Notes: generated by a model not told the origin, from the sequence alone. Shown: positions 1 through 64,000, counted from the first letter of the stretch. The stretch is DNA of 64,000 bases from an uncultured Acidobacteriota bacterium (GCA_963827655.1 CAWHCF010000002.1:128001-192000); one strand, 5' to 3'. Program-made: numbers and translations.

Positions 1-1
1 T

Positions 2-1381
2 GCCTCGGAGCTTCAATGCGGCATAACCCAAAGCTATCGCAGTTGCGAGGATTGTCAATCTGGGACCTGTCAATAGCCGTGCCAGCGTTTCCTGACGGTG
101 CGCAAAAAGGTAAATAGCGATCGCCGTAAACGGCAGGGCAACCACACACAGGACGGTGTAACGGGCAAGTGCATACTGTAACGCACGGCGGATTATCAGC
201 CTGACATCCAGTACCCGATCCACCAGAACGGAGTAGGCCGTGGTCACCGGTACCAGTAGAACGAGCAACTGCGGGAGCCGGTCGAGCCAGCCATAGGCTT
301 GGCCCGGAGGCCCAGGAAACAGGACGCGGATGAGGATGAGGATATAGACCGGAACGCTGGGAAGCAGCAGGCCCAGCAAAAACACAGATACGCGCTGCCG
401 CTCCCCTGGCGTACTGTGGCGAGCCTTCCACAGCGCAACCGGAAGCGCCGGGATCATCAGACCGTACAGAATCGCCCAGTAGCGAACCATGACGCTCGAT
501 TCCCAGAGAACGGCAAGACCACTCCGGCCGTCGGGCCGGGAAAACAGGTGGTTGACCGAAATCACAAAATCGCTCGCGAACATGAGGAATCCGGCTGCCA
601 TACACAAGCGCACGGCAAAGATAATGGTCCGATCCAGCCGTGCCGACGAAAGGGCTCGGGGAAACTCCCGAACGAAAAGCCACACGCATGCGGGAAGGAA
701 TGCGTCGGTATGCAAACTTGCCAGTATCCCGAGGAGAAGTTCGAGAGCAGCCGGGGAGCGTGGCGGCCATGAGGGTAGGATCTTGTATGAGTAGGCCGCG
801 GCTATGAGCAGGAAGACGATCCCGAGGATCCGGGCTCGCGAATCGCTTCGAGACCCAAAGACCAGAAGCAATCCAGAGATGGCAAAGGCAATCAGGTTAG
901 CGGATCGGAAAAAGGGAAACGTAGCCGAGTGCTCCCCTGAGATCCAGGAGAGCGCGATGCCGGCCGACGCCAGGCACACTTGAAGGCCGGCAAGTACAGC
1001 GACAGTTCGTGTCCAACCCCGGAGGAGCAACCCTACATCCCGCTCAACGCTCTCAACGCACTGAATAGGACAAACGTAAATGCCGATCCTCGTTTTCAAG
1101 GCCACGCGGAGATCCTCGTTTTCGATCAGGGCAGAGCCACGCCCGATCGCTGTAGCTGCGGCAACAAGGCCCGCCGCGCGCGCAAATTCGAGCATCTGCT
1201 TCTCGATCGACGGCCAGCTTCCGCTCCTGACAACTCCCTCGATCTGGCTTTTGTAGGCCTGGCGAAGGCTTCCTGTGGCTTCCCGCGATATCGAAACGAG
1301 AGTGCCCGCTCCACTTCCAAAGGCAAACCAAATCAGATCGCCTAACCCTTCGACGTCGTAGGTCGCAACACTGGGGGACAT
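2..1381 (-). CDS. Partial ORF running off the left end: N-terminal histone-fold-like domain (~100 aa) followed by a multi-TM sensor region of the type that precedes Ser/Thr kinase or GAF domains
   Basis: Hand translation, absent from the ORF track because there is no stop in the window. GAGGAG RBS then ATG at 1381: MSPSVATYDVEGLGDLIWFAFGSGAGTLVSISREA...GSALIENEDLRVALK...VCP, then many hydrophobic helices and TTAYSVLVDRVLDVRLIIRRALQYALARY. No in-frame stop from 1381 to 2. Confidence 0.75.
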   Translation of the reverse strand, partial: MSPSVATYDVEGLGDLIWFAFGSGAGTLVSISREATGSLRQAYKSQIEGVVRSGSWPSIEKQMLEFARAAGLVAAATAIGRGSALIENEDLRVALKTRIGIYVCPIQCVESVERDVGLLLRGWTRTVAVLAGLQVCLASAGIALSWISGEHSATFPFFRSANLIAFAISGLLLVFGSRSDSRARILGIVFLLIAAAYSYKILPSWPPRSPAALELLLGILASLHTDAFLPACVWLFVREFPRALSSARLDRTIIFAVRLCMAAGFLMFASDFVISVNHLFSRPDGRSGLAVLWESSVMVRYWAILYGLMIPALPVALWKARHSTPGERQRVSVFLLGLLLPSVPVYILILIRVLFPGPPGQAYGWLDRLPQLLVLLVPVTTAYSVLVDRVLDVRLIIRRALQYALARYTVLCVVALPFTAIAIYLFAHRQETLARLLTGPRLTILATAIALGYAALKLRG

Positions 1382-1672
1382 AGTATCTCCTCTATAGATG
1401 TGAAGTCGTCGAACGGCGCTCCTTAGCGCGGCGCGAGCAACGCGTTGATTCCTTTCCTCCGCGGAGAGCACACAAGGAGTACCGGTGTGCCCCAATCGCT
1501 TCCCGCTTGCTGCCATTATGGCTAATCGCTACTGAATTTCGGCGTAGATACGCCGCCGAGTCACCAGGTCAGCGTGATCGGGACACCACCGAAGTTGAGC
1601 CAAATTTCGCGTATAAGTGTTTTTATCGCGAGCTCGTTTGAGAAGCAAGGGAAATTGAGGCGGGGTGTCTAA

Positions 1673-1780
1673 TCAAATACCGCGAAGACTCACAGACACG
1701 AAGAAACACCAAGAAAGGGGCTACATCAAACGCCGCTTGATTGCGTCCGCGATTTCTTCGTGTCTTGGTGGTGTTTTAGT
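1673..1780. repeat. Family-1 interspersed repeat (GACACGAAG core), inverted pair; possible terminator after surface protein B
   Basis: aaataccgcgaagactcacagacacgaagaaacaccaagaaa followed by the inverted tttcttcgtgtcttggtggtg. Confidence 0.7.
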
Positions 1781-1800
1781 TCACCTCTGAGACTACCGGT

Positions 1801-4800
1801 TCAATTCAACACTACATTCGCCCTGCCGCCCGGCTGCCCATAGCCCGTCAGGATGATGGTGTTGCTATCCAACGGCAATTGAGACGAGATGTTGATACTC
1901 TTGACTTCACCATTACTCAGACCGACGGTTTGAAACAAACGTCCGTTTATGATGATTTCGATGTACAACACCCCGGGGCTCCCGTTTTGAATTCCTATGC
2001 TGCTCATGGTCGGGGGAATGTTGTCGAGGGTCAGGCTGACCGGCCTGCCTGATTCGGGGAGTTCCAGTAGCAGGCCCGCGGACGTTGCTGTCACGGTTAC
2101 GGTGAAGCTGCAGTTCGCCATGTTGCCGGCCGCGTCCGTGACCCTGAAGGTGTTGGTAGTGACCCCCACCGGGAAGGATGCACCGCTGGCCAGCCCGGCC
2201 GTCTGCATCGTGGTTGCTCCGGGACAGGCATCCGTGCCCACAGGCGCCGTGTAGGTGACCACGGCCGAGCCCGAGCCGGGCGAGCTTTCAGTCACAACTA
2301 TGTTGGCCGGGCAGCTGATCACCGGATTCTCCGTATCGATGACCGTCACCGTGAAGCTGCAACTCGTCCCGGCTCCGTTGGCGCAGGTTACCGTCGTTGT
2401 GCCGACGGGGAAGAACGAGCCGGAAGACGGCGTGCAACTCACCGGCCCGCAACCGCCGGTTACGGTCGGGGCAGGGAAGCTGACGATCGCTCCGCACTGG
2501 CCCGGGTCGTTCGGCACGGTGATGTTGCTTGGGCAACTGATCATGCAGGCCGCCGGAAGGATTGTCGTGACATCTGATGCCGTGTTGTTCGTGGTATTGA
2601 CATCCCCACCCCCCGAGACGGTCGCTGTGTTGGTCACCGATGGGGGTGCGTTGGGTGCAACATCCACCGTGAGTGTCACAGGGGGATAGCTCGCTGCGGG
2701 CGCCAGCGCGTCGCTTCGAGTGCAATTGACCATTGCGCCAGTGATGCCGCAGTTCCAGCCCGCTCCGCTCGCCGCCGTGGGAGTCAGCCCCGTCGGGACA
2801 GTGTCGGACAGGGTGACGGCGCCGCTGGTCGGCGAGCCGCCGCTGTTGGTCACGGTCACGGTAAATTCTGCTCCGGTCTGCCCCTGTGTGAAGTTGCCGG
2901 TGTGGCTCTTCATGAGGCTCAAATCCGGCGCCGACACCACCGTTACGGTGAAGCTGCAGTTCGCCATGTTGCCGGCCGCATCCGTGACCCTGAAGGTATT
3001 GGTAGTGACCCCCACCGGGAAGGCTGAACCGCTGGCCAGCCCGGCCGTCTGCGTCGTGGTTGCTCCAGGACAGGCGTCGGTGCCCACGGGCGCCGTGTAG
3101 GTGACCACCGCCGAACCCGAGCCGGCCGGGTTCTCGGTCGCAGTGATGTTAGCCGGACAGGTGATGGCCGGATTCTGCGTATCGTTGACCGTGACGGTAA
3201 AACTGCACGAGGCGTCCGGCGCCACGCCATTCGAGGCGGTGCAGGTTACCGTTGACGTCCCGACCGGGAATGCGTGCGGTGAGGTGATAGGGGTCGCGCC
3301 TATCCTGCACGTTACGGTCGGCGCCGGGCAGCCGGCCGTCGCCGTCGGCGGAGTAAAAGAGACCAATGCCGTGCACGTCCCCGGATCAGTGTTAACAGTC
3401 TGATTGGCCGGACAGGCCGAGATCGACGGCGGCAACTGCACCGTCATTGACGAGGTCTGCGTCCCGTTGTCCAGCGTCGCCGATACATTGCCCGTGTTCG
3501 GAGTCGGACAGGTCGAGCTGGCGGTGAACAAGGTCGCCGGCCATCAGGCTGCTCAGCGCCGCCGATCCGGGCGAAACGCTCCCCAGCCTGCCGCCGGCTG
3601 AACGTGATGGTCAGCCCGTTCAGCACTACCGGATTTATCGCCGCCCCATTTGTGTTCTGGCTCACGTTCGCCGTGAACGTCTGGGTCCCGCCCGGCGCGA
3701 GCGTCGCGCTGGCCGGCAGCAAGCGCAGGTCTATCCGGGGATCGGCGTCGAATGTCCCGCTGCCCGTCTGGCAACCCGCGGCTGCTGGGGAAGCCGTCGC
3801 ACCCCCACCAGTTGTTCTCCACGCTGGCCGTGCCGCCCGTCTGCCCGATGCCCGAGCCTGACGGCGCCGTATTGCTCACGATCCGGTTCAGGTTGGCCGT
3901 CAGCAAGCCGCTGCTGATAAACAGCGCCCCGCCCGCCACGGTCGCGCTGTTGCCGCTGATCGTGCAGTTGGTGATGGTCGTTAACTGATTGACAAAGGCG
4001 TTCGTCGTCGCCACTCCCCCGCCACTGTCCGACGCGTTGCCGCTGATCGTGCAGTTGTTGATCGTCAGCGGCGAGTTGGCCCCGTCTTCAATCCCCCCGC
4101 CTCTGGCATTCGCGCCCCGCCGTCGCGGTGTTATTGCTGATGGTCACACCTGACAGCGTGGTACTGCCCACCGGGTTCGCCGTTGAAGAGACCGCCGCCG
4201 TCGGCAGACGCGCCGGTTCCCTGCGCCGTGTTGCCTGTCAGGCTGCCTCCCGTCATGTTCACGGTCTGGCCGCCCACTCCGGCGATCAGTATCCCGCCGC
4301 CGTCCGACCCCGAAATGTTGCTCGAGATCGTGCATGTGTTGAGCGTGACGGTCCCGCCAAAACTGTGGCGTATGTTGATCCCGCCCCCGTTGGACCCGAT
4401 GTTGGCCGAGGTCTGGTTGCCTGTGATCGTGCTGTTGCTTATCGTCACATTATGCCGGTCAGCGAACAGATTGATCCCGCCTCCGGTCGCGACGCGCCGC
4501 TGCGGCGTTCAACGTGTCATTGTTCGAGATCGTGCTGCCGGTGATCTGAACCGTGCCCCGAAAAATATTGGTGCCTCCCATCAGATCGCCGCTGTCGATG
4601 TTGATCGCCCCGCCGTAGCTGTTCTGGTTGGCATTGCTGTCAAACGTGCAGTTGGTCACGGTCGTGGTCGGCCCGGGCATCGCTCCCGTGCCGGTCAGGA
4701 AGATATCCAGCGCTCCCCCGGTCTCGGTGAAGGTGCCGATCGTGGGGTTGTTGTTCCTGGTGAACCGAACCGTCAAACCCGAAAGGCTCACGCTCAAGGT

Positions 4801-6649
4801 CGAGAACGTCCCATCCTGGTTGATCCCGATTGCCTTGTCTCCCATGTTGCCCGTGAAGGCGGCATTGCTCGATCCCTGGATGATCGTGTTCGCGGCCCCA
4901 TTGCCCATGATGGTTATGTCCGAGTTGATGTCCAGGTCTCCGCTCGCGGCCGTGTTGTCATCGCCCACCTGCGTCAACTGGATCGGCACGCCGTTCAATG
5001 CGGCCGCGAACGTGATCGTGTCCGCGCCGGCATGAGCATTGGCTTCCTGAACCGCCGCGCGCAGGGAACAATTACCCCCCGAGTCGGCGCACGTGCCGTT
5101 GCCGGCGGCCGCATCATCCGTGTCAGCCGCGGTGTTGACGTTAAAGGCGGCGTGTGACTCGACTACCACGATCACGGGTTCCGGGTGGCTCTGTCGTAGC
5201 ACCACCAGACCAGGCCGCCCGTGCACGTTCAGCCGCATCGGCAGCGCCGCAACCGGCTGGCTATCGGCATCGAACGTGATCGCTTCCCTTCCCCCCGGCG
5301 ATGCTTCTTGCCCTGGCTGCGCGTCCTCCCTGAATGCCACCTGAAGTTGCCGCGCCCCGGGATTCACAACCAGCAGATCATGCGATTGCCGCACCCGATG
5401 CCAGCGTGCTCATCAGCAGCGGCTGCGCGCCGTCGCCTGCGTGCGTGAGGGTCATCGAGGTCCTCTCCGCCACCTCCCAGCTCAGTGCCCCGCTGGGTCT
5501 CGCCCCCCTCAGGTCTGACATCGGCCGGCTCCCTCGTCTCACTTCGGCTACAAGCTGCCGGCGCGCCCGAACCTCTTCCACAGTAAAGGGCCGGGTATCC
5601 AGCGTCCCGCGCGCCACGATCTGGACCGTGCCGTCCTCCGCCGCCACCGCCAGTTCCAGCCGCGCATCCCGATCCCAGATGAAATCGCTCACCGCCGCCG
5701 CTTTCACCCCAAACGGCAGTGCGATCGCCTCCAACTGCCCCGCTCGCTCATCCGGGACACTTCCGTACCCGGAGGCTTCATCATCCTCTCCGTGCAGTAT
5801 GTAGAGCCGGTTGCCCGCGATGATCGCCAGGTCCGTTGCACCATCCTCATCCAATCGCCCCAGGGTCACAAAGGTCGCCGCGGCCGGCAGCGGGTAGGTC
5901 GACGCCGCCTCCGCCGCGACACCCTGGTTCGCTTCATAAACCAGCAGCGCAGGCCCATCCGAACCTACGATCCCCACCACCAAATCCGCCCAGCTATCCG
6001 GCTGAGTCTTCTGCCCGGCCGCCATCGTCGTCAGCAGACCCGGCAACGGAACGGCCCTGGGCTCGTGGAATCCCTGGTTCCCGTCCCCACCCAGCAGATA
6101 GAGCGCCCCGCTTCCCCGCGCCCCTGTGATTATGTCCAGACGCCCATCCCGGTCGAAATCTCCCGTGGCCAGAAACTCCGGCGCTTCCGGCGTCCACAGC
6201 ACTGCCGCTTCGGGGAGAAACGGATCAGGATATGCTCCCTTGATGATGGACTGGATTGTCTCCGGTTTTGTCGGCCCATACGCTTCGGGATTGCCCAGGT
6301 GCAATGTCACCAGGCCTCCGCTCGCGCTGGCATACCCGCAAATCAGGTCCGGAAAACCGTCGAGATTGACGTCATCCGAGGCCAGCGACAGCGCCCGGAC
6401 CTGCCCTTGCTCCAGCGCCAGCAGGTTTCCGCCGTTCGTCAGCCCGGCCCCGGTATACTGCGCGCGCAAATCGCGCCCATTCCGAAAATGGATCCGGTAA
6501 TTGTTCTGCCCCCCGGCTCGCATCGTGATGGCGTCTTCGCGGGAGTCGGCCCTCGAGGCCAGGTACTGATTAGCGTCCACCAGGGCTCCAACGCTCGTGA
6601 GAACTAAAACCGAAAGGCCAAACGCAATCTTTGATGTGAGCCGCTTCAT
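1801..6649 (-). CDS. Giant secreted surface protein B (~1600 aa): signal peptide, FG-GAP/VCBS-like repeats, CSLREA domain, GGA/GGG-rich right-handed beta-helix, HYR x2, DUF11 x1, HYR x2, short C-terminal beta domain (frameshifted in assembly)
   Basis: Stitched from ORFs 5378-6649, 4459-5394, 4131-4448, 3553-4014, 3444-3722 and 1801-3531. GGAGG RBS; MKRLTSKIAFGLSVLVL signal; DVNLDGFPDL and GDFDRDGRLDI motifs; CSLRAAVQEAN; NNWWG; FPVGVTTNTFRVTDAAGNMANCSFTVTV (HYR). Confidence 0.85.
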
Positions 6650-6745
6650 GATTTACCTCCAACGTACATCAGCGAAAGGCGCAAGACGAGTGCCTTGGGT
6701 CTCTCGGCAACTTCAGATTCTCACTCCCATGAACCACTAAACGCG

Positions 6746-9700
6746 CTAATCGGGAACCTGCGGAGCCTTCGAGGGGATGACCGGGACCGCGGTGAGTTGA
6801 GTCTGATACTGGGTCAGAGCGACGACGGCAAACGTCTTCCCTCCCTGCCCAACCAGGACCATCGACCCTTTGAATCTCAGTCGTGAGGGGAGGTATTCGT
6901 GCAGGAACCGTGCGACCTGGTGCAGAGGCCGGAGCGGGTTCAGCTCCGGCGGACTGAGCGTATCGGTGATCAATCCGTTTTCGTCGAGAACAACAAGTTT
7001 GATGTTGATGTTGTCGTTTCCGGAATTTGTGACGGCGAAGCCGGTGTAGCGGCTCTGCGTATTGTCGTTATCGACCACGATTGTGGCGGCATTGAGAGGC
7101 TGGCCGCCCAGAATCCCCGCCGCGCTCCTCAAGAGCCCGCCCTCGACCAACTGAAAGTAAGCGGCGCCGCTCAAGAAGCCAGCCGACGCTACCAGGCGAG
7201 CCGAACCGGTCCGCACGGGCTCCGAAGGTTCGACAGCCGAGATCTGCAGAATTCTGGTTCCACCGGGCGGAACGGAAAATGGAAAGGAGGAACCGGTCAC
7301 CTCTCTCCTCGGAAGCGAAGAGGGCCTGGCTGCCGGGGCGGAAGGATCGGTCAGAGAAACAGGAAACGGATTACCGTTCTGATCGGTGAGGATGAGAGTT
7401 CCGGTTGCCGCGACGGATCCGGTATTTGAGAGGAACAGGCCTGTCGAATAGCCCGCCCCCACTGTCACTTGACCGAACGTGTACGGCCCTCCGGCCACGA
7501 TCAGGGTCACGTCACTGGCCGACTCGCCGCCACCTTCGTCCCCGCCACCCGAGACCAATGCCACATTGGTGACCGCCCCCAGGGCATCCGCCGCAACCGT
7601 GACCACCAGCGTGATAGGCGGATAACGCCCTCCCGCAGCCAGCGGGTCGCTCCGGGTGCAGATGACGGTCTGGCCGTTGATCGTGCAGGGCCAGCCGGAC
7701 CCGAAAGCAGAAGTGGGTCGCAATCCTGCCGGGAGACTGTCTTCGACCTTCACCTGGCCGTCGGTAGCAACCTGGCCGGTATTAGAGACAGTGATCGTGT
7801 AGGTCGCGCCCGTTTGTCCCCGGGTGAAGATGCCCGAGTGCGTCTTGGTGATGCTGAGGTCCGGACGCAGGAAAAGGGTTTCGGAGTCTTCGGCCGTGTT
7901 GTTGGCAGGATTGGCGTCTCCGCCTCCCGAGACTCTGGCAATATTGGTCACCGTTGACCCAACCGGGATGTCGGGGGCGACATCTACCGTAAGGGTGACG
8001 GTGGGGTAGCTCACTCCCGGCGCCAGAACATCGCCTCGGGAACACGTCGCGGTTAGCCCGGAGACCTGGCAGTTCCAGCCTGTTCCGTTAGCCGTCCTGG
8101 CGGTCAAGCCGAGAGGCAGGTCGTCGACAAGATTGACAACACCACTGCTTGGCCCGACACCCCGGTTGGCCACCGTGATGAAAAAGATCACCCCGGACTG
8201 ACCCGGCCCGAAGCTGCTCGGATGGGTCTTCACGATCCTGAGGTCCGGGCCAACGCTGATGGTCACCGTGTCGCTTGCCGTGTTATTGCTTGAATTGACG
8301 TCACTGCCGCCGGCAACGCTCGCCGTGTTGGTTACCGATGAGGGGGCGTTGGGTGCCACATCCACCATGAGGGTGACCGGCCCGTAACTCGCTCCCGGCG
8401 CCAGCGGGTCGCTTCGCATGCAGCTGACCATTGCGCCCGAGACGCCGCAGGCCCAGCCCGGACCGCTCGCGGCGGTGGGAGTGAGTCCCGCAGGAACATT
8501 GTCGGCAAGGGTGACCGTGCCGCTGGTCGGGGAGCCGCCGGTGTTGGTCACGGTCAGGGTAAATTGTGCTCCGGTCTGCCCCGGCATGAAGCTACCGACG
8601 TGACTCTTGGATACGATCAGGTCCGGTCCGGGAAGGATAGTCGTAACATCGGTTGCGGTGTTGTTCGCGGCATTGACATCGCCGCCGCCCGAGATGGTCG
8701 CTGTGTTGGTTACCGATGGAGGGGCGTTGGGTGCCACATCCACCGTGATCGTGATCGGCCCATAGCTTGCTCCCGGCGCCAGCGGATCGCTTCGCGTGCA
8801 ATTGACCATTGAGCCCGAGACGCCGCAGTTCCAGCCCGCGCCGCTCGCTGTGGCTGGAGTAAGTCCCGAGGGGACAGCGTCGCTCATGGCTACGGAACCT
8901 GCGGTTGGCACGCTGCCGATATTAGCCACCGTTACCGTGAATATTGCTCCGGTCTGCCCCTGTACGAAACTACCCACGTGGCTCTTGGAGATGATCAGGT
9001 CCGGATCGGTGAGACCGAATGGCGTCGGAAGGAAGATTGTCGTCACATCCGTTGCGGTGTTGTTCGTGGTATTGACCTCGCCGCCGCCCGAGATGACCGC
9101 TATGTTGGTCACCGATGGAGGGGCGTTGGGTGCCACATTCACGGTGATCGTGATCGGCCCATAGCTCGCTCCCGGCGCCAGCGGGTCGCTTCGGCTGCAA
9201 TTGACCGTTGCGCCGGTGATTCCGCAGGTCCAGCCCGCTCCGGTCGCCGCGGTGGGAGTGAGTCCTGCAGGGACATCGTCGCTCATCGTCACGGAGCCGG
9301 CGGTTGGCATGCCGCCGCTGTTGGTCACGGTCACGGTGTATATTGCTCCGGTCTGCCCCAGCGTGAAATTACCCGCGTGACTCTTGGAGATGATCAGGTC
9401 CGGTCCCGGAGTGATTGTCGTGACGTCCATCGCGGTGTTGTTCGTGGCATTGATATCGCCGCCGCCCGAGATGGTCGCTATGTTGGTCACCGATGGGGGG
9501 GCGTTGGGTGCGACATCCACCGTAAGGGTGACTGGCCCGTAACTCGCTCCAGGCGCCAGCGGGTCGCTTCGGGTACAACTGACAAGGGCGCCGATCATTC
9601 CGCAGATCCAGCCGGCGCCGCTCGCTGCCGTGGGAGTGAATCCCGCAGGAACATTGTCCATCAGGGTGACGAGACCGCTGGTCGGGGAGCCACCGGAGTT

Positions 9701-12700
9701 GGTCACGGTCACGGTAAATTGCGCTCCGGTCTGCCCCGGTGTGAAACTACCCACGTGACTCTTGGAGATAACCAGGTCCGGCCCCGGAAGGATTGTCGCG
9801 ACATCTGATGCCGTGTTGTTCGTGGTATTGATATCGCCGCCGCCCGAGACGGTCGCTGTATTGGTCACCGACGGGGGGGCGTTGGGTGCAACATTCACCA
9901 TGAGGGTGACCGGCCCGTAACTCGCTCCCGGCGCCAGCGGGTCGCTTCGGCTGCAATTGACCATGGCGCCGGTGATTCCGCAGGTCCAACCGGCGCCACT
10001 GGCCATTGTGGCGAATGAGACCCGTCGGGACACTGTCGGCCACGGTGACGGCGCCGCTGGTCGGGGAGCCGCCGCTATTGGTCACGGTCATGGTAAATTG
10101 TGCTCCGGTCTGCCCCTGCACGAAATTACCCGCGTGACTCTTGGAGATGATCAGGTCCGGCCCCGGAGTGATGGTCGTGACATCGGTTGCGGTGTTGTTC
10201 GTGGTATTGACATCGCCGCCGCCGGAGAGGGTCGCTATGTTGGTCACCGATGGGGGGGCGTTGGGCGCAACATTCACCGTGATCGTGACCGGCCCGTAAC
10301 TCGCTCCCGACGCCAGCGGGTCGCTGCGAGTGCAATTGACCGTTGCGCCGGTGACTCCGCAGTTCCAGCCCGTGCCGCTCGCTGCCGTGGGAGTCAGTCC
10401 AGTCGGAACGCTGTCGACCACAGTGACGGCGCCGCTGGTCGGTGAGCCGCCGCTGTTGGTCACGGTTACGGTAAATTGTGCTCCGGTCTGCCCCTGTATG
10501 AAGCTACTCGCGTGACTCTTGGAGATGATCAGGTCCGGCCCCGGCGTGATGGTCGTGACATCGGATGCGCTGTTGTTTGCGGTATTGACATCGCCGCCGC
10601 CGGAGACGGTCACTGTGTTGGTCACCGATGGGGGGGCGTTGGGCGCGACATCCACGGTGATCGTGACCGGCGCGTAACTCGCTCCCGGCGCCAGCGCGTC
10701 ACTGCGGGTGCAATTGGCCGTTGCGCCGGTGAGGCCGCAGGTCCAGCCCGTGCCGGTCGCCGCGGTGAGAGTCAGTCCCGCAGGGATAGTATCGACCAGG
10801 GTGACGGCGCCGCTGGTCGGAGAGCCGCCGCTGTTGGTCACGGTCACGGTAAATTGTGCTCCGGTCTGCCCCTGTATGAAATTACCCGCGTGACTCTTGG
10901 CGACGGTCAGATCCTGCCCCGGAATGATGGTCGTGACATCGGATGCGGTGTTGTTCGCGGTATTGACGTCGCCGCCGCCCGAAATGGTCGCTGTGTTGGT
11001 CACCGATGGGGGCGCGTTGGGTGCAACATCCACCGTGAGTGTCACAGGGGGATAGCTCGCTGCAGCCGCCAGCGCGTCGCTTCGAGTGCAATTGACCATT
11101 GCGCCAGTGATGCCGCAGTTCCAGCCCGTTCCGCTCGCCGCCGTGGGAGTGAGTCCCGTCGGGACAGTGTCGGACAGGGTGACGGTGCCGCTGGTCGGCG
11201 AGCCGCCGCTATTGGTCGCCGTCATGGTGTAGGTGGCTCCCGTCTGCCCCTGTCTGAAGTTGCCGGTGTGGCTCTTCGTGAGGCTCAAATCCGGCGCCAA
11301 CACCACCGTCACGGTGAAGCTGCAGTTCGCCATGTTGCCGGCCGCGTCCGTGACCCTGAAGGTATTGGTAGTGACCCCCACCGGAAAAGCGTTACCGCTG
11401 GGCAGCCCGGCCGTCTGCGTCGTGGTTGCTCCAGGACAGGCGTCGGTGCCCACAGGCGCCGCGTAGGTGACTACCGCCGCGCCCGAGCCGGGCGGGTTCT
11501 CGGTCGCAGTGATGTTAGCCGGGCAGGTGATGGCCGGATTCTCCGTATCGTTGACCGTGACGGTAAAACTGCACGAGGCGTCCGGCGCCACGCCATTCGA
11601 GGCGGTGCAGGTTACCGTTGACGTCCCTACCGGGAATGCGTGCGGTGAGGTGATAGGGGTCGCGCCTATTCTGCACGTTACGGTCGGCGCCGGGCAGCCG
11701 GCCGTCGCGGTCGGCGCAGTAAAAGAGACCAATGCCGTGCACGTCCCCGGATCAGTGTTGACCGTCTGATTGGCCGGACAGGCCGAGATCGACGGCGGCA
11801 CCTGCACCGTCATTGACGAGGTCTGCGTCCCGTTGTCCAGCGTCGCCGATACATTGCCCGTGTTCGGAGTCGGACAGGTCGAGCTGGCGGTGAACAAGGT
11901 CCCGGCCATCAGGCTGCTCAGCGCCGCCGATGCGGGCGAAACGCTCCCCAGCCCGCCGCCGGCGAACGTTATGGTCAGCCCGTTCAGCACTACCGGATTG
12001 ATCGCCGCACCGTTTGTGTTCTGGCTCACGTTCGCCGTGAACGTCTGGGTCCCGCCCGGCGCAAGCGTCGCGCTGGCCGGCAGCAAGCGCAGATCTATCC
12101 GCGGGATCGGCGTCGAATGTCCCGCTGCCCGTCTGGCAACCGGCGGCATTGGGGAAGCCGTCGCACCCCCACCAGTTGTTCTCCACGCTGGCCGTGCCCC
12201 CCGTCTGCCAGATGCCCGAGCCTGTGGGCGCGGTATTGCTCACGATGCGATTCAGGTTGGCCATCAGCGAGCCACTAACGATAAACAGCGCCCCGCCCCC
12301 CAGGGTCGCGCTGTTGCCGCTGATCGTGCAGTTGGTGATGGTCGTTAACTGATTGACAAAGGCGTTCGTCGTCGCCACTCCTCCGCCAATGTCCGACGCG
12401 TTGCCGGTGATCGTGCAGTTGTTGATCGTCAGCGGCGAGTTGGCCCCGTCTTCAATCCCCCCGCCTCTGGCATTCGCGCCTGCCGTCGCGGTGTTATTGC
12501 TGATGGTCACACCCGACAGCGTGGTACTGCCCACAGGGTTCGCGTTGAAGAGCCCGCCGCCATCGGCCTCCGCGCCGGTTCCCTGCGCCGTGTTGCCTGT
12601 CAGGCTGCCTCCCGTCATGTTCACGGTCTGGCCGCCCACTCCGGCGATCAGTATCCCGCCGCCGTCCGACCCCGAAATGTTGCTCGAGATCGTGCATGTG

Positions 12701-15017
12701 TTGAGCGTGACGGTCCCGCCAAAGCTGTGGCGTATGTTGATCCCGCCGCCGTTGGACCCGATGTTGGCCGAGGTCTGGTTGCCTGTGATCGTGCTGTTGC
12801 TTATCGTCACATTATGCCGGTCAGCGAACAGATTGATCCCGCCCCCGAACGCCGACGCGCCCGCTGCGGCGTTCAACGTGTCATTGTTCGAGATCGTGCT
12901 GCCGGTGATCTGAACCGTGCCCCGAAAAATATTGGTGCCTCCCATCAGATCGCCGCTGTCGATGTTGATCGCCCCGCCGTAGCTGTTCTGGTTGGCATTG
13001 CTGTCAAACGTGCAGTTGGTCAGGGTCGTGGTCGGTCCGGGCATCGCTCCCGTGCCGGTCAGGAAGATATCCAGCGCTCCCCCGGTCTCGGTGAAGGTGC
13101 CGATCGTGGGGTTGTTGTTCCTCGTGAACCGGACCGTCAATCCCGAAAGGCTCACGCTCAAGGTTGAGAACGTCCCATCCTGGTTGATGCCGATCGCCTT
13201 GTCTCCCATGTTGCCCGTGAAGGCGGCATTGCTCGATCCCTGGATGATCGTGTTCGCGGCCCCATTGCCCATGATGGTTATGTCCGAGTTGATGTCCAGG
13301 TCTCCGCTCGCGGCCGTGTTGTCATCGCCCACCTGCGTCAACTGGATCGGCACGCCGTTCAATGCGGCCGCGAACGTGATCGTGTCCAGCGCCGCGCATG
13401 AGCATTGGCTTCCTGAACCGCCGCCCGCAGCGAACAATTACCCCCCGAGTCGGCGCATGTGCCGTTGCCGGCCGCCGCATCATCCGTGTCAGCCGCGGTG
13501 TTGACGTTAAAGGCGGCGTGTGACTCGACTACCACGATCACGGGTTCCGGGTCGGCTCTGTCGCAGCACCACCAGACCAGGCCGCCCGTGCACGTTCAGC
13601 CGCATCGGCAGCGCCGCAACCGGCTGGCTATCGGTATCGAACGTGATCGCTTCCCTGCCCCCCGGCGATGCTTCTTGCCCTGGCTGCGCGTCCTCCCTGA
13701 ATGCCACCTGAAGTTGCCGCGCCCCGGGATTCACAACCAGCAGATCATGCGCTTGCCCACCCGATGCCAGCGTGCTCATCAGCAGCGGCTGCGCGCCGTC
13801 GCCTGTGTGCGTGAGGGTCATCGAGGTCCTCTCCGCCACCTCCCAGCTCAGCGCCCGCGTTGGGTCTCGCCCCCCTCAGGTCTGACATCGGCCGGCTGCC
13901 TCGTCTCACTTCGGCTACAAGCTGCCGGCGCGCCCGAACCTCTTCCACAGTAAAGGGCCGGGTATCCAGCGTCCCGCGCGCCACGATCTGGACCGTGCCG
14001 TCCTCCGCCGCCACCGCCAGTTCCAGCCGCGCATCCCGATCCCAGATGAAATCGCTCACCGCCGCCGCTTTCACCCCAAACGGCATTGCGATCGCCTCCA
14101 ACTGCCCCGCTCGCTCATCCGGGACACTTCCATACCCGGCCGCTTCATCATCCTCTCCGTGCAGTATGTAGAGCCGGTTGCCCGCGATGATCGCCAGGTC
14201 CGTTGCACCATCCTCATCCAATCGCCCCAGCGTCACAGAGCGTCGCCGCGGCCGGCAGCGGGTAGGTCGACGCCGCCTCCGCCGCGACTCCCTGGTTCGC
14301 TTCATAAACCAGCAGGGCAGGCCCATCCGAACCTACGATCCCCACCACCACATCCGCCCAGCTATCCGGCTGAGTCTTCTGCCCGGCCGCCATCGTCGTG
14401 AGCAGACCCGGCAACGGCACGGCCCTGGGCTCGTGGAATCCCTGGTTCCCGTCCCCAGCCAGCAGATAGAGCGCCCCGCTCCCCCGCGCCCCTGTGATTA
14501 TGTCCAGACGCCCATCCCGGTCGAAATCTCCCGTGGCCAGAAACTCCGGCGCTTCCGGCGTCCACAGCACTGCCGCTTCGGGGAGAAACGGATCAGGATA
14601 CTCTCCCTTGATGATGGACTGGATTGTCTCCGGTTTTGTCGGCCCATACGCTTCGGGATTGCCCAGGTGCAATGTCACCAGGCCTCCGCTCGCGCTGGCA
14701 TACCCGCAAATCAAGTCCGGAAAACCGTCGAGATTGACGTCATCCGAGGCCAGTGACAGCGCCCGGACCTGCCCCTGCTCCAGCGCCAGCAGGTTTCCGC
14801 CGTTCGTCAGCCCGGCCCCGGTGTACTGCGCCCGCAAATCGCGCCCATTCCGAAAATGGATCCGGTAATTGGTCTTTCCCCCGGCTCGCAGCGTGATGGC
14901 GTCTTCGCGGGAGTCGGCCCTCGAGGCCAGGTGCAGATTGGCGTCCACCAGGGCTCCGACGCTCGTCAGAACGAGAACCGAAAGGCCAAACCCAATCTTT
15001 GATGCGAGCCGCTTCAT
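6746..15017 (-). CDS. Giant secreted surface protein A (~2750 aa): same head as protein B, HYR x2, ten DUF11-like repeats, distinct ~250 aa C-terminal domain (frameshifted in assembly)
   Basis: Stitched from ORFs 14214-15182 (true ATG 15017, MKRLASKIGFGLSVLVL), 13745-14326, 13507-13839, 13359-13541, 11752-13437, 9747-12149 and 6746-10033. Repeats read PDLxISKSH..F.QGQTGA.FTVTVTNSGGSPTSG...GWxC...CTRSD...TNTAT.SGGGD.N..NN.ASD. Confidence 0.85.
7495..11295 (-). repeat. Intragenic tandem array of ten ~378-bp (126 aa) DUF11-type units
   Basis: Unit starts recur at about 11295, 10920, 10542, 10164, 9785, 9407, 9005, 8630, 8250 and 7865, each with a conserved Cys pair. Confidence 0.85.
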
Positions 15018-15031
15018 ATGGACGGACTTAA

Positions 15032-16044
15032 CTAGTAGACGATTCTTGGTGTTTCTTCGTGTCTTCGTGTCCTGGTGGTATTTGTTTCTGCTCTTGCCTG
15101 CGCGAGCAGCACGGTTGAGGCGACCGCCGGAGAGTAGGACTTCGCTTCCTGCGCCTGATCGTTTGAAAGCGTTGCCGTCCAATAGTTGCTGGCTTCGGTG
15201 AGCGTGAGCTTGAATTCGACGTCGCCCTGTTCTTCCCTGAAGGGATTTACTCTATAGATGACAGGCGACCAGCTGGTGGTTTGTCTGGTCGTCAATCGGA
15301 CACCGCCGGTCAAGGTTGCCTCTGCCCAGACGGCAAAACAATTGATCTGATTTGTGTCTCGCAGCTTCCAGCGGGCCGTCAGGTTATTCAGATTCGGGGG
15401 TGATTTGTCGGCGGTCAGATCGGCTCGTACGAGCTCCTGCGGTTCGCTCAGAAGCTTAAGCCTGTCTCGGTTGGTCAATCCGAGGGGATGGTTCAGAAGG
15501 AGCGACTCGAAATAGCCGATATTCGACCGGAATGCCTGCCGGGAGTCCCCGGCGGTTCTGATCGAGATGACCGCCGGCGGCAACCAACGCGACTGAATCG
15601 GGAATCAGCACACCGCCCGGTTTCAGAAATCTCTCGCGGGCGTCGATCATGATGGGAACGATCGTGTTCATCGAAGACCAGGCTGCCCATAGTTTCCGAA
15701 ATGACGACGTCGAATTCGCGGTTGAGTTGAACCTGTCTGGAATCCCCCTGAATGACCTCCACGCGGCTGGCCACGCCATTGTCGCGGGCAAGCGTTCGAA
15801 TCAGCCCGATCAGTAGCTGATCCTGTTCGATCGCCACGACCCTTCGGGCTCCCAACGCGGCCGCCGCGATAGCCCAAACGCCGGTCCCCGATCCGATATC
15901 GAGCACGCTCGATTCGTCGCTGATAGTCTTTTTCAGGGCGCGGTAAAACAGCCGGTTTCTATTGGCATCGCTGAGAAGCTTTTCGTGTCCCGCCAGAAGC
16001 TGATTTACGTGGTCATACAATCTGGCTTCGGCATTATTCTCCAC
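15032..16044 (-). CDS. Class I SAM-dependent methyltransferase with protein-arginine-methyltransferase (PRMT)-like motifs (two frameshifts)
   Basis: GTG start at 16044 after AGAAGGGA. HEKLLSDANRN, VLDIGSGTG, VAIE, DVVISETMGSLVFDE (double-E loop), ARERFLKPGGVLIP, C-terminal TTSW. Stitched from ORFs 15493-16134, 15456-15791 and 15032-15583. Confidence 0.8.
15041..15088 (-). repeat. Family-1 repeat copy inside the 3' end of the methyltransferase ORF
   Basis: Reverse complement is gaaacaaataccaccaggacacgaagacacgaagaaacaccaagaat, encoding ETNTTRTRRHEETPR. Confidence 0.8.
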
Positions 16045-16091
16045 ACATTCCCTTCTGAGGGCTCGATCCTGGTGCTTCGTCTGAGAAATAC

Positions 16092-16135
16092 GAAACAAAT
16101 ACCGCAAAGACCGAAAGACACCAAGAAACACCAAG
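16092..16135 (+). repeat. Family-1 repeat copy
   Basis: gaaacaaataccgcaaagaccgaaagacaccaagaaacaccaag. Confidence 0.7.
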
Positions 16136-16137
16136 GG

Positions 16138-16662
16138 TCAACCCCTTGGCGGAAAGATTCCCTGCAGGGCGATGATGAAATTCAGGACGACGTAAGGCGA
16201 CATGTTGTTGTGCGGCTGACTTGAACCCGTCACAGCAAACGCCTGAGGACTCATCGTCGTATTTGGCGCAGCGGCAAAAAGCATTGGCGGCGTTCTGCCC
16301 GGCAGAGACGACCACGCCCGGCCCGTGGGAGATGCCTGGTTTCCGCCCCCCACGGTGGCTCCCACAGGATGTCCGTGCGCGGGCATTTCCGACTCGAGGA
16401 GGGTCACAGATGACGAACCGCCCTGTTGGCCCAGGTCGTAGATGCTCAAGCCGGCACCCTGGCCCTGATGGATCGGCACGCTGCCTTGCAGGTTGGGCAG
16501 GCCGAAGGTTGTCCTGCCGTCACCACCGTAGGTGGTCCCCAGGAGTGAAAACAGCGCCGTGTTCTGTGAGATTGACATGAGCTGGCCGTCACACAACGCC
16601 CAGCCCTTCGGTGCGAAATTGAATCCGACGATTCTGATTTCAGCGACAAATGGATCGCTCAT
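16138..16662 (-). CDS. Phage tail collar domain protein (microcystin-dependent protein MdpB-like), paralog 3
   Basis: MSDPFVAEIRIVGFNFAPKGWALCDGQ...LFSLLGTTYGGDGRTTFGLPNLQG...QPHNNMSPY..NFIIALQGIFPPRG; GGAG RBS; ATG at 16662. Confidence 0.9.
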   Translation of the reverse strand: MSDPFVAEIRIVGFNFAPKGWALCDGQLMSISQNTALFSLLGTTYGGDGRTTFGLPNLQGSVPIHQGQGAGLSIYDLGQQGGSSSVTLLESEMPAHGHPVGATVGGGNQASPTGRAWSSLPGRTPPMLFAAAPNTTMSPQAFAVTGSSQPHNNMSPYVVLNFIIALQGIFPPRG

Positions 16663-16676
16663 GGTCTCTCCTTGTG

Positions 16677-17171
16677 TCAGTTCCGCGACGGGAATATCCC
16701 AACCAGCGCGATGACGAAATTGATGACGAGGTAGGGCTGCGTGTTTTCGTGGGGCTGGCCTCCTCCTGCCGGAGCATCTAATGTCTGATTCATCATACCG
16801 TCCGACTTGGACGAATACGATCCGGGCAATGCAGCCCAGACGCCGTTTGCCGGGGTTCCCTGGGTCGGCGCGAGCGAGCTGGCCTGCGCGACGTGCGTGT
16901 GAGCGGGCATCTCGGACATGATCAGTGTGTGAGCCGCCTCGCCCCCCTTTGCGCCCTGCGTCAGGCCGCTGCCCATATGCACGGGAGAGCAGCCCCGGAG
17001 GTCCGGGAGAGCGAAGGTGGTCTGTCCATTTCCGCCGTACATCGTTCCCAGCAGCGAAAAGAGCGCCTGATTCTGGTTGATGGGGAGCAACTGGCCATTG
17101 CACAATGCCCAACCTTTGGGGGGGAAATTAAAGGAAACCATCTTGACCTCGCCTAAGAATGCTTCCGACAT
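16677..17171 (-). CDS. Phage tail collar domain protein (MdpB-like), paralog 2
   Basis: MSEAFLGEVKMVSFNFPPKGWALCNGQ...YGGNGQTTFALPDLRG...QPHENTQPY...GIFPSRN; AAGGAG RBS. Confidence 0.9.
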   Translation of the reverse strand: MSEAFLGEVKMVSFNFPPKGWALCNGQLLPINQNQALFSLLGTMYGGNGQTTFALPDLRGCSPVHMGSGLTQGAKGGEAAHTLIMSEMPAHTHVAQASSLAPTQGTPANGVWAALPGSYSSKSDGMMNQTLDAPAGGGQPHENTQPYLVINFVIALVGIFPSRN

Positions 17172-17267
17172 GGTTGATTTCTCCTTCAGAATCGCTTCAG
17201 CTTTCAGCGATGAGTTTAATGAGCCTCTGAAACCGGTCTGACCCTGATCACGGAATGCCGGTATTCC

Positions 17268-17777
17268 TTAGTTCTGAGACGGGTAAATCCCCTCCAGCGC
17301 AATGATGAAGCTTATGACGAGGTACGGCATCATGTTGTCGTGCGGCTGGCTTCCGCCGTCGTTCTTCATGCACGCCGAACTCATCACATTAGCGGTGGGT
17401 GGTGAGTCGCTATAGATCGTCTGGTTTGAAGCAGAGGCTGCCCACACGGCGTTCTGCGGAGACCCCAGTTCGCCAGCCGTAGATTTGCATTGCGGCGGGT
17501 GTGCGTGAGAAGGAATCTGTTGAGTGGTCAGCGTAACCGACTCTACCCCGCCCTTCTGGCCTATCGTGAACCCGCTGCCTTGATGGATTGGAATACGACC
17601 CTGAAGATCGGGCAACGCGAAGGTCGATTGGCCATCGCCTCCGTAAGTAGTGCCTATGAGCGAAAAGAGCGCGTCGTTCTGCGAAATCGGGAGCAGTTGC
17701 CCGCTGCAGAATGCCCACCCCATAGGCGCAAAATTCCCGCCAAACATCCTGATTTCACCAATAAAGGGAGTAGACAT
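17268..17777 (-). CDS. Phage tail collar domain protein (MdpB-like), paralog 1
   Basis: MSTPFIGEIRMFGGNFAPMGWAFCSGQ...YGGDGQSTFALPDLQGR...QPHDNMMPY...GIYPSQN; GAGGAG RBS. Confidence 0.9.
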   Translation of the reverse strand: MSTPFIGEIRMFGGNFAPMGWAFCSGQLLPISQNDALFSLIGTTYGGDGQSTFALPDLQGRIPIHQGSGFTIGQKGGVESVTLTTQQIPSHAHPPQCKSTAGELGSPQNAVWAASASNQTIYSDSPPTANVMSSACMKNDGGSQPHDNMMPYLVISFIIALEGIYPSQN

Positions 17778-17805
17778 AGCCGTTCTCCTCTATTTTGAGT
17801 GCCCT

Positions 17806-17878
17806 GTTTTCGTTGTCTTGGTGCCCAAGTGGTTAGTTTTTGTTCCGCCCGCTAACCACAAAGACACGTAAAACGCCA
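17806..17878. repeat. Family-1 repeat, imperfect inverted pair in the leader of the collar genes
   Basis: gttttcgttgtcttggtgcccaagtggttag ... ctaaccacaaagacacgtaaaac. Confidence 0.6.
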
Positions 17879-17900
17879 ACACTAGTCGGATTGAAAATGC

Positions 17901-17940
17901 TCAGCCGGGGGAAGGGCTTTTCAGCCGGGGGAAGGGCTGT
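17901..17940. repeat. 20-bp tandem direct repeat downstream of the collar-operon promoter
   Basis: tcagccgggggaagggcttt tcagccgggggaagggctgt. Confidence 0.85.
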
Positions 17941-17980
17941 TCTGCTACGCAAGCACAACCGCAACTGATAAAGTGGCCGG

Positions 17981-18009
17981 ATTCTAAACTTCGGCCAGAT
18001 GAGAGTCAA
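17981..18009 (-). promoter_or_regulatory. Sigma70-type promoter for the collar / methyltransferase / surface-protein genes
   Basis: Minus strand TTGACT-N17-TAGAAT, with an AT-rich stretch upstream. Confidence 0.6.
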
Positions 18010-18060
18010 CAGATTATGCTGTTAAAAAACTTTTACAGAGTCGAGTAGGCCCGGCCATGA

Positions 18061-18260
18061 GAGGCTGTTGCAAAAAACTCAGCTCTACCCTCTAATGCGG
18101 CTGCAGACACTTTACGAAGCCTCATGTGGCGACGGGTCACTGAGACCGTCGCAAGTAACGTGATCGGGAGGATTTGGCCTTAAAAAGTTCTTTCGTGCCA
18201 CTAGCGGGCCGGACGGGCTTGATAGCCCGTCCGCACATGGGGTCGTTTTGCGACAGTCTC
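18061..18260. mobile_element. 200-bp MITE-like element (family 2)
   Basis: Imperfect 15-bp terminal inverted repeats GAGGCTGTTGCAAAA / TTTTGCGACAGTCTC; internal hairpin cggacgggcttgatagcccgtccg; homologous copy at 54343-54611. Confidence 0.65.
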
Positions 18261-18294
18261 GCAAGGCCGGGATTAGACGTGCATCAGTAACCAA

Positions 18295-18782
18295 CTAAGT
18301 TGGGCGCCACTCCATTAATACCTGGATGCCGTTGTCTTCTCGCGCAGAGAAGCCCAGCCGCGCGAATAAACGCTGCGCCCGGCATCACGATCCACGTAGA
18401 TGCTGAGCGCCCTCGCGCTTCCGGCCGCTTCGGCCATCAAGGCTTTGATCAGCGGGGTGCCGATCCCAAGGCCGCGGTGTGCCGGCAGCAGCGCGATATC
18501 AAGGATGCGGATCTCCTGCGCGCGCCGGTCGACATAGAGCCGCCCCACCGGCTGGCCGTTGTTCAGGATGACGTGGTGCTCCGCGTCGGGATACTCACTT
18601 TTGTAGAACCGCTGCTGCGCCGCGAACTGGAACCGGATGAAGGCGGCGCGCTGCGCCTCGTCCCAGGGCACGAGCGCCAGTTCCTCGGCGCGCGTGCCGG
18701 CGTAAACGGCGCGGAGAAACTCCTCGTCCTCGGCGCGCACCGGGCGCAAGCTTACGGCATTGGCATCACTGTTGGTTGTCAT
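18295..18782 (-). CDS. GNAT N-acetyltransferase (collar-cluster type), paralog 2; one frameshift near 18385
   Basis: MTTNSDANAVSLRPVRAEDEEFLRAVYAGTRAEEL...ILDIALLPAHRGLGIG; after the shift RAQRLFARLGF...VLMEWRPT-stop (TAG 18297-18295). Confidence 0.85.
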
Positions 18783-19087
18783 GGCTCCGCCTTGCGCTTG
18801 CGATTGAACACCGCCTCGTAGGTCAACCCCTCGTCGTCCCTGGCGATCGGCACCAGGAAGAGCCGGCCGCTGCCCAGCTGTTCGTGCCGCAATTGATAGA
18901 GCCATTGCTCGGGGGGCGCCTCGAGCGGCGCGCGGAAGGTGAGCAGAAACTGCTCCTGGCGCGGCGATGGCGATTTATCTTCGACGCTGATCAGTTCGAT
19001 CTCCAGCGTCGTGTCTTCATTGAGCCGCATCTGGAATCGGGTGTTGACGTGCGGAGCGAAATCTTCGTAGTGCAGGGTGTCGAGCAT
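18779..19087 (-). CDS. DUF6916-like small protein
   Basis: MLDTLHYEDFAPHVNTRF...EQFLLTFRAP...LYQLRHEQLGSGRLFLVPI...YEAVFN; TGATG and ATGA overlaps with both GNAT genes. Confidence 0.8.
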   Translation of the reverse strand: MLDTLHYEDFAPHVNTRFQMRLNEDTTLEIELISVEDKSPSPRQEQFLLTFRAPLEAPPEQWLYQLRHEQLGSGRLFLVPIARDDEGLTYEAVFNRKRKAEP

Positions 19088-19575
19088 CAGGGTTCTTCTC
19101 CTATGGTTCTCCGGGACGGCTGCCATTCCATCAAGTAGTACAAGCCGATGTCGGCGAGCGGCGTAAATCCCAACCGCCGGTAGAGCCGCTGCGCCGGATT
19201 GGACTTCTCCACGTGCAGCCGCACCGGCTTGCCCGACCGCGCCGCCTCGTCGAGCAACTGTTGAAGCAGCGCAGCGCCAATTCCCCGCCCGCGCCATTCC
19301 GGCAGCAGCGCGATATCCACCAGGCGGATTTCGTCCGCCAGGCGGGAAACCAGCAATCGGCCGATCGCGCGATCCACCTCGACGATGATCTGCGGGTCGG
19401 CGTTCGGGAACTCGGCGTAGTGGGCCTGCTGCGCGCGGAATTGCAGGCTCAGGAAGGCTTCCTGCTGCGCGCTGCTCCAGTCCAGGGCGGCCAACTCCGC
19501 GGCACGGGTGCTGGCGTAGAGCCGATAGAGGAACGGTTCGTCTTCGGGCAGGGCGGGACGCAGCGTGACGATCAT
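19087..19575 (-). CDS. GNAT N-acetyltransferase (collar-cluster type), paralog 1
   Basis: MIVTLRPALPEDEPFLYRLYASTRAAEL...LVDIALLPEWRGRGIG...NPAQRLYRRLGF; C-terminal part of ORF 19087-19995. Confidence 0.88.
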   Translation of the reverse strand: MIVTLRPALPEDEPFLYRLYASTRAAELAALDWSSAQQEAFLSLQFRAQQAHYAEFPNADPQIIVEVDRAIGRLLVSRLADEIRLVDIALLPEWRGRGIGAALLQQLLDEAARSGKPVRLHVEKSNPAQRLYRRLGFTPLADIGLYYLMEWQPSRRTIGEEP

Positions 19576-19654
19576 AACTTGATGATCTGTTTGAGTAGTT
19601 GCCTGGGGGACGCGCGGCGCATCATGCGGTAAAGCGGCGACATTTGTCAAAGCC

Positions 19655-19701
19655 GAAACAAATACCACCAGGACGCGAAGACACGAAGAAACACCAAGAA
19701 T
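19655..19701 (+). repeat. Family-1 repeat copy
   Basis: gaaacaaataccaccaggacgcgaagacacgaagaaacaccaagaa. Confidence 0.8.
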
Positions 19702-19793
19702 TTTCTTGACAATACCCCCCGGCACACACCGAATCCTAGCCGGGGATCGAGCAAATCTGAGTGCAGCAGTCTTTTTCATTCGGAGGTTGTCCG

Positions 19794-22700
19794 ATGATTG
19801 TATCGCGGATCTTGTGGCAGATAAGCCCTCGAGTTTGCTGGTGCTCTTCTTTGTCGGACCTTCCTCTCTGGAAGCCCAGCAAGGCCGCGGCACTATTTCC
19901 GGGACAGTCAGCGACCCCAGCGGCGCCGCGGTGCCCGACGCCAGCGTCACGATTACCAATATCAGGACTAACGCCGTTTTTACCACCCAGACCAACCAGG
20001 AAGGCCTCTACACGGCGCCCGGGCTGGCCGTGGGCGATTACATCGTCAGCGCGGAACGGCAGGGGTTCAAGAGGGCGGTCCGCAAGGGAGTTACACTCCA
20101 GGTGGACCAGAAGGCCCACGTCAATCTAACGATGGATGTTGGCGGGATAGCCGACACGGTCGAGGTGGTTGTGCAAACGCCGCTCGTGGATGCAGGCGGC
20201 GCAACGCTCGGGGCCGTGATCGAGAATCGCCGCGTGAGCGACCTGCCGCTCAACGGCCGCAACGCGCTGTCGCTGACGTTGTTGAACTCAGGCGTAATCT
20301 CCAACGCGGGTCCGACCAACTCCGGTTTCGGAGACCGCGGCGTTCAGATCTCCTCCCTGAGTATCAACGGAAGCCCGAACTCGATGAACTCCCAGATGCT
20401 CGACGGCAACAACAACGTTTTGAGTTATGTGGGTGAAGTGGGAGTGCCGCCCGCCGTGGACGCCGTGGAAGAGTTCAAAGTCCAGAGCGGCACCATGTCG
20501 GCCGAGTTCGGCTTTACCGCGGGAGGAACCATCAACCTGGTGACCAAGTCGGGCAGCAATCAGTTTCACGGCACGCTGTACGAGTTCCTCCGCAACGACA
20601 AGTTCGATGCGCGCAATGCCTTCGCGCAGCGCCGGCTGCCGCTGCGCTATAACCAGTTCGGCGGGTCGATCGGGGGTCCCGTGATCAAGAATCGGACCTT
20701 CGCCTTCTTCAACTGGGAAGAGTACATCCTGCGCAGCAGCGCTCCGCGCATCACGAGCGTGCCGCTGCCGGAGTGGAAAAACGGCGACTTCAGCCGGCTG
20801 GCAACGGCCGCCGGGGTTCCCATCCCGATTTACGATCCCAGCACAACTCGCCCTAACCCGGCCGGCCAGGGTCAGGTGCGCGACCCGTTCCCGGGCAATA
20901 GTATTCCGGCGAATCGCTTCGATCCGATCACACGGAAGATTCTCGACTTCTGGCCCGCACCCAACCGCGCCCCTTCCAACCCTTTCACCTTCAGTCAGAA
21001 CTTCGAAGACAGCGCGCTCACGAAGACGGACTGGACCCAGGCGAATATCCGCGTCGACCACAGTTTCAACCAGAAGAACTCGATCTTCTTTCGTTATACG
21101 CACGCCCGGCACCAGACGGCCGGCAACAGCATCTTTACCGATCCGACCGTCGGCCAGAACCGCGAGGACGATCAGATCAACCGCAATGTGATGTTGTCGG
21201 ACTCCCACATCTTCTCGCCGACCCTCATCAACAACCTGCGCGTGGGCGCCATGCGGCAGTCGTTTGACTTTCGCGCCATCAACGCCGGCAAGGACTGGCC
21301 GCGCAAGCTGGGCTTGCCGGAGATCGTCCCGCCGGACCAGTTTCCGCAGATCGATTTCGGCTTCGGCATCATCGGGGGCCAGGCGTTCGGCGCCCGCGGG
21401 TCGCTGAACTGGGACATCCAGGACCTGGTCACCAAGATCACCGGGAATCACACGCTGAGGATCGGGTACAACCATCGCATTCTCCAGGGCTCGAACCGCC
21501 AGGGCGCGGCGCTGTCAGGTGACTACAGCTTCGCTGGCCTGACCAGCAACCCGCAAACCCCGGCCGGCACCGGTTCAAACCTGGCGCAGTTTCTGTTGGG
21601 TGAGGTAAGCAGCTCGTTCATTGACCGCATCCTGGGAAACTCCTGGCATGGCGTCGCCATCAGCGCATTCCTTCAGGATGACTGGCAAGTATCCCGGCGG
21701 CTCACACTGAATCTCGGGCTGCGCTGGGACTGGCAGCAGAAGCCCTACGAACGTCATGACGGCCATATCAACTTCGATCCCAACGGCCAGGTCCCCGGGC
21801 AGCCTTTCCGGGGTACCACGGTATATGCGGGCGTTGACGGCCAGCCGCGCACCTTCCTGGAAGAGGACTGGAACGACTTCGGCCCGCGCTTCGGCGTTGC
21901 CTTCGATCTGTTCGGCAATGGCAAGACGGTTTTCCGCGCGGGATACGGCATTTTCTATCCGTCGATCTTTTTCCGCACCTTCCTGGGCAACACGCAGTTG
22001 TTCTCCAACACCACCACCACCTACGTGGCCCAGGGCGCGGGACAGCGCGCCTTCCGCTTCCAGGATGCGTTTCCGACCCGACCGCTGGAGTCACCCGGCT
22101 CGTCGGCGGGTCCGCTGGCACTGCTGGGCCAAACGGTGTCGCTCACTGAGAGCGACGGCACGACGCCTTTGACACAGCAATGGAACGTCAGTCTCCAGCA
22201 AGAGCTCGGCAACTGGCTCCTCGAGGTCACGTACGCAGCCAACAAGGGGAACAGCTTCGCCGCCAACAACTACAACCTGAATCAAGTCGACCCCGCCCTG
22301 CGCCTGCAGCTGGGACAGGCGCTGTTCACGCCGGTACCCAACCCGTACGCGGGCCAGGTGCCCGGCGGACTGGGCGCCGCGACCACTACGCCCGAACGGT
22401 TGCTGATGGCTTTCCCCTATTACAACGCCGTCAATGTGCGTAATCCGCGCCTGGGCAACTACCTCTCGCACCAGTTGCAGGTGAACATGCGCAAACGCAT
22501 GTACGACGGCTTTCTGCTCGACTTCGCCTACACCAACGGCAAGAAGATCAGTGACTCGAACCTCATCCCGGTGGATTTCGGTCCCATCGAACAAGTGACC
22601 CAGAACGAGTTTCAGAATGGACTCTACAACCGCCAGTCAAACCGCTCTCTGGACCCGGGGGACGTCGCCCAGCGACTGGTGACGAGCGCGCTCTACGAGC

Positions 22701-23218
22701 TGCCGTTCGGGCGCGGCAAGAGGTGGAACCCGGCCAACGGCGCGCTTAGCCGGATCGCGAGCGGCTGGCAGATCAATCTGATCGGTGTGATGCAAGGGGG
22801 CATTCCCCTCACGGTGCGCGGCGCCAACAACTTCCAGGCTGACCGGCCGAATTCCACCGGCCAGAGTGCCAGCCTGCCGGGCGATCAGCGCTCCGCGCAG
22901 CGCTGGTTCGACACGACCCAGTTCGTGAATCCTCCGGACTTCACTTTCGGCAATGTCAGCCGCACCATTCCCGATGTGCGCCATCCTGGCGCGATCAACT
23001 TCGACGTGTCGGTCATCAAGGACACGCAGATCACCGAGCGATTACGGCTGCAATTTCGCGCGGAAGCGTTTAACGTGCCCAACCACGTGAATCTCGGATT
23101 GGTGGACGATACCTTCGGCGCCGGCCCCGATGGGAGGAATTCCCGTGCCCAGTTCGGCACCATCACTTCAGCCCGGGACGCTCGCATTCTGCAATTTGGC
23201 TTGAAGCTGATTTTTTGA
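19794..23218 (+). CDS. TonB-dependent receptor (Oar-like, carboxypeptidase-regulatory N-domain) no. 1
   Basis: GGAGG RBS and ATG at 19794, with a probable 1-nt indel in the signal peptide; GTISGTVSDPSGA, LPLNGRN, YEFLRND, C-terminal QFGLKLIF. Confidence 0.9.
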
Positions 23219-23219
23219 G

Positions 23220-23256
23220 GAAACAAATACCGCCAGGACACGAAGACACGAAGAAC
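23220..23256 (+). repeat. Family-1 repeat copy
   Basis: gaaacaaataccgccaggacacgaagacacgaagaa. Confidence 0.8.
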
Positions 23257-23285
23257 CTGATGCTTTTCAATTGGAGGCTGTGAAT

Positions 23286-24274
23286 ATGAAATATTTTCGG
23301 GCGCTGATGCCGATCGGCTTGATCGTTGTGCTCGGCTTTGTCTGGCTTGTCACCTCAAGGCAGGAGACCCAGGCGACTCCAGGAGATGTGAAGCTGATCG
23401 TCCCTGGGGTGTGGTTCCGCGAAGGCGAGCTCCTCGACAAGGGCCATTGCAACAACATCTGGATCGAAATGAAGGACTACCTGATTGTCGTGGATGCCAA
23501 TTTCCCGAGCGGAGCCGAGGCTTGCCTGGCCGATATCAAGAAGACCTCCCAGAAACCTGTGAAGTACGTGTTTGACACGCACCATCACGGCGACCACGCC
23601 TACGGAAACCCTGTCTGGACAAAGTTGGGAGCCACTACGCTGGCTACGGCAGGTGTTGCCGAAGAAATGAAGCGCTATGAGCCGAAGCGCTGGCTGGACA
23701 CAGCCAAACAGCGGAAAGATGTGGGCTGCTTTGAATCTTCCGACGGCTGAACCTCCCAAACAAACTTTCAAGGAGAACAAGTTCGTGCTGGACGATGGCT
23801 CTCGCAAGGTCGAGTTTCATTTCCTGGGGTGGGCGCACACTCGGGGCGATGGCTTTGTCTATCTACCCAAGGAAAAAATCATCTGCACCGGAGATGCCGT
23901 GGTTAACGGTCCTTACAATTTCATGGGGGACGGCAATTCCGCCAACTGGCCCAAGGTCATCGAGAAGGCTCTTCGATTCGATGTGACCACCGTCCTGCCG
24001 GGACATGGTGTCCCGGGGACAAAGGACGTGATGAAGGGGCAAGCGCAGTTTTTTGTGGAATTGCGCAAGGCTGTCGGCGATGCCATCAAGTCCGGCAAGA
24101 AGGTGGAAGATCTGGTAACCAAACAGGGGGATAAGGTAACCGGCACCAACCTCAAGCTTCCTGATTCGGTAAAGAATTGGGTAGATACTGAACGGATGGG
24201 TCGGACAGGTGGAAGTTGTGTACAAGGAAATCACCATGGGAAAACCTCATGGTGAAATCCAGGGCGGGAAATAG
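23286..24274 (+). CDS. Secreted MBL-fold metallo-hydrolase (frameshifts near 23725 and 24200)
   Basis: Signal peptide; THHHGDH (HxHxDH), AHTRGD, GD, PGHG; ORFs 23271-23750 and 23677-24255, ending ..GKPHGEIQGGK-stop. Confidence 0.85.
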
Positions 24275-24403
24275 CTACGGAAGGCTTTGTCAGAAGCTAA
24301 CGCCCTTCGCCAACTGATAGCTGACCGCTGATAGCTCAGCGCGGCCAGGCGTTCTTGATCATTTGTTGGTTGCGGCCTTCCGGGCCGCGCTGTGTCTTCG
24401 CGG

Positions 24404-24432
24404 TTAACGCTGCGGTTGCCGCCTGATATAAT
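24404..24432 (+). promoter_or_regulatory. Sigma70 promoter with extended -10 upstream of the OmpA gene
   Basis: TTAACG-N17-TATAAT with TGn immediately before the -10 box. Confidence 0.55.
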
Positions 24433-24547
24433 GCCAATTCGGCGGAAGCGGAGGAGCTGGAGTTGGTTTCGCCGCCGTATCCTTAAAACTGCCGAGATCG
24501 AGTCAATCCTTGGACCCTCTCGGCGCGTCTATCGTGAGGGCGCGATT

Positions 24548-25513
24548 ATGTATGCCATTCGTCGATCCTGCTTTGGTCTTGTCCTGGTGACGGTTGTGGC
24601 ATCCGGGATGCCGCTTGCCTTAACGCAGACAAAAGAGACATCCAACGAGTCGCCCAGGACCACGGGCGTATCGCTGGGCGAGAAGAGAAAGATCGAGGGC
24701 ACGATTGCCGCGCGTGACGGTGACCGCATCACCGTGCGTCTGGCGGCAACCGAATCCAGCCTGGTGGTCAAGCTCAACAGCCTTTCAGAGATCAGGGAGA
24801 AGAAAAGCAATCCCTTCCGCAAGGCGCAGCGTTACCATGCCGGACAGCTGGTGCCTGGCTTGTCGGTCGAAGTGGAGGGTCGCGGCGACAGCGATGGCAC
24901 TCTCGTGGCGGACAAGGTCCGGTTCACCAACGATGATTTCCTGATGGCTCGGACCGTGGATACGCGAGTTGCGCCGGTCGAGGAGAATTCGCGCAGGATG
25001 TCGGGCCAGATCGCGGAACTGGAAGAGATTTCCAACGCCGCCAGGGGGGGCGCCAAGGCAGCGCAGGATACTGCCGACAAAGCCCATGAGCGCATCACGT
25101 CACTCGATGACTACGAACCGGTCCACAATGTCACCATCCGATTCAAAGTGGGGAGCTCCCTTCTCTCGACCGAAGCCAGACGGTACCTCGATGACGTAGC
25201 CCGTGAGGCCAAGAACCATAAGGGCTTTGTCATCGAAGTTGCAGGTTTCGCCTCTTCTGAAGGCGATCAATCTCTTAACCGCCGTCTGAGCCGTCAAAGG
25301 GCTCAGGCTGCGGCGGAGTACCTGGCGGAACAGCATGACATTTCGTTGCGCAGAATCATGATTCCTACCGGTTACGGAGTGTCGCGCCCCGTGGCAGACA
25401 ACTCCACCCGTACGGGGCGGCAGGAAAATCGGCGCGCCGAAGTGACGGTCCTCGTAAGCCGCGGGATGATCACGCAGGCGAGCGGAGTCCAGCCGCCTGT
25501 CGACAATCGATAG
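24548..25513 (+). CDS. OmpA-family peptidoglycan-binding protein with N-terminal OB-like (DUF5666-like) domain
   Basis: Signal MYAIRRSCFGLVLV; C-terminal IEVAGFAS..G...NRRLSRQRA, GYG...P...NRRAEV. Confidence 0.85.
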   Translation: MYAIRRSCFGLVLVTVVASGMPLALTQTKETSNESPRTTGVSLGEKRKIEGTIAARDGDRITVRLAATESSLVVKLNSLSEIREKKSNPFRKAQRYHAGQLVPGLSVEVEGRGDSDGTLVADKVRFTNDDFLMARTVDTRVAPVEENSRRMSGQIAELEEISNAARGGAKAAQDTADKAHERITSLDDYEPVHNVTIRFKVGSSLLSTEARRYLDDVAREAKNHKGFVIEVAGFASSEGDQSLNRRLSRQRAQAAAEYLAEQHDISLRRIMIPTGYGVSRPVADNSTRTGRQENRRAEVTVLVSRGMITQASGVQPPVDNR

Positions 25514-25559
25514 GACCGCTGAGAAGGCTTTGGTGACTTGTAGCCGCCGGCGCAGCAAC

Positions 25560-25880
25560 CTTCCCAGACTAAGGCGGTAGCAAGTTTCGCCCCGGAGGGG
25601 CGACGGAAATTAGCCCCGGGCAAGCGAAGCGCAGCCCGGGGTTTCGGGGTTTATAGTCTATGCGCCCTGAAGGGGGCGCAGGAGCATTGAGCGGCAGCAC
25701 CCAGCGCCACCTCCGGGGCGCTTTTCTTTGCTTGTGTGTGACCGGGGGCAGCGCTCCGCTTGCCCCCCGGCTAATTTCCTTCGCCCTTTCAGGGCGCGAG
25801 CTGGCGTAACCATTCAGGTTCACAGCAAGCTACCGCACTCCAGGGGCGCGCCTTTGGCGTGCGCAAGCTTGCTCGCGAAA
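25560..25880. repeat. Cluster of REP-like palindromes (family 3 and related hairpins)
   Basis: Hairpins tcgccccggaggggcga, agccccggg..cccggggt, cgccctgaagggggcg, cgccctttcagggcg; also cagcaagctaccgcactccagg, matching ggagtgcggcagcttgct at 55779 and 31437. Confidence 0.7.
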
Positions 25881-26250
25881 ATCGCTGTCCACCCCGGTTC
25901 CTCAAGAACTTCTACGACCAGGCAGATTTACCTAAAAAAGCATTTCATCGAAGAAGAGAAACTAGTAAAACAGATCTGCTTGCCGGCCAAGCGTGCTCGG
26001 CGAATCCCCCCGGTGCCCGCGTCCACGACGCACAGTTCCAGTACAATCCCCCACCTTTCGACATGCGTATCGACGCACCACGCCTTCCTGGCCATGAGTC
26101 TTGGCGGGCACGGATGGCAGCAGCGATCGCCAGGAGCAGAACGTGCTCGACAGATCTCGTCCTCGGAGGCCGGTCGTATTCGCTCCATCTGTGATTCGTT
26201 CAGTTGGGCCGAGAGGTCCGGAGATACTTCTGAATTCAATGGAGGTGCGT

Positions 26251-29200
26251 ATGCGCGATATACCGTTTTGGCGATGCCAGGCTGTGACCTGCACTATCTG
26301 CAAAGATGCCAGGCGTACGAGACGCAAGCCATCGGTTGGTCTCTTTTTCGTGCTGACCGCCGTGAGCCTTCAGCCGCTTTGGGCGCAGAGAGACACCGGA
26401 ACCATCCGCGGCACTGCAACGGACTCTACCGGCGCGGTGATCCCCCAGGTACAGGTGACAATCACCGACGAGCGGACCAATGTTGTGGCCTTCACCACAG
26501 AAACCGACGAGGCTGGGCGCTACGTCGCGCCCGCGCTCAAGGCCAGCGCCTACCTGGTGAGCGCTGAGATCAGCGGATTCAAGAAAGCGATTCGCCGCGG
26601 TGTGATTCTCGACGTGAACCAGGTGGCGATCGTGGACATCGCGCTCGATATCGGAGAAGTTTCCGAGGTTCTGGAGGTCAGCGGCGCGGCGCCCTTGATG
26701 CGCACCGAATCCGCTGAGTTGGGAGACGTCGTCGAGCAGCGCCGCGTGGTCGAGCTGCCGCTCAACGGCCGCTTCTTCGTCAATCTGGTTGCCCTGACTA
26801 CCGGCGTCAATCCGCCGGCTGCCGTGCAGAACCCGAATAACAACGTATTCCTCGGCGCCCGGGCCGGCCAGCCGGGCGTGCAGGTCAACGGGCAGCGTCC
26901 GGGCAGCAACAACTATACTGTGGACGGGATCGATAATGCGGAAAGCACCGTGGGTAACATCGTTCTCTATCCGCCCATCGACGCCATTCAGGAATTCAAA
27001 GTTCAGACCAGCAACCAGGAAGCCGAGTTCGGCAAGAATCCCGGAGCCACCATCAACGTCGTCATCCGCGGCGGCACCAATGATCTGCACGGCAACGTAT
27101 ACGAGTTTCTGCGCAACGACCGCCTGGACGCCCGTAACTTCTTCGACCGACCCGACTCGGCCAAGCCTCCATTCCGGCTGAATCAATACGGCGCGACACT
27201 GGGCGGTCCCTTGGTCAAAAACAGAAGTTTCGCTTTCGGTTATTACGAGGGGTACAAGATCCGCCAGGCGCAGACACTGGTTCGCACGGTGGCCACGCCG
27301 CTGATGCGCACCGGAAATCTCTCCGAACTGGGGCGGCCGATCTACGACCCTCTGACCTATGACGCATCGACCAACCTGCGGCAACGCTTTCCGGGAGATA
27401 CAATACCGGAGAGCCGGCTGAATCCGGTGTCCCTGAGACTCCTCGAGATGCAATCTCCGCTGCCGAACCGGCCGGGCATCGGGGGTAATTTCGTCTGGAA
27501 TCCCAAGCGCATCTCCGACAGCAATTCGTTCGGCACCCGCGTCGATCATCAGTTCAGCAGCAAGGACAACGTGTTCGGCCGTTTCATGTTTCAAAATTTC
27601 ACTCTCGATGATCCGGGCGTGTTGACCCTGCCCATCCTGCCCAATCGTTACATCGGCAACACGAAACCGATCGAGGCCGCGCACGAAATCCTGAACGTGC
27701 GGGGACTGGCCCTGGGCTGGAACCGCACCTTCAGCCCGCGAGTCGTGAGCGAATTCCGCGCCGGCTTCACGCGTGAGAGAGTTGACTTCCCCAACCCGCT
27801 GCAGGACACCAAGGCTGCCGAGGCCGTGGGCATCCCCAACGTCAACAACCCGGCCGTTTCTTATTCTGGAGGGCTTCCCACTTTCGGCATCGGGGGCTTC
27901 ACCGGGCTGGGAGAGAGCCAGATCCAGCCGTTCATCGTCGTGGACAACAACTTCCAGTACACCGAGCACCTGACCTGGCTGAAGGGCAACCATAACATCC
28001 GGTTGGGCGGGAATGTGATCCGCAGGCAATATAACTTTTACCAGGTGCTTGGCCAGCGGGGGAATTTCAACTTCGATGGCAGCTTTACCAGCCAGCTTGG
28101 TGTGGGCGGCTCCGGAAGCGGGCTGGGCGACTTCCTTCTCGGCTTCCCGCTGAACAGCACGCTCTCGGTCATCAACAACCCGGTCGGACAGCGCCAGATC
28201 GAGATGGGCATTTACATCCACGACACCTGGAAAGCCGCGTCAAACCTCACCCTGGCGCTGGGCCTGCGCTACGAGCTCTTCACGCCGCGAGTGGAGGTCG
28301 CCGATCGTCAGGCGAATTTCGACCCGACTTACCCGGGAGGCGCCGTGGTGGTCGCTTCAGATTCGGCGCCCTGCGGCCGGGCGCTCCGCTGCCTGGATGG
28401 CGGGAATCTCGCGCCGCGCTTCGGCTTCGCTTACCAGATTGCGAAAAACATGGTGATTCGCGGCGGCTACGGCATCTCCTACGATGATTATGCCGTGCAC
28501 GCCTTCGGCGGCATCACCACGGGGTTGATGATCAACCCGCCGTTCTGGCGGGGCCAGGCAATTATCAACGCTATTACCACGCCTACCAACCGGCTGGAGG
28601 ACGGCGTTCCTCCGGTGGTCTCTGTGCCTGTGAGCGACGGGCGTGTGGTTCCGGTACCCGGACTGCTTTACCAGACTAAATATCAGGACCCTCATGGCAA
28701 GAATTCCTACGTGCAGCAGTGGAACCTGACGATGGAACACGAACTGTTCACCGACCTGCTGACGACCATCTCTTACGTGGGCAACAAGGGTACCCGGAAC
28801 ATGTACACCTCCAACATCAACCAGGCCTACCCTGGGCCCGGCGCCGTGGCGGCGCGGCGCCCGTTCCCGGCCTGGCCCGACATCACCACGATGTTCATGG
28901 ACGGGCTCTCCAACTACAACAGCCTCCAGGCCAAGCTGCAAAAGCGGTTCTCGCGCGGAGTCAGTTTTCTGACCGGCTACACCTGGTCGAAGAGCATCGA
29001 CAACGCCAAGGGGGAGGCAGGGGCTCCCATGATCGTCCGCAATCTCAAGGCGGACCGCGCGCGATCGGATTGGGACATCAATCACCGCTTCATTTTCAGC
29101 GGGACTTTGGAGATGCCGTTCGGTCCGGGCAAGCCGATCGGTCGTGACGTCACAGGCGTGGTGCGTAAGATGATCGAGGGCTGGATGGTGAACCCGATCA

Positions 29201-29634
29201 TCGTGATGCAGACCGGCCTGCCGTTTACTCCCGCGCTGGTGGCATCGGTGGCCAATACCGGTACCTTCAGCCGGCCGGACCGGATTGCAAGCGGCAAGCT
29301 TGAAACGCGGACTGTCGATCGCTGGTTTGACCCCACGGCCTTCACCACGCCGGCTCTTTTCACTTTCGGCAACAGCGGGCGGAACATTCTCACCGGTCCG
29401 GGCACTCGTCAGGTCGACGTCAGCTTCCTGAAAACAACTTCGTTCTCTGCCGACGGCGCCCGGTCTTTACAGTTCCGCGCGGAATTCTTCAACCTGTTCA
29501 ACACGCCGCAGTTCAATAACCCGGACGTGAATATCGGTTCGCCGAACGCGGGACGGATTCTGGGCGCGGGAGATCCAGCGAACTTCACTCGCACCTCGCG
29601 CCAGATTCAACTTGGATTGAAGCTTTACTTCTAG
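26251..29634 (+). CDS. TonB-dependent receptor (Oar-like) no. 2
   Basis: GGAGG RBS and ATG at 26251; GTIRGTATDSTGA, LPLNGR, YEFLRND, QLGLKLYF. Confidence 0.92.
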   Translation: MRDIPFWRCQAVTCTICKDARRTRRKPSVGLFFVLTAVSLQPLWAQRDTGTIRGTATDSTGAVIPQVQVTITDERTNVVAFTTETDEAGRYVAPALKASAYLVSAEISGFKKAIRRGVILDVNQVAIVDIALDIGEVSEVLEVSGAAPLMRTESAELGDVVEQRRVVELPLNGRFFVNLVALTTGVNPPAAVQNPNNNVFLGARAGQPGVQVNGQRPGSNNYTVDGIDNAESTVGNIVLYPPIDAIQEFKVQTSNQEAEFGKNPGATINVVIRGGTNDLHGNVYEFLRNDRLDARNFFDRPDSAKPPFRLNQYGATLGGPLVKNRSFAFGYYEGYKIRQAQTLVRTVATPLMRTGNLSELGRPIYDPLTYDASTNLRQRFPGDTIPESRLNPVSLRLLEMQSPLPNRPGIGGNFVWNPKRISDSNSFGTRVDHQFSSKDNVFGRFMFQNFTLDDPGVLTLPILPNRYIGNTKPIEAAHEILNVRGLALGWNRTFSPRVVSEFRAGFTRERVDFPNPLQDTKAAEAVGIPNVNNPAVSYSGGLPTFGIGGFTGLGESQIQPFIVVDNNFQYTEHLTWLKGNHNIRLGGNVIRRQYNFYQVLGQRGNFNFDGSFTSQLGVGGSGSGLGDFLLGFPLNSTLSVINNPVGQRQIEMGIYIHDTWKAASNLTLALGLRYELFTPRVEVADRQANFDPTYPGGAVVVASDSAPCGRALRCLDGGNLAPRFGFAYQIAKNMVIRGGYGISYDDYAVHAFGGITTGLMINPPFWRGQAIINAITTPTNRLEDGVPPVVSVPVSDGRVVPVPGLLYQTKYQDPHGKNSYVQQWNLTMEHELFTDLLTTISYVGNKGTRNMYTSNINQAYPGPGAVAARRPFPAWPDITTMFMDGLSNYNSLQAKLQKRFSRGVSFLTGYTWSKSIDNAKGEAGAPMIVRNLKADRARSDWDINHRFIFSGTLEMPFGPGKPIGRDVTGVVRKMIEGWMVNPIIVMQTGLPFTPALVASVANTGTFSRPDRIASGKLETRTVDRWFDPTAFTTPALFTFGNSGRNILTGPGTRQVDVSFLKTTSFSADGARSLQFRAEFFNLFNTPQFNNPDVNIGSPNAGRILGAGDPANFTRTSRQIQLGLKLYF

Positions 29635-29640
29635 TCCTGG

Positions 29641-29720
29641 CGTTTCTTCGAGTGTTCGTATGTTAGAGTTGGTCTTGTTTCGCGGCACTAACCACGAAGA
29701 CTCGAAGACACGAAGAAATC
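29641..29720. repeat. Family-1 repeat, inverted pair
   Basis: cgtttcttcgagtgttcg ... ctaaccacgaagactcgaagacacgaagaaa. Confidence 0.7.
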
Positions 29721-29744
29721 ACCTGAAGGAAGTCGAAGGGCGAA

Positions 29745-31368
29745 ATGGTAACTCCCGGCACAGAGAAAACTTCGGCTCACGGCGCCGGTTCGCCGACTTC
29801 CAGGCGGCAGTTCCTCACAACCACGCTGGCTGGAGCGGGCGTCCTCGCCGTGCGTCCGCAAGGGGAACCGAACTGGAATCCTGGCATTGTCCGTCACCTG
29901 CTCCCGGCAGTCAGCCACAACCGGTTGCGGCTGAAGGCCGGTTTTGACCGGCCCTTGACCGCAGTCCCGTTGTTACGCGCAGGCTCGCGGTCGGCGCCCG
30001 GCGTTCGCACCGATACCGCAGGGGAGTTCTATTCGTTTGACATCGCCGGTCTGGAGCCGGAGCGCAGGTATAGTCTGGAGCTTGCTGGACTCGCGCGGCA
30101 AACCGCTGTGCGACCCGTGGCCGATCTCGAGTTTTCCCAGCCCCGAAGCGCAACCGAAGCGATTCCGGCTGCTGGTTTATACCTGCGCCGGCGGTCATCC
30201 AGCCACGGTCAACCCCGATACGGGTCACCCGTACTGGGTGTCGATCACCAATCGGCGAAAGATGCTGTTGACGGGGCTTTCGTACCAACCCGATGCGGTG
30301 ATCGCAATCGGCGACCACGTCTACTGGGACTTGCGTTCCCCGGTAGGTTCGACCAATCTCGGCAATTCGCCCGTCGCGCGCAAGCTGGTGGGCGAGTTCG
30401 CCCGCTCCGAACCGATCCTCGGAACAGATAATGAACGAAAGCTGAAACTTGTCGTCACTCCTCAGTTACGCGATCTCTACGGCACGATCTTCCGTTCCAT
30501 GCCGGTCTTCTTCGTCCAGGATGATCACGATTACTTCGAGAACGATGAGGCAACCGAGGCGATGGTCACCTTCCCGCCGGACGATTTCATGCTTCGGCTG
30601 GCCCGCGCGACCCAGGGGCTCTACTACCCCGAGTTTCTGCCCGACTCCGGCCGGCCGCGGGGATTGCCCGGCAGCGGCGATGTATCGGAATCTTACGGGA
30701 CGCTGCGCTACGGCAAGCTGATTGAAGTAATGATGTACGACTGCCGGCGCTGCCTGACGCTGAAGGGACCGGCCGCCGGATTTCTCCCCGACACGGTGGA
30801 GGCCTGGCTTCTGAGGCGAATGGCCGCGCTGGAGACGCACCACATTGTCAATCTGCCCTCGACTCCCGTGGGCTGGAGTGCCGGAAAGTGGGGCGAATGG
30901 TATCCGGATCTGCTGCAGCCTGACGGCAAGCTCGGTACCGTCAAGCCGAAGTACTTCTGGCAGCCGGGGTGGAAGTCACAACACGATCGTCTGCTCAGCG
31001 CGGCGTCGGCGATGACGCGAATTCCGCTGTTCCTGAGCGGCGATCTCCATGCTCTGGCGGAAGGCAAGATTCGGCGCTACGGCCAGCTCGACTTCAGCCG
31101 CAATCCGGTCGTCTCGGTATTGACCGGCCCTATCAGCACCGGCCCGAAAGCCTGGCCTTCGGCCTGGCGCGGGACGGCACCCCAGACTCCGACCGGACTC
31201 GAGAACGAAGAAGGACTGCAGCCGCTCGAAAAGAACGGATTCTCCATCATCGACTTCACCGAGGATCGGATCGAAGGACAGTTCTTCAGTTGGAAAATGG
31301 GCGAACCTGAGGAGCGGCTGGACAACCTGAAACCCTTTCACCGTTTTACGCTGGAGCGTCGGCTGTGA
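29745..31368 (+). CDS. Tat-exported PhoD-like metallophosphoesterase (frameshift near 30085)
   Basis: TSRRQFL Tat motif; YTC, GDHVYWD, DDHDYFEND, YDCRR, SGDLH. Confidence 0.75.
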
Positions 31369-31427
31369 GAAGGTGTAAGCAAATCCTCAAACCCACCGTG
31401 TGTAGGGTGGTTTCGCGATTTCGCGGC

Positions 31428-31540
31428 CGCGGCCTTGGAGTGCGGTAGCATTGCTACCGCCTTATTTATGGCGAAGCTTGCTTCGCCGTGCGCGAACGAC
31501 TGCGTAAGCCGGACGGGCTTGATAGCCCGTCCGCACAGGT
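31428..31540. repeat. Family-3 REP-like element plus partial family-2 hairpin
   Basis: ggagtgcggtagcattgctaccgc, ggcgaagcttgcttcgcc, cggacgggcttgatagcccgtccgcaca. Confidence 0.7.
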
Positions 31541-31901
31541 CTCGGAAGGTTTTGCGGCGGTCTCTGAAGACCGTGCCACACAAGCAAAAAGGCCTCTCGG
31601 TCAATCGAGGGCCCGTTCGCTGATTCCCTCCCGCAGTTCGCTCTTTCGCGGAATGATTGCCGGATCTATGATGGAACTTCCTCGCCCCTGACAAGGCTGG
31701 CGGAAACGACATAACCGGCGAGCTCTCCCGCCGCCTGATCTCGCTACAAGGACGAACATGTCGGTCACGGTGGCGCGATGGCGAACTCATGCGAGGATCC
31801 GTTCGATAGCAATGCCTCGGGAAAGAAGCTCCCGATGATCTCTGTGGTTCGCGGCCGGCAGGTTCTCTGACGGTAACACCGGCGGAAATGTCAAACCAGC
31901 A

Positions 31902-32882
31902 ATGACACTCGTGCGACTTCGACTTGATCCCTGGCCCGGGGACTACGAGGGACCGTTTCAACTCGAAGAGTCAGAAGAGGAGCCCGCCGGAAAGATCGAT
32001 CCTGATGTGGAGGGAATTGCGTGGAGCCCAATCCAGCCCAAACGGATCGAAAGGCCCGAGCCGTTGTTCTTTGTGGATGGAGTTCGCCGGATCGACGCGC
32101 GAGTTATCGCCGACGATGATTCCGGTCGCATCGTGCACGGTCTTTTCGGATCAGTGGCTTGTGGAGCTGTTCGCGTTGAACGGGCCAAGGCAGCGTTTGA
32201 AGAGGTCCGGATCAGGCGCTACATCGTGCTGGGAAGCGGCTTGATGGCGCAGCCCCAGGTGATGACAGTCGGAAATACCGAGTTAGCCTTTGCTCCTTAC
32301 TCTGTTGCTGAAACAAGTCCGACGGCTCCACTGCTGGGGCTGCAAAATCTGATGCGCACCGAGGAGGCGGCCATTGCCCAGGATCATGCCCAGGAAGCCG
32401 CCTGCGTTTTTGCCGATGGACCGCTCACTTATTTTGCGGCTGTGAAACAGAGGACGGTCGGAGTGATCAAACGCTTGTTCAAGGCATATCTTCCGGCGAG
32501 TAATTTTGCTCTGGTTCCGCGACTGGCCCTGGCCGAAAGAACGCCGCTTTTTGCCATCATCGACGGGTACGACAGGTTCTCCTGGTATCTGCGTATCGGC
32601 ATGCCGAGACCCATGGACCACGATGTGGCCGGCGTCTTGCGAATGGAGGTGCGGACCGGCGTGGGGCTGGAAACAGCCGTGGAGCTGGCAAATCTTTCCG
32701 CGAGCTGCATGCCGGCATTCGCCGGCGATTCCGCTCGAGATCCACGAGCGCCACAAAACCTCCTGCCCGTTGGAGCGCTGGAGCAGGAATTGAGACACCG
32801 GCTCGGGGATGCGATCGCGATCCGCCGCGCCATCGAAAGAGTGCTGTTTGCGCGCACCCTTGAAAAGGAAGCTGAGGCATGA
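31902..32882 (+). CDS. nurA: NurA-family DNA double-strand-break repair nuclease
   Basis: LRLDPW, FVDGVRRIDAR, FADGPL, GVIK, RFSWYLR, DPRAPQNLLPVGALE; directly upstream of a HerA-like ATPase. Confidence 0.8.
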   Translation: MTLVRLRLDPWPGDYEGPFQLEESEEEPAGKIDPDVEGIAWSPIQPKRIERPEPLFFVDGVRRIDARVIADDDSGRIVHGLFGSVACGAVRVERAKAAFEEVRIRRYIVLGSGLMAQPQVMTVGNTELAFAPYSVAETSPTAPLLGLQNLMRTEEAAIAQDHAQEAACVFADGPLTYFAAVKQRTVGVIKRLFKAYLPASNFALVPRLALAERTPLFAIIDGYDRFSWYLRIGMPRPMDHDVAGVLRMEVRTGVGLETAVELANLSASCMPAFAGDSARDPRAPQNLLPVGALEQELRHRLGDAIAIRRAIERVLFARTLEKEAEA

Positions 32883-34495
32883 GCATCGAGATTGGACGAG
32901 TACTCGGGACTGAGGACGCGCAACCCCTGGACTTCTGGATTGCGGTCGATCCGAATCAGGTGGTTCAGCTGGACGATGTCGTATTCGTCAGCCGCGAATT
33001 GCCGGATGGCCAGAAGGTGTTTCTGTACGGAATCGTCGACATTGTCCGGGCACGTCATGAGGGAGCGCGTTTCGAGACCGACGTCTTCCTGTCCGAGCAG
33101 GGCATCTTTCCTTTGGGACGTTCAATCGTGGCCCATGTTTCAGTCACACGCGTCGAGCCGGAGATATTCGTTCCTCCTCTTCCGGGTCAAGCCGCATGGC
33201 GCGCAGCCGGGGTGGATCGCGACCAGGCCCTGTTCTTCGATTCCATGGAGAAGAAATTCGCCCTGGGTTTGTCCAGGGACGGAGAAGTCGTGTACGGCAA
33301 TCTGGAATTCCTGGATGGTTCACGGGGCGCGCACGTCAACATTTCAGGCATATCGGGAGTGGCAACCAAGACGAGCTATGCCACCTTCCTCTTGTACGGA
33401 CTATTTCACAGCAATGTCCTGGAAAACGAGGTCACGAACACGCACGCCATCATTTTCAATGTAAAGGGCGAGGACCTCCTGTTCCTCGATAAACCGAATG
33501 TGAAGCGCACCGAGGAAACCGATCAGGCCTATGCAAGACTGGGGCTCGAGCCGGGAGCATTCTCCAGCGTTTCCATTTACGCGCCCGTGAAGCGAGAGCA
33601 GGAAGTCCTCCTCCCCGATACAGGCAGCCGGCAGGAGGGGGTGACGGCGTTCTGCTGGACCATCGAGGAATTCTGCCGCGAGCGGTACCTTCGATTTCTG
33701 TTCGCCGAAGCCGATGATGAATCGAGCCAGCTTTCAGCCGTGATCGATCGGGCTGAAGCCAGCCTGGCCAAGGTCCCGGAGGCGCTGGACTGCCAGTCGT
33801 TCGATGATCTGGTCGAGTTCATAATCGAGAATGTGAGCGGTTGGACTCCGGCCGCGACCGGCACCCTCGCAGCCTTTGAACGACGCTTGCGCGCCGCCGC
33901 CTTTCGCATGGGACATCTGATTCGCGGGCGCATTCAAATCGAGAAACCTGAAAAGCATCGCATCAACTGGAAAGCCAAACAGGTCACCGTTATCGATATT
34001 CACAATCTGAGCGACCGCGCCAAGCGTTTCGTCGTCGGTGTCGTCTTGCGGCGCATGTTCGAGGATAAGGAGGCGACTGGAACCGCTCGCCCCCTGGTCT
34101 TTGTTGTTCTGGACGAGCTGAACAAATATGCGCCGCGCGAGGGTTGGAGTCCCATTAAAGAAGTCCTGCTGGACATCTCCGAGCGTGGCCGCAGCCTGGG
34201 TGTAATTCTCATCGGCGCAGAGCAGACTGCCAGCGAAATCGAACGGCGTGTCGTCGCTAATTGCGCATTCCGCGTGGTCGGCCGTTTGGATCTGGCGGAG
34301 GCCCACCGCGACGAATACCGTTTCCTGACCGAGGCCAGCCGCGCTCGCGCGGGAATATTGAAGCCGGGTTCGGTCATCGTTCATCAACCGGAAATCCCGA
34401 CGCCTCTCCTGTTGAAGTTTCCGTTTCCCACCTGGGCCACACGCGTGAGCGAGGTCTCGAAGAAACAAAAAGGAGATCCGTTTAAAGGATTCTGA
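32879..34495 (+). CDS. herA: HerA-family ATPase/helicase with N-terminal HAS barrel
   Basis: HAS-like N-terminus; Walker A variant GISGVATKTS; IFNVKGEDL; Walker B VVLDELNKYAP; ERGRSLG; EQ. Confidence 0.85.
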   Translation: MSIEIGRVLGTEDAQPLDFWIAVDPNQVVQLDDVVFVSRELPDGQKVFLYGIVDIVRARHEGARFETDVFLSEQGIFPLGRSIVAHVSVTRVEPEIFVPPLPGQAAWRAAGVDRDQALFFDSMEKKFALGLSRDGEVVYGNLEFLDGSRGAHVNISGISGVATKTSYATFLLYGLFHSNVLENEVTNTHAIIFNVKGEDLLFLDKPNVKRTEETDQAYARLGLEPGAFSSVSIYAPVKREQEVLLPDTGSRQEGVTAFCWTIEEFCRERYLRFLFAEADDESSQLSAVIDRAEASLAKVPEALDCQSFDDLVEFIIENVSGWTPAATGTLAAFERRLRAAAFRMGHLIRGRIQIEKPEKHRINWKAKQVTVIDIHNLSDRAKRFVVGVVLRRMFEDKEATGTARPLVFVVLDELNKYAPREGWSPIKEVLLDISERGRSLGVILIGAEQTASEIERRVVANCAFRVVGRLDLAEAHRDEYRFLTEASRARAGILKPGSVIVHQPEIPTPLLLKFPFPTWATRVSEVSKKQKGDPFKGF

Positions 34496-34497
34496 AG

Positions 34498-35648
34498 ATG
34501 AGATTCCTGCACACGTCAGACTGGCACGTCGGCAAGACGCTGAAGGGCCGTTCGCGCGTTGACGAACATGAGAAAGTCCTGACCGAGATCCTGGACATCA
34601 CGCGTCGCGAGAAGGTTGACTGCGTCCTGGTCACCGGTGACATCTTTGACTCGCAGACTCCGCCGCCGGAAGCCGAGCGGCTCGTGTTCAATTTCCTTTC
34701 GGAGTTATGCGGCGCTCGGATTCCTGCGGTCATCATCGGCGGGAATCATGATCACCCGAAAAGACTTCTCGCGGTCCGCGATCTTCTGAAGCGTCTGGAG
34801 ATTTTTGTGCGTCCCGAACCGCTGCGTCCAGAGGCTGGCGGCGTGATTGAGCTTTCAACCGGCGGAGAAACTGCCCGAATCGCGGTGCTTCCGTTTGTGA
34901 CGGTCGGCAAGATCGGCGATGCAGCCAAACTGCTGGAGCCTGAAGCCGACAAATACCAGGAATATGCCGAGCGGATCGGGCTCATGGCTGAGGCGCTCTC
35001 ACAGTCGTTCTCCCCTAAATCGGTAAACATTTTCCTCGCCCACCTCTTCGTCGATGGATCGCTTACCAGCGGCAGCGAGCGTGAGATTCATGTCGCGAAA
35101 CCGTACGCGGTATCGGCGCAGCGATTTCCATCCACGGCACACTACGTCGCATTGGGCCACCTGCATCGACCTCAGGATCTGGCCGCGCCCGCGCCCACCT
35201 GTTACGCCGGATCGCCGCTGCAGCTGGACTTTGGTGAAGAGGGGCAAGTGAAACGAATCGTGATCGTGGATGCGCATCCGGGAAAACCGGCAAGCCTTGC
35301 GAGCCATGCATTGAGCTCGGGGCGCACTCTTCGGAGCATTACCGGAACCATCGAGGAGCTGCAGGCGCAAGCGGGATCCTTCGGCGATGATCTTCTTCGT
35401 GTGACCATCCAGCTGGATAAACCCACACCGGGCATTGCCGATCGTATCCGTGAATTTCTTCCCAACGCGCTTCACGTCAATGTGAATGTGCCCCGGCCGC
35501 CGGACGACGGGCCCAAAGACTGTCATTGACCAACCCGAATGAACTCTTCTCGGCATTCTACAAGTGGCGATACCAGACCGATCCGCCCGAGGCGGTTGCC
35601 CGCCTGTTTCACGACCTGTATGAAAGGGAAGTCAGTGCGACCGATTAG
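34498..35648 (+). CDS. sbcD: SbcD/Mre11 nuclease (frameshift near 35515)
   Basis: HTSDWH, GDIFD, GNHD, AHLF, LGHLH; shifted frame gives C-terminus PNELFSAFY..LFHDLYEREVSATD-stop at 35648. Confidence 0.9.
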
Positions 35649-38458
35649 CCTGGAGATGGAAGGGTTCACAAGTTTTCGTGAAAGGGCTTCGATAGATTTC
35701 TCCAGTCTGAATCTATTTGCAATTACCGGCCCGACCGGAGCGGGAAAAACCTCCATCATCGATGCGATGACCTATGCCCTCTACGGTTGCACACCGCGAA
35801 TGAGCGAAAAGCAGATAAAGGACGTGATCAGCCAGGGCCGGTCGAGCGCACGCGTGCTGTTCCAATTCTCGTCGGGCAAGGAACAATACCGCATTGCCCG
35901 CGCCGGGAGATGGAACGGACGAAGCATGACTACCGAACTGCGCTTCGAACAGCGTGCCGGCGACGATTGGGTCCTCCTGGCGGACTCGGTCACGAAAGCC
36001 AGGCCGATAGTGGAGCAGATAATCGGGCTCGATTTCAGCGGGTTTACAAAGTCCGTGGTTCTTCCTCAGGGCCGTTTTGATGAGTTCCTCAAAGGAAGAG
36101 CGGACGAACGCCGGCAGATTCTTTCCGATCTGCTCGATCTCGAAATCTATTCACGCATGATGAGACGCGCGAATCAGATTGCCGACGAACACAAGACTCG
36201 AGTGTCTTTTATTGAGGGCCTCTTGAAGAGCGATTTTGCCGAGGCCACGCCCGAGAATCTGGAGCGGGCTCGCCAGCAGTTAACGGAGATTGAGCCGCAG
36301 TTGCAACCGATCGAAGCCCAGCTTAATCGCGTTTCCCAATTTCTGCCGTTGGCGCACGGCCTTCGCCAGGCGCGCGCGGACCTTTCAGCGAGCGACCGCG
36401 AGCTCAAAAGCATCGCGCCCAAACGCAAAGCAGCCGAAGAAGAGCTTCAGCGCATTCGAAACCGCATTCAAGAACTGGAGACGAAGAGTAAGGGCATCGA
36501 TTCCCGACTGAAGTCGAATACCTATGATTCCAAGCTTCATGTACAACTCTCCAGCTCACTCGCCAAGGCACGACAGCTTGAGGAATTGCTTTCACACTAC
36601 GCGGATCTCGACCAGGCAAGAAGGGACAAAGGGGCACAACTTTCACAAGCGAAGAATGAGGCGAAGAAGCTGGAGAATCTCGCGCTGGACGCGAGGAAGG
36701 AATTTCAGGCGGCCCAGAAAGAAGTCGATAAAGAGCGCAAGGCTCTTGCCCGGTTCCGGGAGAAATACGGCTCACCGGAAGCGATCAAATCGGCGGTCGA
36801 GAACTTGAGGCAACTCTCGAAACAAGAAAAGAACCTTCTGAAGCTCCAGTCTGAGTTCAAGGCAACCGAAGACGAGATCAAGAGCATCGCAAAGAAACTG
36901 GCATCTGCGGAAGCGGAGGCTCAGGGTGCGCGAGAAAAGCCGGGACCGTGTGCGCGCGGAACATGACGCGCTTGTGCGAGACCATTCCGCCGAAGCGCTC
37001 AAGCAAGATCTACATCCGGGCGAACCCTGTCCGGTGTGCGAGCAAGCGGTTACCAAACTTCCCAGGCGCAGGAAGCACGCGCCGCTCGAGGAAGCCAAAC
37101 GCCGCCAAACCGAAGCTGAAAAGGCTTGCGCTCTTGCCGAGGCGCGAGTGGCGAACCTTCAAGGTCAATCTGGACCACTCGATCGCGGTCTCAAGACGCA
37201 GAAAGTGCAGATCGCAGAGGCAACAGAGACCGTTCGAGAGTTAACCGAAGGTTTTCGCTCCTTCGCCGGCCGCAAACCGGGTCCGAACGACGAATCTGAA
37301 TTCCTTGACTCAAAGAAAGAATTTGAGGCGGCACAGCGCAAAGCGGACGAATCCAGTCATCATTGCGAGCAACTTAAAGACGCCGATTCCGCGGCTGCCG
37401 CCATGCTCAAGGACCAGCAATACACGACGGGGCTCCTCGAAAAAGAAATCAGTGGAATGGATCGCGAGCTGGGGAAATTACAGAAAGATTGTGAGAGGTT
37501 GGGCGATGAGCTGGGCGAACTGTCTAACCTGAAGAAGGTTCAGGCCGAAGTGGAAAAGCAGGAGCAGGCTCGATCTGAACGAGAACGGTTGAACATCGAA
37601 AGGGACAAGCTTGCCGAAGAATTGTCGCACGCGAAGGACGATTTCGCCGCGGCGCATGGTCAACTGGAGGGTCTTGAAGCCACTCGAAAGAAGGTGGAAG
37701 AAACGATCGTTTCACTGCAGAAGAAGATTCAGAAGGACTCGGAGGCCCTGTCAGCCGAATTTGCCGACCTGGAAAAACCGGCGGGCAATCGCGACGAAGC
37801 CTTTCAGCTCGACGAGCGGGCCCGGCAGCTGCAGTCGCAGCGGGATGACGTGAAGAACCGGATCGTCACCCTGAGGAATCAGATCAAGACGCTGGAAGAT
37901 AAACTTGAACGGGCCGTTACCCTGCGTCAGGAGCTTGAGCAGCACAAAGGAAAGATGGCCGACGCCCGCACACTTGCGAAGGCTCTGCATGGCGATCAAT
38001 TCATCGCCTTCATCCAGCACGAAGCGTATCGCCGGCTGGCAGCCGACGGTTCGGTGCACCTCGAGACGTTAAGCTCCGGCCGGTATTCCTTTACCGTTGA
38101 AAAAGAGGACTTCCAGGTCATCGATCACTGGAATGCCGACGAGCCTCGTCCGGTTACCACGCTCAGCGGCGGTGAGACGTTTCTGGCATCGCTGGCGCTG
38201 GCGCTGGCGCTGGCCGAAGGCTTATCCGGGATGAGCTCGGGCCATACGAAGTTTGCCCTGGAATCACTCTTCCTCGACGAAGGCTTCGGGACGCTCGATT
38301 CCGAGACGCTGGAGACGGTGGTTGCAGGGATCGAGGGATTGAGCGCTGCCGATCGTCTCATTGGCATCATTTCGCACATTCCGGATCTTGCCGAGCGCAT
38401 GCCCACGAGGATCCAGGTCCGGAAGTCCGTAGGCGGAAGTACGATTGAAATTTCCTAG
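35635..38458 (+). CDS. sbcC: SbcC/Rad50 SMC-family ATPase (frameshift near 36935)
   Basis: GTG start; GPTGAGKT, Q-loop LPQGRF, coiled coil, zinc hook CPVC, LSGGE, LFLDEGFGTLD, ISH. Confidence 0.92.
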
Positions 38459-38589
38459 GCGGAAGTAACGGCCACCCGACGATGCCCGCGGGTCGAAGGG
38501 AACCCGCGAAACGGCCATCGAATTCCACCGCAATGATTCAGCGGATCCGACAAAAAAACCCGATCCTTAAACGGAAATCGCGCTAAATT

Positions 38590-40707
38590 ATGACCATGAC
38601 TCGATACCTTGCTTTGCTGCTGCTCGCCGCCGCCGCGTTCCCCAACTCGACCGATTGGCCGTCCTACGGCAACGATCCGGGCGCCATGCGCTATTCGATG
38701 CTGCGGCAGATCCATGCCGGCAACGTGGATCGGCTGAAGCTCGCCTGGACGTTCCGTACCGGCAAGCCGGGCTCGGAGGCCATTCCCATCGTCGTCAACG
38801 GCGTGATGTATGTGACGGCCCCGGATGGCGTGTACGCACTCGTGCCGGAGACTGGCGAGCTGCTCTGGAAATACGACGCCTCGCCCATGCCTCTGCGAGG
38901 ACTGGCGTACTGGCCGGCGTCGGGAGGCCTGAATCCACGCGTGTTCACGGGGAATGGACATTTTCTCCTGGCGCTGGATGTCGTCACCGGAAAGCCCGCG
39001 CCTGAATTCGGGAACGCGGGACGCGTCGATCTGAAGCAGGGTGTACTGGGGGATCTCAAAGACGGGCGGTATGTGCTCCAGTCTCCGCCGGCCGTCTTTG
39101 GCGATGTCATCATTACGGGATGCAGCAACGGCGAGGGTGCCCCCAGCATTGGGGCTTATGGTGACATTCGCGGCTGGGATGCCAGGACGGGCAAGCTGGT
39201 GTGGACTTTTCATACCGTGCCGCGCCCGGGCGAGCCGGGGTCCGAGACGTGGCCTCCCGATGCCTGGAAAAACCGGTCGGGCGCCAATGTGTGGGGCTTC
39301 TTCACGATTGATGCAAAGCGCGGGATCGTCTACGCCCCGCTGGGCTCGCCGACCGACGACTTCTATGGCGCGGATCGGGTTGGCGACAACCTCTATGGGA
39401 ACTCGCTGGTGGCGCTGGATGCGCGCACAGGCGAAAAGAAATGGCACCAGCAGCTGGTCCATCACGACATCTGGGATTACGACCTGGCGGCGCCGCCGGC
39501 CTTGTTCGACATCCGTCGCAATGGGCGTGTCGTTCCGGCCGTTGCCCAGATCACGAAGATGGGTCTGCTGTTCGTGTTCGATCGTGTCACCGGGAAGCCG
39601 GTCTACGGAATGGAAGAACGGCCCGTGCCGCAGACCGAAGTGCCGGGCGAGGCGACCGCCAAGACGCAGCCGTTTCCGGTGAAGCCTCCGCCGCTCGGCA
39701 AGAACACGTTCCGCCTGGAGGAGATGTACGACCGGTCGCCGGAGCACGCGCGTTTTTGCAAGGAGTTGTTTGACACCAATCAAATGAAGATCGGCGGGCC
39801 CTACACGCCGCTGCCGCTCGAAGGCAACGCGCTGTTCTATCCGAGCACGCTGGGCGGAGGAAACTGGGGCGGGGTATCGGTAGATCCTTCGCTCGGTCTT
39901 CTGTTCGTGAATGTGATGCACATCGGGCAGTGGGGGCACATGGCGAAGCGCGGTTCCGGTTACCGGCGCACTTCGGCTTTCGGAGGGTATGCGCGGTTCT
40001 GGAATCCCGAGACGCGCATACCCTGCCAGAACCCGCCCTTTGGGGAGATGATCGCCGTCGACCTTGCGTCGGGGGACATCGCGTGGCGATCTCCGCTGGG
40101 GAGAATCGAGTCTCTCGAGGCGATCGGGGTGCGCGATACGGGGTCTTTGAACCTGGGCGGCAGCATAGCCACCGCGGGCGGTCTCGTGTTCATCGGGGCA
40201 GCCAACGATTCCAGATTCCGCGCGTTCGATTCGAAGGCCGGCAAGCTGCTCTGGGAAGCGCGCCTGGAGGCGAGCGCACACACCAGCCCGATTACGTACA
40301 TGGGGCGTGACGGCAGGCAATACGTGGCGGTGATGGCCGCAGGAGGAGGAGCGTATCTCAGTGGGGGCCTGAGCAATACCCTGGTTGCATTCGCGCTGCC
40401 GGACGTCCACCGCACGCCCTTGCCCGATTCGGTGACCCAGGCGGTGGCGGCCACGGCGGCCGCCCGGGCCGGACTGCCGAAAGTCGGCGCCTATGCGCCG
40501 TTTGTGCTGCCGCCTGGCGGAACGAAGGATCTGGTAACCAAGGCTTGCGGAACAGGTTGTCACTCGGTCGAGGTCGTGACCAGCCAGCGCATGACTGAGA
40601 AGGAATGGGATACGACGGTGCGAGCCATGGTGGCGCGCGGAGCGCCGGCGTCAGACGCGGAGCTAACCGCGATTGTGGAATATCTCGCCAAGACCCTGGG
40701 GCGCTGA
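38590..40707 (+). CDS. PQQ-dependent (glucose/quinate-type) dehydrogenase with C-terminal cytochrome c-like domain
   Basis: Signal peptide, DWPSYG, repeated W-motifs, HHDIWDYD, GRQYV; C-terminal CGTGCH..W..M. Confidence 0.88.
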   Translation: MTMTRYLALLLLAAAAFPNSTDWPSYGNDPGAMRYSMLRQIHAGNVDRLKLAWTFRTGKPGSEAIPIVVNGVMYVTAPDGVYALVPETGELLWKYDASPMPLRGLAYWPASGGLNPRVFTGNGHFLLALDVVTGKPAPEFGNAGRVDLKQGVLGDLKDGRYVLQSPPAVFGDVIITGCSNGEGAPSIGAYGDIRGWDARTGKLVWTFHTVPRPGEPGSETWPPDAWKNRSGANVWGFFTIDAKRGIVYAPLGSPTDDFYGADRVGDNLYGNSLVALDARTGEKKWHQQLVHHDIWDYDLAAPPALFDIRRNGRVVPAVAQITKMGLLFVFDRVTGKPVYGMEERPVPQTEVPGEATAKTQPFPVKPPPLGKNTFRLEEMYDRSPEHARFCKELFDTNQMKIGGPYTPLPLEGNALFYPSTLGGGNWGGVSVDPSLGLLFVNVMHIGQWGHMAKRGSGYRRTSAFGGYARFWNPETRIPCQNPPFGEMIAVDLASGDIAWRSPLGRIESLEAIGVRDTGSLNLGGSIATAGGLVFIGAANDSRFRAFDSKAGKLLWEARLEASAHTSPITYMGRDGRQYVAVMAAGGGAYLSGGLSNTLVAFALPDVHRTPLPDSVTQAVAATAAARAGLPKVGAYAPFVLPPGGTKDLVTKACGTGCHSVEVVTSQRMTEKEWDTTVRAMVARGAPASDAELTAIVEYLAKTLGR

Positions 40708-40779
40708 CCATTTGTCATTCTTCATTTCGTCATTTGTCACTTTTCATTGAACTCACCGGCGTTCGCGCGCGTCGAGGAG

Positions 40780-41331
40780 ATGAAAGTGCCGGGCGCCATC
40801 CAGATTCGATGTCTGCAGACCATCGGTGATCGCGAGATCCAAGGGTTGAGCGACTTGCTGATCGATTGCGTGGAAGGTGGTGCGTCCGTCAGCTTCATGC
40901 TTCCGATGTCCCGCGCCAAGGCGGAGGCGTTCTGGCGCAGCGCGTCCGAGAGCGTGGCGCGGGGCGAGCGAGTGGTGCTCACCGCTGAAGACGAAGCTGG
41001 AACGATCGTCGGCACCGTTCAGCTCATTCTGGCTCAGCCTGAGAATCAGCCGCATCGCGGGGACCTCGCGAAGATGCTGGTGCATCGACGAGCGCGCCGG
41101 CGGGGCATTGGCGCAGCCCTGCTCGCTGCCGCCGAGCGCAGTGCTCTCGGCGCGGGCAAGACGCTGCTGGTGCTCGACACCGCCTCGGCTGCTGCCGAGC
41201 GCTTGTACGCGCGGCAAGGCTGGCAGCGTTGCGGGCAAATTCCGAACTACGCGCTGATGCCAGACGGCACGCCCTGTGCGACCACGATTTTTTTCAAGTC
41301 ACTGGGTGTTTCCGACATCGACTGTTTCTAG
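40780..41331 (+). CDS. GNAT acetyltransferase (Ttr-like)
   Basis: DCVEGGASVSFM, NQPHRGDLAKMLVHRRARRRGIG, LLVLDT, AERLY; GAGGAG RBS. Confidence 0.85.
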   Translation: MKVPGAIQIRCLQTIGDREIQGLSDLLIDCVEGGASVSFMLPMSRAKAEAFWRSASESVARGERVVLTAEDEAGTIVGTVQLILAQPENQPHRGDLAKMLVHRRARRRGIGAALLAAAERSALGAGKTLLVLDTASAAAERLYARQGWQRCGQIPNYALMPDGTPCATTIFFKSLGVSDIDCF

Positions 41332-41366
41332 CTCGGTTGCAACTCCCATGCCGTCTCCCGACCACG

Positions 41367-41396
41367 TTGAATCTCCTGCGCTGCAATGCGTAGAAT
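41367..41396 (+). promoter_or_regulatory. Putative sigma70 promoter giving a leaderless ECF transcript
   Basis: TTGAAT-N18-TAGAAT, 6 nt before ATG 41403, no Shine-Dalgarno. Confidence 0.45.
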
Positions 41397-41402
41397 GTCG
41401 TC

Positions 41403-41999
41403 ATGAGCGATGAGATCCAGACGACTGTCTCGCGCCTGGTGCACGAGCTTCAGAACGGCAACCGAGCGGCTCTCGACGAGCTGTTTCCACTGATCTATGA
41501 AGAGCTGCGTGCGCTCGCGCACCGGCACCGGCGTCGGTGGCACGGCGACACCACGCTCAATACCACCGCGCTCGTGCACGAACTCTATTTGAAGCTCGAC
41601 GGCCAGAACAGAATGGGATCGAGCGGCCGCGCGCACTTTTTTGCCGTGGCGTCCAAGGCGATGAGGCATATCCTGAGCAACTATGCCCGTGAGCACAGGG
41701 CGAAGAAGCGCGGAGACGGCGCGACGAGAGTCTCCCTGGATGAGATGACCGTCCTTCCGGAAGAACCGCACACCCAACTTTCCGAGCAGCAGGCCGATAT
41801 GCTTGCGGAGCTCGACGAGGCGCTGCGGCGCTTGGAGCAGGTCGATCAGAGGCGTAGCGAGGTGGTAGAATGCCGGTTCTACGGAGGAATGACCGTCGAA
41901 GAAACGGCGGTTGCGATCGGAATCTCGCCCCGAACCGTCAAACGCGACTGGCAGCTCGCCCAGGCATGGCTGCACCGGGAAATAAAGTCTAACAAGTGA
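41403..41999 (+). CDS. ECF RNA polymerase sigma factor, TIGR02999-like (kinase-associated)
   Basis: LFPLIYEELRALA, TLNTTALVHELYLKL, HFFAVASKAMRHIL, KRG, TVKRDWQLAQAWL. Confidence 0.92.
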   Translation: MSDEIQTTVSRLVHELQNGNRAALDELFPLIYEELRALAHRHRRRWHGDTTLNTTALVHELYLKLDGQNRMGSSGRAHFFAVASKAMRHILSNYAREHRAKKRGDGATRVSLDEMTVLPEEPHTQLSEQQADMLAELDEALRRLEQVDQRRSEVVECRFYGGMTVEETAVAIGISPRTVKRDWQLAQAWLHREIKSNK

Positions 42000-42002
42000 G
42001 CC

Positions 42003-44663
42003 ATGGACGCGACCCGGCGGGAAAGGCTCGGTGATGTGTTCGAACGCGCACTGGCGCTTCCCGTCGACCAGCGGCCCGCGTTTCTCGAAAGAGCTTGTCG
42101 GGACGACGCCGAACTGCACTCGGAGCTGATCTCGCTGCTGGCCTCGCACGAGGAGGCTCCGGACTGGCTGGAAGTACAGGCTGACGTAGTTCTCCCAGCG
42201 GCGCTCACCGGCATCGGCCAGGAGCTGCCCCCCGATCCTTCGATCGGGTCGAAAGTCTCACACTACGAAATCCTGGAGGAGCTCGGCGGCGGGGGCATGG
42301 GCCTCGTCTACAAAGCCCGCGATCTCGCACTCGATCGACTGGTCGCGCTCAAATTCCTGCCGGCTCACCTGAGCGCCGACGCGGAGGCGCAGGAACGTCT
42401 TAAGTCGGAGGCAAGGGCCGTCTCGGCCCTCGATCATCCGAACATCGCGGTCGTACATGAGATTGCAGCGACCGATCCTCCTCCCGGGTCCCAGCAAGCA
42501 GCCCGGCTCTTCATCGTAATGGCCCACTACGGGGGTGAGACCATCAAGCGGAAGATCGCCCGCGGTCCATTGCCCTTCCGGATGGCTCTCGATTTCGCCC
42601 TGCAGGTGGCCGACGGGCTGAGCAGTGCGCACGAGGCCGGAATCGTCCACAGGGACATCAAACCAGCCAATCTGATCGTCACCGACCGCGGGCGCGTCAT
42701 GATTGTGGATTTCGGATTGGCCAAGGCGGTCACCGGTGAGGTGACTGCGGAGGCGATCGCACTCGGGACGGCCGCGTACATGAGCCCCGAGCAGACGCGC
42801 GGTGGTCCCGTCGATCACCGAACGGACATCTGGTCGCTGGGCGTGACGTTCTACGAGATGTTAACGGGCCGGCGTCCGTTCCGGGGCGAGAGCGATGGGA
42901 CGCTGGCGCGCGCCATTCGCGACGACGAGCCCGAGCCGGTGGAGCGGCTGCGTCCCGAGATCCCACTCCCCCTCGCTGACATGGTTCAGCGCTGCCTCGC
43001 GAAGGATTCGGCCAACCGGTATCAACGCTGTGAAGATTTTATGGTCGCCCTACAGAGCGTCGATCCGCGAAGCACTCCCGTACGGCAAAGCATCTGGCTT
43101 CGCTTGTGGCGCAGGCCAGCTTGGCGGTACGCCGCGATGCTCGGCCTGATCGGATCGATCCTCCTGGGATCATTCTATGGGATGCAGCTGTTGAAGCAAC
43201 CAGACCCCTCCAGTTCGGCAGGTGATTCCGTTCTTGCCGCACCGCCGCAACTTGCCGTGCTGCCCTTTATCAACCTGCAAGCGAATGCGGAGACCGACTT
43301 TCTCGGCTATGCCCTCGCCGATCAGATCATCAGCCAGATAGGCTATGTGCGCGACCTGGTCGCGCGTCCCTCAAGCGCGGTGCGCCGGTACCAGGGAAAG
43401 ACGGTCGATCCTCGGCAGGTGGCGAAGGAGCTGCACGTCCAGTATGTGCTGACCGGGAACTACATAAAGGAAGGAGCCACGCTTCGCTTGAATGTCGAGC
43501 TGGTGAAGGCCGTCACTAACGAGGTGGTGTGGCGCGAGGGCATTCACGTGGCCTACGACAGTCTGCTCGGCCTGCAAGACCGGGTTGCCGAGACGGTTTC
43601 CCGGAAGCTGGCTCTTGGCTTCACTCGTCAAGAGCGGGCGCGGATGCAAAAAGACGCGTCCGCGCATCCGCTCGCGTATCACTACTACCTGCGCGCGCTC
43701 GCGCAGCCCGTCGGCACCGAGGAAGGCCTTCGTTCTGGCCGCGAACTGCTGATCCGCTCCGTAGAGCTGGATGCGTCGTTTGCGTCCGCACTTGCCGCGC
43801 TCGGGTTTCGCTCCTACGTGCTCGGCCACACGGGCTATGTCGCCGGGGAGGAGCGCCGCCGGATGCTCTCTGAAGCGGAACAGGCGCTTCAGAAAGCCCT
43901 CGCACTGAACGCGGAGCTGCTGAGCGGCCTCAGTTACCTGGCTATTCTTTATCTCGAGACGGCGCGCATCGAAGAAGCGTTGGACGTTGCGCAGCGGGCC
44001 CTTGCGATCAATCCGAACAGCTCGGACGCCTCAATTTCGCTCGGCCACATCTACCGGTTCGCCGGCGTATTTGACGAATCGGAGCGCACCTTCGCGCGGG
44101 CGAAGATGCTCGATCCCTATAATCCGAGATTGATCACGTCCGGCCTCACGTACCTCTACCACGCAAGGTACGACCAGGCGCTGGAGATGTTCGCTCTGAC
44201 CGAGCAGTACGCCCCGTTTTCGCTGCTTTGGCAGGGCATGGCCCTCCTGGAGATGGGTCAGCTGGAGGAGGCTCGCAAGCGGTTCGATGCCGTTCTAGCG
44301 ACGCGCACCACGAGCTCAGCGCGCTGGGTGGCCGAGGCCCATCTCGCGTACATGGCGCGCAATCTCGATCAAGGGCTGGCGGCGGTGCGCGTTCTGGAGC
44401 GTACGTTTGCGCCGGCCGGTGAAGGCGGAGAGGCGCTGTACCATTACGGCCGGCTGTACATCGCGCTCGGCGACTCGACCTCGGGGATCACCATGCTGGA
44501 GCGGGCGATAGACCGCGGGTTTTTCCCATATCCTTACCTCCGGGTCGATCGGTTCCTCGACCGCGCCCGCGCCGAGCCTGACTTCAACCGCGTCCTCGCA
44601 AAGGCAGAGACGCGCCACGAGACGTTCAAGAAAAGACTGTCGCGCGGCAGGCAATCACTGTAG
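42003..44663 (+). CDS. Hanks-type Ser/Thr protein kinase with TM helix, TolB-N-like and TPR domains
   Basis: GGGGMG, VALK, HRDIKPAN, DFG, YMSPE, DIWSLG; LAVLPF motif; TPR-like C-terminus. Confidence 0.92.
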   Translation: MDATRRERLGDVFERALALPVDQRPAFLERACRDDAELHSELISLLASHEEAPDWLEVQADVVLPAALTGIGQELPPDPSIGSKVSHYEILEELGGGGMGLVYKARDLALDRLVALKFLPAHLSADAEAQERLKSEARAVSALDHPNIAVVHEIAATDPPPGSQQAARLFIVMAHYGGETIKRKIARGPLPFRMALDFALQVADGLSSAHEAGIVHRDIKPANLIVTDRGRVMIVDFGLAKAVTGEVTAEAIALGTAAYMSPEQTRGGPVDHRTDIWSLGVTFYEMLTGRRPFRGESDGTLARAIRDDEPEPVERLRPEIPLPLADMVQRCLAKDSANRYQRCEDFMVALQSVDPRSTPVRQSIWLRLWRRPAWRYAAMLGLIGSILLGSFYGMQLLKQPDPSSSAGDSVLAAPPQLAVLPFINLQANAETDFLGYALADQIISQIGYVRDLVARPSSAVRRYQGKTVDPRQVAKELHVQYVLTGNYIKEGATLRLNVELVKAVTNEVVWREGIHVAYDSLLGLQDRVAETVSRKLALGFTRQERARMQKDASAHPLAYHYYLRALAQPVGTEEGLRSGRELLIRSVELDASFASALAALGFRSYVLGHTGYVAGEERRRMLSEAEQALQKALALNAELLSGLSYLAILYLETARIEEALDVAQRALAINPNSSDASISLGHIYRFAGVFDESERTFARAKMLDPYNPRLITSGLTYLYHARYDQALEMFALTEQYAPFSLLWQGMALLEMGQLEEARKRFDAVLATRTTSSARWVAEAHLAYMARNLDQGLAAVRVLERTFAPAGEGGEALYHYGRLYIALGDSTSGITMLERAIDRGFFPYPYLRVDRFLDRARAEPDFNRVLAKAETRHETFKKRLSRGRQSL

Positions 44664-44723
44664 CGTGCGGGACCACGTTATCAAGCGAGCATCTCCCCAA
44701 CAGTGCTCTCTTCCGTGGCGTAG

Positions 44724-44761
44724 AGCCCGGGGCCGGACGAACGGTTGTCCGGTCCGGGCTC
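44724..44761. terminator. GC-rich hairpin between convergent genes
   Basis: gagcccggggccggacgaacggttgtccggtccgggctc is an imperfect inverted repeat; no strong U-tract. Confidence 0.4.
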
Positions 44762-44995
44762 GATTCACTTGAAGCTGATCTTGATGCTTATCGTCACGTT
44801 GTCGCAATCGAACCTGGATACTGGAACGACCGGCCATTCTGGAGCGCGCCGTGGGCGATCATGGTCGAATGGCCGGGGTCTGCTAGCCTGGTTCGAGTTG
44901 TGTATGATCATAGGGAAGTCGCGTCTTACAGTAACCGCGCGCGTTCGTTCATGGCCAGGTCAGGAGGCCCTAGTCTGGGTGGCGACAGGACGTTC

Positions 44996-46066
44996 TCACT
45001 TGCCGCAGCCGTCGGCCAGGATCTGTTCGATCGACACGAGCAGGGCAATGTCGTTGATCGTGAAGCCAACTGCATTCGTGACCGGCAGGACTCCGTTCGC
45101 TCGCCACTCCATCAGAGTGGCAAAGTTGTCCGCCAGGACTTCCTCGGGGTGGATGATGAAGTTCGAGTTGCGTCTCATCAGCGGTACCCAATTCGTGTTG
45201 CCGAACGTGTAGGCGATGAGGGTGCCGTTGCTGTGCCGGAGGGCCTCACTGGTACTGGTATCAACGGCAAGGAGAAGGATGTCGAGTGCATCGAAAAAGT
45301 TCGGGAGCAGGATAGCCTCCTCCAGCGGCACCAGAGACTGAATCACCGGCACGACGTCCGCGCTCCCGGATGCGGTTTGAACGGTCACCGCGTGTTCGTA
45401 GGTGTACGCGTCCGGGTTACTCACGCGACGTTCCTCGAGCTCCGCCGGAAACTCAATACCGTCAAACCGATTGGCTCCAAGAAGAGCATAGGTCTTGTCG
45501 CGCAGGTCAGAATCGTTTCGGGACAGGACGTGAAAGAGCTCGTGCGCAAGCAGGAAGAATGCATTGCGCGGTTGGGTGGCGGCCAGGCCGGCCAACCTTT
45601 GCGGGAACATGATCGCTCGTTGCCGCGTGTACGCCGCGTCGAATTCTTCCTTTCCCGTGGTCTTTACCAAGTCGATGTTTGGCAGGTCCACGCCCAGATC
45701 TTCCATCGCGTGGCTCAACTTGTCGATCATCGCCCCCCAACTCGCGCGCTCCTCGGGGGTCCACTTCAAGGCTGCTTCGGAAGCGAAGTCGAGGAACTCG
45801 TGCAGCCTCGTCGGTTGTGCTGTCTGCTGGCGGACGCCCAAATCAAAGGCACTCAATTGCCGCGCCCAGTCATCCTTCTTTCCAAGAATTGTACTTGCCC
45901 GATCAGCGCTCGCGAACTGCAGCCGGTCGGAAAGGGTCTTATTCTTGCACGAAGAAGCATGCTTGTCGGTGCTGCTGAAGGTACCCGGCTTCGCCCCTTC
46001 GTCGGCGGTGGCCGACGCGGTGAGCGCGAGGACGAAAACCAGCGGCAGTGTTCCCAGAGTCTTCAT
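44996..46066 (-). CDS. Secreted hypothetical protein with zincin-like HExxH motif
   Basis: AAGGAGG RBS, ATG 46066, signal MKTLGTLPLVFVLALTASATA; AYTR, HELFH, HPEEVLADNF. Confidence 0.75.
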   Translation of the reverse strand: MKTLGTLPLVFVLALTASATADEGAKPGTFSSTDKHASSCKNKTLSDRLQFASADRASTILGKKDDWARQLSAFDLGVRQQTAQPTRLHEFLDFASEAALKWTPEERASWGAMIDKLSHAMEDLGVDLPNIDLVKTTGKEEFDAAYTRQRAIMFPQRLAGLAATQPRNAFFLLAHELFHVLSRNDSDLRDKTYALLGANRFDGIEFPAELEERRVSNPDAYTYEHAVTVQTASGSADVVPVIQSLVPLEEAILLPNFFDALDILLLAVDTSTSEALRHSNGTLIAYTFGNTNWVPLMRRNSNFIIHPEEVLADNFATLMEWRANGVLPVTNAVGFTINDIALLVSIEQILADGCGK

Positions 46067-46793
46067 TGCGACCTCCTTCATTTGATTTAGGTGTATTGTC
46101 AAAACTTTCAAACATTAAGCCGCCAACTCGTTGTTTCAACGAGATGGTTGCCCTCCGTCCTTTTCCCCCCGCGCTTGCAGAAACATTGCGTGAGCTGCGC
46201 GAATGAAGGTGTGTGATTGTGTGGAATCTGTCATTGCGGCCTCATGGAATTCCTGGCACTACCCGTCATTTGCCGGTGGAGTTTGTCTAGGACCGAAGAG
46301 GCCGAGCGGGTCGGGGTGACCGGCGCAACTCAGTCTCGGCTCCTCATCCTCGAATACACGGCTCTGGACAAAAGGGGGCCATCGCCGGTCCCGTTTTCCT
46401 TGGACGTTCTGGAGTGACCGCGATTCTTGCAGAGGCGATTGTCAAGCCCTTGAGTCTGCGGCCGTGAGCCGTAGTGGGCATCAGCGATCGTAAGGGACAC
46501 GGTCGATGCTGCAAGTGCCGCGACTCTGTCTGAAAAAGGGCGCCAAAAACGTGTCAGGAGAGTATCGAATGACGTGCTGTTACCGCGGCACCTCGATGCG
46601 AATTATGCTCGGATGCTTCGTGCGTGCCACGTGGCACTGGGCGCCACCGACGGCGCACCTCGAGCTCGGCTGGCGCACGGCAGGACCCCAGGAGAGCCGA
46701 GGTTGGTGCGGGCGCAGACGGACGGCCATCTCGCGAGGAGATTCTCCCCCCAATTTTCTCTTAGGACCGGCACTGACGCGGATCTTCGTCCGC

Positions 46794-48281
46794 TCAGCGG
46801 CGAACGGGATCAGGCTGAGGCGACCTGGATGGCGGTCGGATGCCGTAGAGCATCTTCGTCCGCAGCTCGATGCTTTGGCTTAGCGCCTCGCCCAGATGCA
46901 GGCCGTTCATGGCTTCCGCGTTGTTATACCAGGTCAGGTACTGACGGGCCAGATCGGGCTCGCCGGCCTTGTAGAGGGCTTGCGCCGTTTGCTCCACCGT
47001 GGGTTGCCCCGAGATGAGCCGCGACTCGAAGGCTTCGAGCGCTTGCGTGACCTCGGGCAGGAATTCCCGACTGCGCTCTTCGGTCAAGTAGAACAGTCTC
47101 TTGAATACGTGGAACGCGTAGCGCGTGGATTCGATACCGCGGAAGGCGGCGTCCATGAATCCGTCGGCCTCGCCTTCGGTAAGATATCGGTGCCGTTTGA
47201 ACTCCGGCGGAACGTCGTTGACTCCCACGTGGTTTGGGATAAACGGAGCCGTGACAGGCGTCGTGGCGGCGATCCAGAGCACACCCAGATCCTGATGGAT
47301 GTCCTTGCGCAAGTGGGCGACCTGTCCATATCCCGCTGAATCGCGCGTGACTTCGGTCGTCCGCACAGCGGCGATGATTTCTTTCAGGCTGATCTGACCC
47401 TTCCGTTTGCGAAGTCGTTCCTCGATCAGTACCACTGCTTCGTGCCGCATCTTTCCATCGCCATACACCCGGTTCACATTGAATGGCTGGCCGGATTTGG
47501 GGTCGTGCCAACCCTGCTTCTCCGCGAACGAAATCAGGTTGGGCGAACCCATGTAGCCCGGCCGAGTCCGGAAATCGACTGGAATCTCGCCGATATAGCC
47601 GGGGCGGGAAACGCGGATGTCGTCCGGGCCAAGCCGCTCGGCGACCCAGAGTCCTTGCCCTCCGGCAAATTCGATCAGGATCCAGCCTTCGGCAGGATCG
47701 GCGAACAGATGCGAATTACCTCCGTAGGTCGAGTAACCATATTTGTCGATCAGCGCGCCAATAATCTCGACTGCCTCTCGGGCGGTTTTGGCACGCTCCA
47801 TGACGATGCGCGACAGGTCGCTGTAGTTCGGTCCGCGCTGGGGGTTGGGTGTCATCTTCCGTAATTCCTCACGAGACGGCGACCAGATGTCTCGCGCGGC
47901 CACGTGATGTTCGTTGAGTCCCCCGTTGGTTAGCGGCGCCGGAAAGCCGGCGAACGCGGAGTAGTTCATGGTGATGTATTTCAGGGTCTGGGCAACCTGG
48001 GGAATTTCTATGAGAACTCCCGGGTATCGCGCGGCCGCGGTCCCGCCGACTTTGATGCTTGCCTGCGGTGGATGATCGCGCCGCGGGACAATCTCGAGCC
48101 AGTGACTGGACGGTTCGTCACCGTAGCCGGCAAGAAATACGCTGCCGTCGGCCGTGAGATTCTTGCCGACATAGATGCCGTAACTGGCAAAGGCACCCGA
48201 ATGCCAGACAAGCATGAGCAGTGCGATCGCCATCGCGATCATGGATCTCTTCCTTCCCGTCCGTGCTGGCTTCGTCGTCAT
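46794..48281 (-). CDS. C69-family (secernin/dipeptidase-like) Ntn hydrolase, secreted
   Basis: Signal peptide then SYGIYVGKNLTADGS; GGLNEH, ERAKTAREAV..IG.LI..YG, ADP.EGW..E. Confidence 0.8.
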   Translation of the reverse strand: MTTKPARTGRKRSMIAMAIALLMLVWHSGAFASYGIYVGKNLTADGSVFLAGYGDEPSSHWLEIVPRRDHPPQASIKVGGTAAARYPGVLIEIPQVAQTLKYITMNYSAFAGFPAPLTNGGLNEHHVAARDIWSPSREELRKMTPNPQRGPNYSDLSRIVMERAKTAREAVEIIGALIDKYGYSTYGGNSHLFADPAEGWILIEFAGGQGLWVAERLGPDDIRVSRPGYIGEIPVDFRTRPGYMGSPNLISFAEKQGWHDPKSGQPFNVNRVYGDGKMRHEAVVLIEERLRKRKGQISLKEIIAAVRTTEVTRDSAGYGQVAHLRKDIHQDLGVLWIAATTPVTAPFIPNHVGVNDVPPEFKRHRYLTEGEADGFMDAAFRGIESTRYAFHVFKRLFYLTEERSREFLPEVTQALEAFESRLISGQPTVEQTAQALYKAGEPDLARQYLTWYNNAEAMNGLHLGEALSQSIELRTKMLYGIRPPSRSPQPDPVRR

Positions 48282-48304
48282 GTCTCTCTACTCCTTGCTA
48301 CCTG

Positions 48305-48370
48305 CGTTTCTTCGTGTCTTCGTGGTTAGAGCTGTCTAACAAATACCACGAAGACCCAAAGACACGAAAA
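48305..48370. repeat. Family-1 repeat, inverted pair in a divergent intergenic region
   Basis: cgtttcttcgtgtcttcgtggttag ... caaataccacgaagacccaaagacacgaaaa. Confidence 0.75.
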
Positions 48371-48427
48371 CACTGCGTGATTTGATTTGACGCGTCGCCG
48401 CCCACTGTGCAAGGCTGAATTCATCCC

Positions 48428-48442
48428 TGGCACCCTCTTTGC
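48428..48442 (+). promoter_or_regulatory. Sigma54 (-24/-12) promoter for TonB receptor no. 3
   Basis: TGGCAC-cctct-TTGC with exact GG-N10-GC spacing, about 29 nt before the ATG. Confidence 0.6.
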
Positions 48443-48470
48443 CAATTCAATCCCCCTACGGAGGCATTTC

Positions 48471-51400
48471 ATGACTCGACTTCTGCTCGGCGTTGCCTTG
48501 GTCCCCGTCGCCGCTCTTGCCCTCTGGGCCCAGAGCTTTACGGCTAACCTGACGGGTGTCGTGACCGACCCTCAGGGGGGTGTCATTGCCGGGGCCGACG
48601 TAGTCCTCACTAACACAGCGACGGGACAGGCCCGGACGGCCATTACAAGCAGCGACGGACGTTACACGTTCTCTCAGCTCAACCCGTCGACCTACGGCCT
48701 TTCCGTCAAGCTCGTCGGCTTCAAGGAGTACAACCAGACAGGCATCCTGCTCTCGACCAACCAATCGGTCGAGCTCAACGTGAAGCTCGAGGTCGGAAAT
48801 CTGGCCGAGACGATCGAGATCACAGCCGAAACGCCGCTGCTCGACACGCGAACTGCGAATCAGTCGGTGACGCTGGAAAGCCGGGCGATCCAGGACTTGC
48901 CGGTCAATGCGCGCAATCCGTTCGTGCTCGCCCACGCGACTGCGGGCGTCGTGGCTGTCCGCACGGGTGTGTCGACGGCGACCCAGGACCAGAACCATAA
49001 CCGAATCGCGATGAACGGGGGTCGCGATGAAACGGTGCTCGTGCTGATCGACGGCGTTCCGGCGTCGGCGGGCGACTGGGGTGGCCTGATTGCGACTCCC
49101 GGCGTCGACTCGGTCAACGAGGCGCAGATCGTGCGCAACACATACGAGGCGCAGTTCGGCAAGACCGGCGGCGGCGTGATCAATCTGACGTCGAAAGGCG
49201 GCTCGCAGGACTATCACGGCACGTTGTTCGAATACCACCGGAACGACGAGCTCGATGCCAATAGCTGGTTCAACAACAAGTTCAACCGACCGAAGTCGGA
49301 ATTCAAGCGCAACCAGTACGGCGGCAACATCGGCGGCCCGATCTGGAAGAGCAAGCGGATTTACGGGTTCTTCGGTTACGAGGGCCTGCGGCAGGGGACC
49401 CCCTCGTCCCGCACCGCCACCGTCCCGACCGAGCTCGCAGCGCCAGGGCGATTTCTCCCAGACCTTCAACGCTGACGGCTCGCTCGCGGTCATCTACGAT
49501 CCCCTCACCACGCGGGCGGACCCGGCCAACCCCGGACGTTTCTTGCGCGACCCGTTTCCGGGTAACCGAATCCCATCCAACCGGTTCGATGCTGTCGGAG
49601 TCAATGCCCTGAAGCTCTTTCCGCTTCCGAACGTCGCCGGCACCGGGGCGGCGCAGATCAACAACTACTTCAAGACCGGAACCGAGGCGGTTACGAACGA
49701 CCGCTACGACGCGCGCGTCGACTGGACCCCAAGCTCGCGCCATACCGTGTTCTGGCGCATGACGAAGTCGCCTCAGGCCGGGATCCGGCCGGAGCTGTTC
49801 GAACGCGACGCCGAGACGCAATGGGACGACTACAATCCGCGCTGGCACACCTCGCTCGGCAACACCTTCACGCTGAGCCCGAAAACGGTCGTCAACGTGC
49901 TGCTCGGCGGCGGCCAGTGGACCGAGAAGCAGATCTCCAAAGGCCTTGGTTACGACTTCACGGCGCTCGGTCTGTCGCCGTCCCTCGCGAGTCAGTTCAG
50001 CGTCGAGACACCCTTCGTCTGGAACTTTGGCGGCGATTATTCGGCCCTGGGCAACAACAGGCTCCTGATTTTCGCGCGCAACATCATCAACGCTCAGGTC
50101 AATGTCAGCCGCGAGTTTTCCGCGCACAGCTTGAAGTTCGGCTGGTCGGTCGAGTACTCGCAGCTCAACGACATCGACTTCAACTCCGGGACGTTCAATT
50201 TCGACCGGTTCTTTACCAGCGGGCCCGATCCCGACTCTCGCGTCGCGCGGGCGGGCAACTCCATCGCCTCACTGCTGGTTGGCGCCGGCTCGGGAGGCTC
50301 CGCTCCGGTGCCGATTGCCCCGGCGGCGACTCAGACCTACTGGGGTTTTTACGTCCAGGATGCCTGGAAGCTGACCCCGAAGCTCACCGTCAACTACGGG
50401 CTGCGGTACGAGCTCCAGCCAGGACGCACCGAGCGCTTCGACCGGTTCAACTACTTCGACCCGGCCGCGCCCAACCCGCTCGGGCCGAAAGTTGGGCTCC
50501 CGGACCTGCGGGGCGGACTGGTGTTCGTCGGCGACGACGACCGGTCTCAGTGGAGTCCGTCGTACCACGACTTTGCGCCCCGGATCGGACTCGCCTACAG
50601 GGTCAACGACCGCCTCGCCGTGCGGGCCGGCTACGGCGCCTTCTATCTGACCGCGGTCAACGTCGGGCCGCTGGTCGGCACCGACGGATTCTCCACGACG
50701 ACGCCCTGGCTATCGACGCTCGACAGCGGCCGAACCCCCAACAACCTCTTGCGTGATCCGTATCCGAGCGGATTGTCGCAGGCGACGGGAAGCTCGGCCG
50801 GGCTGGAGACCAATGCGGGGCTGGCGATCAATGCTTTCCTGCGCGACCGCCCGACGGCGTACATGCAGCAGTATAGCCTCGACCTCCAGTATGAGATCAG
50901 CAAGTCGATCGTGCTCGAGGTGGGGTACGTGGGCAATCAGGGGCGCCGGCTCGCGCTCGGGTACGGCGTCAACATCAACGAGATCCCTAGCTCGGCGCTC
51001 GCCCTCAGGGATGGGCTGCGGGAGCAGGTGACGAACCCGTTCTTCGGCTCGATCACGAGCGGGTCGCTCGCGGCACGCACGGTGGAACGGCGGCAGCTTC
51101 TGCGCCCCTACCCGCAGTTCGCCAACGTGACGATCCAGGACTTTCCCGGAGCATCGTCGAGCTACAACGCCCTGGTGGCGAAGGTCAACAAACGATTCTC
51201 CGACGGCCTCAGCCTGATCGCGACTTACCAATGGTCGAAGGCAATCGACAACGCCTCCGAAAACCAGGGTTGGGAGATCGTTGACGGCTACCGGAGCTAT
51301 AACAACCTCAGCCTCGAAAGGTCGATCAGCGGCCACGACATCCCGCAGAGCGTGGCGGTTGCGTGGATCTACGAGCTTCCCGTGGGCAGGGCCGGCAAGG

Positions 51401-51892
51401 TGGGGACAGGCCTCCATCCTGTGGTCAATGGCATCCTCGGCGGCTGGCAGGTGAGCGGAATCTACCGCTGGACCTCGGGGCTGCCGCTGCGGTTTTCGGC
51501 GCCCGACAACGTGTTCGCGTTCGGCGGAGGGCAATACCCTGACGTTACCGATCTGAAGGCGAGCGAGGCTCGAACAGAAGACGATCGACCGCTGGTTCAA
51601 CACGGCCGTCTTCGCCCAGCCGGCGCCCTACACGCTCGGCAACGCGCCACGTTGGTTCTCCAACATCCGCTATGACCACACGGACAACTGGGACATCGCG
51701 CTGGCTAAGAACTGGCAGGTCCTGGAGTCGATCCGGATCCAGTTCCGGGCGGAAATGTTCAACGCGTTCAACCGTGTTCAGTTCGGGAGAGCCAACACGA
51801 CGTTCGGCGCCGCGGCCTTCGGCACCGTGGCCGGCACGGCGCCTGGCGCCGGCCCGCGTAACATCCAGTTCGGCCTGCGCGTCGCATTCTGA
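48471..51892 (+). CDS. TonB-dependent receptor (Oar-like) no. 3 (frameshifts near 49440 and 51565)
   Basis: GGAGG RBS; signal MTRLLLGVALV; LTGVVTDPQG, LPVNARN, FEYHRND; C-terminus IQFGLRVAF-stop. Confidence 0.88.
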
Positions 51893-51914
51893 AGGAGCGC
51901 GGCGAGAGCAAAAC

Positions 51915-51986
51915 GATTCTTCTTCGTGTCTTCGTGTCTTGGTGGTTAGCACAGCTCTAACCACAAAGACACGAAGACGCCGAAAA
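51915..51986. repeat. Family-1 repeat, inverted pair between convergent genes (probable bidirectional terminator)
   Basis: ttcttcgtgtcttcgtgtcttggtggttag ... ctaaccacaaagacacgaagac. Confidence 0.8.
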
Positions 51987-51987
51987 T

Positions 51988-54213
51988 CTAAGGTAACCCG
52001 CGCAATCGCTCCTGAGCCTCGCGTTTCACTGCTGCATCCTCACTCGAGGCAGCCTTCTTGAAGTGCTCCTTAGCCGCTTGCGTCTTGCCCTGGGCCAGCA
52101 GCGCCACGCCGAGGTAGAGATATGCCTGGGGCAGCTCCGGATTGCCTGCCAGCGCCGCCTCGAGCTGCGTCTGAGCCTCAGCGTAGCGCCGATTGGACAG
52201 CAGGTGAGACGCCAGATACACTCGCGACGAGTGCGCTGCGGGATTGCATTCGATGGCTTTTTCGAAGTGCGAAGCCGCCGCTTCCGCCTCACCCAGGTCC
52301 AGAAGCAACAGCCCGAAATTATGGTGCGCGCCCCAAGACTTAGGGTCGTGTCGCAGTGCTTCCTCGAAGAACGGCCGCGCCTCCCGCAAACGTTTGGTAC
52401 TTGCCAGCGTGATCCCGAGATTGACATATGCGTGCGCGTAGTCGGGCCGCACGCGGATCGCCTCGCGGAACGCCGCCATGGCCTCGTTGTTGGACCCAAG
52501 CCCCAACAAAGCGGTCCCGAGCGAGTTGTGCGCGACCGGAATATCGGCATCGAGCTTGATTGCCTGTTCGAGCACCGCCGCCGCCTCGGCGAATTCTTTG
52601 ATTACCGCAAGCGCCGCTCCCAGGTCCGCGAGCGTTCGCGGATTGTCCGGTTCGAGCGCTCGCGCATGACGCAGTTGCTCGATCGCTGCCCGGGGTTCGC
52701 CCGACTCCAGCAGGGATCGCGCAAATGCGACTCGCACGGTAGCGTTCTGCGGATCCCGTTCGACGGCGACGCGAAACCATCTGGCCGCCTCCCCATACTC
52801 TCTCAGCCGGTGATGCGCTCGCGCGAGCTCGAACCAGGCTTTCGGCGGCGGATTCGCCACCGCCTCGATCGCCGCCTTCAACTGCACAATCCCCATCTCG
52901 GTATCAGTACCTTCCATCACCTGCGCCAAAGCGACGGTCAGTCGCACCTCGTTCGAGGCGGGGAGGCCGGGCGGATAATACGGCACCAGCTCGCCTCGAT
53001 ACGGACCGTGCTGCCTTTCCGGCAACGCCGCCAGCAGTTCTCCGGGCGGTGGACGGCGTGGAATCGCGTGGTCGGTCATCACCACGTGCACCACGTCTTC
53101 GGCACGACGTTTCGGCATGTGACAGGAAATGCACTCCGTGGCTCGAGGATGCTGCTGACGCAATTCCATCTCGGCCATGCGCTGACTGTGGCAGCGCAAA
53201 CACGCCTTGGTGTAGTGTCGAACTGCCTCCTGGCCGCGCACCGCCTGGTGCGGGTTGTGACACGTCGTGCACAGCAGTTTTCCTGCGCTGCCCCGGTAGC
53301 ACTCCGATTGGAGCATTCGATAGCCGGCGCTGTCGATCTCGAACCTCGTCTTCGCCGTGCCGTCCTTCGGCTCGAAGTGAATCGCGTGCGCGCCCGGCGA
53401 CGCGCCGGGCTGAAACCCAAAGGGTCCCCGGCCCGGCATCGGAACCGAATGCGGCATATCCGCCATCGATTGCAGGTGGCACTGCATGCACACGTCGAGC
53501 GCGCGACTGCTGTCCAGCCGCGAGGGATTCACGATGGCTGCACGCATCGCTTCCAGAGCGTCTCCGCTCCGGGCAAGACGAGCGTGCTCGTCCCCCGCGC
53601 CGTGACAGCGCTGGCAGTCGATTCCTTCCGGGAGACCGGCAGGATACACCGGCGGCTCTTCACGACGCCCCTGATCGGCGACCGCCGGATAGGCGTTGTG
53701 ACACGCAATGCATTGGTACGTGATCTCCCGCCGGAAATCCTCGTGGTTCGGCCGATCGTAGCCGGGGCTCATCGCCCACTTGCCGCCGCCTTCGCTGTAC
53801 CAGCCAAGCGGTAACTCGAGCAGCGTCCCCCGCGGAGTCCGGTGGATATAGGTGCGGGCGTGGTTGCCCGAACCCATGACATAGTGGATTTCTTTCTCGA
53901 CGACGTTCACTTCTCTGCCACTGCCGTCGAGTTGATGACGCCGCTGATAGTACCGTCCGTCGCGCTCGATTACGGCGTAGTGGCGATTCGAAGCCGCGTG
54001 ATAGTAGGAGTTGTTCCCCCGAAGTCCCTCGCCCAGCTTATCCGCGGTGGGTCGGTAGAACGACCGGCCCATGCCGGTCTCGAGAAAGCTGCGCGCGATT
54101 GCCGGATGGCATGGGCGGCAGGCAGACACCTGCGCGATGGCGGCGGGAGCGGCGGCAAGCCCGACCGCGAAGGAAGCGTACAGGCAGAGCAGAGGATATT
54201 TTCTTCTTGGCAT
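51988..54213 (-). CDS. Multiheme cytochrome c (7 CxxCH) fused to a TPR array
   Basis: Signal peptide; CRPCH, CIACH, CQRCH, CMQCH, CTTCH, CLRCH, CISCH; TDH; C-terminal TPRs. Confidence 0.9.
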   Translation of the reverse strand: MPRRKYPLLCLYASFAVGLAAAPAAIAQVSACRPCHPAIARSFLETGMGRSFYRPTADKLGEGLRGNNSYYHAASNRHYAVIERDGRYYQRRHQLDGSGREVNVVEKEIHYVMGSGNHARTYIHRTPRGTLLELPLGWYSEGGGKWAMSPGYDRPNHEDFRREITYQCIACHNAYPAVADQGRREEPPVYPAGLPEGIDCQRCHGAGDEHARLARSGDALEAMRAAIVNPSRLDSSRALDVCMQCHLQSMADMPHSVPMPGRGPFGFQPGASPGAHAIHFEPKDGTAKTRFEIDSAGYRMLQSECYRGSAGKLLCTTCHNPHQAVRGQEAVRHYTKACLRCHSQRMAEMELRQQHPRATECISCHMPKRRAEDVVHVVMTDHAIPRRPPPGELLAALPERQHGPYRGELVPYYPPGLPASNEVRLTVALAQVMEGTDTEMGIVQLKAAIEAVANPPPKAWFELARAHHRLREYGEAARWFRVAVERDPQNATVRVAFARSLLESGEPRAAIEQLRHARALEPDNPRTLADLGAALAVIKEFAEAAAVLEQAIKLDADIPVAHNSLGTALLGLGSNNEAMAAFREAIRVRPDYAHAYVNLGITLASTKRLREARPFFEEALRHDPKSWGAHHNFGLLLLDLGEAEAAASHFEKAIECNPAAHSSRVYLASHLLSNRRYAEAQTQLEAALAGNPELPQAYLYLGVALLAQGKTQAAKEHFKKAASSEDAAVKREAQERLRGLP

Positions 54214-54342
54214 TGCCGATCCGGACGGCCCAGCTTCCTATAAGGTCGGTGGTATGTCAACCTCACGTCGTTCCGTGGATCGGCTGGCGAAGTTCGCAGC
54301 CGGCCGGGCGCCCGGCCCGGCTTTTGTGGCGCGGGTCATCAC

Positions 54343-54611
54343 GGGCCGTTGCAAAACTCAGCTCTACCCTGGAATGCGGCTCAGACACTTTCCGAAGCCT
54401 TCTGTGGCGACGGGTCAATGACCCGTCGCGTGGAGTTCGGACATTTCACGGCACAGAAGCTCAGGTGCCGGTAGCCGGGCCGAAGGCCCGGCAGTAAGTA
54501 GCCACGCCCGTCAGGGCGTAGTTTATGTGCAGATGACATGCGAGGTCCTGACGGGCCTCGGCGGGCTTGATAGCCCGTCCGCACATGTATCGGGTCGTTT
54601 TGCGACAGATG
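54343..54611. mobile_element. Second MITE-like family-2 copy (~270 bp) with extra internal hairpins
   Basis: gttgcaaaactcagctctaccct...aatgcggct.cagacacttt.cgaagcct..tgtggcgacgggtca and gggcttgatagcccgtccgcaca...gggtcgttttgcgacag, shared with 18061-18260. Confidence 0.65.
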
Positions 54612-54705
54612 ACGCGTCGCCACAGGATGCTCGGAAAGTGTGCTCGCTTCGTCTGGAGTCCGAGTGCAAACTCGCCTGCCCGTAAGCCTCGGCCTCTCCA
54701 CGGTA

Positions 54706-55728
54706 TTACTTCACCCCCACGACCATCGAATCCGGACCGGCCAGGTGCACGACGCGAGTCTCACGGAAGCCGACTTTTTTCATCCATGCTGAACAGTCGG
54801 CTCCGGTGTAGTCGAAGCCACCCGGCGTTTCGATCAGCATGTTCAAGCTCATCAGCAAACCGAACGCATTTTCTCGCCGATCATCATCGATCAGAGCCTC
54901 GAAAACGATGAAAGATCCTCCCGTTGGCAGTGTTCGATAGGCGGTCTCGATCAAACGCATTTTCTCACTGAGATCCCAGTCGTGGAGGATGTGTCCCATG
55001 ATCAGAACTTCGGCCGATGGAATCGGGTCCTTGAAAAAATCGCCCGGAATGAAGCGCAGACGCTCACTGACACCCATCGCTCTGGCGTAATCTTCGAAAA
55101 TGGGCTGAACAACCGGCAGATCGAAGTTCGCCCCCGCCAGATGCGGGTGCGCCAGCGCAACCTGCACGGCAACGCCGCCCTGTGCGCCTCCGACATCGAT
55201 GAATGTCTTGTACTTGTCCCAGGGGAACAGCGTCGCGATGCCTTTCGCCGCCCCCATACTCAGACCGGTCATGGCCCCGAGAAAAAGGCGTAGCCGCTGG
55301 GGATCGTTATAGATGGTTTCGAATAAGCCTGTACCTCCGCGTTTGATTTCATTCTGAGGTTGCCCCGTGCGCAGCCCTTCAGTAAGCGATCCCCAGAACG
55401 AGTAGAGTCGTTCATTGGCCATTTCCAACATTCCACCGATATACGCTGGGCTGCCGCGCACCAGGAATGCGGCTGTTTCGGCGGTATTCGCGTAGCGGCC
55501 ATCTCTCCGATCCAGGAAGCGCAGGGCCACAAGTGCGTCAAGGAAATCCCGGTAGCTCCGTTCGTGAAGACCCAATCTTCGGGACAGTTCTGCGCCTTCG
55601 AGCGGACCAGCAGCCAGTTCACTAAACAAACCCAGTTCGATGGCACTCAGAAGCGTCTTCGAACCCCAGAATCCGAGACCGATCTGCATGATGTTCGCGG
55701 GCGTGATTTGCGTGGCTTCTTGCGTCAT
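54706..55728 (-). CDS. O-methyltransferase (methyltransferase_2 family with dimerisation domain)
   Basis: [37 protein letters not shown]. Confidence 0.9.
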
Positions 55729-55775
55729 GTATCTTCCTCTAATGAATTCTGCATTTCACAATTACGGTGACGTAT

Positions 55776-56035
55776 TCTGGAGTGCGGCAGCTTGCTGACG
55801 CCTTGATCCGGCAAAACTTGCTTCGCAAGCATCGCGGCTCTCGATTGCTCCCGAACGACGGAGCTCTCGGGGCAAATGACCGTCGGGTGAGAGTCATTCG
55901 GCCCCTGGGAAGCAAGCTTGCAAGCGCACGTCACAGGCCTGGGTGCATACTCGGTCGTCCGGAGGGCGCAGCGTCGTCCCCGGCTAATCTGTTCGCCCCT
56001 TCGAAAGAGGATCGGCGCCTGGTAGAGCCGGGGGC
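55776..56035. repeat. Family-3 REP-like palindromes
   Basis: tctggagtgcggcagcttgctgacgcc, gcaagcttgcaagcgca, cgtccggagggcg; similar to 25560-25880 and 31428. Confidence 0.6.
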
Positions 56036-56114
56036 CCAACAAACGGCGTCGAGCCCCCAAACTTCCCTCTCCCGCGATCCGATGGTGCCGGAAGAAGACG
56101 CGGTTATGGGCCAC

Positions 56115-59100
56115 TCAGAACACCAACTTGGCTCCGAGCTGGATGACGCGGGTCGTAACGCCTTGCACGCCGCCGCCCACCGCGCCGAACGTGGCCGACC
56201 GTATATTGCGGTCCACGGTAGCGGGGTCCGGGTTGAAGTGGTTCGTCAGGTTGAAGAATTCGGTCCGGAACTCGAGGTGGCGCCCCTCCGATATCGGGAA
56301 GATCTTGTTGACGGAAAAGTCGCCGGTGGCAATCCCGGGCAGCCGGATCGCGTAGGTGCGAGGCGAAGTGCCGAAGCGGCCGAATGGCGCCTCCGCGAAC
56401 GCGGCGGTGTTGAACCATTTCGTCCACGTGCGCTCGTCGCCTGGCAAGTTGCCATTCTGACCGGATAGCAGGTCGGGGCGCGAGCTGATTCCCGTGCCCG
56501 TCGTGTCCACGTTGTTCGTCACTGGCGCGGGAAAACCGCTCTGGAAGGTTACGATGGTCGAAAGCTGCCAGCCGTCGAGCAACCACCGCGCAGCGCCGCG
56601 CGTATCCTTGAAGAACGGTAACTGGTAGAGCACCGTCTGAACAAAGCGCTGCGTCACGTCGAAACCCGATACCGAACGATCGCCAGCAAGATTGTAGATA
56701 TCCTGCGGGGCGCCGATGAAGTTGCCGCCGCCGACCTGCCCGCCGATGTCGTTCGGTCCGGAGATCGACTTCGACCAGGTATAGGCGGTAAGGAAGACCA
56801 GCCCGCTGCTCATGCGGCGCTCCGCCCTCAGCTGGAGCGCGTGATAGATCGCGTTGCCGACGGATTTGTCGGAACGAACGTTGCGCTGATAGGCCTGATT
56901 TGGACGGCGCGCATTGAGCGAGGGCAAGCCGGGTGTCCGCGGATCGACCAGCTGGATGGGTCGGTTGAGATCCTCGAACGTTACAATCAGCCTGGTACTC
57001 TTCGTGCCGATATAGCCCACATCCATGAGGATCTTGCCCGGGAGGGTCTTCTGCACGTTCAAGTTCCACTGCTGGATATAGGTGTCGCGCAGGTTCTGGT
57101 CATTGCTGACCGCGAAGTTCAGCGCGCCGGTGGTCACGGCCGACGAAAACGGGTCGTTGAAGAAAAGATTGGGCACGCCCGTCGGGTTCCCAATCACGCT
57201 CGCGCCAGCAGTAGCCTGCGCGCCCTCGGCCATCGCGAAGATCGCGTTCGAAATCTGCGGCGTGTAATACCAGCCGTAGGCGCCGCGGACCACGGCGTCG
57301 TTCATGAAAGTTGGACGGTAGGCGAAGCCTACCCGGGGAGCCCAGTTGTTGCGATCCGGCGCGATCAGCCCGCGCCCATAGCTCGAGGTCTCGGGCGTTG
57401 TAATACCCGCGACGACAAAGCCGTTCTGCTCGATGTTCACGAACTTGTCGTCCACCTGCGTGTAGGGCTGGAAGTAGTCGTAGCGTAGACCAAGGTTGAC
57501 TGTAAGCCTGGGAGTTATTTTCCAGTCATCATTGAAATAATAGGATTGCCACCAGTTCCACAGGTCGGTGGACGTGTGAGCCGGATTGATACTCGCGTTT
57601 CGCACATAACCCAGCATGAAATCGGCGAGCGCGCTTCCGGTATAGGTTCCATCGAAACCGAAGCTGCCGCGGGGCGCGCGGGCCTGTTCGAAGGTCACCT
57701 GGCGCCTGACGATATCGGCGCCGAACTTCAGGAAGTGTGTGCCATGCTGCCAGGAGGCAGAATCCACGAACTGAAAGATCTGGTTGGAGCGATCGCGGGG
57801 TCCGATCTGCCGCTGCAGGTCGTACATGCTGAAGGCTCCGTCCGGGCCGTTGATGGTAATGGTCGGCGGCCCATACTCCTGCGGCAGCCGGGATACCAGC
57901 GGAATTCCCATCTTTCCGGCGATGTCGTAAGCGGGATCGTTGGTGGTGCCGAAGATCTCGGTCTCGAAGAACTTGTGCCAGCCGCCACGAAACTCATTTA
58001 TCAGCGTCGGTCCAAAGGTATGGGTCCAGGCGCTCACAAAATTCTGCGAACGGCCCAGGTTGTCGCGCTCGTCGTGGCCCCAGAACGGTACGCCGGCTTC
58101 GTAAGTGTCATTGAAGATATAACGACCCGACAGTGTGTCCGTGCTGGAGAAGATATGATCGATGCGACCGTTGTAGTTGTCCTGTTTCGAGACGGCGCTG
58201 GCGGGAGTGCTGGCGAAGTTCTGGGTCCCTACCTGGGTGTTGGGAAGAGGCATGAACTGGAGAAAAGTCAGCGACTGACTACTCAGCCTCGATGCGGGAA
58301 TGACGTTGTTCGCGATCCCGATGTTGAGCGGGTCGTTCAGCGTAATCGGGGCCCCGGTGCGCGAATTGGTTAGACCCCGGAAATCTCCGGTCCGGATGGC
58401 TGCCGGCGGGATCAAGCGCAGCGAACTGACCGCGCCCTGGGCCAACCGGCCCGATTCCCAGTTGAAGAAGAAGAACGTCTTGTCCGTTCCTCGGTAGAGC
58501 CCAGGAATATAGACCGGCCCGCCGATATTCGCGCCGAACTGATTCCGGTTCAATCGGGGCGGGTCGACGCTCTTGCGGGCGATCGCATCGTAGGCCTGCG
58601 TGAGCGCGTCGTTGCGATTGAACTCCCAGAGGGTCCCGGTGAGCCGATTGCCGCCGCGCTTGGTGAGCATATTGACCTGCCCGCCTGGCGCGCCGCCGGA
58701 CTCCGACGACGAGTTGCCGGTCTCCACCTTGAACTCGGCGAGCGAGTCCACCGACGGCGCAAACGAGTACGTCATCGCGTCGTAGTCCATGAACTCGATA
58801 CCGTCGAGAAGGTAGCGATTGGCGGTGTCGCGCGAGCCATTGGCAGACATGGCTGTGGATCCGAATGGCGCATCCTGCTGGCCGATGGATCCGCGCCCCC
58901 GCCGGACGGTAATGGAGCCCGGCGTGCCGGCCTGAACGCCAGGAATCAGTTGCGCCAGCTGAATAAAGTTGCGTCCGTTGAGAGGCAGGTCGACGATTTT
59001 GCTTCCGTCGATGACCGCGCCCACCGTGGCATTGTCGGTCTGCAGGACCGCCGCGAAAGCCTCGACGTTGATCGTCTCGGCAACGTCGCCGATCCGGAGT

Positions 59101-59417
59101 TGCACATCGACCCGCGCGGTCTGCTGCACCTGCAGGGTGATACGGTCGATCTTCTGCTTCTGAAAGCCAGGGGCAACGGCAGTCACAGAATAATCGCCGG
59201 CAGGCAAGAAGGGGAGCGTGTAGCTGCCCGTCTCGGCGGTCAAGGTTTCGCGGACCGCGTTCGTGGCCAGATTGGTGGCTGTGATCGTCACACCCGCGAC
59301 CACGGCGCCCGTCGGGTCTGTGACGGTGCCGGTTAGAGTCGCGGTGGTCTGCTGGGCGTGCGCCGCGCTTATAAGGATTGCAACTGCGAGAACGGTTCTC
59401 GTGAACGCTTGGAACAT
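56115..59417 (-). CDS. TonB-dependent receptor (Oar-like) no. 4
   Basis: GAGGAG RBS, signal peptide, LTGTVTDPTGA, LPLNGRN, WEFNRND, QLGAKLVF. Confidence 0.93.
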   Translation of the reverse strand: MFQAFTRTVLAVAILISAAHAQQTTATLTGTVTDPTGAVVAGVTITATNLATNAVRETLTAETGSYTLPFLPAGDYSVTAVAPGFQKQKIDRITLQVQQTARVDVQLRIGDVAETINVEAFAAVLQTDNATVGAVIDGSKIVDLPLNGRNFIQLAQLIPGVQAGTPGSITVRRGRGSIGQQDAPFGSTAMSANGSRDTANRYLLDGIEFMDYDAMTYSFAPSVDSLAEFKVETGNSSSESGGAPGGQVNMLTKRGGNRLTGTLWEFNRNDALTQAYDAIARKSVDPPRLNRNQFGANIGGPVYIPGLYRGTDKTFFFFNWESGRLAQGAVSSLRLIPPAAIRTGDFRGLTNSRTGAPITLNDPLNIGIANNVIPASRLSSQSLTFLQFMPLPNTQVGTQNFASTPASAVSKQDNYNGRIDHIFSSTDTLSGRYIFNDTYEAGVPFWGHDERDNLGRSQNFVSAWTHTFGPTLINEFRGGWHKFFETEIFGTTNDPAYDIAGKMGIPLVSRLPQEYGPPTITINGPDGAFSMYDLQRQIGPRDRSNQIFQFVDSASWQHGTHFLKFGADIVRRQVTFEQARAPRGSFGFDGTYTGSALADFMLGYVRNASINPAHTSTDLWNWWQSYYFNDDWKITPRLTVNLGLRYDYFQPYTQVDDKFVNIEQNGFVVAGITTPETSSYGRGLIAPDRNNWAPRVGFAYRPTFMNDAVVRGAYGWYYTPQISNAIFAMAEGAQATAGASVIGNPTGVPNLFFNDPFSSAVTTGALNFAVSNDQNLRDTYIQQWNLNVQKTLPGKILMDVGYIGTKSTRLIVTFEDLNRPIQLVDPRTPGLPSLNARRPNQAYQRNVRSDKSVGNAIYHALQLRAERRMSSGLVFLTAYTWSKSISGPNDIGGQVGGGNFIGAPQDIYNLAGDRSVSGFDVTQRFVQTVLYQLPFFKDTRGAARWLLDGWQLSTIVTFQSGFPAPVTNNVDTTGTGISSRPDLLSGQNGNLPGDERTWTKWFNTAAFAEAPFGRFGTSPRTYAIRLPGIATGDFSVNKIFPISEGRHLEFRTEFFNLTNHFNPDPATVDRNIRSATFGAVGGGVQGVTTRVIQLGAKLVF

Positions 59418-59825
59418 AGGTCTCCTCTAATATGACTTGCGACGGGATTCTAGCGCATCGAGGCTTGCGGGTCCGGTCCACTCATTTTCGGAGCTCTGAA
59501 CAAGCCAGTGCGCCCAGGAACTTCACAATGAGCGTACCTGACCCCTTCTATCTTCGATTCTTGATTCTTGCCAGGAAAGTCAGTGTACCATTTCCTGACG
59601 TCCGGTCACGTGATTTTGTCCGGGAGCCTCGGGCCGAGCAGTTCAAACATTTTTGTTACTGGAAAGCTTCGCGAGACGTTTTGGGCAATGTCTATAGCAA
59701 GACCAGGCAGGTAGGGAAGGAGGATTAGAAACCGATTCGGAGGCGCAGATGAGCGAACCCCCCGGATCAGAAGTGCATCACTCCAAACGGAGCTTCATGT
59801 ATTCCGTCACGATATTCTGTAGTTC

Positions 59826-61233
59826 TCAATCGGTGCGCGGCAGCAGGGCTTCTTTCAATACTGCCTCGATTCGCGCCTCCGAGCCGGGTCCCACCCAGCA
59901 CCAGTCCTTCAAGTTCTCGTCGCCTTCATTGAAGGCCCGTTCGATCGGAACATAGCCGGGAGCACACTCCCCATACCCCAATGTCATCACAAACGAATCT
60001 GGCCGGAGCTTCTGTGCCATCAACTGAAACTCCACATACATCTCACCGGGCAACAAGACCAGGTTCGCCGATCCGAAATCAAGGACCGGCACATCAATCG
60101 GGTGGCCGGCCTCCACTCGCTCTCGCCAGCTCAGGCCGAGGGCCGCCAGGCATTGGCCAAACGGCTTCGGATCTGTTCTGAGGCGCGCCTCCAGGTCCGG
60201 CTTGGAGAATCCTGACATCGCTCCGAGGTTCCAACTCCAGCGGTAACGATCGGAACTTAAGGGACGTCAGTGGCTGGCGTCGCGTGTCCTTCCATGCTTG
60301 CGCCATTGCCCGGTAGATTCGGTCCGCCAGGACAGATCGGTTCTCCGGAGCACCGTCATTGTATTTGCCGGCGGTGACATTTCCGCTGCAGCCTGAAACG
60401 TAGATCTGTTTGACATCCCGGTCTTCCTTTTGGCGGCGATCACGGGCCATTCCCATGAAATCGCTCGAAACAGCCCCCTTTCCGTAATAGCTCATGGGAT
60501 GGGTGGCATAGCAGCTCAGTGCGAGCACAGGACGTTCACCGTCCCAGAAGCTGAGGGTCTTGAGCCAGGGGTCGACTGTTCCCTCAGGCTGCGCGCGGAT
60601 CCAGGCATCTCGGGTAGCGCTGGTTCTGTTGAAGAACAGCTTTCCTTCCGGGCCAACGTATCGCCGGTTGGAGGCGACTTTCTCAACTTGCGCTTGTCCT
60701 AGTCCCAAATGAGTCACTCGTCGACTCGCCCGCTGGCCCTCTCGCAGTGCCTGAACCACGCGTTGAACCGCGGTTTCGTGAAACTCCAGATCGCAGATGC
60801 TGCCTGAAGATCTTGATTCGTTCAGAAACCGCTGAGCGGTCAGGTCCGCGATTGGAGCATCGTGCTGGTGAATGCAGCTCAGCAAGACTCGCTCCTTTGA
60901 AGTTCCAGCAGTCTTGGCGAGCACCGTCCGCCAGCGATCATAGGCGTCATTGCGCACTTCGCACCAGTCCAGTGAAACCAGCACGACGGGGAACCCTCCG
61001 CCTCTGAGCACAAACCCATGGGCCAATAACCGATCGTCGATTCGCTGAGCGGGGGTAATACCTCCTCCCATGAGCGCGTGACCGAGAGGCGGCGTAATGT
61101 CAGCCTGAAAAGTCGAAAGCTCATGGGACGCCGCAACCGCGGCTCGGGATGAACCCACGACCGTAACGGCGCATCCTGCCGCCAGTCCTTTCAAGACTTG
61201 ACGGCGAGTCAATCCGCATCGGATCCGCATCAC
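59826..61233 (-). CDS. Tat-exported neutral-ceramidase-like (CDase N-domain) hydrolase (frameshift near 60215)
   Basis: TRRQVLK; DITPP, DRLLA, HQHDAP, YATHP, GCSGN, LPGE, GY. Confidence 0.75.
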
Positions 61234-61263
61234 GCTCCCCCTTTCACTCAGAAAAACGACTGC

Positions 61264-61410
61264 GTTGATCCGGTCGCGCGGGAACGCAGCGACGCACTCG
61301 TCGAGAAATCAAACGAGGGCGAGCTCTGACCTGACGAGCGCGCCGAATACGCGCTGGACGTATCGACTGGTACCTCCTGCGAGCTCTTCCGGCGGAGCAT
61401 GCGAACTCGT
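61264..61410 (+). pseudogene. Degenerate remnant of a small helical antitoxin-like protein
   Basis: VDPVARERSDALVEKSNEGEL*PDERAEYA.., resembling the 'RIDELAEKxNEGxLTxEERAEY' small-protein pattern; internal TGA and no start. Confidence 0.45.
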
Positions 61411-61660
61411 GAATGAAACATCACCAACTCCCTCGGGCTACGAGGTGGTTCAAGATCATCGTACGATCTCCGAGAATCCAGATTGATGATGACGTTTCTC
61501 AAGTATCGGATGCTACTCCTCAACGTGGAGTTCGACTATCGCGTTCTATCCGTTAGGCACAACCCATAGAGTGCTTGGATCAAGCCGGCGAGGTTGTGGC
61601 GTAAGTGAAGATTTCGGGACGGACGACGTTTGGCGAAGGACATGAGAAAGTCTCATGGGA

Positions 61661-63685
61661 TTAATAATTCGAAACTTCCAGGGCTTGAGGCAGGCTGTCC
61701 GCCTGGCCAAGATTGGTGGAATTTCCGTACAGGTTGTAGATTTTGCGAGTATAGCTGAAAGCTTCGGGAAGATTCGTCAAACAGACGATCCGTCTGGGTG
61801 CAAAGGCTCCTGCCACCTCGGGAATATCAGTAAGCCGCAGGATATTAAGGAGCGCCGGCCTCTGCCAGTGAGATGAAGGCGGATCGTTGAGAATCACTTG
61901 CTTGACCCGCTCGTCGAAGAGACCCGCATAGAGGGCGAGAATGCCCATCTCTCCCTTGCCATAAATGGAAATCAACGGAGGGGAAATCTTTTCTTCGCCG
62001 GTTACCCACTCGATGGCGCGCAAGATATCCCAGATCTGCATGGAAGCTGTGGTCCTGCCAATCCAGGAGGCGGTTCGTTCAATTTCCGCGTACTGAAAGG
62101 CACTCACCGGATGTTCGGTCAAACGGGGGTTCAGGATCAGGACATTAAACCGGCCCAACAGGGGCAGGAGTTCGTCCAGATCAAGGAAATAGTGGGAATC
62201 GCCCGCACGCTTCACATAGATGAGAAGGGGAGAGCTGCCTGAACGAACTCTGGGCCTCAAGAGTTGAGCCCGGACTCGCACCCCCGACTCGCTGCTAAAC
62301 TCAACGTCTTTGTAATCGGCGTAACGGGACGCCCATCCACCTCGGTTCTGGCTCACTTTGGTCTCGAAAGGCGCTTTCGTACGAGGAAACCAGCGAAAAG
62401 TCCGTTCTCTAAGACCCTGCAATAATTCCTGGCGACGGTTATTCCACTCTGCCAGAGAAGGCCAACTCTTCAGAGTTGCTACAGGAATGAGCTGATTGTG
62501 GATACTATAGTTAGTGGCATCCGGGGGCAATTTGGATAGGCAAGCCAGATCTTCCGGTGTTTCTTTGCCCACGGGTTCCACTTCCGGAGAATCGCTCTCA
62601 TTCTTCAGCCAACGTTTCATCCACTGGCGTGCTTCCTTAAGAAAGAGCGGAACATCGCTATGCCCGACGTCGGCGTCTATTTCCTTAACTCGGTCTGACT
62701 CTCCGCGAGTTCCGGCGTAGAGATCATAAACTCCCTTCACCTTTCGAAACACCTCATGATAGCCGTCGGGTGGAAAATCCGGGTCCTTCCGACCACTCAT
62801 CATGATCAATGGACGCGGTGCTATTAACGCACCGACGATGGGAAAATCTTCCAGATAAGTATTGTGGAAATATATACAATCGCATTGTCCCGCCGCGACC
62901 CAATGGGCAGCCTGTGATCCGAAGGTAAACGTAGAGCAGACCGGAGCCGCTGCCTGAACTCGTTCATCTACCGCGGCCGTATACCACGTAGTAGCCCCGC
63001 CACCAGAAATGCCGGTCATTCCAATCTGCTGTTTATTGACTTCCGGGCGAGCTTCCAAATAATCCAGGGCGCGTATCGCATTCCATACTTCAGTCCCTGC
63101 CGGCGTATATCCCAAAGACAACCAGTGCCACATATTCAAGTCATGGATGCCATGATGGATGCCTGCCACTTCGCCGAATTCGAGCGTGTCCAGAATCAGA
63201 CAGGCATAACCGTTCGAAGCAAACCAGATTGCCCGATCCTGGTAATAGGATTTCGCCCCTAACGGATGGGGCGAATGGCCACAGACGTAAAGAATCGTAG
63301 GTAGAGGATAAGGATGCTTTGTGGGAAGATAAAAATTACCCGTTACATAGAGCCCCGGCAGGCTCTGGAAGACGATTTTTTCAATGGTGTAATCAGGCCG
63401 ATTGATTTTCCCTGTGATCCGCGCATTAAGCGGCGTGCGTTTTGGCAGGGGGTCTAACCCCAGCATGTAAAGCAGCTGCTGACGCAACACGAGTCGCTGC
63501 TCCTTCCAGGCTTCCAGGCTCTTGATCTGGGTTAGAGAATGAGTGGAAATCTCGGCGGCGGTTTCCTTAAGGTAATTGAGAAACAGTCGGTGTCGATTGG
63601 CGGCATCTTCCTGAGCCAGGACCAAGGTACACAAGAAGAGACTCATCACAGGAAGGACCAGGTGCCTGATGGTTGTGGTCTTCAT
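61661..63685 (-). CDS. Secreted alpha/beta hydrolase (acetyl-xylan-esterase/dienelactone-hydrolase-like, two-domain)
   Basis: Signal MKTTTIRHLVLPVMSLFLCTLVLA; FQSLPGLYVTGN, CGH, RALDYL, nucleophile elbow GISGGG, APRP. Confidence 0.85.
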   Translation of the reverse strand: MKTTTIRHLVLPVMSLFLCTLVLAQEDAANRHRLFLNYLKETAAEISTHSLTQIKSLEAWKEQRLVLRQQLLYMLGLDPLPKRTPLNARITGKINRPDYTIEKIVFQSLPGLYVTGNFYLPTKHPYPLPTILYVCGHSPHPLGAKSYYQDRAIWFASNGYACLILDTLEFGEVAGIHHGIHDLNMWHWLSLGYTPAGTEVWNAIRALDYLEARPEVNKQQIGMTGISGGGATTWYTAAVDERVQAAAPVCSTFTFGSQAAHWVAAGQCDCIYFHNTYLEDFPIVGALIAPRPLIMMSGRKDPDFPPDGYHEVFRKVKGVYDLYAGTRGESDRVKEIDADVGHSDVPLFLKEARQWMKRWLKNESDSPEVEPVGKETPEDLACLSKLPPDATNYSIHNQLIPVATLKSWPSLAEWNNRRQELLQGLRERTFRWFPRTKAPFETKVSQNRGGWASRYADYKDVEFSSESGVRVRAQLLRPRVRSGSSPLLIYVKRAGDSHYFLDLDELLPLLGRFNVLILNPRLTEHPVSAFQYAEIERTASWIGRTTASMQIWDILRAIEWVTGEEKISPPLISIYGKGEMGILALYAGLFDERVKQVILNDPPSSHWQRPALLNILRLTDIPEVAGAFAPRRIVCLTNLPEAFSYTRKIYNLYGNSTNLGQADSLPQALEVSNY

Positions 63686-64000
63686 TGCGAATAGCCTGAA
63701 ATCCAGAGACTCTGCGAGTGTGGCCCGTTTGGGGGTAGAGCCATGGATCATCAAGGATCAGCTAATTAATTGTCAATGGGGATCCATGGCTTGGTCACTG
63801 ACGCAATTGAATAGGGAGTGTCGACTGTTGCCGGCACGCGGGCTTCGCGATCAGCAAAACCAAACCCCTCGCTCCACAGGATTCGACCGCCGCGCGCCAC
63901 GGCGACGACCAATGATGGAGTCGCCCCGTCGGCCACGATCTTCCGGATCTTCGCGCGAAAATCTTCAATGTTGAGCTGCTCGCGCTGGCTCGGCGCGAGT

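Follow-up and report, generated by a model that had tools for sequence, protein, structure and literature searches.

Stand-alone tail-collar proteins encoded with GNAT acyltransferases and DUF6916 proteins constitute a conserved, so far undescribed bacterial gene module, here next to two giant surface-type protein genes

Among the closest described systems is the virophage DSLV2, in which three consecutive PF07484 proteins co-purify as a 1:1:1 heterotrimer and the tripartite tail proteins form 16-nm fibres that bind Synechococcus cells (PMC12724248). On the published description, the likeness to the locus presented here extends to three consecutive, co-oriented collar proteins of ∼19 kDa with a conserved collar and a variable head, and to a position-wise phylogeny of the triplet members; the DSLV2 triplet, however, is a virion part encoded next to a minor capsid gene, and the triplets are likened by description (PMC12724248). 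Unlike those of DSLV2, the genes considered here are chromosomal or megaplasmid-borne and are accompanied by genes for GNAT, DUF6916 and giant surface proteins, with no capsid gene. RhiB of the Rhizobium rhiABC operon is a stand-alone Collar-domain protein from a non-phage operon to which no function has been assigned (PMC13133039). RhiB and the COG4675 'microcystin-dependent protein MdpB' resemble the present proteins as stand-alone bacterial Collar-domain proteins, but the rhi operon contains rhiA, rhiC and quorum-sensing genes, and the portion of that source drawn on here reports no GNAT, DUF6916 or giant protein. The R. leguminosarum rhi plasmids are missing from the listing of 60 collar records at E ≤ 1e-10, and RhiB is therefore at best a distant relative.

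T4 gp12, gp37 and other phage tail fibres share the Collar domain and the HxH motif with the collars described here, which give sequence matches to the fibre structures 8kec, 9qgo and 1ocy. The HxH motif of gp12/gp37-type tips binds metal within the trimer. Unlike these fibres, the present collars consist of the tip only (∼170 aa), without the shaft and the virion- or baseplate-attachment region. The mosaic adhesive trimers (MAT) of Bdellovibrio are likewise phage-fibre-like trimeric adhesins that serve a cell and not a virus; MAT fibres are reportedly long, single-gene and homotrimeric, and are likened to the collars by description.

The locus occupies positions 1801-19575 of a 64-kb window, the whole stretch of DNA analysed, from an uncultured Acidobacteriota bacterium. 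ORF calls bear out the nine co-oriented minus-strand genes of the initial annotation, and Pfam confirms the families, in the order GNAT1, DUF6916, GNAT2, three collars, a PRMT-like methyltransferase and two CSLREA/FG-GAP/HYR/DUF11 giants. The proposal that the first three genes are translationally coupled agrees with stop/start overlaps at both junctions: the TGA of GNAT1 (19089-19087) overlaps the ATG of DUF6916 (19087-19085) by 1 nt, and the DUF6916 stop and GNAT2 start are merged in ATGA (18782-18779). A 46-nt repeat, of which no copies are expected by chance, lies immediately upstream of GNAT1 (19655-19700, minus strand) and after the third collar gene (∼16090-16135, minus strand), with an inverted copy before the first giant gene (15043-15088, plus strand) and a partial one after the second (1693-1713, minus strand). 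It is locus-specific, being absent from the other 35 loci, and matches no Rfam family.

GNAT1 (19087-19575, minus strand) is an intact N-acetyltransferase of 162 aa (Pfam Acetyltransf_1, E 1.7e-13) that matches its orthologues in loci L003 and L011 over the full length in a single frame. GNAT2 (18315-18782, minus strand; Pfam) is a paralogue of GNAT1 that is frame-broken near its C-terminus. The orthologue HSPs fall in frames -1 and -3, the C-terminal ∼25 aa continuing in the second frame as RLGFSAREDNGIQVLMEWRPT, which places the frameshift at ∼18360-18381 and the true end near 18301. Both translations retain the acetyl-CoA-type motif (pattern R/Q-x-x-G-x-G/A), as RGRGIGAAL in GNAT1 and HRGLGIGT in GNAT2, and neither reaches the cut-off of an NCBIfam equivalog, the best being RimI (46.9 bits vs 86.4). 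Between them is the intact 102-aa DUF6916 protein (18779-19087, minus strand; PF21880, E 1.8e-25, 89.3 bits vs a cut-off of 27). At E ≤ 1e-3 a profile search for this family gives 7,703 cluster representatives, a number that falls to 3,506 at E ≤ 1e-10, and 321 of 322 candidates were homologues. Its AF2 model (pLDDT 93.7) has six strands and one helix, and a fold search with it gave no structural match at E ≤ 1e-3. A link between GNAT and DUF6916 is supported by the overlapping stop and start codons and by natural fusions of the two, which make up three of five longer DUF6916 homologues; the model of such a fusion has a disordered linker and a pTM of 0.60, so that no fixed interface is predicted. 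The initial annotation held that no function had been settled for collar, GNAT and DUF6916 sets, and the literature search likewise found no paper on DUF6916 or on the GNAT-DUF6916-collar module.

The three collar genes, all intact and on the minus strand, encode collar 1 (17268-17777; type 1, 169 aa, PF07484 E 1.2e-29, HxH as SHAHP), collar 2 (16677-17171; type 2, 164 aa, E 1.1e-27, AHTHV) and collar 3 (16138-16662; type 3, 174 aa, E 7.5e-28, AHGHP), with PF07484 scores of 96-102 bits against a cut-off of 24. The HxH motif is invariant in 14-row alignments, at H91/H93 in types 1 and 2 and H96/H98 in type 3. The N-termini read M-[S/A/G]-x-P-F-x-G-E-I, with no signal peptide discernible by eye. 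In the collar tree three conserved types are recovered (the type-1 clade comprises 15 rows, SH-aLRT 97), and in 14 of 21 triplets the members split one each among the same three groups. These types fit a 1:1:1 heterotrimer, and together with the DSLV2 precedent they lend indirect support to the earlier proposal that the three paralogues assemble with one another.

The affinities of the collars raise the possibility that they are what remains of the tail-fibre region of a prophage, tailocin or eCIS. They match phage tail and tail-fibre PHROGs, aligning with internal or C-terminal stretches of long phage tail proteins, and PDB fibre chains (for collar 1, the long tail fibre 8kec at 7e-8 and T4 gp12 at 1e-3); RefSeq labels such collars 'tail fiber protein', and in locus L002 an integrase gene lies 1 kb away. 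Against such an origin, the claimed absence of capsid, terminase, sheath, tube, baseplate and integrase genes from the window holds for 33 large ORFs searched with Pfam and 19 with PHROGs, the only PHROG matches outside the collars being to SbcCD, and tRNA genes are absent from the window. Among 93 flanking ORFs of 19 related loci none belongs to a phage structural family, the L002 integrase being the sole exception. DUF6916 has no PHROG and no match in 50,697 phage records, and the same non-phage partners are kept across phyla. Collar identity is 45-72% among bacterial loci, and at most ∼39% to the best phage proteins listed and below 60% for all 248 phage records. A phage remnant is thus largely refuted and must be considered very improbable; the collars are instead regarded as domesticated phage receptor-binding proteins.

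Recurrence of the collar triplet with GNAT and DUF6916 beside large surface proteins, as the initial annotation had proposed, is seen in many phyla. The survey covered 30 loci located via DUF6916, and since these share a single marker and include close relatives, its counts are not independent. The same GNAT subfamily is encoded in 29/30 loci and collars in 26/30 (18 complete triplets, six singles and two cut by contig ends). A large protein with Ig-like, cadherin, DUF11, DUF7933, He_PIG or Big_3_5 domains directly adjoins the collars in 16/30; as only 24 of the collar loci extend far enough for a judgement, this amounts to 16 of 24. Such domains are missing from all 93 other flanking ORFs searched. 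The giant gene lies downstream on the same strand, upstream on the same strand, or divergently. The remaining eight of the 24 have no giant; in its place are Asn-synthase-like genes (four loci, in three of which sulfotransferase genes lie further off), DUF3089, an AMP-binding enzyme or an ABC exporter. The neighbouring large proteins have no domain in common that could dock a collar trimer, and no export system is conserved beside the collars of the loci surveyed. The same gene set is present on plasmids or chromids of cultured Ruegeria TM1040, S. meliloti, Aminobacter, Comamonas, Paenibacillus, Deinococcus and Spirosoma. Each of the 17 plasmid records that have DUF6916 is listed among the collar records too, at three places; viewed from the collar side DUF6916 is not universal, being absent from three of seven plasmid collar loci inspected.

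In the present lineage the module is followed by further genes. The PRMT-like SAM methyltransferase (15032-16134, minus strand; Pfam PrmA 4.5e-13, PRMT5 1.4e-5) is split over frames -3, -1 and -2, with switches near 15663 and at 15510-15583 relative to its orthologue. The intact 359-aa orthologue from L003 matches PRMT1, PRMT6 and CARM1 chains (E 7e-20 to 1e-16), in keeping with the earlier suggestion that the extra enzyme is arginine-methyltransferase-like. It aligns to PRMT1 residues 49-290 (E 7e-20), across the Rossmann domain and part of the beta-barrel, and keeps VLDIGSGTG and the SE...DE loop; by these sequence features the enzyme is PRMT-like. Unlike eukaryote-type PRMTs it is bacterial, has ∼360 aa and has its gene between those for the collars and the giant adhesins, and the window copy carries two frameshifts. 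The methyltransferase with a CSLREA giant is found in only two of the 30 loci, the closest ones (L003 and L011), which places the pair outside the core, as an addition of this lineage.

Giant gene 1 (6746-15016, minus strand; 2756 codons if read through), delineated from ORF pieces, repeats and Pfam, comprises a Sec-like N-terminus, FG-GAP, CSLREA/beta-helix and HYR domains and ∼9 DUF11 repeats of 378 nt. Giant gene 2 (1801-6649, minus strand; 1615 codons if read through), delineated from ORF pieces, Pfam and colinearity with the intact relative P0127, has the same architecture with four HYR domains and one DUF11, and its 4459-5394 region scores 34.7 bits with TIGR04214 (CSLREA_Nterm; cut-off 25), compared with 32.6 bits for P0127. 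Over a 4.1-kb N-terminal part the two genes are 96% identical, and the Sec-like N-termini, judged by eye, suggest that the products are secreted. The secreted proteins of ∼2750 and 1600 aa first described match the read-through lengths, but no such open frames exist: the longest ORF within 1801-15016 is 1095 aa, and the genes fall into six (15016 to 6746) and five (6649 to 1801) ORF pieces. Intact giant relatives of 1573-1616 aa do exist, including P0126 (1580 aa) and P0127 (1616 aa; 83% identical over a 423-aa N-terminal query), and those of L003, P0126 and P0127 map colinearly onto the giants with frame switches, P0127 through frames -2, -3, -1, -2 and -3 of giant 2.

What the module does can be sketched as follows. 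Its core comprises one or three stand-alone ∼170-aa collars, each the counterpart of a phage tail-fibre receptor-binding tip: a Collar domain and an HxH metal motif are combined with a variable head, and the C-terminus is conserved. To these are added one or two small N-acyltransferases of the GNAT type and usually a 100-aa DUF6916 protein, and directly adjoining is a large repeat protein that bears a signal peptide and varies in make-up. Three paralogues, one per ancient type, may combine 1:1:1 in a short, metal-stabilised trimeric tip whose variable head would bind a surface glycan or other ligand, and which would join the adjacent giant adhesin in attaching cells to one another or to surfaces, one component being matured through N-acylation by the translationally coupled GNAT-DUF6916-GNAT unit. 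To this the present lineage would have added the methyltransferase and a tandemly duplicated CSLREA/DUF11 giant. We give a little under an even chance to a conserved, cellular non-phage module in which a collar tip cooperates with a giant adhesin and is matured by GNAT-DUF6916-GNAT; that GNAT, DUF6916 and collars are a domesticated phage receptor-binding module, used by bacteria as a hypervariable heterotrimeric tip for ligand binding in concert with giant adhesins, is possible but more doubtful. Because the collars lack signal peptides and no export system is conserved, their surface location is unsupported. If the proposal is correct, a heterotrimeric tip with a giant adhesin would represent a new class of cell-surface recognition system that needs a dedicated acylation step and an as yet unrecognised export route for signal-less fibre proteins. 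The module is widespread, DUF6916 alone forming thousands of 50%-identity clusters.

The missing signal peptides also bear on a different explanation, in which the collars act intracellularly, either as substrates or scaffold of protein modification (acetyl, formyl, methyl, sulfo or hydroxyl) or by mixing with incoming phage fibre subunits and disturbing fibre assembly, and the giants are adjacent for regulatory or island reasons. A cytoplasmic N-acyltransferase adjoins the collars in every inspected locus, namely a GNAT in 29/30 loci and a formyltransferase in Spirosoma; genes of the Asn-synthase-like, sulfotransferase, Asp/Asn beta-hydroxylase and FkbM kinds are further additions elsewhere. 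COG4675 proteins have been found in soil metaproteomes (PMC5579227), and a selection test gave a positive score for tail-collar paralogues of Ca. Solibacter (Z=3.7; PMC3174227). Such a role is nevertheless rather improbable: PADLOC-DB 2.0 has no family for GNAT1, DUF6916, GNAT2 or the three collars, the sole PADLOC match being that of the methyltransferase to mad2, through its generic SAM domain, and a directly adjacent giant secreted protein in over half of the surveyed loci, across phyla and in three arrangements, is difficult to account for unless the two are functionally linked.

Whether the locus is functional in this genome is a separate matter, as four of the nine genes are frame-broken relative to copies and orthologues, and it may not be. 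The ∼18 single-base indels comprise ∼7 in giant 1 (14241, 13857, 13553, 13395, 13388, 12102 and ∼10030), ∼8 in giant 2 (5391, 4498, 4490, 4181, 4118, ∼3785, 3599 and 3536), two in the methyltransferase and one in GNAT2. Genuine decay, which would make pseudogenes of the giants, methyltransferase and GNAT2 and leave intact no more than the collars, GNAT1 and DUF6916, is a lesser possibility. It would account for ∼18 indels in 17.8 kb, most of these indels outside long homopolymers, against two split genes across the remaining ∼44 kb, and for the breaks in the methyltransferase and GNAT2, which are not repeated within the window. Neutral decay producing 7-8 indels per copy should, however, move dN/dS towards 1, and the value between the 4.1-kb giant copies is ∼0.24 (86.8 synonymous and 60.2 non-synonymous differences, 15 indels), which points to coding constraint. 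This value and the intact genes of close relatives favour assembly error or very recent decay; the indels also cluster where consensus polishing fails, namely in the DUF11 repeats and the duplicated segment of 96% identity, and frameshifts are found outside the locus too. The frameshifts are thus more probably assembly errors in a repeat-rich region than real decay. The breaks in the four genes had escaped the first reading of the sequence. Split genes elsewhere in the window are those for an OMP (48387-51675) and SbcC (35539-38458).

Reading of the ORFs confirmed nine co-oriented minus-strand genes between 19575 and 1801, and every family named in the initial annotation was recovered with Pfam. 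The first three encode a GNAT acetyltransferase (GNAT1; 19575-19087, Acetyltransf_1), a DUF6916 protein (PF21880; 19087-18779, E = 1.8e-25) and a second GNAT (GNAT2; 18782-18315, Pfam GNAT), and their proposed translational coupling is evident from the junctions, where the TGA of GNAT1 gives its A to the DUF6916 ATG and an ATGA forms the DUF6916/GNAT2 overlap. A spacing of 537 nt separates GNAT2 from three Collar (PF07484) genes, Col1 (17777-17268), Col2 (17171-16677) and Col3 (16662-16138), with E values of 1e-28 to 1e-30, which are followed by a methyltransferase gene of the PrmA/PRMT5 type (~16134-15032) and two very long genes, giant 1 (start 15016, six ORF pieces) and giant 2 (start 6649, five ORF pieces). 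The giants contain FG-GAP, HYR and multiple DUF11 domains, and the TIGR04214 CSLREA_Nterm score exceeds its cut-off in the locus.

Many soil, marine and plant-associated bacteria have Collar-domain proteins annotated as 'tail fiber protein', which are usually read as prophage debris. The present locus is not phage. A Pfam search of 33 large ORFs from the rest of the window bore out the reported absence of phage genes, returning no phage structural family; these ORFs include five TonB-type barrels, OmpA, PhoD, SbcCD, a PQQ dehydrogenase, a kinase, TPR proteins and esterases. Comparison of 19 window ORFs (those without a Pfam match and some others) with the PHROGs phage protein families yielded SbcCD only, and no tRNA gene was detected in the window. 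No phage structural protein and a single integrase (in locus L002) were found among 93 other flanking ORFs of 19 related loci, and DUF6916 matches none of 50,697 phage records and no PHROG. Col1-Col3 match internal or C-terminal parts of much longer phage tail proteins in PHROGs, and fibre tips in the PDB (8kec, 7e-8; T4 gp12, 1e-3); the best identity to phage among the matches listed is ~39%, and all 248 phage records lie below 60%. For annotation practice, this means that the collar genes of the module are unsuitable as prophage markers.

A nine-row DUF6916 alignment, used with one genome per species, retrieved 30 loci from Acidobacteriota, Blastocatellia, two MAGs titled Heliomicrobium, Bacteroidetes, several Alphaproteobacteria, Desulfobacteraceae, a delta-proteobacterium, Acidimicrobiia, Solirubrobacterales, Paenibacillus and Opitutaceae; these are non-independent samples, all having been reached via DUF6916 and several being close relatives. 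In tblastn searches with the window proteins, the GNAT subfamily of the window was detected in 29 loci (missing in L015) and collars in 26 (none in L004, L006, L010 and L015, the L006 sequence stopping 680 nt past GNAT2), as a complete triplet in 18, a single collar in six and a set cut by a contig end in two. The GNAT-DUF6916-GNAT order is found in 10 of the 30, and the methyltransferase together with an FG-GAP/CSLREA giant only in L003 and L011, the nearest relatives. Recurrence beside large surface proteins, as previously claimed, was upheld by Pfam analysis of the 31 biggest neighbouring ORFs, in that a large repeat protein adjoins the collars in 16 of the 30 loci (16 of the 24 collar loci with enough sequence to judge). 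These proteins carry Ig-like, cadherin, DUF11, DUF7933, He_PIG, Big_3_5, Big_9, PKD and fn3 domains, with a T9SS sorting domain or IPTL-CTERM as further marks, and are placed on the same strand downstream, on the same strand upstream (L030) or divergently (L021, L023 and L024). None of the 93 other flanking ORFs has such surface-repeat domains. At one locus, L026, the single collar gene (6778-7290) seems frame-broken, its C-terminal motif being in frame with the following 1625-aa Big_3_5 protein (2003-6880, minus strand), which could represent either a MAG frameshift or a collar-giant fusion.

About one third of the loci have non-giant neighbours, namely Asn-synthase-like, Asp/Asn hydroxylase, DUF3089 or AMP-binding genes. 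An Asn-synthase-like gene replaces the giant beside the collar, GNAT and DUF6916 genes in L016, L022, L027 and L029 (Sphingomonas, Stakelama, Erythrobacter and an Opitutaceae MAG), and more distant sulfotransferase genes are present in three of them (L016, L027 and L029); such loci resemble a version of the module with modification enzymes. L027 and L021 contain Asp/Asn beta-hydroxylase genes, L016 an FkbM methyltransferase gene, and L021 and L029 ABC-transporter ATPase genes.

Anchoring the search on the collars recovered 67 plasmid records at E<=1e-10, most of the 60 listed having three places each, and all 17 plasmid records with a DUF6916 match are also in the collar list. Seven annotated plasmid loci were inspected, those of Ruegeria sp. 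TM1040, S. meliloti, Deinococcus ficus, Paenibacillus sp. 37, Aminobacter, Comamonas and Spirosoma. Each has a triplet annotated as 'tail fiber protein', and a GNAT gene accompanies it in six, with a formyltransferase gene instead in Spirosoma, while a protein of 1400 to >4000 aa adjoins in six (a 900-aa unknown protein in Deinococcus). Five of these six large neighbours carry RefSeq names referring to choice-of-anchor D, Ig domain, Ig-like, YDG or cellulose-binding, the >4000-aa neighbour in Aminobacter being 'hypothetical'. DUF6916 is encoded in four of the seven, the small 'hypothetical' ORFs of Aminobacter and Comamonas proving to be PF21880, and was not detected in the other three with a local profile. 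Since collar triplets and a GNAT or formyltransferase are found throughout and DUF6916 in four of seven, the tightest core consists of the collars and an N-acyltransferase, which both DUF6916 and a giant neighbour accompany often but not invariably. The Spirosoma oryzicola plasmid locus (7433-14696) lacks both GNAT and DUF6916; after its collar triplet come a gene of the formyltransferase family and one for a 1487-aa 'cellulose binding domain' protein, so that a different N-acyl donor occupies the position of the GNAT. The module is conserved and non-phage, and it is undescribed, literature searches for DUF6916, tail collar with GNAT/MdpB/COG4675, PF07484 and 'microcystin-dependent protein' having returned no description of it; its conserved cellular partners are an N-acyltransferase, usually DUF6916 and often a giant surface protein.

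In a quick-method tree of 70 collars, with SH-aLRT as the sole support measure and the 137-aa L026 row omitted, window Col1 falls within a group of 15 rows (support 97), Col2 within a group of 17 (support 88), and Col3 with nine others (support 88) beside a set of four (support 81). One member lies in each of the three collar groups for 14 of the 21 triplets. Four triplets from Alphaproteobacteria make up separate position-wise groups, and the collars of single-collar loci fall inside or beside type 2. Triplet order varies by lineage, being 1-2-3 in the window, L003 and L011 and 2-1-3 in several others. The HxH motif (a conserved His pair after the collar domain) and the GG-x-QPH-x-N motif are kept in all three window collars, and both ends of the collars are conserved and the middle is variable, as expected for a binding head. 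An ancient triplication whose products have always been kept together suggests non-redundant subunits. Three consecutive PF07484 proteins of the virophage DSLV2 are reported to co-purify 1:1:1 at ~55 kDa on native gels, and their complex to form 16-nm fibres and to bind Synechococcus cells in ELISA (PMC12724248). The window triplet resembles that of DSLV2 in having the same position-wise phylogeny, and with the reported DSLV2 heterotrimer as a direct precedent (PMC12724248) a Col1:Col2:Col3 heterotrimer is well motivated. A complex prediction with Col1, Col2, Col3 and DUF6916, the last as scored partner and run without controls, gave scores of 0.25 and 0.30 (mark 0.32) and weighs neither way on binding.

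The three collars would form a short, metal-stabilised heterotrimeric fibre tip, the variable head of which may bind a glycan or other surface ligand, while the GNAT/DUF6916 unit would acylate a component. Nearly all of 71 collar N-termini read M-[S/A/G/T]-x-P-F/Y, which is weakly suggestive of compatibility with Met removal and N-terminal acylation. The tip would work with the neighbouring giant adhesin, a cooperation suggested by gene linkage. Alternatively, the collars may act intracellularly, as substrates or scaffolds of the modifying enzymes or by interference with phage fibre assembly. The collars have neither a signal peptide (N-termini read by eye) nor a conserved export system in their vicinity, the giants have no common docking domain (all-against-all BLASTP of 18 revealed no region common to all) and one third of the loci have other neighbours such as Asn-synthase-like and hydroxylase genes; an intracellular role is therefore a serious rival, although PADLOC contains no defence-system model for the core proteins. 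If the collars are heterotrimeric binding tips, they would be a second independent cellular reuse of phage receptor-binding hardware after the fibres of Bdellovibrio, in which trimeric fibre adhesins are reportedly in use. Other cellular collars on record include RhiB of rhiABC, which has a Collar domain (PMC13133039), tail-collar paralogues of Ca. Solibacter usitatus reported as positive in a selection test (PMC3174227) and COG4675 proteins included in soil metaproteome tables (PMC5579227). MrpC ('microcystin-related') was considered as a surface collar relative and rejected, being described as a CT pilin of unrelated fold (PMC12397347). The question is open to direct test, since carriers of the module include bacteria that can be cultured and manipulated genetically (such as Ruegeria sp. 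TM1040, Sinorhizobium and Ensifer).

At E<=1e-3 the DUF6916 family counts 7,703 cluster representatives (50% identity), and 3,506 at E<=1e-10; heterotrimeric collar tips, if real, would provide a testable function for it, and full-text search returned no paper on it. Its fold is confidently predicted (pLDDT 93.7) as one helix and six strands, and matches nothing in the PDB and BFVD at E<=1e-3; an ESM Atlas query returned only DUF6916 clusters, and nothing once those were skipped. Resemblance to Psb28 (TM 0.44-0.48) or to a VgrG/gp44 hub domain (TM 0.32-0.40) was too weak to accept. Among five longer homologues, three are fusions of a GNAT with DUF6916, albeit single-contig metagenome proteins and possible read-through artefacts, and these fusions and the overlapping codons link DUF6916 with the GNAT and less obviously with the collars. 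In the model of one natural fusion, P0121 (aligned with truncated GNAT rows whose C-termini were mis-placed by MAFFT), both domains are confident (mean pLDDT 89.3), the linker is disordered (pTM 0.60) and no GNAT/DUF6916 interface is defined. The GNATs are generic, with RimI, below cut-off, as best NCBIfam match. The match of an intact methyltransferase orthologue to PRMT1, PRMT6 and CARM1 chains (E 7e-20 to 1e-16) covers the Rossmann domain and a portion of the barrel, and motif I and the SE...DE loop are kept, so the designation PRMT-like, already proposed, is justified. A second, diverged DUF6916 copy is located close to the first in several loci, frequently in the opposite orientation: L007 (10903-11118, minus), L014 (10887-11198, minus), L017 (9583-9879), L020 (1937-2269, minus) and L036 (6985-7443).

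The locus is real, yet its sequence is frame-broken. The lengths of ~2750 and ~1600 aa given for the giants agree with read-throughs of 2756 and 1615 codons, but no such open frames exist, the longest ORF in the giant region being 1095 aa. Two intact relatives, P0126 (1580 aa) and P0127 (1616 aa), with 88% and 83% identity across the N-terminal query and both annotated at source as 'CSLREA domain-containing protein', map colinearly onto both giants but with frame hops. Likewise, the methyltransferase is a single intact frame in the L003 and L011 orthologues, versus three frames in the window, and the last ~25 residues of GNAT2 run on in another frame relative to the same loci. The indels amount to ~18 in 17.8 kb (giant 1 ~7, giant 2 ~8, methyltransferase 2 and GNAT2 1). 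Frameshifts are not limited to the locus, since the remaining ~44 kb of the window contain two genes split into overlapping ORFs in different frames, an OMP_b-brl_4 TonB-type receptor (48387-49475/49255-51675) and SbcC (35539-36966/36926-38458). Over a 5′ part of 4.1 kb the two giants are 96% identical (150 mismatches, 15 gap columns); within it, single-base indels separate the two copies and cluster exactly where these are near-identical. Reading the blocks between indels in their stop-free frame, with frame choice uncertain in short blocks, gave a dN/dS of ~0.24 (86.8 synonymous changes at 1065 sites, 60.2 non-synonymous at 2982). The neutral time required for 7-8 indels per copy should erase the dN/dS signal; judged from sequence, the frameshifts are therefore somewhat more probably uncorrected consensus errors or very recent events than the marks of old pseudogenes. 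For annotation practice, repeat-rich adhesin loci in this kind of assembly would then hold many uncorrected indels.

A 46-nt GT-rich element is found only at the joints of the window locus, before GNAT1 (19655-19700, minus), after Col3 (~16090-16135, minus), inverted before giant 1 (15043-15088, plus) and after giant 2 (1693-1713, minus; also ~1752-1778). No copy is expected by chance, and the element is absent from the other loci and belongs to no Rfam family. The methyltransferase gene is flanked by two of these copies in inverted orientation to each other, the one after Col3 and the one before giant 1, and a hairpin of ~13 bp could arise from a partial inverted copy located after giant 2. 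An Rfam search of positions 1-20500 gave only a sub-threshold chance match to a snoRNA. Two promoter-like and six terminator-like sites were detected, no excess over shuffled sequences (1.6 and 4.9); their positions hint at three units, with sites before GNAT1 and before Col1 and a hairpin after Col3. The GNAT2-Col1 gap also contains a tandem 18-nt direct repeat, AGCCCTTCCCCCGGCTGA, in two copies with a 20-nt period (17901-17938, minus), directly downstream of the promoter-like site at 18009-17981. Four TonB-type receptor genes with CarboxypepD_reg and OMP_b-brl_4 domains lie in the window (19706-23218, 26101-29634, 48387-51675 and 56115-59417), one of them divergent from GNAT1, and a receptor of this type is also found 3′ of the GNAT-DUF6916-GNAT unit of L010.
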